Assembly: GCA_964618085.1 (NCBI GenBank)
Contig: CAZTZW010000002.1
Coordinates: 9,918-40,932 of the forward strand
Reading direction: 5' to 3'
Length of the DNA stretch: 31,015 bases
DNA from: an uncultured Elusimicrobia bacterium
GTDB taxonomy: Bacteria; Elusimicrobiota; Elusimicrobia; UBA1565; UBA9628
Below, in pieces: positions 1-31,015 of this stretch. Below the pieces are notes generated by a model. It made no database searches, was not told the origin of the DNA, and saw nothing but the letters and a program-made list of their open reading frames with translations. Made by a program: the position numbers and the translations under genes. How positions within the stretch are numbered: position 1 is the first letter of the stretch; every line of letters begins with the position of its first letter.

Positions 1-2083
1 CGCCGATGGGGCCGTCCAAGGCGTCCTGCACCGTGACGCGCATCTTGTCGGGGTACTCGGCCAGGTTCGGGATGAAGGACGCCGACAGGCCCGAGGGCGG
101 CACGCCCACGTTGGCGACGGACATGGTCTTGGGCGCGCCGATCTGGTAGTAGCTCGTGTTCGGGATGGACAGGCCGAGGTTGGCCTGGGCGGACACCGAG
201 GCCAGCGGGTTCACGTCGTAGGCCACGAAGTAGTCGAGCTTCGTGGTCTGGATGACCTGGCCGCCGCCGCCGATGAGGCTCAAGATGGGGATGCGCGCCG
301 GGCCGGAGAGGATGGTCCCCGCCGGGAAATCGAGCTGGGTCGTGCCCTCCTGCGCGCGGTCGCAGTTCGTGTAGCGGTTGCCGGGCAGGTCGAGGCCGTG
401 GCAGTACACGACCTCCTTGAGCAGCTCGTCGGTCTGGTCGTCGCCGAGGACGAGGCGGTTCTCGGTGTTGACGGTGAACGGGTTATCCGACGGGAACATG
501 GTGTTGGCGAGCAGGCCGGTGACCGGGATGTCGACGCCGGTCGCCGTGCCGGTGGCGTAGAGCTGGACGGCCGTCGGGATGGACGGGAAGAGGTGGGTGA
601 CCGCGTTGAGCGGGCTGATCTGCGCGTCGGTGGAGACATCCAGGAGGCCGTCGTTGTTCGTGTCGAGGTAGACGCGGATGTTGGTGATGTCGTCGGCCTT
701 GTTGTGCTGGGCGAACAGCGGGTTGTAGCCCGCGCCGGTGATCTTGCTCGACGGCAGCCAGCGGTCCAGCTTGAGGCCGGTCCACTCGGCCGCGCCGGAG
801 TTCACGCGCAAGGTCATCTTCGCCACGGGCTGGCGGTTGTCGTTCTGCGTGAGGCGCGAGGGGATGGCGTCGGTCGGCACGGTGCCCGAGGTCAGGCCCT
901 GGCGGTTCCAGTCCGTCAGCGTGATCTGGTCGGGCGTCGCCAGCACGGGGACGTTGGTCGTGGCGACGATGCCGAAGGGCTTGGGCACGCCGTTGCCGGC
1001 CAGCGCCTGGATGTTGCCCGACTGCAGCGTCATGCCGTGCGTCTGGCCCGCGGCCGCGCCCGCGTCGAAGTCGTAGACCAGGTAGTAGGTGTTCGTGGAG
1101 GTGGTGATGGTGCCGTCGATGCTCTGCGGGCTCGTCAGCACCAGGTTGGTCGTGCGCGTCTCGCCCGGCGGGAAGGTCGCCGTGGCGATCTGCTTGTCGA
1201 CGGTGAAGCCGAACTGGCCGTCGCCCACCGTGCTCGTCTGCGAGGAGTCGGTGTCCAGGTACAGGCGCACGCGGCTGATGTGCGAGTCCAGGCCCGTGCC
1301 CGAGTGCGCGATGCGGATGCTGGCGAGGGTGCCGGTGAAGGCGTCCGTCCACAGCTTGAGCTTCAGGACGCCGACGTTGAGCGTGCCCTGGTTGACGTAG
1401 CCGATCTGGTGGGTGGTCGTGGACGGCGGCTGCCACCAGGCGTTGATGTCCTCGGCCAGGATGTTGATCTGCGCGGCCTCGCGCTCGACCGGCGCGGTGG
1501 CGGTCCGGATGGTGAAGTTGTTGGCCGCGATGCCCACGGGCGCGCCGGGCGCGAGGGTGATGTTGGAGGGCCCCAGCATCTCCAGGCCGAAGGAGGCCGG
1601 GAGCTCGGTGGGTCCGAAGCCCGCGGAGGCGATGCGGACGGTGAAGAAGTAGAACTTGTCCTGCGTGCTGTTGAGCGTGACCTCGCCGCCGGGGAAGGCC
1701 GTGTCGAGGAAGGGCTGGGCGCCGGTGCCGAAGAACCACGAGCCCGCGCCGTTGTAGACGCCGGAGGCGAGGAACACGTCCTGGTCGGCCTCGAACTGGC
1801 CGTTGGGCGCGCTGGGGTTGTCGCGGTACAGCGCCAGCTCCACGATCTTGTTGTTGTCCAGGTTGCCCTGGACGCGGCTCTGCACGCGCATGGAGCGCAG
1901 GTCCGCGGTGAAGGGCGCGCCCGTGGGCTGGATGCGCATGTTCATGCGCAGCATGGCGACGGGGTTCTCACTGTTGGTCGTGGTGCCGTCGCCCTGGAGG
2001 AGGGCCGTCCGCAGTACCTGCAGGGCCACCTTCTGCGGGGGAAGCGGGTTCTCGGGCGCGAGGTCGGCGGGCGTGACGACCAC
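1..2083 (-). repeat. Further repeat family (about 180-200 aa, LYxD...G motif); three complete units and the start of a fourth
   Basis: LLQGDG...MLRMNM...ELALYRDNPSAPNGQFEADQD; VNQGTLNVGVLKLKL...RVRLYLDTDSSQTSTVGDGQF...YYLVYD; LTQNDNRQPVAKMTL...NIRVYLDTNNDGLLD...YFVAYD. Units start near 2083, 1480, 936 and 52. Confidence 0.7.
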
Positions 2084-5000
2084 GCCCGCGAACACGACGT
2101 CGCCGTTGGAGCGCAGCGCGGGGTTGGCGGGCAGGCCCACGCGCGCGCCGTCGTTGGTGAAGCCGTACACGGCCGCGTTGGCCGTGTCGGAGGCGCGGAC
2201 GTTGAGCGTCTCCACGACCTGGTTGACGACGCCGAAGTTGCTGAACACGCCGCCCTCGGCCGGGGTGAACTGGTGGTAGCTGGTGCCCGTGATGAGGTCG
2301 ACCAGGCTCACCGTCGAGGTCGAGCCCGAGGAGGCGAAGCTCACCACGCTGGTGTAGTAGTTGCCGTTCTGCGCGTCGCCGGACGCCGGGTTGCCGAACA
2401 GGTCGCGCGCCTGGATGGTGAGCACGCCGGGCACGCCCACCTGCAGCGGGTTGGACAAGGTGTACGGGTGGTTGATGGTCAGGTAGGCGCCGGGGCCGGG
2501 CGTGATCTGGTGGACCTGGGAGGTGGAGGCCAGGACCGGCAGGCCGCTGAGGTAGGCCTGGGCGCTGACGGTCGTGCCGCCCGACAAGGTGTCCCAGAAG
2601 TACATGGGCGCCTGGGAGACGCCGGCGCCGCCGGGGATGATGACGTCGAGGTGGCTGGTGAAGATGTTGTTCCAGAAGGCCGAGGGCGCGGTCGCGACGA
2701 TGACGGCGGCGGGATCGATGCCCGCGTAGACGGTGTCGCGCACGCTGGTGTAGCGGATGATGAAGGTGGCCGTCGAGGACGTGACGTTGCCGAACTGGTC
2801 CAGGAGCTGGGCCGCGACCACGGTGTTGGTGGGCACGCCCACCTCGATCTGGCGCGTGGTGCCGGCCACCAGGCGGCGGGGCGGCGTGGACCAGCCGATC
2901 TGGGCGGGCGGGCCCGAGACCACCGAGTAGCTGGAGTAGCCCACCGCCCACGTCGGGTAGGTGACGCCGAGCGCCGCCAACGTGTGCGTGGAGCCGGGCT
3001 GGGTGAGCAGGGTGTCGATCATGTAGAACGGCACCGAGGACTGGTTGACGGGCAGGTAGGCCACGGCGGTCGAGCTCACGAAGGCGCCGATCGTGGGCGT
3101 GGAGAACTTCACCTGGCCCGCGGAGCTCGTGACGAGCTTGAGCTGGACGAAGCCCGTGCCCAGGTCCTGGCCCGGCAGCAGCGGCGAGGCGTTGCCGTAG
3201 TAGTCGCGGGTCTCCAGGACCATCAAGCTGGACGTCGTGCCCGCGGGCAAGGTCTGGCCCGCGCCCGTGGGGAAGGCCAAGCGGTCGATGGTGTCGGGCG
3301 CGATGAAGACGCCCTGCTGGGCGCTGAAGAGACCGGGCGAGGCCAGCGTCACGACGGGCTTGGTGCCCGCGGTCAGGTCGTAGTTGCGCGACGCCGAGGT
3401 GTCCATGTAGTAGAACGTCGCGAAGTACTGGCCCAGAGGGATGTCCACGGTGGTCGTGGACGTCAGGAACTGCGGCGCGCTCACGCGCGAGCCCGGGAGC
3501 GAGTCGCTCGAGCGCGAGAAGGCCGCGTAGTCGTTGAGCTTGGACGGGATGCGGTCCGACTGGGTCGCCAGGTCCACCACATAGTTGCGCGTGGAGACCA
3601 CGGGGTTGCTGAACTGGTCCTGGAGCTGGACCGTGAAGCGCGCGAGCGTGCTGCCGAAGTCCACGACGCGGCCGGCCACCTGCGTGCGCTCGGGGTTGGC
3701 GAAGCCCACCTTCTTGGGCTCGTCGGGGTCCATGCGCAGGGAGTGCTGCAGCGCCAGGGTCGGCCCGGGCAGGAAGACCTTGATCGTCCACGAGCCCGGG
3801 CGCCCCCCCTCCGCCGTGTTGGAGGACGGGCCGGGGCCCGAGTAGGAGGACATGCGGCTATGGAAGCGGAAGGGCACCTCGGCGCCGGTCTGACCGTCGG
3901 AGATGCTGAGCGAGTTGATGAAGACGCTGTTGCTCGCGTCGCGGAAGCCGTAGTCGCCGGTGGTGCCGAACAGGCCGAGGGCGTAGCCGCGGTCGGTGTG
4001 CACGGTCTTGTCCGCCGCCTCGAGGTCGAGCAGCAAGGTCGTCGGGCCCTGGCGCGTGACGTTGCCGAAGTCGTCCTTGCGCTGGATGATGTACTGGCCG
4101 CCGGCGCCGGCCACGTCGTTGACGCCGACGAGAGCGGCGGTGGGCGTGCTGAGGAAGACGAGGCTGCTGGGCAGGCCGCCCACGCTGAGCAGGTTGCCGC
4201 TGATGTTCTTCTTGGCGGAGATGAACAGCGTGCGGTCCGTCGGCGCCGTCATCGTGCCGATCCAGACGCGCGCGGCGTCGCCAGCGGTGGACGAGACGTA
4301 GTAGCGGACGGTCGGCGTGGAGGCGCCGACGACGCCGGTGACCGCGGAGATGACCCGCGTGGAGAGACCCACGTTCACGTAGCCGGCGCCGTTGTCGACC
4401 TCGAGGTGGCCGGCCGCGCCGACCACGTCGACGACCTCCACGAAGACGGTCTGCGTGGAGGTGATGGGGTTATCGAAGGAGTCCGTGAGCTGGCCGCGGA
4501 TGTCGACGAAGCCCGGGTTGTTGGGCACCAGCGAGCCCACCGAGACGTTGATGTCGTTGATGATGGTGCCGTCGGCCTTGATGGAGTCGGGCGTGCCGGG
4601 CGTGACGGTGATGAAGGGACGCACGGAGAAGCCCGCCACCTCGCTGTTGACGCCGGGCAAGGCGGTCTGGAAGGCCTGCAGCCAGCGCGAGCCAGCCTTC
4701 TTGAGCTTGGCGAAGCTCACCAGGCTGCGCACGCCCTGGTCCGTGGTCGAGGAGAAGGTGACGTTGTTGCTCGGACTGAACTCCGGGTCCTGGTTGCCGC
4801 CGAACAACTCGGCCGAGAAGGTCACGTTGGAGATGTAGGCGTTGGGACCGGTGGACAGGCGGTTGTGGAACTGGTCGTGCGCGGTCACGTCGCCGCTGAA
4901 GGCGGAGCCCGCCGCGACCGTCGCCGGCAGGCCGCCCCAGTGCAGGTGGTGCGCCGGGCCGGGGTGGACGGGGAAGAGGGCGGAAGAGGCCTGGCTCCAG

Positions 5001-8000
5001 GTGGACGCGGAGGCGCCGGTCGTCGCGACCCGGATGGACCAGGTCGTCGAGGAGGTCAGCGGCGTCACGCCGAAGGTCCAGTTCCCCTGGAACAGGGTCT
5101 GCGCGGCCGGCACTGCGGCGGCGGAGTCGGCCGGGAAGTTGAGCGCGACCGTCGGCATCACGGCGACGGGGTTGGTGTCCTGCGACGAACCCGTGTTGTC
5201 GGTGACCGGGTTGTAGAACTGGTCCACGAGCCAGACGTCGGCGTTCATCGAACCCGCGGGGAAGGTCATGACGAACGCCGAGGCCGTGCCGTCCTTGCCG
5301 GGCGCCCCCTCCAGCGGGCCCAGCAGGCGGCACACCGCGCCGGGCAAATGGTCGCACTTGCCGGGGCGGTAAGTCTCGCCGGGCACGGTCACGAACAGGC
5401 CCACGGCCGTCGACGCGTACACCTTGAAGGCTCCCGTCACCGCGGCCGGGGACTCGGCGCGGCAGATGTTGGACGGCGTGTTGCCCGTGCAGACCAGGTC
5501 GGCGGGCTGGCCGCGCACGCCCGCGGTCAGGCGGGCGCCCGTCGTCTTCGTGACGAGGGTCATCCCGGCCGGCAAGGTGCCGCCCGCCAGGGGCCCGGTC
5601 GCGGAATCGACGTCGAACTCGTCGTTGCTGGTCAGGTGCACGAACGGGAAGCCGCCCGCGCTCGTCGGGTTCATGTAGCGGTCGACGAGGTTGATGGTCG
5701 CCGTGAAGGGCGCGCCGGCCGTGCGCGTGGAGATGGTCCCCGTGACGCCGCCGTTGGGGTAGTCGCCGCCGCCGGGGACGGCCGTCTGGCCGGGCATGAG
5801 GACCTGCAGGCCCATGGGCAGGTCGGGGACGACGGTGAACGTGGACGACTGCGGGTCGGTGGACAGGCCCGAGGAGCCGTAGTCCACGGCCGACAGGAAG
5901 TGGTCCGTCGCCGCGCGGCGCAGGGTCACGGTCATGGGCGGGGTGATGCCCGCCAGCGGGTTGATGCCGAGCGTGGAGACGAACAGGGCGAACCCGTCGC
6001 TGGGCGTGTTGATCTTCACGTCCGCGGCGCGGCCGGTGACGATGTTGAAGAAGGCGTCCACGACGCCGACCTGGACGGAGAAGGACGCGCCCGCCTGCTG
6101 CGGGGTCGCGACGCCGCTCTTGCCGGTCGGCGAGCCCTGGCTGAAGGACTCGCCCGGCAGGCGGGTCAGCAGGCGCGTGGGCACGCCGGGCAGGACGTTG
6201 ACCGCCGTCGCGGTGTCCTGCGCGACCACGGGGCCGAAGGGCGGGACGGCGTTGACCATCTCCGCGCGCAGCAGAGTGGAGCCGGCGCGCTTGAGCGTGA
6301 CGTTGTAGGTGGCCGAAGTCGTGATGACCTGCGTCGTCGGGACGATGACGGCGAAGGGGTCGTCGGCCACGAGGCGGATCTCCTGGCTGGCGCCCGGCGT
6401 GAGGTTCCAGAAGGCGTCGGTCAGGTCCACCGTCGCGTCGAAGGCGACGCCGGCCAAGGTCGTGTAGGCCGAGCCCGTGCGGCCGTTGGTCGTGGAGCCG
6501 GGAACGCGGGTCTCCAGCGGGGTGAGCGCGCGCAGGCGCGTGGTGCTGTTGGGGTTGAGCGGCAAGGCGCCGGAGACCCCCGCCACGAGCGCGGGCGCGC
6601 CCGCGTCGGCGTCGGTCGCCGTCAGCACGCGCGAGCCGGCCGTGCGCAGGATGAGGTTCGGAGCGCTCGCCGCGCCGCCGACCATCGCGAAGGAGCCCAG
6701 AGACGAGGCGAACGGGTCGTCGGAGGTCAGCGCGATGGCGGACTGGGTGACGCTGTTGACGACGTTGTAGCGCACGTCGGTCGCGTAGATGGTCGGCGTG
6801 AAGAACACGCCGGCCGTGGAGATGGCGGCGGGCCCGCCCACGCCGAAAGGCGCGATGTTCTTGCCGGGGACGAGGACCTGGCCGGGCAGGAGCACGATCA
6901 TCCGGTCGGGAGCGTTCGGGATGACGGAGACGCCCGTGACCGTCAGGCTGCTCAAGAAGGGCGGCACGACGCCGTCGTCGGCCGCGGTGACCGTCAGGTT
7001 GCCGGTGGCGGCGCTGGGCAGGAAGCCGCTGAAGACGGTCTGGCCGAGCGCCAGGGGCTGCTGGGCCGGGACCGTCGCGTAGACGTCGTTGACGTCCAGG
7101 CGCACGGGGCGGCCGTCCACCGCGCGGTTGTTGTACAGGTCCACCGCGCGCGCGGTGACGCTGTAGGTCTGGCCCGCGGTGAGGACGCTGGGCGTCCCGC
7201 TCTTGCCGGCGACGGTACCCTCGACGAAGGACTCACCCGGCATCAGGGTCAGCAGCGAGACGGGGACGTTGGCGTCGACCTGGATGCCCGTGACCGTGTC
7301 CGTGCTGTAGGACGTGCCGGTGGCGCCCGTGTCAGAGGCCCGGACCTGCAGGCCCGCGTTGCGCGTGACGGGCGGGAAAGTGAACGTGGTCGTGCCGGCC
7401 ACCAAGGTCCGCTGGTAGGGGTTCGGCGCCAGCAGGCGGCCTTGGATGTTCGCGTCGTTGAGGAAGTCGAAGCGGACCAGCGGCATGACGATGTTGCTCG
7501 GGAGCGGGATGAAGGGCGTCGTGCCGCGCACGACGTTGAAGTAGGCGTCGGTGAGGTTGATGCGGATGGACGTCGTCACGCCCGCCGTGAGCGTGGCCGG
7601 GGCCGCGACGGAGCGGCCGCCGGACGTCGGATCGGCGTCGAAGGGCGAGCGGCCGGGCGCCGCGACCTGGCCCTCGGCGACGGCCTGGAGCTTGACGGGC
7701 GTGGACCACCACACCTCGAAGGAGTTGGGCGTGACGTAGAACGAGGTCCCGGCGGCCAGCGCCGCGGCCTGCACCTGGATGCTGTGAGTCCCCGCGACGA
7801 CGGGATGGAAGGCGAAGTCCGTCACGCCGAGCGTGAGCGACTGCGTGTAGGACGAGCTGTACAGGTCGGGGAAGATGTCGGCCTGGACGGGGAAGGACAC
7901 CGACAGGTCGTCGTTGAAGAAGTCGTCGACCGCGTGGACCCGCACCGTGTAGGTGGAGCCGGCGAAGGTCTGGTTGGGCGCGCCGCTCTTGCCGAGCGGC

Positions 8001-11000
8001 TGCACGTTGAACTTGCCCTGCACGCGGGTCTCTCCGGGCAGGACGGCCACGAGCCGCGTGGCCGGCAGGCCGACCACCGGCACGGGGCTGGCCGGGTTCG
8101 AGGCGTTGGGGAAGACGCCCGCGCCCGTGGACTGGACGACCTGGCCCGCGGGGCTGGCGGTCACGAAGGTCCAGTTGAACGTGGTCGAGCCAGTGAAGGA
8201 CACGAAGCGGTCGTTGCCGGGGGCGAAGGCGCCGTTGTTCGGGTCGCCGTCCGACACGTACACCGTGGCGGCCGAATCCATGTACACGTTGTAGAAGTTG
8301 TCGGTGACCTGGACGCAGTACTGGACGGTCTGGCCGGCGACGAAGGTGCGCGGCGTCCCCAGGCGGCCCTCGGAGCCCGGCGTCACGACGCCGGGGCCGG
8401 GGCGCTGGCCGGGGCCGCCCGTGCAGCTGGCGTCCGCGTCCGCGATGAGCTGGACGCGCGTGGCCGCGTCGCGGTGGGTGGTGAAGTTGAGCGTGCCGAA
8501 CAGGGCGGGGTTGTCGGTCTGCTCGATGCGCAGCACGCGGGCGCCCGCGCGCCGCATGCGCAGCGTGAAGGTCTTAGAACCGTTGTCGTTGCCGGGGCCG
8601 GTCGTGAAGGTGTAGGTCGAGGGCAGGCCGTACACGCTGTCGGCGATGAAGTCGGTGTCCATCGTCTCGGGACCGCCGGCCATGGCGAAGTTGACGGACT
8701 GGTTGTAGTTGGAGGCGACGCCGCCCGTGCCGTTCAAGCCGTCGCGCGCGGTGACCGTGATCTGGATGTCGTTGCCGACGGTGGACGGGTCGGAGGAGAC
8801 GACGATGGAGAAGCTCTGGGCGATGCCCGAGATGAAGTAGCGGGGACCTGCGCTGACGACGCTTTGCAAGGTGCCCGCGTTGTCGCGCACGCGCGACCAG
8901 GTCACGTAGGGGTCGCCGCGCACCCAGCACGGGATGCCCGTGGGGTTGGGCGTCGGGCAGACCAGGCCGGAGTACTGCCAGCCGCCGAAGGAGTCGGCGA
9001 ACGACGCGGGCACCCACACCGGCGTGCCGGCGACCGCGGGGACCCAGGTGGAGCCGTTCCAGAAGTAGCCGGAGCCGTCGTTGCCGCCGGGCGCGATGGG
9101 ACCGCCCGAGATGAGCGGGGCGGTGTCGCGGAACACGGCGACCTCGACGGCGCCCTGGTGCCAGCCCAGGGTCGGGAACACGCCGGAACCCGTGCCGTTG
9201 ATGCCGGAGGTGAAGCCCGGGTCGGAGGAGCTGCCGACGAGGATCTTGGTGTCGTCGTAGGTCGTCAGGTTGACCGGGTTGGCCACCGCCGACGTGGGCT
9301 CGGCCGTGTCGAAGAGGAAGCGCGCGAAGCCGGAGGCGGTCTGGCGGTTGCCGACGCTGTCGGTGGCCGAGGAGCGCACGACGTAGTGGCGCGAGGGCGC
9401 GTAGGCCAGAGAGCCGTTGGTGAACGTCCACGAGGACGGGAAGAGGTTCAGGGGCAGGACGGGCATCCACACCTGCGGACCGGCGACGAAGCTCGTGCCG
9501 TCGAACCAGCGCGAGGTCTCCTCCTCGAAGATGGAGACCGCGACGGCCGACACCGAGCTCTCGGCGTCGACCGAGGTGCCCGAGAGCACGGTGAGGCTGT
9601 TGTAGGCCGAGTCGGGGATGGGCGCGACGGGCCCCGAGAGCGGCGGCACGTTGTCGAAGCGGAAGGTGCGCGTGGACAGAGCGGTCTGGACGTTGCCGGC
9701 CTCGTCGACGGCCTGGGTGATGATGTTGAACGTCTTGCCGTTGAGGCCGTCGTGCGTGCCCTCTTTCCAGGCGTAGTTGAGGGTGCCCGGCGTCGCGAAG
9801 TCCGGCACCTGGGTCGAGTTGTAGTCCCACGGGTTGTTGACGCCGAAGGGGCCGCCCGAGCCGTTGATGGAGAAGAAGCCGCCGTCGACGAGGCCCCAGT
9901 GAGGCGGCGCCGGGCTCCAGTAGTAGGTCGTCGGGCCCGTGACGTACCACATCTTGACGCGCACGTCCGCGACGTTGGAGGTGATGTCCGAGGACGTGCC
10001 CTGGATGGACGTCATCGACGAGAAGGTCTGGCCGTTGGCGGTCGGATACGTCACCACGGACGCCGGGCGGGTCGCGTCGAAGCTGAACGTGGAGGAGGCG
10101 CTGGTGTAGTTGCCCGCCGCGTCCGTCACGCGGCTCTCGACGCGGAGCTGCCCGTTGTTGTCGGCCCACGCCACCGCTGAGGCGTTGTAGCGCCACGTGT
10201 AGGCGTTGCCGTCGCCGATGCCGCCGACGGCGGTCTGAGAGTCCAACGCCACGTTCCACAGCTCCGGGAAGCCCGGGAAGCCGCTGCTGACCCACCCCGT
10301 CCCGTCCACCCAGTACTGGTTGAGCGCGATGTTGTAGATGCGGACCTGCGGGAAGGTGGTCAGGCCCGGCGCGGCGTCCTGCGCGGTGCCGGAGACCAAG
10401 GGCAGCGAGCTGTAGCGGGCCCCGTTGGCGGGCAGCTGGACGAAGGCCGTCGGCGAGGACACGTCGAAGCGGAAGATGTTGGTCGTCAGCGCCGTCTGGG
10501 TGTTGGCGGCGAAGTCGAAGGCGCGCGACGCGAGGTCGTAGCGCTCGCCGTCCTGCAGGCCGCCGGGCAGGTTGTTGGGCGGCGGCAGCTGGGTGTTCTT
10601 GGTCCACGGAGAGCCGGTGACGGGCGTCAGCCAAGACGCCTCGGTCGAGCAGTTCGCGATCCAGGTCGCGCCGTTCCAGCAGATGTTGTCGCTGACGCGC
10701 TTGATCTGGAGCTGGGTCCCGGCCACGCCCGCGGGCGCGCCGCCGGCGTCGACGGCGGTGCCGCTGACGAGCGCCAACGCCTTGCCGTACGAGGAGGCCC
10801 CGGGCGCGCTCACGCCGGAACCCGGCGCCGTGGTGTCCCACTTCACGGTGTTGGCGGAGCCGACGCCCTCGAGCCCGGTGGAGCCGATGGCCTTGGGCAC
10901 GATGTTGTAGTCGCGGCCGGCGGAGGCGGGCAGGACGGGCGGGGTCGCCGTGAACGTGTAGTTGGGCACGGTGCCCGAGAGGACGGTCGGGCGCCACACG

Positions 11001-14000
11001 GGCGACGTCGCCGAGAAGGTTCCGGAGATGTGGCTGTACCACATGCCCGAGTCCGCCTCCTGGTAGGCGACCGAGGCGGCGGCCACGCCGAAGGTCTCCG
11101 AGGCGGTGCCCGCGATGCCGAACGCGACCGAGCGGTTGCCGCCCGTCGCGGGCAAGGACGGCGGCGAGGTCAGGGCGACGGCGGGCAGGCTGGTGTTGAA
11201 CGAGAACGTCGTCGTCGAGATCTGGCCGGCCGAGCTGACGTTGGCGGCGGGCACGGCATTATCGCGCGCGCGCACCCACACGCGATATGTATATTGCGTC
11301 GTCAACGCGGGCGCGTCCATGTCCCAGACGCCGCCGGCGAAAGTGCCGTTGCGTCCGCCGCTCGCGATGGGGTAGTAGATGGGGCAGCCCGTGAGCGTGA
11401 ACGTGCCGGGCGTGACGCTGCCGTCCCAGCAGCCCTGGCCCGGGCTCATCTCTCCGATGGCCACGTCGATCTGAGAGGCCGCGGAGACGCCCGCCAGGGC
11501 GTCCACGGCCGTGCCGCGGATCTTCGCGAGGGTGGCGAGCACCGAGCCGTCGGACGGCGCCTGGAAGCCCACGTTCGGGCCGACGAGGTCGACGGTGAAG
11601 GTGGAGGCGCGCGCCGGAGTGAAGAAGGGCTCCGCGTTGCCGCCCGAGAAGGAGTCGTCGAGGCCCGACGTCGTCGCGTAGTAGGACGCGCCGTGCTGGA
11701 GGCCCGTGGGCAGGTTGTTGGCCGCGGGCAGGTTGGTGACGAGGGTCCAGCTCGTCTGATGGACCTGGATTCCCTCGTTCTCGGTCATCTGAGCCGCGCC
11801 CGCGACCCAGCTGGCGCTGTCCCAGCGGAAGCCGTCGGAGAGGCGCACCAACTGTAGGCGGACGTCGTCCACCAGGCCCGGCAGGGAGCCGGCCACGTCG
11901 TTGGCCGTGCCCGACATGCTCGAGAGAGAGGAGATGGTGCTGACGTTGACCGGCAGGCGCACGTCGGTCACCGGCGGGTCGGTGTCGAAGATGACGGTCT
12001 GCGAGGAGTAGGTCGTCGAGTAGTTGCCGGACTGGTTGCGCGCGCGCGCCTCGATGCGGTACTGCGTGCCGCTCTGGAAGGGCGTGCCGCTGGAGAGCGT
12101 CCACGAAGTCCACAGCGGGACGGACGCCGAGGCAGCCTGCAGCCACGCGGTCTCGGCCGGGATGGGGTTCGGCTGGATGTCGAAGAAGCCCGAGCCGGCG
12201 TTGTAGTAGCGGGTCAGGCCGGTCTGCTGGAGGATGCGGACCTCCACCTGGCCGAGCGCCGTCGGCACGGCGTCGGCGGCCGTGCCGGAGATGGTGGTCA
12301 GCGAGCGGTGGCGCGTCTGGTTCGGGAAAGTGACGCCGACCGTGGGCACGGCCGTGTTGTAGACGAAGGTCACCGAGCTGACGGCCGGCGTGAAGACCGC
12401 CTGCTCGTTGCCCGCGTTGTCCGTCGCGCGCGCCGCGACGATGTAGCTGACGCCGCTCGTGTACGGGTTCGGGTTGGCGGTGAACGTCCAGGCGCCGACC
12501 GCCCCCCCCGCCGGGATGAAGTTGGGGCAGGGCGCCGAGAAGCCGCCGCCGTACACGTAGCAGAGGTTCGTGCCCAGTCTTTGGATCGACACCGACACCG
12601 TGGAGACGCCGGTGGCCGACAGCGGCCCGATCCCATCCGGGTCGGGGTCGGAGGAGCCGCCGGTCACGGCGAAGTTCACGCCCTTGAAGCCGCCCTGGAC
12701 GGGGTCGGAGACGGTCGCCGCGGGGAGCGAGGAGTCGAAGGTGAAGGCGAAGTCCTGCGCGCGCGAGTTGCCGGCGCGGTCGGTGGCCGAGGAGCGCAGG
12801 ACGTAGGCCTGGCCGTTGGTCAGCGCGGGGTAGACCCAGCCCCAGACATCGGGACCGAAGGAGTAGGCGCTGGTGGAGAAGTACGTCTCCAGACCGCCGT
12901 TGAAGGACGTCCCGTTGTACCAGCCGCCCGCGCCGGCCGCCGAGGAGACGGCCAGCCGCAGAGTGCCGATGCCCGACGGGGCGTCGAGCGCGGTGCCCGA
13001 GATGGAGGCCAGCAGGGGGCTCAGGGCGCCCGCGGAGACGGGCGCGTCGACCGCGGCCGTCGGCACCACGACGTCGTAGGTGAACGAGGTCGAGGAGACC
13101 ACGGTCTGCGCCACCGCGGCGAGGTCGGTCGCCGAGGAGTGGAAGACATAGACGTGCGCCTGGGTCCAGGGCTGGACGCCGAAGGTGAAGTTCCACGTCG
13201 CCGTCGAGCCCTTGGCGCCGAACCAGGCGGGACAGGCCGCGGTGAAGTTGTTGAGGGCGGAGTCGTAACAGTTGGGCGAGGCGATGGACGTATTTTGGAC
13301 CGACAGCTGGACGGTCGACACCGCCACGTTATCGCTCGACACGCCCGAGACGACCGCCATGGAGTTGCGGAAGACGCCCGGGAGCGGGAAGAGGACCGCG
13401 GCGTAGCCCGGGGTCACGTCGTAGGTGAAGGTGGAGCCTCGCGGCGAGTCGAAGAGCTCGGCATTACCCCCGCCCGCGGCGTTGTCGAGGCCCGAGGACG
13501 TCAGATAGTAGGACGTGCCGGAGGTCAGGTCGGCGGGGGTCGGGCGGTTGATGCCGGCCATGCTCCAGGTCGGCACCGACGGCGTCACGCCTTGGGCGGC
13601 GGCCAACGTCTGCGGGACGGGGCCGGGCTGCCAGGCGCCGGCGCCCGGCGCGCCGTCCCAGTAGGCGCCGTCGGAGAGGCGCTTGAAGCGCAGGCGCATC
13701 GTCGGGACCAGGCCCGGGTTGCCGACGGGCAGGTCCGACACGGTGCCGCCGAGGGCGGAGAGGCTGTTGATGACGGACGCGTGGGCGGGCGTCGTCACGC
13801 CGCTCTGGGGCGCGAGGTTGTCGTAGACCACGACCACGCTCGAGTACGGGACCGCGTAGGTGCCCGCGCCGTTCTCCGAGCGCGCGACCACGGTGTAGGT
13901 GCCGCCGTTGACGTAGGGCACGGCGCTCGACGCCGTCCAGTTGATCCACGAGCCCGCGTGCGTCGCGTCGAACCACGCCAGGTCGCCGTCGGGCTGGTTG

Positions 14001-17000
14001 AAGGACAGGCCCGAAGCGGGGTTGGCGAACTGGCCCCCGGCTTCGCTGAACACGCGCAGCTGCACCTTGCGCACCGTGTTGGGCGCCGTGGCCGAGGCCG
14101 TGCCGGCGATGCTCGCCAACGTGAGCTGGCCGTGGCGCGCGGGCGGGTTCACCGGCGCGGTGATGCCCACGAGCGGGCGCGACGAGTCGTAGCCGAAGGT
14201 GATGGGCGCCGCGGGGATCTCCGTGTTGCCCGAGGCCGCGCCTTGGGCCCGGTCCTCGGCGAAGACGTCGAGCGAGTAGGTCAGCCCGTCCATCCAGGTC
14301 AAGGTCGGCGTGCTCGACTGGTACGTCCAAGTGTTGGAGCCCGGGAGGTAGACGGCGGTGCTCGCGGTGACGCCGACGACCCAGGTGCTGGTCAGGTGGT
14401 CCCAGTAGAAGTTGTTATCGAGGCGGCGCAGGCGGAAGCGCACGCCGTTGGGGTCCTTGATGCCCGCGCCCACCGCCCCCGCCCCGACGCTCAGGAAGTC
14501 CGTCGAGCCGCCGCGCAGCACCGGGTGGGTCGACACGAAGGTCGTGTTGACCGGGAAGCTCACCGAGGAGGTCGGCGAGGACAGGTCGATGTAGAAGTTC
14601 ACCTGCTGGGGCGCCAGCTCGTCGATGCCCGCCAGGTTGACGCCCGTGGTCTTGACGGTGAAGGTGGTGTTGTTGACCGTGCTCCAGGTCGGCAGGACCT
14701 CGCCGGCCGGCGGGTAGCCCCAGTTGCCGGCGACCGGGAGGACCACGCGGGTGTTCGTGCTGTCGTCGACGCCGCAGCCCACCCAGCCGTGGCCCGTCGT
14801 GCCGCCGCCCCAGCACTGGTTGGTGTCGAGGCGCTTGATCTGGAACTTGACCGAGATGGTGTTGACGTTGGCCGTGCCCTGCATGCCGGCGAGCTGGTTG
14901 TATCGCGTGAGGCTGACGGGGACCGAGACGGCCGTGACCGCGGGCGGCGGCTGGAACTGGAGGCGGCGGCGGCCGGGCGTGCCCGCCACGGGCGTCGGCG
15001 TCTGCACGTTGCCCGCGTTGTCCACGGCGCTCGAGATCATGGTGTAGAAGGACAGGTTGCGCAGGTTGGTGTCGATGGACGGCGAGGAGAAGGCCCACTC
15101 GCCGGTGCCCGCGTTGTACACGGCGGGGTTCCAGATGGGCGGACCGCCCGGCGTCGCCCAGCTGCCGGCGGACTCGTTCCAGTAGCTGTTGGCGTTGGGG
15201 TCGCCGGGGTTGGTGTCGTTGTTCCAGATGCTCAGGTAGGTGAAGCGCACCGCCGAGGACGACGCGTTGACGAGCGCGTCGGACGCCGTGCCGGTGATGG
15301 AGGCCAAGGACGTCGTCGTCGTGTCGTCGGGGCCGGCCGGGAAGGTCACGCCCGAGGTCGGCGTGGTGCCGTCGAAGGTGATGGTCGTGACCGCGGTGAA
15401 GTAGTTCGGGAAGGCGCCGGCGTTGCCGGCCTGGTCGGTGGCGGCCACACGCACGACGTACTGGCGGCCGTTGGGCGAGAGGTCGCCGCGCGTGAACGAG
15501 GGCGCGACGGCGGAGGCGCCGGTGCCGGAGGGAAGGCCGGTGATGACCCACGAGCTCTGGTAGGCCGTCGCGGCGATGTTGACGGGGACGGACTGCCAGG
15601 ATGAGCCGTTGTACCAGCGGCAGGAGCCGCCGCACAGCGGGACGGCGTGGGGCGGCGTCGCGAGGTCGGAGACGTCCTCGATCTGGACGAGCACCTGCGC
15701 CAAGCCGGACGGGATGTTGCCGCCGACCAGCGGCTCGGTGAAGGAGCCGGAGGACACGCTCAAGGTGTTCGTGCTGACGTACGGGCGGTCCGGGCGCAGG
15801 ATGGTGGCCGTGGGCGTCGAGCGGTCCATGATGAAGGTCGTCGTGGAATACGTCGCGTCGGTGAAGGAGAACTGGTCGCGGGCGCGCGCCACGACGCGGT
15901 AGCGGTAGCCGTCCGCGAAGGCGCCCTCGGGCAGGTTCGCGGGCTGGCTCTGGAAGGGCGTGATGGTCTGCGCGCCGCCGAGCAAGGTCGTGGGGATGAC
16001 GAAGCCGGGGTTCGCGGCGAACCAGCCGATGCCGTCCCAGTACTCGCGGAAAGCGACCGAGTTCTCGCGAGACACGGACAGCTGTACCTGTGCCATGCCG
16101 ATGCCCTGGGTGCCCGCGGTGCTCTGGTCGTCGGCGGTGCCGGCGATGGGCGTGGCGCCGCCCACCAATGCGGAGTTGTTCGTGGGATGGGTGAAACCCG
16201 ACACGGGCGCGAAGTAGTCGATGCGCAGGTCGTTGCCGGGCGTCAGAGGCTCGGTCCCCGCACGGTTCTGGTTGCCCGCGCCGTCGATGCCGCGAACGTA
16301 GAACGTGTACGTGCGCGGCTGGGCGCGCGAGGCGATATCGGCCGAGAGGGCCGCGTCGGTGAACGACCATGAGGACGTGTGGACCTGCGTCGGACGCCAT
16401 GACGCGCCGCCGAAGGGCGCGAAGGCCGCGCCGTTCCACCAGTTCAACGTCAAGTTCTCGCGCACCGCGACGTACATCTGGACGAGACCCGAGGTGGCTT
16501 CGGCATAGGTCCCGGAGGAGAGGACGAAGGCCGTCGCGTAGCTGTCGTCGATGGGCGTCGAGATGGTCGTCGTAGGCGCCTGCGCGTCGTAGGTGAACGA
16601 GTAGACGATCTCAGGATTCTCGACGTTGCCGGTGTTGTCCACGGAGCGCAGGCGCACGGTGTACTGGACGGTGTCCTGCCAGGACGGAAGGACGTCGCCG
16701 GCCGGGTTGGACGGCGGGTACTGCCAGGCCGCGGGATCGGCCGTGGTCGTGGACACGCGACGGTAGTTGATCACCGGCGTGAACACCGTCGAGCCGTCCC
16801 AGTAGTCGCCGTCGGGCTCGCGGATGGCGATCTCGACGCGGTTCAGGCCCGACTTGACGCCGAGGCCGGTGACCCAGTCCACGGCCGTGCCGGACAGAGT
16901 CGTGGGCTGGCCCAGCGGGTAGAAGGCCTGGCTCGGGACCAGGATGGTGGTCGAGGGCTTATTGACGTCGTACTTGAAGCTGACGACGGGGGTCACGCCG

Positions 17001-20000
17001 CTGACGTTGCCGGCGGTGTCGGTGGCGATCGCGGTGAGCAGGTACTGTTTGTTGTCGATCCACGTCGGCGAGACGAAGGTCCAGGGGTTGGTGCCGCTGG
17101 TGATGAGGAAGGTCGAGCCGGCGACCACCCACGACGTGCCGTTCCACTTCAGGTTGTCTGTGGTGTCCTCGATCTGCACCAACACGCGCGCGGTACCGCC
17201 GGGCGCGTCGGTGGAGCCGCCCAGGAAGGAGGTCAGCGGGCGGCCCGCGCCGTAATCGGGCATGGACACCATCGGCGTCGAGATAGTCACCACGGGACCG
17301 ACACGGTCCAAGGTGACCTGGACGGTCGCCGGAGTCTCGAGATTGCCGGCGTTATCGCGCGCCTGGATGGCCACCCCGTACACCGTGCCGTCGGCCTCCG
17401 TGATGGTAGGCGCGGACTGGCCGGGCAAGGTGCCGGGATAGGTCCACGCCACGGTGCCGGTAGAGCCTGATAGCTGGACGGGCAGCTGGGTCTGAACGTT
17501 GGCGAGGCCCCAGCTGGAGCCGGTCCAATAGTGGCTGGACGCGCCGACGACGTACCACGCTCGCAGGTAGTAGGCGCTCGCCTGGGACAACGCCGCGTTC
17601 GACGTGCCCGAGAGCGCGTTCAGGTTCTGGATGAAGGCGCCGGGCGCCGGAGTGACGACCGCCGAGACGGGCGGAGTGTCGTCGACGACGAAAGAGACCT
17701 GGCTCACCGGAGAGGCGAAGGTCGACCCCAGGTTGCCCACGACGGCCCCGCTCGCGTTGCGGGCGTTGTCGCGGGCGCGGGTCTTGGCGTAGTACTGGCG
17801 GTCGCCGATCCAGTCCAAGGAGTCGAAGAACAGGCGCCAGGAGTCCGTACCGGTCGCGACGCGCCACTCGGAGCTCTCCACCGTGTTGGAGGAGAACTTC
17901 GTGCCGTTGGAGCCGATGACGCCGGTGTAGTAGTAGCTCGTGCCGCCGAGCAGGTACCAGATGACGGTGTTGACGTTCTGCAGGGCGTCGTTGGAGGGAT
18001 ACAGCGCGGCCTCGGAGTCCACGGCGGTGCCGGTCAGCGCCGAGCCGCCGGTCAGGTCCGAGGACTTGTAGGACTGGCCGTTGGCGGGCTTGATGAAGCC
18101 GGCCAGGGGCGCGGCCTTGTCGATGGACAGAGTGCGGCTGGAGAGGGGCGAGGAGAACTGGCCCTGGATGTTGCCCGCGAAGTCGAGCGCGCGCACGGTG
18201 ATGCGGTAGCCGCGGCCCGACTCGAGCGCGCCGGTGAGCGCGGGGTTCGAGTAGGTCCAGGGGCCGGTGCCGACGACCGCGTTGAAGGACGAGAGGCTCT
18301 GGTTGAAGTCCGAGCCGGTGTCCGACCAGTACTGGTCGTTGTGCGGCTCGTAGATCTCGAGCTCGACCTTGCGGACGTCGGACTTGCGGTTGCTGCCGTA
18401 GACGCCGTCGGGGTCGAAGGAGGTGCCGGAGATGACGCTCAGGTCCAGGTACACCTGGCCGGAGGACGGCGAGACGAGCAGGCCGACGGGCGTCGAGGTG
18501 TCGTAGACGAAGGTGAAGTTCGCCATCGAGGCCTCGACGGTCTGGTCGTTGAGGGCCTTGTCCGCCGCGTGGGCGTAGACGGTGTAGTCCACGCCGTCCT
18601 GGAGGGCGGGGCCCGCCAAGGTCGTGGTGCTGAACGTGAACAAGGTCGTCCCGGCGAAGGAGCCGGGGCCGAACTCGAAGGCGCCGACCTGGAAGGCCGT
18701 CCCGTTCCAGTAGCGGTTGGCGGGATTGTCCTTGAGGCGGAACTTGACGCCGGTCTGCGCGACCGACTGAGCCACCACCGCGCCCGGGTCGGTCGCGGTG
18801 CCGGCCAGGACGGGCAAGGAATTCAAGCAGGCGCCCGCGCCCGCGCAGGGAGTGCCCGAGGGCGAGGTCACGACCGTCACGAGCGTGACGCGGTCGAAGA
18901 CGAAGGTGCGCGAATCGGTGTTGCCCGGGATGCCCGAGGCGTTGATGGCCGTGGCCGCGACGCTGTAGGAGGCGTTGTCCACGTGGTAGGCGGAGGTGAT
19001 GGACCGGCTCCAGTTCTGGGGCGTGCCCGCCACGACGTTGATGTTGTTGATGGAAGGCGCGCTGCCCCAGGACGTCGTCCCCTCGGTCCAGTAGCTGGCC
19101 GGCGGCGTCAGACGCTGGAGGACGAGCTCGACGCCGTTGGCCAGACGCATGTTCGAGCCGTTGCCGATGATGGTGTTGACCGTGCCGGCCGAGTTCGGGC
19201 CGTAGTGCTGCAGGTCCGGCGCCGGGGGCTGGGTGAGCGCCAACGTCGCGTCGGGCGACTGGAGGTAGAACTGGATGTCGAAGAGGCCGTGCGCCGACTC
19301 GACGTTGCCGATGACGTCCACCGCGCGCGCGGTGACGGTGTAGGTGGAGCGGTTGTCCCAGGCGGTGGTCGTCGCGTCATAGACCCACTGGCGCACGCCC
19401 GGCGAGACCACGGCGCCGATCACGCCCGAGGAGATCTCGATGGGCGCGCCCTGCCAAGCCGAGCCGTTCCAGTAATCGCCGATGTTACAGGTGCCGCCCG
19501 AGCAGGCGGTCTCCTGGATGGTCAGGCGCACGACGGAAAGCTGGCCCGGGTTCGCGTCGGAGGCCGTGCCGTAGATGGCGGTCGCGCCCGCGTTGAAGCC
19601 CGTCGGGGCGGTCGCAATGGACACGGGCGCCGTGGTGTCGAAGACGAAGGTGTTGGTGGTGAGCACGACCTCCTGGTTGTCCGCGCGGTCCTTGGAGCGC
19701 GAGACCACCTTGTACACGCGGTTGCTGGTGAGCGCGCCCGCCGACAACGGGAAGGTCCAGGTGCCGGAGGACGAGCCGGTGAACACCGCGGTGGACCAGA
19801 CGGGCACGCCCGAGGCGAAGGAGGTCCCGGTCCACCACGTGGTCGTCACATTGATCTCGGCGACGGCGATGGTGACGCTGGAGTTCTGGAAGCCGGCCTC
19901 GAAGGAGCGCGTACCCGGCGCGCACAAGCCGCCGTTGAAGAAGCAGAAGCGGTCGTCGGCGGTGCCCACGATGGTCACGATGGAGGAGCTCACGAACGCG

Positions 20001-23000
20001 CCGTCGTGCGGCCAGTTCACCCGCGAGGCGGGCGTCGTGAGATCGACCACGAAGGTGTAGGTCGAGTAGGCCGTCTCGACGTTGGTCGCCGCGTCGAAGC
20101 TCTGGGAGTTCACGTCGTAGCGATAGCCGTCCGCGAACGCGCCGACGAAGGCGGTGAAGGTCCAGGGGTTGAGGCCCGAACGGCTGTTGTTAAGGAAACC
20201 GGGGTCGGCGCCCCACGCGCCGCCGAACAGGTTCCAGTACTGGCCGTCGGACCGGCGGACCTTCAGACGCACGTCGTTGACGCCGCTGGGGTTGAACGCG
20301 ACGGGCTCATCCACGGCCGTGCCGGTGATAGTGGCCGGCGCGGACTGACTGTACGCCGGCGGGTAGGTCACGCGCGAAAGGGGCGTAGTGTTGTCGTAGT
20401 TGAAGACGAGCGCCGGGCTGCCGTCGGCGTTCAAGTTGGCGTCGAGCTGGCCGTTGCTCGGCGTCGCGCTGGTATTGCCCGCGCGATCGGTCGCGCGCAC
20501 CCAGACGCGGAAGGCGCGCGAGTCGGCGTTGGTCAACGGCGGGAAAGCCTGGCTCCAGCTCGTCAGGCCGGTCACGCCGCGCCACTGCGCATGCTTGGTC
20601 GGCGACGTGTCCCAGTCGGTGGCGATGTTGCCGGTCACCGAGCCGTTCCAGTAGCTCTGGTCGTCCTGCAACTTGAGCAATATCTGAACGGTCTGAAGGC
20701 CCGAAGCGCCGGTGGTCTCGTCGTTGGCCGTGCCGAGCAAGGAACCCAGCGCGACCGCGTTCAGGTACACGGAGTTCACAGGCGAGGTGATGGCCGCCGT
20801 CGGGACCTGGGTGTCGTAGCGGAACGCGGCGCCCGCGCCCGCGACCGCGGGGTTCTGCTGGATGTTGGTCGCGTTGTCGAGCGCGACGGTCACGGCGCGG
20901 TAGGTCGCGCTCGATTCGAGCATGCCCACGGGAACGGCGGTCGACCACGCCAGCGCGGTGACGCCCTGGAGCGAGGTGCTCGAGACCTGCGTCCATGCGG
21001 AACTCGGGGGCGCCGGGGGCGGATCGGAGATGCCGGTGTCGAAGGCGCCGGTGCCCCAGTTCCACCAGCCGATGGGAGCGGAACCGCCGTCGTTGTGGCG
21101 CACGGCGAGGTAGGCGCGCTGTATGCCCGAAACGCCGGACCCGGTCTCGACGTACTGGCCCGAGAACGTCGTCAGCGCGTTGAGATTAGCGGCGTTGGCC
21201 GGGACCGCGACCGTCGACGTCGGGTTGCTGATGTCGTACTTGAAGGCCTGAGTCTGACCCGCGGCGGAGGCTCCCGGCAGCATGCCCAACGAGAAGTTGA
21301 CGGTGTTGCTGGCCACATCGCGCGCGTACACGAACACGGAGAAGTTGACGCCGTCGCCGCCGGCGTTGAGCTGGGTCTCCAGCTGCGGTACCGAGTAATC
21401 CCAGGTGTTCTGGCCCGCGCGGTACACCTGGCTCGACCAGTGGATGGTGGACAGGCTCACCGAGAAGGAGCGAGAGGCGTCGCTCCACCACATGTTCTGG
21501 GCCGCGCCGGAGGAGATGGCGACCCAGACCTCGCGCACGCCCGAGGGGACTACGCCCGCGTCGCCGACCGTGCCCCACGTATGAGTGCTGAAGCGGGTCG
21601 AGTCGGGATTGTTGGAGTAGGGCGGCAGAGCGGGCGGCGCCGCCGGGAAGGAGACGGTCAAGGAGGGCGCGACGCTGTCGTAGCGGAAGGTGTGGTCGCC
21701 GCCGCCGGGCGCCGAGCGCACGTTGCCCGCGCGGTCGACGACGCGCACGAAAAGACGGTACTGCTGGTCGTTGCCGAACGCGCCGGCCAAGTCGCTGTAG
21801 GTCCAAGACTGAAGGCCGAAGGTACCGCCGACGGCGGCGGTGGAGTAGTGGTCGTTGAGGGCGGTCCACGAGGAACCCGTCCAGTCCTCGTCCGGCCCCC
21901 CCGCCGTACGCTGGATGCGCAACTCCACGCGGGAGATGCCCGCGAGGTCGCCGTCCGCCGTGCCTGCGATCGAACCCAGGGCCGAGACGTTGGCGCCCAA
22001 GGGAGCGGTCAGACCCGTCGTTGGAATCGTATCGTCCACGACGAAGTCCACGATGTCGGTGCCCACGGTGGCGGGCACGCTCACGTTGCCGGAGACGGTG
22101 CCGTCCTTAAGGAACGAGGCGTCCTCGGCACGGCTCTCCAGACGGTACTGCGTGTCCGCCGAGCGCCAGGTGACGGCGCCGATAGAGCTCCAAAGCGTAT
22201 CGGTAGCCGGGAACCAGCCGGAGTTGGACACCCCCGTGCCCGAGGAGAACACGGTGCCCTGCCAATACCAAGTGTCACCAGCGACGTAGGAGAGGCGGAT
22301 GTCCACACGGCGCAGACCGGAGTTGAAGGGCGCGCCCGGGTCCGTCGCGGTGCCCGCGAACGGATTGGACACGCCGGAGAGCTGCGAGCCACGGTAAGCG
22401 TTGCCGTGCCCCGGCAAGGTGATGACGGTGGTCGGCGGCACCGCGTCCACGAGGAAGGTGCGAGAGGACACGCTCGCGACGAAGGACGTCTGCCCGTTTC
22501 CGGCCACGTCGACGGCGCGCGAGAGAACGGTGTAGTAGGTGCTGAAAGTGGCCAGCGCGGCGTTGAGGTTCGCGTCGGTCAGGCTCCAATCGGCCGCAGG
22601 CGTGCTCGAGGTCGCGAGCCAGAACGGACAGGTCTCGGTGAAGAACAGGGTGCCCGGGTTGTAGCAGAGGCCGTTGCGCAGGGAGCGCACCGACGCGCTG
22701 ATGGCGTGCACCGAGAACGTGTCGTTGGCCGTACCCGAGACCTGCGGTGAGCCCAAGGTCCGCAGGGGCGTGGAGCCGTTGGGCAAGGTGATGCCCGAAG
22801 TGGGCGCGGTCACGTCCCAGGTGAACGGGCGGTTGATGGTCGTGCCGTTGCCGGCGCGGTCGCGCGCGACGAGGATGGCGGTGTAGGCGCGGTCCGCCTC
22901 GAAGGCCGTGGAGTCGGTGAAGCTCGCGTGCGTGACCGCATAGGTGTTGGCCGGCAGAGCGCCGACGTTGGGCGTGAGACAGGTGGCATCGGTCGTCGTG

Positions 23001-26000
23001 ATGCAGTCCGCCGCCGAGGCCGTGTAGGTGGAGACCGTGGGGTTCCAGTACTGCACGCCCACCTCGACGCGGGAGAGGCGGAAGTAGACGGTCTTCTGCG
23101 CGCCCGTGAGCGCGTCCGCGCCGTCGACGGCCGTCCCCGATAGCGCCGCCAGCGAGCGCTTGAACGCGACGTCGGGCATGGTCACGGCGGCCAGCGGCGC
23201 CGCGTCGTCGATGTAGTAGTCGCGCGGACCTTTGGGAGGAGCCTCAGGACCCGGCGTCGCGCGCGACTCGAGCTGGTATTTATTGAGGCTCGTGTAGCTC
23301 GCCGGCAAGATCGTATGCGCCCAACTGCGACCCGCCAGCGGAGTCGAAATCCAGATATTGAGCGCTCCCGCCTGCCAGACCGCTCCGTCCCAGGTGAGCG
23401 GGGCGCCGGTGACGTCCTGGATGCGCACTTCGACCCCGGACGCGGCGTCGTTGACCGTACCGGACAGCGTGGCCAGGTTGGAACGGAAGTGCGGCGTCGT
23501 GGCATCGGGCTTCTGGATGAGAGAGGCCGGCGACGGGGCGGTGAAGGCCACCCGGCTGGTGTTGGGCCCGGCGACCGAGACGCGGTCCTCGACGTTGGAA
23601 GCGTAGTCATCGGCCGCGGCCATGATATGGTAGGAGACGCCCGCGACGAACGACGGCGTCGAGGCTCCGGTCACGAACCAGTTCGCGGGGTTGCCGTTGT
23701 CCGAGGACGCCGCCACCCAGTAGTTGGACGCCGCGCCGGGGACGTCGGGCGGCACGGACGCGTCGGGTAGGTCGAAGAGCTTGGTGGCCTTGTTCCACCA
23801 GTTCGCAGGAGAAGGCCGGTAATAGGCGACGTAGATGCTGCGCAGGCCGGAAAGGCCGGTATCCTGCGAGGTGCCCGAGAGGGTGGCCAGCGAGTCCGGG
23901 GTGGTACCATGGACCGGGAAGGTCACCACCGACGCCGGTTTAGTGAAGTCGGCGGAGAAGGCGATGGTCGAGTACGAGACCTGCATCCCCGTCGCGCGAT
24001 CGATGGCGCGCGCGTGCGCCTCATAGCTCAGGCCCGAGGTCCACGCGGCCGAGCTCAAGGTGAACGACCAGGGACCCGAGCCCGTCACGCTCGAATTGTT
24101 CCAGATCTCGGGGCCGCCCGCGACCCAGGAGCCGTTGGGCCCGGCCGAAAGGTTCAGGTAGAAGCCGTCCGAGAGGCGGCGCACGCGCACCTGCACGACG
24201 TCCACGATGCCCGCGCCCGTGTCGACCGCGTTGCCCGAGACGAGTCCCGCCTGCGAGATGAAACCTCCGTTGGCCGGCGAGGTGATCGTGGCCGTGGGCC
24301 GGTAGGTATCGTAGACGAAGGCGGCCGTGGACCAAGAGACGACGGAGGCGTTTCCGGCCTGGTCCACGGCCTGCGAGCGCATGTCGTAGCCGAGGTTGTC
24401 CGTCCACTCGGCGGCAGGCGGCATGCTGAAGCTCCAGTCCTCGCTGTCCTCATCGTAGAGGCCGTCCTGCGCCGCAGCGTTGGGCCAGGGATTGGGCTCG
24501 GTGCCGGACCAGGCCAGACCGGTCCAGTAGCTGGTGGTCGGCGGCGTGAAGCGGCGCAGGCTCACCCGCACCGCGGCGAGGCGTCCGCCGGTGTTGTCCA
24601 CGGAGGAGCCCGTCGCGAAGGTGAACGTCGAGCGCGTATGCAGACCGGCGGACGGGGCGGAGATGGCCGCGGAGGGACGCTCCGGGGTGGGTTGGTACTC
24701 GTCCAGGGTGAAAGTCACCGTGGACGGCATCACCTGGACCGACCCCGTCCAGTCCTTAGCACGGACCACGACACGGAAGACTTCACCGGAGTTACCCGCT
24801 ATGAAAGGAACCGCTAGGGACCAGGTGCCGCTGGAGAGGCCCGTGTGCGGCGTGTAGGTGACGGAGCGCCAGAAATCGGGCTCCATCGCAGGATCGGCGA
24901 TACCGGCCTCTTCGTCGCTCGACACCCAGCCGCTCGTGTTCCAGTTCCACGTCTGATCGAGACCCTGGCGGTAGACGTGCACGTAGACGTTCGACACCCG
25001 ACCGCCGTTGAGACCGGAGCCGAGGTCGGAGGCCGTGCCCGTGAGCGTCGCGAGCGCGCTGACGAAAGAGCCGTTCGTCAGATTGGTGAAGGCCGCGGTC
25101 GGGCGGTCGACGTCGAAGAACACGGGCGTGACCTGGGCGCCCGTCCCCGCGACCCCCGGCGAAGACTGGCCGGTCTCGTTGGTTGCGAAGTCGCGGATGC
25201 GGGTGCTCAGCTCATAGCGGATGCCGTTGGTCCACGCCACGCCCGAGCTGTTGTAAGCCCACAGGCCGTCCGAGGCGCTGTCTGCGAGGAGGAACCAGAT
25301 GGGGCTGCCCGAGGGGTTGAACTGATTGGCGCCACCCGCGACGCCGTTGGGGTCCCAGTAAAGCGAAGTGCCTTCGCGGCGTATGAAGATCTCGGCTTGA
25401 TTGGGCAGGCCCGAGTTGGCGTCGGACGCCGTTCCCGAGATGGAGTTGATGGATGTCACCGCCGTACCGCTGGAAGGCACCGCGATGTTGCCCAGCGGCG
25501 CGGTCACGTCCCAGGTGAAGATGCGCGGCGTCCCCTCGGCGACGTTGCCCACCGAGTCGCGCGCGCGCGGGATGATCTCGTAGTCGCGCGCGTCCACGAA
25601 GCCGATGGCGCCAGGGACCGTATAGGACCACGGCGAGCCCTGGACCGTGGTCGGCGTGTAGGTGGCGAAGGAGACCCAGGCGCTGGTGAAGCCGCTCCAC
25701 CACCGGCAGCCCACCGCGGGCGAGCCGCCGGCGCAGGAACCGCCGGGGCTGCTGGCGATGGCCACCTCGGTGAGCGCGAGGGCGGAGAAGTCGGAGGCGG
25801 TACCCGAGATGGTGGGCAGGCGGTTGATCTGGCTCTGATTGGGCGTGGTCACCGCCGATAGAGGATTGACGGCGTCCACGCTGAAGGTGACCGAGTTGAT
25901 GCCGACCGTGAAGCCGGCCTCGACGTTAGAGAGCTTGGTCCCGCTGGCGCAGTCGGTGTCGGCCGTATCGCCGCCGCGGTCGCAGGCGCGCGTGTAAAGC

Positions 26001-29000
26001 ACGTAGGAGATTCCCGAATCGCCCACGGTGAACGCCGGACTGGTGAAGGTCCACGAGCTGGGATTCAGGGTCGCGTCGGGCCAGTTGGCGGGCTGTGCGC
26101 CCCAGGCCGCGCCGCCCAGCCAGAACAGACCGTCGGATTGTCGCTGGATCTGGTACTCCACGCGGTTGACGCCGGCGTGCTTATCGTAATAGCCGCCGGC
26201 GAACGTCGTCGCGCCGGGACCGAGTGTGTTCAAGTGAACTGGATGGGTGATGCTGTTGGTCGGTTTGACCACGTCCCAGAAGAAGGTGTGGGAGCTGATG
26301 AGCGGACCGTTGAAATTGTGCTCATGGGAGAAGAGACTGTTGTTCGCATCGCGAGCACGATCGCGGGCAGTCACCCGTAATGTGAACGAGGAGCCGCTGA
26401 TCTCGTCATCGGTCCAAGGGGTAGGACCACCGAGGGAGTTGGCGGCCCAATCCACGTCGTTGAACCCCAGCTCCCATGCCTGCGAAAAGATCTCCGTCGG
26501 ATCGGCGAAGGTCGTGTTCTTTGGCACGCGGCTGTCGAGCGCGTTGATGGCCGTCGCCACGGCGCCCCAACTCGCGCCGTTCCAGTACAGATTGTCCTTG
26601 TGACGGTAGATGCGTAGGCGGACGCCCTCGAGAAAGCCGTTGCTGTTGTCGGTCGCGGTACCCTGGATGAGAGTCAAGGTCGTGCGCGTGGAGAGGGCGA
26701 TGGGAACGGAGGCTCCCGCCGTAGGCGTGGTGTTATCCACGCGGAAGGTGCGGTCGGTCGAGGTCAAGGTCAGGTTGCCCGCGGCATCCTCTGCGATGGC
26801 GGACAGCGCGATGCGCGCGTTGTTGAACAGGCCGGAGTTGAACGCGTAGGTCCAGCTATTGCCCCCCGTCGCGTTGATCCAGAACGGACAGCCCTGGTCG
26901 AACGTCGTGCCGCTCCAGCAATTATTGGTGCCGAGATCGCGCAAGGAGACCGAGCTGACCTTCACCGGGAAAGAATCGAGGGAAGTACCCACGACCTGGG
27001 TGAATCCACGGTAGACGCCTTCGTTCACGCTCGGCAGGCTGATGCTGACGACCGGAGTCGTCTCGTCCACGACGAAGGCGTTAGTGGTGCCGCCGACGCG
27101 CCAATTGCCCGCTTTGTCGGCCACCTGGAGAGAGAAGTAGTAGGTCGCGCCGTCGCTCCAGGCGCTCACTGGAAAGGTGGAGCGCCATGCGCCGGTGCCA
27201 GAGTTCCAACAGGTCAGGCCGCAAGACACCGTGGAGAAGTACACGCCGGTGCCGCCCCACGTCTCGGAGGCGCGGTTCCAGTATTCGGTGGTGCCCGAGA
27301 TGATGCGGCGCAGCTGGAAGTTGAGGTTCTGGACCTGACCGGGAGAGATGTCCCCCGCGGTACCCGACAACGTCGTGAGCTGGAAAGCGCGGTAGTAGCC
27401 CGAGAAGGTCGGCGCGTTGAGGTTCACGGGATGAGTGACCGCTCCCGTAGGATTCTGCGTGTCGAAGACGAAGTCGGCCGTGGTAGGGGTGCCTTGCACG
27501 TTGCCCGTATTGTCGACGGCTCGCACGCGCACGCGGTACTGGCGCGTCGTCGTCCAGATGGCGCCCAGACCCGTTATCTGCCATGGATTGGCGCCGGTCG
27601 CCGGATTCCATATCTGCCCGACCTGCCAGGCGCCGCCGGCCACGTTGCGGTACTGATTGTTCGAGAGATCCTGGATCTCCACTTCGACGCGGGCGGTCTC
27701 GGAGACGTTGTTGCCGATCCCGTCCGAGGAAGTGCCGGTGATGGTCGTCAGCGCGGCGTAATGGTCGTTATGGACCGGGAGTTCGACGTAGGCGGTCGGC
27801 TCGGTGAAGTCGCGGGTATAGGCGATGGAGAAGCCCTCGCCCGCGTACAAGTTCGTCGCCCAAGGGAAACCGCCGTACACTGTCGGTTGGAACGCCGAGT
27901 CGAAGGTCGCGCCGTTCCAGCGGTAGATCCGCAGCTGCCGGGCGGTATTAAGGACCGTGACGAACATCTCATCGATGGCCGGATCGAGCGGGTTGCTGAC
28001 GATGCTCACCGCCCGGGGCGCACCGACGTTGTCGGCGGTGGTGACTTCTCCCGCCCAGGCCGTGCCGTTGAAAGTGTTGTAGCGGATATTGTTGCTGCCG
28101 TCGGCGTAGGCGAGCAGGAGCTGGCCGCCGGATCGCTCGTAGGCCAGATCGAAAGGACGGTAAGCGGAATTGACGGAAACGACAGCACCTTCCAGGCCGA
28201 TATTGGTGTTGCCCCAAGTATCGTTGGCGCCGTTGAAGATGGTGACGTTGAGATCGTTCGAGTTGTCCTCGACGCCGAGCGCGATGAGCTGGCTGGTCGG
28301 ATTGCCGGCCAGTTTGACCCAGCGCGGAAGCTCGTTGCCGCCATCGGAGAGGTCGGGTCCGATGAGGGCGGCCGACCAAGAGGTCATGCTCGCGTACCAG
28401 ACGGCATAATAAGGAGTGTTCTGCGTGACCGGGGCGTTGGGACCCCAGGTCAGCAGGCCTTTGACGCCCGCCGAGGTCCAGGCCACGTCGAACACCTGGG
28501 TCCGGTTCTCGAGCGTACCCGCTTGGGACAGAGCGGTCTCGAACGTGGTGACCGCGCTCCAGCCGGTGCCGGTCCAATGAGCCGCGAACAAGTCGTCGTT
28601 GGAGTCCTGAACGACGAGGAGGATGGAGTTGGAATCCCGATTGGGGCTGGGCTCCAGGCGGACGAAGACGGGGGTACCGGTGCCGGGCCAGGCCGGCACG
28701 GCGATGGCCGTGCTCCAAGACGCGGCGCCATCGGCGCGCGTACGGTACTGCGGGGTGGCGCTGCCATTGGAGTAGACGATGAGCGAGTCACCGGTGGAGG
28801 TCTCGTAGGCGGCCTCGGCCGCCTTGAAGACGTTGTAGCGCGCCGCGACGTCCAGACCGACGGTATGCTCGAAAGCCGCGGCCCAGCTCGTTCCGTTCCA
28901 GATCGCCGTGTTCACGTCGCCGTTGTTATCGACGAAAGTCGCCAACTTCTCGTTACGGCGAGGACTGGCGCGCAGGCTCACTTGGTACGGCGCGCCCCCG

Positions 29001-30553
29001 ATGTCCGAGCTGAGGCTGTCCGCGGCGTCCCAGTTCGTCGTATTCCACTGGCGATACGGGATGATCGATGCGTTGCGCTCGTAGACGATCTGCTCGCCGT
29101 CGCTATCGTAGCTCCAGCGATCGGGGTTGTTGCCGGTACCGCCCGTGATATCCGAAGCCAAGAGGGTCGCTGTCACGTCCCATGCGTTGCCACCGGAATC
29201 CCAGCGCTGGAACATGAGGTTGCCGTAGTTGTTGACGGTGAACAAGAAGAGATTATCCGTGCCCGCCTCGCGCACGAGCCGCTGGGTCTCGATGAAGGTC
29301 GAGGAGCCGTTGCCGTTGTCCACAGAGGAACCCGAGTTCTCGGCGGACCAGCCGCCGCCCGAAGTCCAGGTCCGGTAGCGCGGGGTGGCGACGCCGTTCT
29401 CCACATAAGTGACCAAGGCGCGACTCGAAGACTCTTCGAAGGAAAGTCCGATGTCGGGACGCGTGTTGGCTTGCAACGCGGTCTCCACCGCGCTGTCTTG
29501 GGTGGTATTCACCCAGGCGGCGCCGTTCCAGGTGGCCAGGGACAGGTCGCTGCCTTGGTCCACGCGAGCCATAGCGATGTTGTTGGAACCGGCGGCGGGG
29601 TCGGCCGCCAGGTAGATCCAGTTGGTATCCTGGTTGCCCGCATTCTCCAGGTCGGGCGTGTCCGTGCCCGCCGCCCAGACGCCCACGAGACTCAAGGTGG
29701 CCGTCTCATGAACGCCTCCGGCGCCGGACGCCGTAGGCGCGACGACGACCAAGCCGATGCCGGAAGCGGAAGAGAAGGCGATATCGAAGCCGCGCGTAGC
29801 GGGGTTGTCCACCGTCGTCGCGGCGATGATGACGCCGTTGGTCAGGTTGGAGGAGGTCCAAGTATTGCCGTTGAAATAGGCGCCGTAGAGCTCGCCGCCG
29901 CTGTCCTGCAGCACCGCGCCGAACTGCTTCTGGGTCGAGTCGCGCGGACGGCCTTCGATGCGGGCCCAACGCACCGAGTTGCCGCTGGTATTGACGGCCA
30001 CGCCGAAGGCGCGACCGGTCTGCCAACCGTTACCGCCGCCCGACACCGGCCCGTTCCAGCTGGCCCAACGCGCGTTCGTGGTCGTGGCCGCGTTGGTGGC
30101 GTCGCTGTAGACGATGACGGCCGTGCTGCCCGCCCACTCATAAGCGACGTCGAAAGGCTGGGTCGCCAAGGTGGGCGTGGTCTGCAGGCCGGTCTGGAGG
30201 GTGACCTCGTCTCCCCAGGTCGTCGCGACGGGGTCGTAGACCTGTGCCCACAGGCGGCCCGTGTCGTCCAAGATGACCAGGATCTTCTCGCCCGCGCGAG
30301 GCGAGTTCGGCGGAGCCACCACCAGTCGCGTCCACTGAGCGTTGGCTTCAGAACCAAGAAGCTCCTTGGCGACGCTCTCCGCGCCGAACGAAGCGCCGCC
30401 CCAGGTCCGCAGGTTGGGCTTGGTCTCGGCGCGATTGAACATGATCATAGCCTCGCCCGCCGAACTATCGGCGAGGCGGGGCGCGGCGACCATAAGCGCT
30501 GGCAGGAGCGTCCCCAAGGCGAGGGCGATCCGGCTCAGGCGCGAGGACCTCAT
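1..30553 (-). CDS. Giant secreted multi-domain surface protein / putative adhesin (at least 10,184 aa, 3'-truncated by the window edge)
   Basis: ATG at 30551-30553 has an in-frame TAA two codons upstream (30557-30559), which fixes the start. Translation begins MRSSRLSRIALALGTLLPALMVAAPRLADSSAGEAMIMF and is still coherent at the left edge (...AEYPDKMRVTVQDALDGPIG). No minus-strand ORF in the track lies in this frame (all end at coordinates 0 or 2 mod 3, none at 1 mod 3), which is expected if the frame has no stop. The long plus-strand ORFs are codon-aligned with this frame. Codon third positions are strongly G/C in this frame (20/20 at 2-61 and at 6542-6601). Confidence 0.96.
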   Translation of the reverse strand, partial: MRSSRLSRIALALGTLLPALMVAAPRLADSSAGEAMIMFNRAETKPNLRTWGGASFGAESVAKELLGSEANAQWTRLVVAPPNSPRAGEKILVILDDTGRLWAQVYDPVATTWGDEVTLQTGLQTTPTLATQPFDVAYEWAGSTAVIVYSDATNAATTTNARWASWNGPVSGGGNGWQTGRAFGVAVNTSGNSVRWARIEGRPRDSTQKQFGAVLQDSGGELYGAYFNGNTWTSSNLTNGVIIAATTVDNPATRGFDIAFSSASGIGLVVVAPTASGAGGVHETATLSLVGVWAAGTDTPDLENAGNQDTNWIYLAADPAAGSNNIAMARVDQGSDLSLATWNGAAWVNTTQDSAVETALQANTRPDIGLSFEESSSRALVTYVENGVATPRYRTWTSGGGWSAENSGSSVDNGNGSSTFIETQRLVREAGTDNLFLFTVNNYGNLMFQRWDSGGNAWDVTATLLASDITGGTGNNPDRWSYDSDGEQIVYERNASIIPYRQWNTTNWDAADSLSSDIGGAPYQVSLRASPRRNEKLATFVDNNGDVNTAIWNGTSWAAAFEHTVGLDVAARYNVFKAAEAAYETSTGDSLIVYSNGSATPQYRTRADGAASWSTAIAVPAWPGTGTPVFVRLEPSPNRDSNSILLVVQDSNDDLFAAHWTGTGWSAVTTFETALSQAGTLENRTQVFDVAWTSAGVKGLLTWGPNAPVTQNTPYYAVWYASMTSWSAALIGPDLSDGGNELPRWVKLAGNPTSQLIALGVEDNSNDLNVTIFNGANDTWGNTNIGLEGAVVSVNSAYRPFDLAYERSGGQLLLAYADGSNNIRYNTFNGTAWAGEVTTADNVGAPRAVSIVSNPLDPAIDEMFVTVLNTARQLRIYRWNGATFDSAFQPTVYGGFPWATNLYAGEGFSIAYTRDFTEPTAYVELPVHNDHYAALTTITGTSSDGIGNNVSETARVEVEIQDLSNNQYRNVAGGAWQVGQIWNPATGANPWQITGLGAIWTTTRQYRVRVRAVDNTGNVQGTPTTADFVFDTQNPTGAVTHPVNLNAPTFSGYYRAFQLTTLSGTAGDISPGQVQNLNFQLRRIISGTTEYWNRASETWGGTGVYFSTVSCGLTCWNSGTGAWRSTFPVSAWSDGATYYFSLQVADKAGNWRVGGTTNAFVVDETTPVVSISLPSVNEGVYRGFTQVVGTSLDSFPVKVSSVSLRDLGTNNCWSGTTFDQGCPFWINATGGNSWTYAFNSGLFNNARIALSAIAEDAAGNLTLTSTDRTFRVDNTTPTAGASVPIALSTRTTLTLIQGTATDNSNGFLEGVRLRIYRHKDNLYWNGASWGAVATAINALDSRVPKNTTFADPTEIFSQAWELGFNDVDWAANSLGGPTPWTDDEISGSSFTLRVTARDRARDANNSLFSHEHNFNGPLISSHTFFWDVVKPTNSITHPVHLNTLGPGATTFAGGYYDKHAGVNRVEYQIQRQSDGLFWLGGAAWGAQPANWPDATLNPSSWTFTSPAFTVGDSGISYVLYTRACDRGGDTADTDCASGTKLSNVEAGFTVGINSVTFSVDAVNPLSAVTTPNQSQINRLPTISGTASDFSALALTEVAIASSPGGSCAGGSPAVGCRWWSGFTSAWVSFATYTPTTVQGSPWSYTVPGAIGFVDARDYEIIPRARDSVGNVAEGTPRIFTWDVTAPLGNIAVPSSGTAVTSINSISGTASDANSGLPNQAEIFIRREGTSLYWDPNGVAGGANQFNPSGSPIWFLLADSASDGLWAYNSSGVAWTNGIRYELSTRIRDFATNETGQSSPGVAGTGAQVTPVFFDVDRPTAAFTNLTNGSFVSALATLTGTASDLGSGLNGGRVSNVYVHVYRQGLDQTWNWNTSGWVSSDEEAGIADPAMEPDFWRSVTYTPHTGLSSGTWSLAVPFIAGNSGEVFRVVVRAKDWTGSVQVMPSTVTFTLDEYQPTPERPSAAISAPSAGLHTRSTFTFATGSSVDNTGGRLAAVRVSLRRFTPPTTSYWTGLAWSGTEPNPWPNAAAQDGLYDEDSEDWSFSMPPAAEWTDNLGYDMRSQAVDQAGNASVVSWSTAAFVYDTYRPTATITSPANGGFISQAGLVSGNAVDTGAGIVDVVQVRVRRLSDGFYLNLSAGPNGSWVAGGPEIWNNSSVTGSGPWSFTLSSAAWTSGLSYEAHARAIDRATGMQVSYSTIAFSADFTKPASVVTFPVHGTTPDSLATLSGTSQDTGLSGLRSIYVAYYRPSPANWWNKATKLFDLPDASVPPDVPGAASNYWVAASSDNGNPANWFVTGASTPSFVAGVSYHIMAAADDYASNVEDRVSVAGPNTSRVAFTAPSPASLIQKPDATTPHFRSNLATLSGTVNDAASGVEVRIQDVTGAPLTWDGAVWQAGALNIWISTPLAGRSWAHTILPASYTSLNKYQLESRATPGPEAPPKGPRDYYIDDAAPLAAVTMPDVAFKRSLAALSGTAVDGADALTGAQKTVYFRLSRVEVGVQYWNPTVSTYTASAADCITTTDATCLTPNVGALPANTYAVTHASFTDSTAFEADRAYTAILVARDRAGNGTTINRPFTWDVTAPTSGITLPNGSTPLRTLGSPQVSGTANDTFSVHAISASVRSLRNGLCYNPGTLFFTETCPFWLATSSTPAADWSLTDANLNAALATFSTYYTVLSRAVDVAGNGQTSFVASVSSRTFLVDAVPPTTVITLPGHGNAYRGSQLSGVSNPFAGTATDPGAPFNSGLRRVDIRLSYVAGDTWYWQGTVFSSGTGVSNSGWFPATDTLWSSIGAVTWRSADTQYRLESRAEDASFLKDGTVSGNVSVPATVGTDIVDFVVDDTIPTTGLTAPLGANVSALGSIAGTADGDLAGISRVELRIQRTAGGPDEDWTGSSWTALNDHYSTAAVGGTFGLQSWTYSDLAGAFGNDQQYRLFVRVVDRAGNVRSAPGGGDHTFRYDSVAPSLTVSFPAAPPALPPYSNNPDSTRFSTHTWGTVGDAGVVPSGVREVWVAISSGAAQNMWWSDASRSFSVSLSTIHWSSQVYRAGQNTWDYSVPQLETQLNAGGDGVNFSVFVYARDVASNTVNFSLGMLPGASAAGQTQAFKYDISNPTSTVAVPANAANLNALTTFSGQYVETGSGVSGIQRAYLAVRHNDGGSAPIGWWNWGTGAFDTGISDPPPAPPSSAWTQVSSTSLQGVTALAWSTAVPVGMLESSATYRAVTVALDNATNIQQNPAVAGAGAAFRYDTQVPTAAITSPVNSVYLNAVALGSLLGTANDETTGASGLQTVQILLKLQDDQSYWNGSVTGNIATDWDTSPTKHAQWRGVTGLTSWSQAFPPLTNADSRAFRVWVRATDRAGNTSATPSNGQLDANLNADGSPALVFNYDNTTPLSRVTYPPAYSQSAPATITGTAVDEPVAFNPSGVNDVRLKVRRSDGQYWNLFGGAWGADPGFLNNSRSGLNPWTFTAFVGAFADGYRYDVNSQSFDAATNVETAYSTYTFVVDLTTPASRVNWPHDGAFVSSSIVTIVGTADDRFCFFNGGLCAPGTRSFEAGFQNSSVTIAVAEINVTTTWWTGTSFASGVPVWSTAVFTGSSSGTWTFPLSAGALTSNRVYKVVSRSKDRADNQEVVLTTNTFVFDTTAPVSIATAPTGFNAGATAIYGTASDANPGQLSVVRLTIQETACSGGTCNIGDYWNGSAWQGAPIEISSGVIGAVVSPGVRQWVYDATTTAWDNRSTYTVTARAVDVIGNVESAHGLFDIQFYLQSPDATLALTQPPAPDLQHYGPNSAGTVNTIIGNGSNMRLANGVELVLQRLTPPASYWTEGTTSWGSAPSINNINVVAGTPQNWSRSITSAYHVDNASYSVAATAINASGIPGNTDSRTFVFDRVTLVTVVTSPSGTPCAGAGACLNSLPVLAGTATDPGAVVAQSVAQTGVKFRLKDNPANRYWNGTAFQVGAFEFGPGSFAGTTLFTFSTTTLAGPALQDGVDYTVYAHAADKALNDQTVEASMANFTFVYDTSTPVGLLVSPSSGQVYLDLSVISGTSFDPDGVYGSNRKSDVRKVELEIYEPHNDQYWSDTGSDFNQSLSSFNAVVGTGPWTYSNPALTGALESGRGYRITVRALDFAGNIQGQFSSPLSSRTLSIDKAAPLAGFIKPANGQSYKSSDLTGGSALTGTAVDSEAALYPSNDALQNVNTVIWYLLGGTSYYYTGVIGSNGTKFSSNTVESSEWRVATGTDSWRLFFDSLDWIGDRQYYAKTRARDNARNASGAVVGNLGSTFASPVSQVSFVVDDTPPVSAVVTPAPGAFIQNLNALSGTSNAALSQASAYYLRAWYVVGASSHYWTGSSWGLANVQTQLPVQLSGSTGTVAWTYPGTLPGQSAPTITEADGTVYGVAIQARDNAGNLETPATVQVTLDRVGPVVTISTPMVSMPDYGAGRPLTSFLGGSTDAPGGTARVLVQIEDTTDNLKWNGTSWVVAGSTFLITSGTNPWTFVSPTWIDNKQYLLTAIATDTAGNVSGVTPVVSFKYDVNKPSTTILVPSQAFYPLGQPTTLSGTAVDWVTGLGVKSGLNRVEIAIREPDGDYWDGSTVFTPVINYRRVSTTTADPAAWQYPPSNPAGDVLPSWQDTVQYTVRLRSVDNTGNVENPEIVYSFTYDAQAPTTTISTPIDDSYATAFVLSSGTYAEATSGLVQMYVAVRENLTLNWWNGAAFAPFGGASWRPTQVHTSSWSFTDAALSADIASRAQPRTYTFYVRGIDGAGNQNRAGTEPLTPGNDLRIDYFAPVSGFTHPTNNSALVGGATPIAGTADDQSTAGTQGIGMAQVQLSVSRENSVAFREYWDGIGWFAANPGFVIPTTLLGGAQTITPFQSQPANLPEGAFADGYRYRVVARARDQFSFTDATYSTTTFIMDRSTPTATILRPDRPYVSTNTLSVSSGSFTEPLVGGNIPSGLAQVLVQIEDVSDLATPPHAVPLCGGSCRWYNGSSWQSVPVNIAATAYQSSWVITGLPSGTGASAVAPSFTRGDLSPNGRQYVVRVAATDQAGNAGAFPNYFTAVTTITFDGTTPTSGVTFPAGPDDTTTTSLASITGTASDALVNASSSAVRFTYLSIWNNDTNPGDPNANSYWNESAGSWATPGGPPIWNPAVYNAGTGEWAFSSPSIDTNLRNLSFYTMISSAVDNAGNVQTPTPVAGTPGRRRLQFQPPPAVTAVSVPVSLTRYNQLAGMQGTANVNTISVKFQIKRLDTNQCWGGGTTGHGWVGCGVDDSTNTRVVLPVAGNWGYPPAGEVLPTWSTVNNTTFTVKTTGVNLAGIDELAPQQVNFYIDLSSPTSSVSFPVNTTFVSTHPVLRGGSTDFLSVGAGAVGAGIKDPNGVRFRLRRLDNNFYWDHLTSTWVVGVTASTAVYLPGSNTWTYQSSTPTLTWMDGLTYSLDVFAEDRAQGAASGNTEIPAAPITFGYDSSRPLVGITAPVNPPARHGQLTLASIAGTASATAPNTVRKVQLRVFSEAGGQFANPASGLSFNQPDGDLAWFDATHAGSWINWTASSAVPYVNGGTYTVVARSENGAGTYAVPYSSVVVVYDNLAPQSGVTTPAHASVINSLSALGGTVSDLPVGNPGLVPTMRLRFKRLSDGAYWDGAPGAGAWQPGPVPQTLAAAQGVTPSVPTWSMAGINRPTPADLTSGTSYYLTSSGLDNAAGGGNAELFDSPRGSTFTYDVTPGYAAVLFPLPGVFRNSMAVVSGVSSDNVAVSTVQLSVQNTSIASPNCYDSALNNFTAACPAWFGAKGSTATWNFTFGVQPWTQAHVYVFHSSATDLAAVAQTVVSSTSFTYDVVVPTAAVDAPVSAGALSPLLASISGTALDAPSGIGTLRLAVSSAAGAGGWYNGTSFNGGLETYFSTSAYSFGPDVWGWVYPALTNGQAYVLRSSATDRAGNSRAQDFAFTFDSSLPAATVSDPVQGGFKGVNFAVTGGSSDPDPDGIGPLSATGVSTVSVSIQRLGTNLCYVYGGGFSAPCPNFIPAGGAVGAWTFTANPNPYTSGVSYIVAARATDNAGNEQAVFTPAVSSVTFVYNTAVPTVGVTFPNQTRHRSLTTISGTAADAVPTALGQVEVRILQQTGLTRYYNAGSGFFDIQPNPIPAETAWLQAASASVPLWTSWTLSSGTPFQSGTQYRIEARARNQSGNYSTTYSSQTVIFDTDPPVTDVRLPVNVSTISSLSSMSGTANDVAGSLPGLVDDVRLQLVRLSDGFRWDSASWVAGAAQMTENEGIQVHQTSWTLVTNLPAANNLPTGLQHGASYYATTSGLDDSFSGGNAEPFFTPARASTFTVDLVGPNVGFQAPSDGSVLATLAKIRGTAVDALAGVSAASQIDVAIGEMSPGQGCWDGSVTPGTFTLTGCPIYYPIASGGRNGTFAGGVWDMDAPALTTQYTYRVWVRARDNAVPAANVSSAGQISTTTFSFNTSLPAVALTSPPSLPATGGNRSVAFGIAGTASETFGVAAASVAYQEADSGMWYSHISGTFSATSPVWRPTVLSGTVPNYTFTATPPVLPASAGRDYNIVPKAIGSTGLEGVGSANTVKWDTTAPGSGVSAPGASSYGKALALVSGTAVDAGGAPAGVAGTQLQIKRVSDNICWNGATWIANCSTEASWLTPVTGSPWTKNTQLPPPNNLPGGLQDGERYDLASRAFDFAANTQTALTTNIFRFDVSSPTAFVQLPANGARYSSLPLVSGTAQDAAPGLTTFPQVRIYNIALNQYWVDGTGWVSSGFPGFPELWNVALDSQTAVGGIGDGNAYTWRYNASAVAWADNNGQLRVESRVTDAAGNYTSASSTFSFDATRPASVVTYPTANGQTFSSMTSIQGTSSDITSNVADVRVKMWYVTGPTTYYWSPAPPHWGLVDGGFFSINGSGGPFGVNNPWDYNSTQVPDFATPGTLNYAWKEGTHDGLNGKTFNIITQAVDEAGNVQTALSTRTFRFDNVPPLSGPVAPIPDSAYNSLTVLSGTSVDAESSVSAVAVSIFEEETSRWFDGTSFVAGPQVWMPVLPLNLFPSSWTFTNGSLAYAPSRHYVVRSSATDSVGNRQTASGFARFLFDTAEPTSAVANPVNLTTYDDTKILVGSSSDPGFTSGINGTGSGVFPTLGWHQGAVEVAVFRDTAPLISGGPIAPGGNDGSGYFWNGSTWVPAVAGTPVWVPASFADSFGGWQYSGLVCPTPNPTGIPCWVRGDPYVTWSRVRDNAGTLQSVVSAGPRYFISGIAQSFSIVVSSDPSTVGNDIQITVTARDGLNGTGGVASNYNQSVNFAMAGGPETMDTDFIADSVYGLPSTYTFTTGPGNDNGSKTFTLRMRRAGARVLRIEQTDNPALFGTLNFTTHRDAATRVQLIADADASCTGGPGQRPGPGVVTPGSEGRLGTPRTFVAGQTVQYCVQVTDNFYNVYMDSAATVYVSDGDPNNGAFAPGNDRFVSFTGSTTFNWTFVTASPAGQVVQSTGAGVFPNASNPASPVPVVGLPATRLVAVLPGETRVQGKFNVQPLGKSGAPNQTFAGSTYTVRVHAVDDFFNDDLSVSFPVQADIFPDLYSSSYTQSLTLGVTDFAFHPVVAGTHSIQVQAAALAAGTSFYVTPNSFEVWWSTPVKLQAVAEGQVAAPGRSPFDADPTSGGRSVAAPATLTAGVTTSIRINLTDAYFNVVRGTTPFIPLPSNIVMPLVRFDFLNDANIQGRLLAPNPYQRTLVAGTTTFTFPPVTRNAGLQVRASDTGATGTSYSTDTVTGIQVDANVPVSLLTLMPGESFVEGTVAGKSGTPSVLTAGQTYSVTARAVDLYNNRAVDGRPVRLDVNDVYATVPAQQPLALGQTVFSGFLPSAATGNLTVTAADDGVVPPFLSSLTVTGVSVIPNAPDRMIVLLPGQVLVPGKNIAPFGVGGPAAISTAGVFFTPTIYATDVRYNVVNSVTQSAIALTSDDPFASSLGSFAMVGGAASAPNLILRTAGSRVLTATDADAGAPALVAGVSGALPLNPNSTTRLRALTPLETRVPGSTTNGRTGSAYTTLAGVAFDATVDLTDAFWNLTPGASQEIRLVADDPFAVIVPTTQVITTSATYNVTLKRAGSTLLRAEMVNAVPPFGPVVAQDTATAVNVLPGVPTRLLTRLPGESFSQGSPTGKSGVATPQQAGASFSVQVGVVDAFFNIVTGRAADVKINTPSDGFALFVSTLGINPLAGITPPMTVTLRRAATDHFLSAVDYGSSGLSTDPQSSTFTVVPDLPMGLQVLMPGQTAVPGGGDYPNGGVTGTISTRTAGAPFTATINLVDRYMNPTSAGGFPFVHLTSNDEFDVDSATGPLAGGTLPAGMTLVTKTTGARLTAGVRGQPADLVCTGNTPSNICRAESPAAVTGAFKVYASTAVGLFVTVPGETYRPGKCDHLPGAVCRLLGPLEGAPGKDGTASAFVMTFPAGSMNADVWLVDQFYNPVTDNTGSSQDTNPVAVMPTVALNFPADSAAAVPAAQTLFQGNWTFGVTPLTSSTTWSIRVATTGASASTWSQASSALFPVHPGPAHHLHWGGLPATVAAGSAFSGDVTAHDQFHNRLSTGPNAYISNVTFSAELFGGNQDPEFSPSNNVTFSSTTDQGVRSLVSFAKLKKAGSRWLQAFQTALPGVNSEVAGFSVRPFITVTPGTPDSIKADGTIINDINVSVGSLVPNNPGFVDIRGQLTDSFDNPITSTQTVFVEVVDVVGAAGHLEVDNGAGYVNVGLSTRVISAVTGVVGASTPTVRYYVSSTAGDAARVWIGTMTAPTDRTLFISAKKNISGNLLSVGGLPSSLVFLSTPTAALVGVNDVAGAGGQYIIQRKDDFGNVTRQGPTTLLLDLEAADKTVHTDRGYALGLFGTTGDYGFRDASNSVFINSLSISDGQTGAEVPFRFHSRMSSYSGPGPSSNTAEGGRPGSWTIKVFLPGPTLALQHSLRMDPDEPKKVGFANPERTQVAGRVVDFGSTLARFTVQLQDQFSNPVVSTRNYVVDLATQSDRIPSKLNDYAAFSRSSDSLPGSRVSAPQFLTSTTTVDIPLGQYFATFYYMDTSASRNYDLTAGTKPVVTLASPGLFSAQQGVFIAPDTIDRLAFPTGAGQTLPAGTTSSLMVLETRDYYGNASPLLPGQDLGTGFVQLKLVTSSAGQVKFSTPTIGAFVSSTAVAYLPVNQSSVPFYMIDTLLTQPGSTHTLAALGVTYPTWAVGYSSYSVVSGPPAQIGWSTPPRRLVAGTTRQIEVGVPTNTVVAAQLLDQFGNVTSSTATFIIRYTSVRDTVYAGIDPAAVIVATAPSAFWNNIFTSHLDVIIPGGAGVSQAPMYFWDTLSGGTTVSAQAYLSGLPVLASTSQVHQITPGPGAYLTINHPYTLSNPLQVGVPGVLTIQARDLFGNPASGDAQNGNYYTSVVSFASSGSTSTVSLVDLITGTSYHQFTPAEGGVFSNFGVVNQVVETLNVRASDTANAAVYGFTNDGARVGLPANPALRSNGDVVFAGVVVTPADLAPENPLPPQKVALQVLRTALLQGDGTTTNSENPVAMLRMNMRIQPTGAPFTADLRSMRVQSRVQGNLDNNKIVELALYRDNPSAPNGQFEADQDVFLASGVYNGAGSWFFGTGAQPFLDTAFPGGEVTLNSTQDKFYFFTVRIASAGFGPTELPASFGLEMLGPSNITLAPGAPVGIAANNFTIRTATAPVEREAAQINILAEDINAWWQPPSTTTHQIGYVNQGTLNVGVLKLKLWTDAFTGTLASIRIAHSGTGLDSHISRVRLYLDTDSSQTSTVGDGQFGFTVDKQIATATFPPGETRTTNLVLTSPQSIDGTITTSTNTYYLVYDFDAGAAAGQTHGMTLQSGNIQALAGNGVPKPFGIVATTNVPVLATPDQITLTDWNRQGLTSGTVPTDAIPSRLTQNDNRQPVAKMTLRVNSGAAEWTGLKLDRWLPSSKITGAGYNPLFAQHNKADDITNIRVYLDTNNDGLLDVSTDAQISPLNAVTHLFPSIPTAVQLYATGTATGVDIPVTGLLANTMFPSDNPFTVNTENRLVLGDDQTDELLKEVVYCHGLDLPGNRYTNCDRAQEGTTQLDFPAGTILSGPARIPILSLIGGGGQVIQTTKLDYFVAYDVNPLASVSAQANLGLSIPNTSYYQIGAPKTMSVANVGVPPSGLSASFIPNLAEYPDKMRVTVQDALDGPIG
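302..580 (-). other. Inserted module of about 90 aa resembling phage tail-fibre/tail-protein N-terminal domains
   Basis: IPTAVQLYATGTATGVDIPVTGLLANTMFPSDNPFTVNTENRLVLGDDQTDELLKEVVYCHGLDLPGNRYTNCDRAQEGTTQLDFPAGTILSG, with RAQEGTT at 338-358. It interrupts the third LYxD repeat, and the two preceding units lack it. Similarity is recognised by motif only. Confidence 0.5.
2084..4957 (-). repeat. Seven further Ig-like modules: one bracket module plus six intimin/invasin-like DxFGNP modules
   Basis: Motifs AHDQFHNR, LTDSFDNPI, RKDDFGNV, LQDQFSNPV, TRDYYGNAS, LLDQFGNV and ARDLFGNPA. Most are preceded by ..L.F......(V/L)AG. The D-x-(F/Y)-G-N-P turn is typical of Big_1/invasin-type domains. Confidence 0.65.
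4958..8467 (-). repeat. Nine tandem 'LPGE' Ig-like modules (about 130 aa each)
   Basis: Consensus (R/K)L...LPG(E/Q)...PG...G(K/R)xG.P....AG..F...V...D.F.N. Examples: VAVLPGETRVQG...GKSGAP, LTLMPGESFVEG...GKSGTP, IVLLPGQVLVPG, LTRLPGESFSQG...GKSG, LQVLMPGQTAVPG, FVTVPGETYRPG. Confidence 0.8.
8828..27811 (-). repeat. Array of about 49 diverged bacterial Ig-like (BIg) repeats, about 129 aa each
   Basis: Recurring consensus DxxxP..(V/I)..P....L..ISGTAxD...V.V.I....YWNGxxW....W...W...W.DG..Y...RAxDxAGN....F. I counted 49 linker positions, spaced about 330-460 nt apart. The DxxxP and DxAGN signature matches SiiE/BapA-type BIg domains (Pfam Big_3, Big_6, Big_7 and Big_13 style); the exact family is not determined. 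Confidence 0.88.
27812..29100 (-). other. Predicted beta-propeller domain 2 (8 blades, paralogue of domain 1)
   Basis: Same A/B alternation: AAYETSTGDSLIVYSNGSATPQYRT, FVRLEPSP...VQDSNDDLFAAHWTGTGW, VFDVAWTSAG, RWVKLAGNP...EDNSNDLNVTIFNG, PFDLAYERSGGQLLLAY...RYNTFNGTAW. It ends with a closing strand GFSIAY. Confidence 0.6.
29101..30457 (-). other. Predicted beta-propeller domain 1 (8 blades, alternating A/B blade types)
   Basis: Four A-type blades (for example PFDVAYEWAGSTAVIVYSD, GFDIAFSSASGIGLVV, DIGLSFEESSSRALVTY...PRYRTW) alternate with four B-type blades (for example WARIEGRP...LQDSGGELYGAYFNGNTW, WIYLAADP...VDQGSDLSLATWNGAAW). The fold is inferred from the repeat pattern only. Confidence 0.6.
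30458..30553 (-). other. Predicted Sec/SPI signal peptide of the giant protein
   Basis: Basic n-region (R2, R5, R8), hydrophobic h-region IALALGTLLPALMVAA, and c-region PRLADSSA with possible cleavage after A-D-S or S-S-A. No lipobox Cys and no twin-arginine motif. Confidence 0.8.
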
Positions 30554-30570
30554 CGCTTAGCGCCCCCCCG
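30550..30570 (-). promoter_or_regulatory. ATGA stop/start overlap (translational coupling) with an upstream G-rich SD-like tract
   Basis: The minus strand reads CGGGGGGGCGCTAAGCGATGAGG. The TGA of the HEAT gene overlaps the ATG of the giant gene by 4 nt, and a G7 tract lies 10-16 nt upstream of the ATG. Confidence 0.75.
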
Positions 30571-31015
30571 CCGCGCGGCGCGGGCCGCTTTGGCTGCGGC
30601 GGACACAGAGGCGTCCTTGTCGCCGGCCAGGCGCTCGAGGGCCCTGTCAGCGGCGCCCCCGGGATGACGCAACAACGCGCGCGCGGCGTGACGGCGCACT
30701 CCCGGATCGGCCTGTTCGGCCGCGACGACCAGAGCGGCGGCGGCCTCGGTGGAGCGGGAGACGCCCAGCGAGGAGGCCGCGGCCCGGCGTACGTTCAGGT
30801 CGGCGTCACCGGCCAGGGCCGTGATGAGGGCCCGGACGGCGGTACGCTCGTTCAGGCGGCCCAGCTCCTGGGCGGCGGCCACACGGACGATGGGGGCGGG
30901 GTCGGAGCGCAGGGCGCGGGTCAGGGCCGGCAAAGCGGCGAGCGGGTCGGTCGTGGTCAGGCCGCGCAGGAGCTCGTAGCGGACCTGGGGGTTGGTCTCC
31001 GCGGCCGCGGCAGCA
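30550..31015 (-). CDS. HEAT-repeat (PBS-lyase HEAT-like) alpha-solenoid protein, 5'-truncated
   Basis: The frame is open from the right edge to TGA at 30550-30552 (about 154 aa visible; the track's TTG start at 30933 is internal). About five HEAT-like units: ETNPQVRYELLRGL, SDPAPIVRVAAAQELG, GDADLNVRRAAASSLG, QADPGVRRHAARAL, GDKDASVSAAAKAA. Confidence 0.9.
   Translation of the reverse strand, partial: AAAAAETNPQVRYELLRGLTTTDPLAALPALTRALRSDPAPIVRVAAAQELGRLNERTAVRALITALAGDADLNVRRAAASSLGVSRSTEAAAALVVAAEQADPGVRRHAARALLRHPGGAADRALERLAGDKDASVSAAAKAARAARRGGAKR

Follow-up and report, generated by a model that had tools for sequence, protein, structure and literature searches.

Does a stretch of GC-rich bacterial DNA in which a single minus-strand frame runs without a stop codon for more than 10,000 codons encode a protein, and, if so, what might such a protein do? 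The question was raised by a window of 31,015 nt (the whole stretch of DNA analysed here, G000:C2:9918-40932), the right end of which coincides with the end of its scaffold. The source is an uncultivated Elusimicrobiota MAG with a 3.4-Mb genome from a freshwater and bioreactor lineage, and it is congeneric with the strain behind the closed Lake Zurich genome CP096137.1 (order UBA1565). When open ends were allowed in the ORF listing, the stop-free frame spanned positions 2 to 30553, a total of 10,184 codons, and remained open at the left edge of the window. The first-pass annotation of this DNA had described the frame as hidden from the ORF track; the default listing does omit frames that leave the window, but this reflects a convention of the tool rather than the biology of the locus. 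The features of the window are as follows.

2..30553, minus strand: codons 1-10,184 of the giant coding sequence (open frame, ATG at 30553, GC3, collinearity with the orthologue in genome G006, dN/dS)
398..10180, plus strand: 3,260-aa shadow ORF, antisense and not a gene (mirrored codon-position GC)
30550..31014, minus strand: 3′ end of the upstream HEAT-repeat protein gene (HEAT_2, E=4e-21), the TGA stop of which overlaps the giant ATG (ATGA)
30470..30553, minus strand: Sec-type signal-peptide-like N-terminus, aa 1 to ~28 (read from the translation)
29138..30469, minus strand: beta-propeller 1 of the head, aa ~29-472 (AF2, Foldseek, ~55-aa blade repeats)
27893..29122, minus strand: beta-propeller 2 of the head, aa ~478-887 (AF2, Foldseek, exhaustive homologue search)
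8597..27862, minus strand: 50 tandem type-A Ig-like modules of ~128 aa, aa 898-7319 (iterative self-HMM, AF2, Foldseek)
2144..8590, minus strand: ~17 type-B/C modules of ~125 aa, aa 7322 to ~9470 (self-HMM; motifs LPGE...GK.G and D.F.N)
2..1996, minus strand: first type-D modules, aa 9520-10184, with Asp/Asn-rich loops (self-HMM)
1..7, no strand assigned: CGCCGAT, a 7-nt overlap with the left contig (C2:9799-9805) that marks the true junction behind a 10-N gap (independent contig)

Coding status and full extent of the gene

Spurious long frames are commonplace in DNA of approximately 70% GC, which is the composition of the window (the head-encoding part is lower, at 0.63-0.65 versus ~0.70), and coding was therefore tested directly. 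The GC content at codon positions 1, 2 and 3 of the minus frame was 0.575, 0.554 and 0.935 (GC3 ~0.94). The plus-strand ORF at 398..10180 gave values of 0.981, 0.525 and 0.596, a mirror image of the minus frame, and this 3,260-aa ORF is an antisense shadow of the giant frame, as the first-pass annotation had supposed. The giant translation contains a module boundary motif that recurs regularly, begins with a leader-like N-terminus and is 76% identical to an orthologue in another genome of the genus (G006, JANRKA010000041.1). The earlier proposal of an ORF of >10,000 aa starting at ATG 30553 is upheld by these data and, on the evidence of sequence comparison, the giant minus-strand frame is confirmed as a real coding frame, beyond chance openness in high-GC DNA. 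A scan for promoters and terminators upstream of the giant gene identified nothing; the upstream gene abuts the start codon.

The frame had also been expected to extend leftwards to a stop codon, and one was found at C2:4736-4738, on the far side of a scaffold gap of 10 Ns that lies directly left of the window (C2:9908-9917). The contig to the left of the gap carries a second minus-strand frame, open for 1,723 codons, with a GC3 of ~0.93. Reading the window frame straight through the Ns would end the gene at 10,335 aa, a solution that was rejected as the residues past the gap are out of frame. The G006 orthologue is an N-free, uninterrupted ORF of 11,867 codons, to which both pieces aligned in order: residues 26-10184 of the window matched G006 residues 28-10189 in a single collinear HSP of 10,195 columns, and post-gap residues 35-1723 matched G006 residues 10188-11867 with 81% identity. 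Where the two pieces meet, the translation of the window closes with ...DGPIG and that of the left piece gives ...PIG-AFLQQ, with DGAIGPFLQQ as the G006 counterpart, and a type-D module crosses the join intact (aa 10143-10261 / 10181-10330). Additionally, one contig of an unrelated bioreactor metagenome runs from C2:9798 directly into C2:9918, leaving out exactly 119 nt, with the 7 letters of the overlap shared. The skipped part includes the last 109 nt of the left contig, in which plus-strand translation shows a HisKA-like fragment, and this contig end is therefore chimeric.

The collinearity with the orthologue, the overlap at the junction, the module spanning the join and the bridging contig lead us to conclude that the two pieces are one gene from which essentially nothing is missing. 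Collapse of repeats during assembly is also unlikely, since the type-A modules of the stalk are only ~25% identical to each other. A further 1,687 codons lie beyond the window, bringing the gene to 11,871 codons (35.6 kb); its product, read across the join, is 11,871 aa long, weighs 1,244 kDa and has a pI of 4.8 and 47 Cys residues.

Head, stalk and C-terminal domain

The N-terminus, as read from the translation, resembles a Sec leader with a basic n-region, a hydrophobic core of ~17 aa and no Cys lipobox. This leader-like segment is conserved in the orthologues, consistent with the signal peptide proposed at first reading. The region that follows (the head) had been interpreted as two propellers, and structure prediction favours this interpretation. 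The AF2 model of the head was all-beta with a mean pLDDT of 84.7 and a low-confidence linker at model residues 444-450, and the top PDB matches retrieved by Foldseek were tandem-propeller proteins, together with the PHL lectin for one half. Blade-like repeats of ~55 aa would correspond to 7-8 blades per propeller.

At the sequence level the head matched nothing in Pfam, NCBIfam or the PDB, and its blades carry their own W-rich motifs. A word-indexed protein search restricted to candidates of 5,500-17,500 aa likewise retrieved nothing, because the database contains only fragments. An exhaustive search with the head recovered 959 cluster representatives at E<=1e-3, most of them matching propeller 2. 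This propeller is the head unit most widespread elsewhere, often forming a stand-alone protein of ~440 aa with a Sec leader, and other relatives of the head are proteins of ~550 aa with a PilX/pseudopilin-like N-terminus. The AFDB neighbours of propeller 2 included sialidase-like, lectin or carbohydrate-binding propellers and a PilX-fused form; the likeness of the head to lectin and sialidase-like propellers is at the level of fold, with a sequence identity of 9-18%. With its homologues, the head points to a propeller family of at least 959 clusters that is widespread yet unannotated and probably serves in binding.

The stalk opens with the array of 50 type-A modules. An AF2 model of two such modules (pLDDT 89.2) showed a pair of Ig-like sandwiches, for which Foldseek retrieved repeats of MpIBP RII (4p99) and of the Aeromonas RTX adhesin (6xi1), the HPI S-layer protein of D. 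radiodurans and FN3 domains. The Pfam matches of type A were weak (Big_13, Big_3_2, Big_3_3). The type-B/C self-HMM found 9-10 clear copies plus related ones, and the type-D array comprised ~10 self-HMM matches over aa 9520-11255, running past the scaffold gap. None of types B, C and D belonged to a Pfam family, a permissive scan yielding only sub-threshold matches to Ig_GEX2_N, Zona_CL2, GEVED, FG-GAP and fn3, and an ESM Atlas feature search with the type-D modules was uninformative (scores <=0.77). The type-D modules are followed by Ca-loop/FG-GAP-like and FN3-like segments, both sub-threshold. A PDB sequence search with the C-terminal half of the protein retrieved nothing.

The fold-level check of the stalk with AF2 and Foldseek covered type A, and types B, C and D are defined by sequence. 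The first-pass count of roughly 70 Ig-like domains therefore agrees with the ~71 modules in the window (50 A, ~17 B/C and ~4-5 D), with the fold checked for type A only, but the division into four families does not hold, as three sequence families were found, B and C being related to one another. Two further proposals gained little support. An 11-module super-repeat had been suggested, but the mean identity at lag 11 was 26.2% versus 24.7% overall (p ~0.008), with no signal at lag 22 and a similar bump at lag 27. A module had also been likened to a phage tail-fibre module; the copy in the window had no PHROG match and the copy beyond the gap gave only a marginal one (phrog_1101, E=2e-4).

Scans of all 11,871 aa with Pfam, NCBIfam and PHROGs revealed no peptidoglycan hydrolase, glycosidase, protease, toxin, Rhs or beta-helix domain, and the whole-protein Pfam and NCBIfam scans gave no match to RTX/HemolysinCabind. 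The protein has no TM segments. Together with the acidic pI (4.8), this lack of TM segments and enzyme domains fits an extracellular fibre.

The final ~86 aa of the protein match FlgD_ig (PF13860) at 34-39 bits, against a cut-off of 27 bits, in a domain that ends 16 aa before the stop codon. Against the T9SS type-A model TIGR04183 the same C-terminal domain (CTD) scored 13.5 bits, below the 23-bit cut-off, and an NCBIfam scan of the C-terminal 1,723 aa (E<=0.1) found no match to TIGR04131 (type-B CTD). A T9SS CTD or FlgD-like signal had been named among those to look for at the C-terminus, and a FlgD_ig or type-A-CTD-like domain is present at the true C-terminus. The CTD aligned with the C-termini of at least eight other large ORFs in the genome, several of which pass TIGR04183; one of them, a second ORF of at least 6,170 aa, lies on contig C11.

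Conservation of the locus and candidate export machinery

In related UBA1565 genomes the gene occupies a conserved slot, preceded by one HEAT-repeat gene and followed by another and by a gene for a CHASE2 nucleotide cyclase, with housekeeping genes on either side; the upstream HEAT-repeat neighbour is also present in G006. Full-length orthologues bearing the same head were uninterrupted in three other species (G006, 11,867 codons; G014, 12,465; G028, 14,374), and in G009 the orthologue extends over ~11,868 codons across three frames. Compared with G006, dN/dS was 0.20-0.43 in every 1,000-aa window and gap columns numbered only 90, which indicates purifying selection along the whole gene.

The head is the most diverged part of the protein, with 59% identity to G006 versus 74-86% elsewhere. 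In G004, G005 and G019 the same slot holds a gene equivalent to ~11,400-11,600 aa, the stalk and C-terminus of which are 50-64% identical to those described here, whilst the N-terminal head is unrelated. An initial impression of patchy distribution within the genus was rejected, as inspection of the slot showed that relatives carry the gene with other heads; G013 has no giant gene. The number of type-A modules varies from ~44 to 65 among the orthologues, whereas the B and D counts are constant. Two fifths of the protein at the C-terminal end, as well as the CTD, likewise stay constant between species, and the terminal AIRKIGVIH is invariant in all orthologues. A constant C-terminal part combined with variation in stalk length and head type fits a conserved anchor with an exchangeable binding tip.

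The CTD raised the question of an export pathway. A SprA-like protein of ~1,850 aa matched TIGR04189 (Sov/SprA) with E=1.3e-47 and 162 bits, against a cut-off of 200 bits. It was present in all five genus genomes tested (at C141:15-5177 of the source genome and in four relatives, with 72-88% identity), and the match was absent from 14 control genomes; a PDB sequence search with the SprA-like protein retrieved nothing. Each genome also encodes 12-18 PorV-like ORFs, which score below the curated cut-off, several of them directly downstream of CTD cargo genes and none adjacent to the giant gene. PorU/C25, GldM and GldL were not found in the five genus genomes, and the corresponding models were silent in control genomes too. 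Judged from these sub-cut-off matches, the genus appears to possess a divergent SprA-like translocon and many PorV-like barrels. Our literature search found no paper linking Elusimicrobiota to the T9SS.

Proposed function and comparison with known systems

We consider it probable that the giant protein is a CTD-tagged adhesive fibre, with a conserved anchor and an exchangeable, distal propeller head that binds a ligand. According to this model, the chain would cross the inner membrane by the Sec pathway, and the CTD would then take it over the outer membrane through the divergent SprA-like translocon, with assistance from PorV-like barrels. The fibre would remain attached at or near its C-terminal end, placing the conserved part close to the cell. 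Assuming 4-5 nm per module, the beaded fibre would measure ~0.3 µm, comparable to the width of a cell, and the propeller head at its distal tip may bind a ligand, probably a glycan, on a surface, a particle or another cell. A ligand-binding tip is favoured because the head recurs as a secreted stand-alone protein and in PilX/pseudopilin-like proteins, and because lectin and sialidase-like propellers are among its fold neighbours.

More tentatively, we speculate that UBA1565 possesses an undescribed, stripped-down T9SS-like pathway, with a SprA-like translocon and PorV-like barrels paired with CTD cargo, and no recognizable PorU sortase or PorLM motor. Such a pathway could export a 1.24-MDa fibre with species-specific, horizontally exchanged heads, forming a modular 'reach-and-bind' organelle for attaching to prey, hosts or particles.

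Three other readings are less well supported than the adhesive fibre, given that heads are exchanged, that no catalytic or toxin domain was found and that the conservation of the gene favours a functional product. It is unlikely, but worth considering, that the protein is a structural component of the envelope, such as a long spacer, a 'fur' or an S-layer-like coat that shields the cell from grazers and phages or alters hydrodynamic drag, with no specific ligand. Tandem arrays of Ig-like domains also build S-layers, and the HPI S-layer of D. radiodurans was among the Foldseek matches; the genome has several other large CTD-tagged ORFs, and no binding site was identified. However, the double propeller at the terminus is distinct, is swapped from species to species and turns up again on pilin-like proteins, traits that one would sooner expect of a binding tip, and a 1.24-MDa product encoded by one gene copy per genome is a poor fit for a lattice coat.

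We think it less probable still that the protein is a weapon of contact or predation, like the giant proteins proposed for Omnitrophota, which would tether prey or host and deliver or present a lytic activity. Giant genes in phyla of the PVC group, Elusimicrobiota included, have been interpreted in this manner in the literature, and one member of the genus came from a co-culture of an amoeba and a cyanobacterium. Against this, the scans of the 11,871 aa found no lytic, toxin, Rhs or beta-helix domain, and the member of the genus that has been published, with a genome of 3.8 Mb, is described as an aerobic heterotroph. The searches turned up no domain of an enzymatic, toxin or predation type, which leaves the term 'predation apparatus' used in the first-pass annotation unsupported.

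That the locus is instead an assembly artefact or a decaying, unexpressed gene, its long frame a by-product of repeats and high GC, is very improbable and largely refuted: the scaffold gap with its chimeric contig end, the orthologues of G009, G019, G004 and G005 broken into several frames and a search for RNA runs that listed none are outweighed by the GC3 of 0.94, the low dN/dS (0.2-0.43) and few gaps relative to G006, the intact ORFs of three other species and the independent contig that bridges the junction, whilst the frameshifts of G019 are expected because that genome is an unpolished Nanopore R9.4.1 assembly.

Bacterial proteins far larger than this one are known, and the gene belongs to a known class of giant bacterial surface proteins, making it striking but not unprecedented. 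The analysis takes a locus represented by fragmentary 'hypothetical protein' entries to a complete model, with 11,871 aa, a defined architecture, a set of orthologues, a conserved locus and a variable head. The gene makes up ~1% of the 3.4-Mb genome and has been kept intact under purifying selection across species, which argues that its product must matter to the lifestyle of the organism. The T9SS-like components and the exchange of heads are the most interesting extensions of this work; should the presence of such components beyond the FCB group be confirmed, it would have implications for the origin of the T9SS and for its minimal parts list. There is also a practical lesson: genes of this size end up broken or truncated by gene callers and in long-read assemblies. 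The public protein records of the giant family are pieces only, fragments labelled 'hypothetical protein'.

The description of the locus as an undescribed giant adhesin needs qualification. The gene is real, giant and secreted-looking, but the novelty was overstated, as proteins of 10,000 aa or more are reported to be frequent in Elusimicrobiota and functionally uncharacterized (West-Roberts et al. 2023, bioRxiv 10.1101/2023.11.21.568195; PMC11573180). These surveys count giant genes and analyse examples from Omnitrophota, which have transmembrane anchors and beta-helix, dockerin and lytic domains. For the architecture, conserved locus, head exchange and CTD of the present family, no description was found in the searched literature.

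Amongst known systems, the closest counterparts of the head are propellers that resemble it in fold. Each half is folded like the beta-propeller lectins, such as Photorhabdus PHL (6fhx) and the fungal fucose lectins, and like sialidase-like propellers; the match to the PHL chain has a TM score of 0.65. The identity to the lectins is 11-12%, and no Pfam model recognizes the head.

The stalk invites comparison with SiiE, LapA, MpIBP and the Aeromonas RTX adhesin, in which tens of tandem Ig-like extenders form a rigid stalk that carries a distal ligand-binding region. These T1SS/RTX adhesins have no cleavable leader, and combine C-terminal RTX repeats and a T1SS signal with an N-terminal retention plug and nearby ABC/MFP/TolC genes. 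The polarity of the giant protein is reversed, with an N-terminal head and a C-terminal tag; a leader is present, no RTX repeats were found, and in both the source genome and G006 the neighbours are HEAT-repeat, CHASE2 cyclase and housekeeping genes, without ABC/MFP/TolC genes.

SprB of Flavobacterium johnsoniae offers another point of comparison. SprB is a giant T9SS surface adhesin of ~6,500 aa that forms a fibre of roughly 0.15 µm or longer; it carries a type-B CTD, has a dedicated PorP/SprF partner and serves as the mobile adhesin of the gliding machinery of Bacteroidota. The giant protein differs in its length of 11,871 aa, its type-A/FlgD-Ig-like CTD, its double-propeller head and its HEAT-repeat neighbours, with a HEAT-repeat gene and not a PorP/SprF-family gene directly downstream, and it comes from a phylum that has not been described as having a T9SS and from a genus in which GldL and GldM were not found. 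The two proteins resemble each other in having an N-terminal Sec-type leader and a filament of great length that is repetitive and rich in beta structure; the putative T9SS-type sorting domain at the C-terminus of the giant protein has its counterpart in SprB, and the giant protein would likewise form a fibre on the cell surface.

Flanking genes and the giant-gene slot

The giant, putative surface-fibre gene lies between two HEAT-repeat protein genes, the upstream one overlapping its start codon (ATGA), and the downstream one is followed by a CHASE2 cyclase gene in L001, the stretch of the source contig (G000:C2) to the left of the window, beyond the 10-N scaffold gap:

window 30550-31014, minus strand, upstream HEAT-repeat protein gene
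L001:3591-4670, minus strand, downstream HEAT-repeat protein gene
L001:1492-3594, minus strand, CHASE2 adenylate/guanylate cyclase gene

This order of HEAT-repeat gene, giant gene, HEAT-repeat gene and cyclase gene is kept in three related genomes (G006, G009 and G014), and the conserved arrangement, as read from sequence, may reflect a role as chaperone, tether or regulator. The last ~109 nt of the left contig, just before the gap (L001:9799-9907), fall outside the giant gene, read on the plus strand as a histidine-kinase HisKA-like fragment, and are skipped by a contig from an independent run. This segment is a chimeric contig end.

At the same chromosomal slot in three other relatives, an orthologous stalk and CTD carry unrelated N-terminal heads, which are of two types, neither having a Pfam family:

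L031+L034 (G004:C128), slot with other head
L033+L030 (G005:C11), slot with other head
L035+L032 (G019:C1), slot with other head

Several of these other-head giant genes are broken by frameshifts or N-runs, and the giant gene is absent from the slot in G013 (L029, G013:C37).

Head and stalk sequences

The head-coding region (window 26001-30553) has a GC content of 0.63-0.65 versus ~0.70 and is the part least conserved relative to G006, at 59% identity. The combination of low GC and low conservation is consistent, at the sequence level, with a separate history of the head. Its propeller (window 27893-29122; homologues P0004-P0153) belongs to a large unannotated family of 959 clusters at E<=1e-3, for which there is no Pfam model. 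Relatives elsewhere include secreted single-propeller proteins and forms on PilX/pseudopilin-like N-termini, and members are also present in Saccharibacteria and Parcubacteria MAGs.

In the stalk, the type-A modules (window 8597-27862) showed a weak identity excess at lag 11 (26.2% versus 24.7%, p ~0.008), none at lag 22, and a bump at lag 27 similar to that at lag 11. The lag-11 signal is at most a faint remnant of an old 11-module duplication.

A short motif, E.I.Y...RG..GT....H..G, is repeated in the D-type region on both sides of the gap. The copy beyond it (residues 256-318 of P0003, encoded in L001) marginally matched phrog_1101, a family of phage tail proteins (E=2e-4); the copy at window 302-580 matched no such family.

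Candidate T9SS-type cargo and translocon

A repeated gene pair was observed in the source genome. Its first ORF has a FlgD_ig / Por_Secre_tail CTD at the C-terminus, and immediately downstream, in the same orientation, a second ORF of ~300 aa encodes a PorV-like barrel:

C61:8590-9050
C27:12021-12895
C35:8007-8749
C230:1483-2372
C32:6642-8255
C236:731-2085

The PorV-like matches are sub-threshold, and at this level such barrels number 12-18 per genome across the genus; none lies beside the giant gene. Like the giant protein, which has a type-A-like C-terminal domain, a second very large ORF ends in a type-A CTD (TIGR04183, 29 bits):

G000:C11:2-18511, plus strand, GC3 0.95, truncated at the end of the contig, at least 6,170 aa

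A conserved SprA-like protein of ~1,850 aa, a candidate translocon, is encoded in the source genome and in five relatives:

G000:C141:15-5177, plus strand, source-genome gene matching TIGR04189
G010:C17 (L036:4501-10044), minus strand, orthologue
G006:C111, orthologue
G009:C1:1011713-1017058, orthologue
G013:C14, orthologue
G019:C1:3209503-3215116, orthologue

We found no description of a T9SS in Elusimicrobiota in the literature searched, and no match to TIGR04189 in 14 control genomes. The SprA-like protein matched this model, which represents the T9SS outer-membrane translocon Sov/SprA, with E=1.3e-47, a score under the curated cut-off.

Follow-up and report, generated by a model that had tools for sequence, protein, structure and literature searches.

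An eleven-domain super-repeat in the Ig-like stalk of a giant protein of an uncultured Elusimicrobiota bacterium

The window, that is the whole stretch of 31,015 nt analysed here, carries a giant ORF (Table 1) which leaves the left edge of the window into a scaffold gap of 10 N. Beyond this gap the ORF continues in another frame for a further 1,726 aa (L009:4736-9916, minus strand), so that the whole protein of this uncultured Elusimicrobiota bacterium comprises about 11,900 aa. The window is best explained as encoding most of a secreted surface fibre, in which a signal-like leader and a Trp-rich head precede 49 Ig-like domains, followed by a second repeat family and a C-terminus resembling FlgD-Ig and T9SS C-terminal domains (CTD), with the head presumably forming the distal end of the fibre. 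The giant gene is flanked by genes for HEAT-repeat proteins and a CHASE2 cyclase.

Table 1. Features of the giant ORF and its Ig-like stalk (nt positions in the window)
Feature	Position	Strand	Remarks
Giant ORF	2..30553	-	ATG at 30553; 10,184 aa within the window
Leader and Trp-rich head	27812..30553	-	hydrophobic signal-like leader at about aa 1-28 (judged by eye); head of about 885 aa
Stalk, R1-R49	8804..27811	-	divergent Ig-like domains; aa 915-7250; HMM segmentation
Block A, R1-R11	23543..27811	-	weak lag-11 echo of block B: R2/R13, R3/R14, R8/R19
Block B, R12-R22	19262..23542	-	in-register partner of block C
Block C, R23-R33	14951..19261	-	faster-evolving copy
R12, atypical domain	23210..23542	-	junction Asp and Asp of A-x-D-x-AGN lost; R11-R12 linker Pro-rich
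R23, atypical domain	18896..19261	-	all three Asp lost; beta-sandwich still predicted
R34, atypical domain	14588..14950	-	all three Asp lost
R36-40 and R41-45	10466..14188	-	younger 5-domain duplication; hhalign R36/R41 130, R37/R42 155
Second repeat family	2054..8803	-	about 120 aa per repeat; aa 7251 to about 9500

The Trp-rich head had no match in Pfam or NCBIfam. The second repeat family, characterised by the motifs LPGE...PG...GKxG and D-x-F-[FY]-N, is distinct from the Ig stalk and lies outside the super-repeat. The C-terminus of the protein matches FlgD_ig (34 bits, cut-off 27) and, weakly, the C-terminal parts of T9SS models. With respect to the T9SS machinery, the PorU model matched only CTD-like tails in the genome, which is 82% complete, and a SprA-like gene scored below the cut-off. 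No RTX repeats were seen among the profile matches at the C-terminus, and the protein, having an N-terminal leader, does not show the features of a T1SS substrate.

The stalk domains are 109-169 aa long and their borders follow the pattern F-x-[FYW]-D-x-x-x-P; against Pfam they gave sub-threshold matches only (Big_3_3 and Ig_GEX2_N). The HMM segmentation places the start of R1 at aa 915 (nt 27811) and that of R12 at aa 2338 (nt 23542); R23 begins at aa 3765 (nt 19261), R34 at aa 5202 (nt 14950). The domain numbering of an earlier note on this DNA is therefore right, and so are its spacings, which amount here to 4269, 4281 and about 4310 nt, the start of R34 lying at 14950 instead of 14953. The super-repeat unit spans about 4.3 kb, encoding 11 domains of about 1,430 aa in total, with the atypical domain in first place. 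R34 opens a partial fourth unit (block D), in which R35 resembles R24, R13 and R2, and R36 resembles R25, R14 and R3. No repeat is left at the DNA level in this genome. The near-equal lengths of the blocks are not beyond chance (p ~0.05), matching even better with blocks of nine domains, and domain lengths show no significant autocorrelation at lag 11 (z=1.4-1.7).

The super-repeat itself, which the earlier note had read from recurring atypical domains and shared motifs, was recovered in a 49x49 similarity matrix peaking at lag 11 alone. A Smith-Waterman matrix of the single sequences, corrected for row and column means, gave z=3.9 at lag 11 (family-wise p=0.014), and an hhalign matrix based on profiles of four to five orthologues per position raised this to z=4.3 across the 49 domains and to z=6.1 within R1-35 (family-wise p<0.01). 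Nine domains find their best partner at lag 11 compared to 1.6 expected. The effect is small, the identity at lag 11 being 26-28% versus a background of 24.4%, and its main source is the resemblance of block B to block C (R12-22 versus R23-33; z=6.1, p<5e-5), without which the lag-11 signal falls to z=1.25. Blocks A and B (R1-11 versus R12-22) reach p ~0.04-0.07, and no significant similarity was detected between blocks C and D. Lags 22 and 33 are flat overall in the orthologue profiles of this genome (z ~0), and chains extending over several periods are few (2-13-24-35, 3-14-25 and 12-23-34). The phylogeny of the repeats, suggested earlier as a check, agrees with the matrix: for almost every position the orthologues form a clade free of other domains, and the pairs 3/14, 15/26, 16/27 and 20/31 appear as sister groups.

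All motifs quoted in the earlier note are exact, and three of them follow the period strictly. GAFADGYRY is confined to R20 and R31, where 25 of the 27 nucleotides are identical; [NYKR]F[QR]L is found just four times in 10,184 aa, in R2, R13, R24 and R35; and GTVSGNV/GAVVGNL is confined to R15 and R26. The loop C...CP is indeed shared by R3 and R14 but also occurs off the period in R38, R40 and R43. Similarly, VAG[PT]...F..P is present in R11 and R33 as claimed, but similar strings occur in R7 and R49. The lag-11 pair R16 and R27 furthermore shares the loss of the middle Asp.

This residue belongs to an Asp triad (HMM columns 1, 30 and 101) which is located at the domain boundary in about 43 of the 49 domains and is kept in the orthologues. 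The three domains R12, R23 and R34 have the lowest HMM scores among R1-R35 (36, 19 and 27 bits compared to typically 60-85), and a Pro-rich linker connects each of them to the domain before it. Their Asp-poor state is conserved in every orthologue seen, and in all three an invariant Asn replaces the Asp of GT-x-x-D in four species. The fourth Asp-poor domain is R44 (nt 10838-11197), not R45, and belongs to the 5-domain duplication, resulting in spacings of 11, 11 and 10 domains in this protein. The Asp-poor series begins at domain 12 in eight genomes (G000, G006, G014, G035, G351, G164, G360 and G172) and, judged by HMM-score position, also in the frameshifted G009; in most of these the second Asp-poor domain is number 23. 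The spacings otherwise vary among the relatives, amounting to 26/11/11 in G028, 16 in G360 and 11/14/21 in G172.

An AlphaFold2 model of R20-R21 shows a tandem of Ig-like domains (pLDDT 82, pTM 0.73), for which Foldseek returned the BIg domains of SiiE as the best two-domain match (2yn3 and 2yn5; TM 0.49-0.52), next to 6xi1 and to generic Ig folds and bacterial BIg domains. The junction pLDDT is about 53 for R22|R23 versus 84-92 for the typical R20|R21, a difference confounded by the shallower alignment of R22-R23. In SiiE, acidic residues at the domain junctions are reportedly conserved. Acidic linker residues bind Ca2+ and rigidify the BIg linkers in region II (RII) of MpAFP (PMC4083281). 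By analogy with the extenders of SiiE and MpIBP, the Asp triad may bind Ca2+ and stiffen the junctions, and the Asp-poor junctions may represent a different, possibly flexible, kind of joint, so that periodic calcium-free joints are possible.

Shorter units vary as well. R37 and R42 of the younger 5-domain duplication are 45% identical, and the block 36-40 exists as a single copy in G029 and as three copies in G014. G028 contains the block 5-9 four times, and in G164 and G360 5-domain repeats are up to 100% identical; those of G164 with 100% identity could be affected by the assembly. In one lineage a 3-domain unit also varies. The expectation of the earlier note that orthologues differ in length by multiples of 11 domains holds for part of the changes only, and the 5- and 3-domain changes displace the register with respect to the head and alter the Asp-poor spacing.

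Homologues of the head were detected in 45 of the 401 Elusimicrobiota genomes searched, with ORFs of up to 19,358 aa. The domains show one-to-one positional orthology across the genomes, and no insertion or deletion was seen within R10-R35 in G006, G009 and G014 (full coverage), in G028 (offset by +15, with R12-16 paralogous) and in the parts covered in G003 and G029. The 11-domain unit recurs in homologues across the phylum, the lag-11 signal reaching z=8-15 in G035, G164 and G351. G351 has one 11-domain unit more than G000 and Asp-poor domains at 12, 23, 34 and 45 (lag-11 z=15); within it, d10-18 share 44-56% identity with d21-29, and d34-44 correspond as orthologues to R23-33. G164 contains the unit d10-20 in three copies with 52-80% identity and has Asp-poor domains at 12, 23 and 34 (lag-11 z=11.6). 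Weak signals at lag 22 were obtained for both (z=2.2 in G351, z=4.1 in G164). Two B-type blocks are present in G035, compared to a single one in G000 and in G028: the first copy of G035 (d12-16) matches R12-16 of G000 (scores 125-239) and not G028 (29-137), and for the second copy (d23-27) the match is with G028 (146-398), not with G000 (96-125). The lineages of G000 and G028 hence kept different copies, which implies in-register losses of 11 domains. The duplicated unit differs in its breakpoints, reaching from d10 to d20 in both G351 and G164 but from d12 to d22 in G035. The homologues mostly originate from metagenome bins and the contig of G035 stops inside the second block; with 44-80% identity, however, the 11-domain copies are too divergent to be assembly artefacts.

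Taken together, we consider it likely that the higher-order repeat of 11 domains was made, and is still being reshaped in the family, by in-register unequal recombination between paralogous blocks, with a period that propagates itself. Recombination as the mechanism is inferred from the patterns of similarity. Unequal recombination in register between paralogous 11-domain blocks would lead to the gain or loss of whole units with varying breakpoints, and once two blocks were present the period would propagate itself. The same period with different breakpoints across independent events is what such recombination is expected to produce without selection for spacing. In this genome the duplication would be very old, dating back at least to class level, which would leave only a weak resemblance and some unusual loops in common. 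The younger 5-domain unit, and the 3-domain unit of one lineage, would evolve likewise.

Alternatively, the period may be selected: an Asp-free, Pro-linked joint, flexible or of fixed angle, at every eleventh domain would divide the stalk, stiffened by Ca2+, into rod-like segments about 50 nm long, the spacing being kept by selection. This proposal is compatible with an origin by duplication and agrees with the invariably Asp-poor state of R12, R23 and R34 and their Asn, with the constant position of the first and mostly also the second Asp-poor domain, with R10-R35 being free of insertions and deletions in the covering orthologues and, subject to the confounding alignment depth, with the low-confidence R22|R23 junction. 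However, conservation at position 12 is equally predicted by simple descent, spacings as different as those of G028, G360, G172 and this genome are tolerated, and the constancy of block length is not significant, so that selection for the period seems rather unlikely.

Far less probable is a ruler or docking lattice similar to titin, in which the period would match a periodic partner (S-layer, sheath, adjacent fibre or helical bundle), with equivalent binding sites recurring in every unit, about 45-50 nm apart. The earlier note had suggested a ruler, a helical pitch or partner sites at intervals of about 40 nm, which is unsupported since orthologues change by 5 or 3 domains and block length is not significantly constant. 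In favour of a lattice, the period formally equals that of the titin C-zone (PMC3859903), and the individual identity which domain positions keep across genomes points to position-specific constraint. On the other hand, this stalk has just three to four units with 24-28% identity, lacks a register at lags 22 and 33 and is shifted in phase by 5- and 3-domain insertions in its relatives, and no partner candidate was found among the flanking genes. Finally, a merely chance likeness among 49 related domains, picked after the fact, might be argued from motif patterns defined post hoc, an identity excess of 2-4 percentage points and the insignificant length autocorrelation, but is hardly credible and was rejected given the family-wise permutation result (p<0.01) under two independent scoring schemes and the signals in G035, G164 and G351.

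The A-band C-zone of titin is built from 11-domain super-repeats and nebulin from super-repeats of seven modules (PMC3859903). The analogy to titin drawn in the earlier note is formally justified by the 11-domain unit with its atypical first domain and its recurrence in homologues, but does not extend to the flat lags 22 and 33 of this genome. Titin and the present protein are both giant chains of beta-sandwiches with an 11-domain block in fixed order whose positions keep their identity between species, and segmental duplication is a plausible origin in either case. Unlike titin, to which it is not homologous, the stalk consists of a single domain type without an Ig/Fn3 pattern, has three to four units with 24-28% identity between paralogues, varies in unit number and spacing and additionally contains 5- and 3-domain units.

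SiiE of Salmonella enterica, with its 53 Ca2+-binding BIg domains, is likewise a long array of non-identical Ig-like domains; to our knowledge no 11-domain periodicity has been reported for it. The structure-based sequence identity to the stalk is only about 16%. SiiE is moreover a T1SS substrate without a Sec leader, in contrast to the N-terminal leader and head and the FlgD-Ig/T9SS-like C-terminus found here, and its binding end is opposite to the arrangement proposed for the Elusimicrobiota fibre. The region II extender of MpAFP/MpIBP, like related extenders of RTX adhesins, forms a rod of tandem Ig-like domains of about 45 A each, stiffened by linker Ca2+ (PMC4083281; PDB 6xi1). In MpAFP it consists of about 120 identical repeats in concerted evolution, whereas the stalk positions are individually conserved with a mean identity of 24%, and the type of secretion differs.

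Giant fibrillar adhesins of bacteria are commonly portrayed as uniform chains of extender domains, and our literature search found no super-repeat for any bacterial adhesin. The stalk differs in having 49 positions with an identity of their own across genera and families, and a multi-domain higher-order unit recognisable by its conserved atypical domain. Were the stalk a segmented rod, which seems rather unlikely, with runs of about ten Ca2+-clamped domains between conserved Asp-free, Pro-linked joints whose 11-domain spacing selection maintains, it would parallel the titin super-repeat in a bacterium and would determine the mechanics or reach of a fibre of more than 250 nm. The family is widespread in the Elusimicrobiota and offers a natural series of 11-, 5- and 3-domain gains and losses, by which the growth of very long repetitive genes can be followed and Ca2+-free junctions be tested as joints. 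Even if the joints were only historical leftovers, the stalk would provide a clean prokaryotic case of higher-order repeat evolution at the domain level. Like alpha-satellite arrays and the duplications of nebulin and titin, it shows similarity at lag n instead of between neighbours, copy changes of whole units and chimeric units, but here these are found at the level of protein domains within one bacterial gene and are mostly ancient.

The window (G+C about 70%) is filled almost completely by a single open reading frame on the minus strand, which starts with an ATG at 30553 and is still open at the left edge (window 1-10), which abuts a scaffold gap of 10 N inside the giant gene. Past the gap the gene is taken up in another frame, adding 1,726 aa (L009:4736-9916 on G000:C2, G000 being the genome of the window), and its last part is a T9SS-CTD-like FlgD_ig domain (score 34 bits against a cut-off of 27), the C-terminal tail NYPNPF...IRKIGVIH being common to the giant protein and its intact orthologues. 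Since the gene thus continues past the gap as in the intact orthologues, the full-length protein comprises about 11,900 aa, compared with 11,867 aa for the orthologue in the related genome G006; the apparent frame of 10,336 aa is an artefact of the gap, which the gene crosses with a change of frame.

Layout of the giant protein and its neighbours
Feature	Location	Strand	Remarks
Leader	N-terminus	minus	hydrophobic, signal-like, judged by eye
Head	window 27812-30466 (~885 aa)	minus	Trp-rich, no family match
Ig stalk	aa 915-7250	minus	49 Ig-like domains of 109-169 aa each, limits F-x-[FYW]-D-x-x-x-P
R36-R45 of the stalk	window 10466-14188	minus	R36/R41 and R37/R42 clear duplicates
Second repeat family	window 2054-8803	minus	unrelated to Ig stalk, ~120 aa per copy
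C-terminal region	after second repeat family	minus	last part of giant protein
Flanking HEAT-repeat protein	window 30550-31014		one side of giant gene
Flanking HEAT-repeat protein	L009:3591-4670		other side of giant gene

Pfam and NCBIfam searches assigned no family to the Ig stalk or the head, and a related-locus search with the head as query gave no match. The only protein returned by the homologous-protein search (P0001, 7,926 aa) was set aside as it is devoid of these stalk domains. The second family comprises about 18-20 copies with the motifs LPGE...PG...GKxG and D-x-F-[FY]-N, its sole Pfam match being a sub-threshold one to Ig_GEX2_N. Genes for a CHASE2 adenylate/guanylate cyclase and a thiolase are located further downstream of the giant gene.

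A stalk HMM trained on 38 self-delimited domain copies recovered all 49 domains (R1-R49) with the numbering, starts and spacings proposed in the earlier note, which had described a super-repeat of 11 domains (about 4.3 kb) marked by atypical domains at R12, R23 and R34. These three have the lowest HMM scores within R1-R35. An AlphaFold2 model of R20-R21, based on an alignment of 39 tandem pairs, predicts two beta-sandwiches (pLDDT 82); its top two-domain structural matches are the SiiE BIg structures 2yn3 and 2yn5 (TM about 0.5), and the RTX-adhesin extender 6xi1 is also among the best.

The period of 11 domains in the window is confirmed, but it is faint and dominated by one pair of blocks. 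A quantitative similarity matrix, named in the earlier note as the refuting test, upheld the period: Smith-Waterman comparison of all 1,176 domain pairs, corrected for per-domain means and evaluated against 5,000 permutations of domain order, gave a single peak, at lag 11 (domain i versus i+11; z=3.9, family-wise p=0.014). Comparing all positions by hhalign, using per-position profiles from 4-5 orthologues, sharpened this signal (z=4.3 for the 49 domains, z=6.1 for R1-35, family-wise p<0.01). The best partner lies at lag 11 for 9 domains, with 1.6 expected, and match-column identity rises from 24.4% overall to 26.2% at lag 11 and 28.2% for R12-22 (block B) versus R23-33 (block C). In block-by-block tests the latter pair is clearly similar (z=6.1, p<5e-5), R1-11 (block A) versus R12-22 is borderline (p about 0.04-0.07) and the remaining pairs show no significant similarity; removing the B-C pair lowers the lag-11 z to 1.25, and there is no signal at lag 22 or 33 in this stalk. 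Block C diverges faster between orthologues, with a mean score to the relative G014 of 364 versus 433-464 for A and B, which fits the weaker A-C signal and suggests asymmetric divergence after duplication.

The motifs quoted in the earlier note all occur exactly as given. GAFADGYRY is confined to R20 and R31 (25 of 27 nt identical) and the GTVSGNV/GAVVGNL hairpin to R15 and R26, while [NYKR]F[QR]L has exactly four matches in 10,184 aa, namely in R2, R13, R24 and R35. The C...CP loop is present in R3 and R14 as described, but it is found in R38, R40 and R43 as well. At the DNA level, Tandem Repeats Finder detected nothing in the window, and a repeat search of its DNA yielded short conserved-motif stretches only, with no super-repeat left. 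Domain lengths show no autocorrelation at lag 11 that stays significant after correction (z=1.4-1.7). The block lengths of 1423, 1426 and 1438 aa were rejected as evidence for a ruler (p about 0.05), blocks of 9 domains agreeing even better (range 4 aa).

The closest RpoB sequences, at 65-75% identity, come from Elusimicrobia bins. The head identifies orthologues in four genomes of the same genus (G006, G009, G014, G003) and in three from other families of the order (G028, G035, G029). The stalk of G006 is strictly one-to-one orthologous to that in the window (49 domains), and G009 likewise has 49 domains when read through two frameshifts. The G009 gene (3-contig assembly; G009:C1:1932738-1970000; loci L017, L018) lies in three frames of 1,628, 4,910 and 6,024 aa, a split that could stem from indel errors in long reads or mark a recent pseudogene. 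In a tree of 245 domains nearly each position forms a pure clade across genomes; the array is therefore old, position-specific and not homogenised. Among the sister positions are the lag-11 partners 3/14, 15/26, 16/27 and 20/31, in line with the super-repeat, as well as 36/41 and 37/42.

Differences of 5 and 15 domains between orthologues first implied that length never changes by 11, a view abandoned when wider sampling revealed 11-domain changes. Changes by 11 domains, which the earlier note had proposed to look for, do occur, and units of 5 and 3 domains change too. G014 has 54 domains with one additional copy of R36-40, G028 has 64 with the R5-9 block present four times, and in G029 the 36-40/41-45 pair is reduced to a single copy and 3-domain repeats lie near R3-5. 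The 5-domain unit is a second higher-order unit which evolves independently of the 11-domain one, and G029 has a 3-domain unit. Four full-length homologues were taken as decisive for the 11-domain changes.

Stalks of the four full-length homologues
Genome	Domains	Asp-poor domains	Periodicity
G351	55	12, 23, 34, 45	lag-11 z=15
G164	60	12, 23, 34	lag-11 z=11.6
G360 (single-contig genome)	55	12, 28	lag 16 (11 + 5) and lag 5
G172	88	12, 23, 37, 58	lag 21

In G351, stalk domains d10-18 and d21-29 share 44-56% identity and d34-44 are orthologous to R23-33; the split between blocks B and C therefore predates the divergence of the order of G000 from the family of G351, which belongs to the same class. 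G164 contains the unit d10-20 three times (52-80% identity) in addition to a 5-domain unit that is up to 100% identical, and 5-domain repeats of up to 100% identity were also observed in G360. In G035, d1-22 correspond to R1-22; the domains after them, up to the contig end at d30, are again of B type (lag-11 z=8.2). Over positions 12-16 its first copy matches G000 (scores 125-239) and not G028 (29-137), and its second matches G028 (146-398) and not G000 (96-125). On these sequence comparisons, the simplest reading gives the ancestor of the order two B-type blocks, of which the lineages of G000 and G028 would have retained different copies, each after an in-register loss of 11 domains. The breakpoints differ (10-20 for the unit of G351 and G164, 12-22 for that of G035), and the period is the same.

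Because the period is constant while breakpoints vary, whole units are gained and lost, and the 5- and 3-domain units follow the same pattern, the period is quite probably best explained by in-register unequal homologous recombination between paralogous blocks, giving rise to a higher-order repeat. Once two 11-domain blocks were present, it would maintain itself without selection on spacing. The duplication in the window would be very old, no DNA repeat remaining and its traces being limited to an identity excess of about 4 points and a few loops in common.

Three Asp residues, those of the boundary motif, of G-T-A-x-D and of A-x-D-x-A-G-N, are conserved in about 43 of the 49 domains (HMM alignment). 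At most one of them is retained in R12, R23, R34 and R44, the last lying 10 and not 11 domains past R34, and two are lost in each of R36 and R41. The pattern of loss is identical in every orthologue, and the replacement of the G-T-x-x-D Asp by Asn at R12, R23 and R34 is invariant in four species. The linkers preceding these three domains are Pro-rich (…TAPSP…, …LQSP…QPPAP…, …QPPP…). R23 is still predicted to be a beta-sandwich in a model of R22-R23, its N-terminal junction having a pLDDT of about 53 versus 84-92 at a typical junction, a comparison confounded by the shallower alignment of 12 sequences. By analogy with MpAFP RII, a rod stiffened by the Ca2+ that its acidic linker residues bind (PMC4083281), the triad would probably serve as a Ca2+ clamp, with joints of another kind at the Asp-poor junctions. 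Periodic Ca2+-free joints are a less likely but serious possibility. Their strict conservation and the location of the first Asp-poor domain at 12 in most full-length homologues examined (all but G028) are suggestive, yet both are expected from descent alone. Whether these conserved junctions serve as joints is a more interesting question than the ruler or docking lattice proposed earlier, against which speak the Asp-poor spacings differing by genome (26/11/11, 16, 11/14/21 or 11/11/10), insertions shifting the phase relative to the head in relatives, a constancy of block length within chance and the lack of any evident periodic partner.

The analogy with titin, whose A-band contains super-repeats of 7 and 11 domains (PMC3859903), holds for the architecture, which is real throughout the family; a functional ruler is unsupported. 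The giant protein is not homologous to titin, its domains are all of one type, its units are few and it has no known partner lattice. Similarity to the Ca2+-dependent BIg extenders of SiiE and MpIBP lies in the fold and probably in the mechanics. What sets the giant protein apart from them is its Sec-type leader, N-terminal head and FlgD-Ig/T9SS-like tail, and its repeats are individually conserved whereas those of MpIBP are identical. A search for T9SS machinery in G000 returned matches of the PorU model to CTD-like tails only and a SprA-like gene below the cut-off.

In our literature search neither this family nor a super-repeat in any bacterial adhesin turned up; the abundance of huge proteins in Elusimicrobia is already on record (PMC11573180). 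Phylum-wide, 45 of the 401 Elusimicrobiota genomes searched encode homologues of the head, which open ORFs of 6,000-19,358 aa; the head-bearing giant proteins are a large, uncharacterised family. G000 itself contains a second giant ORF (6,170-aa open frame), which terminates in a CTD-like tail of the same kind (G000:C11:18215-18505).
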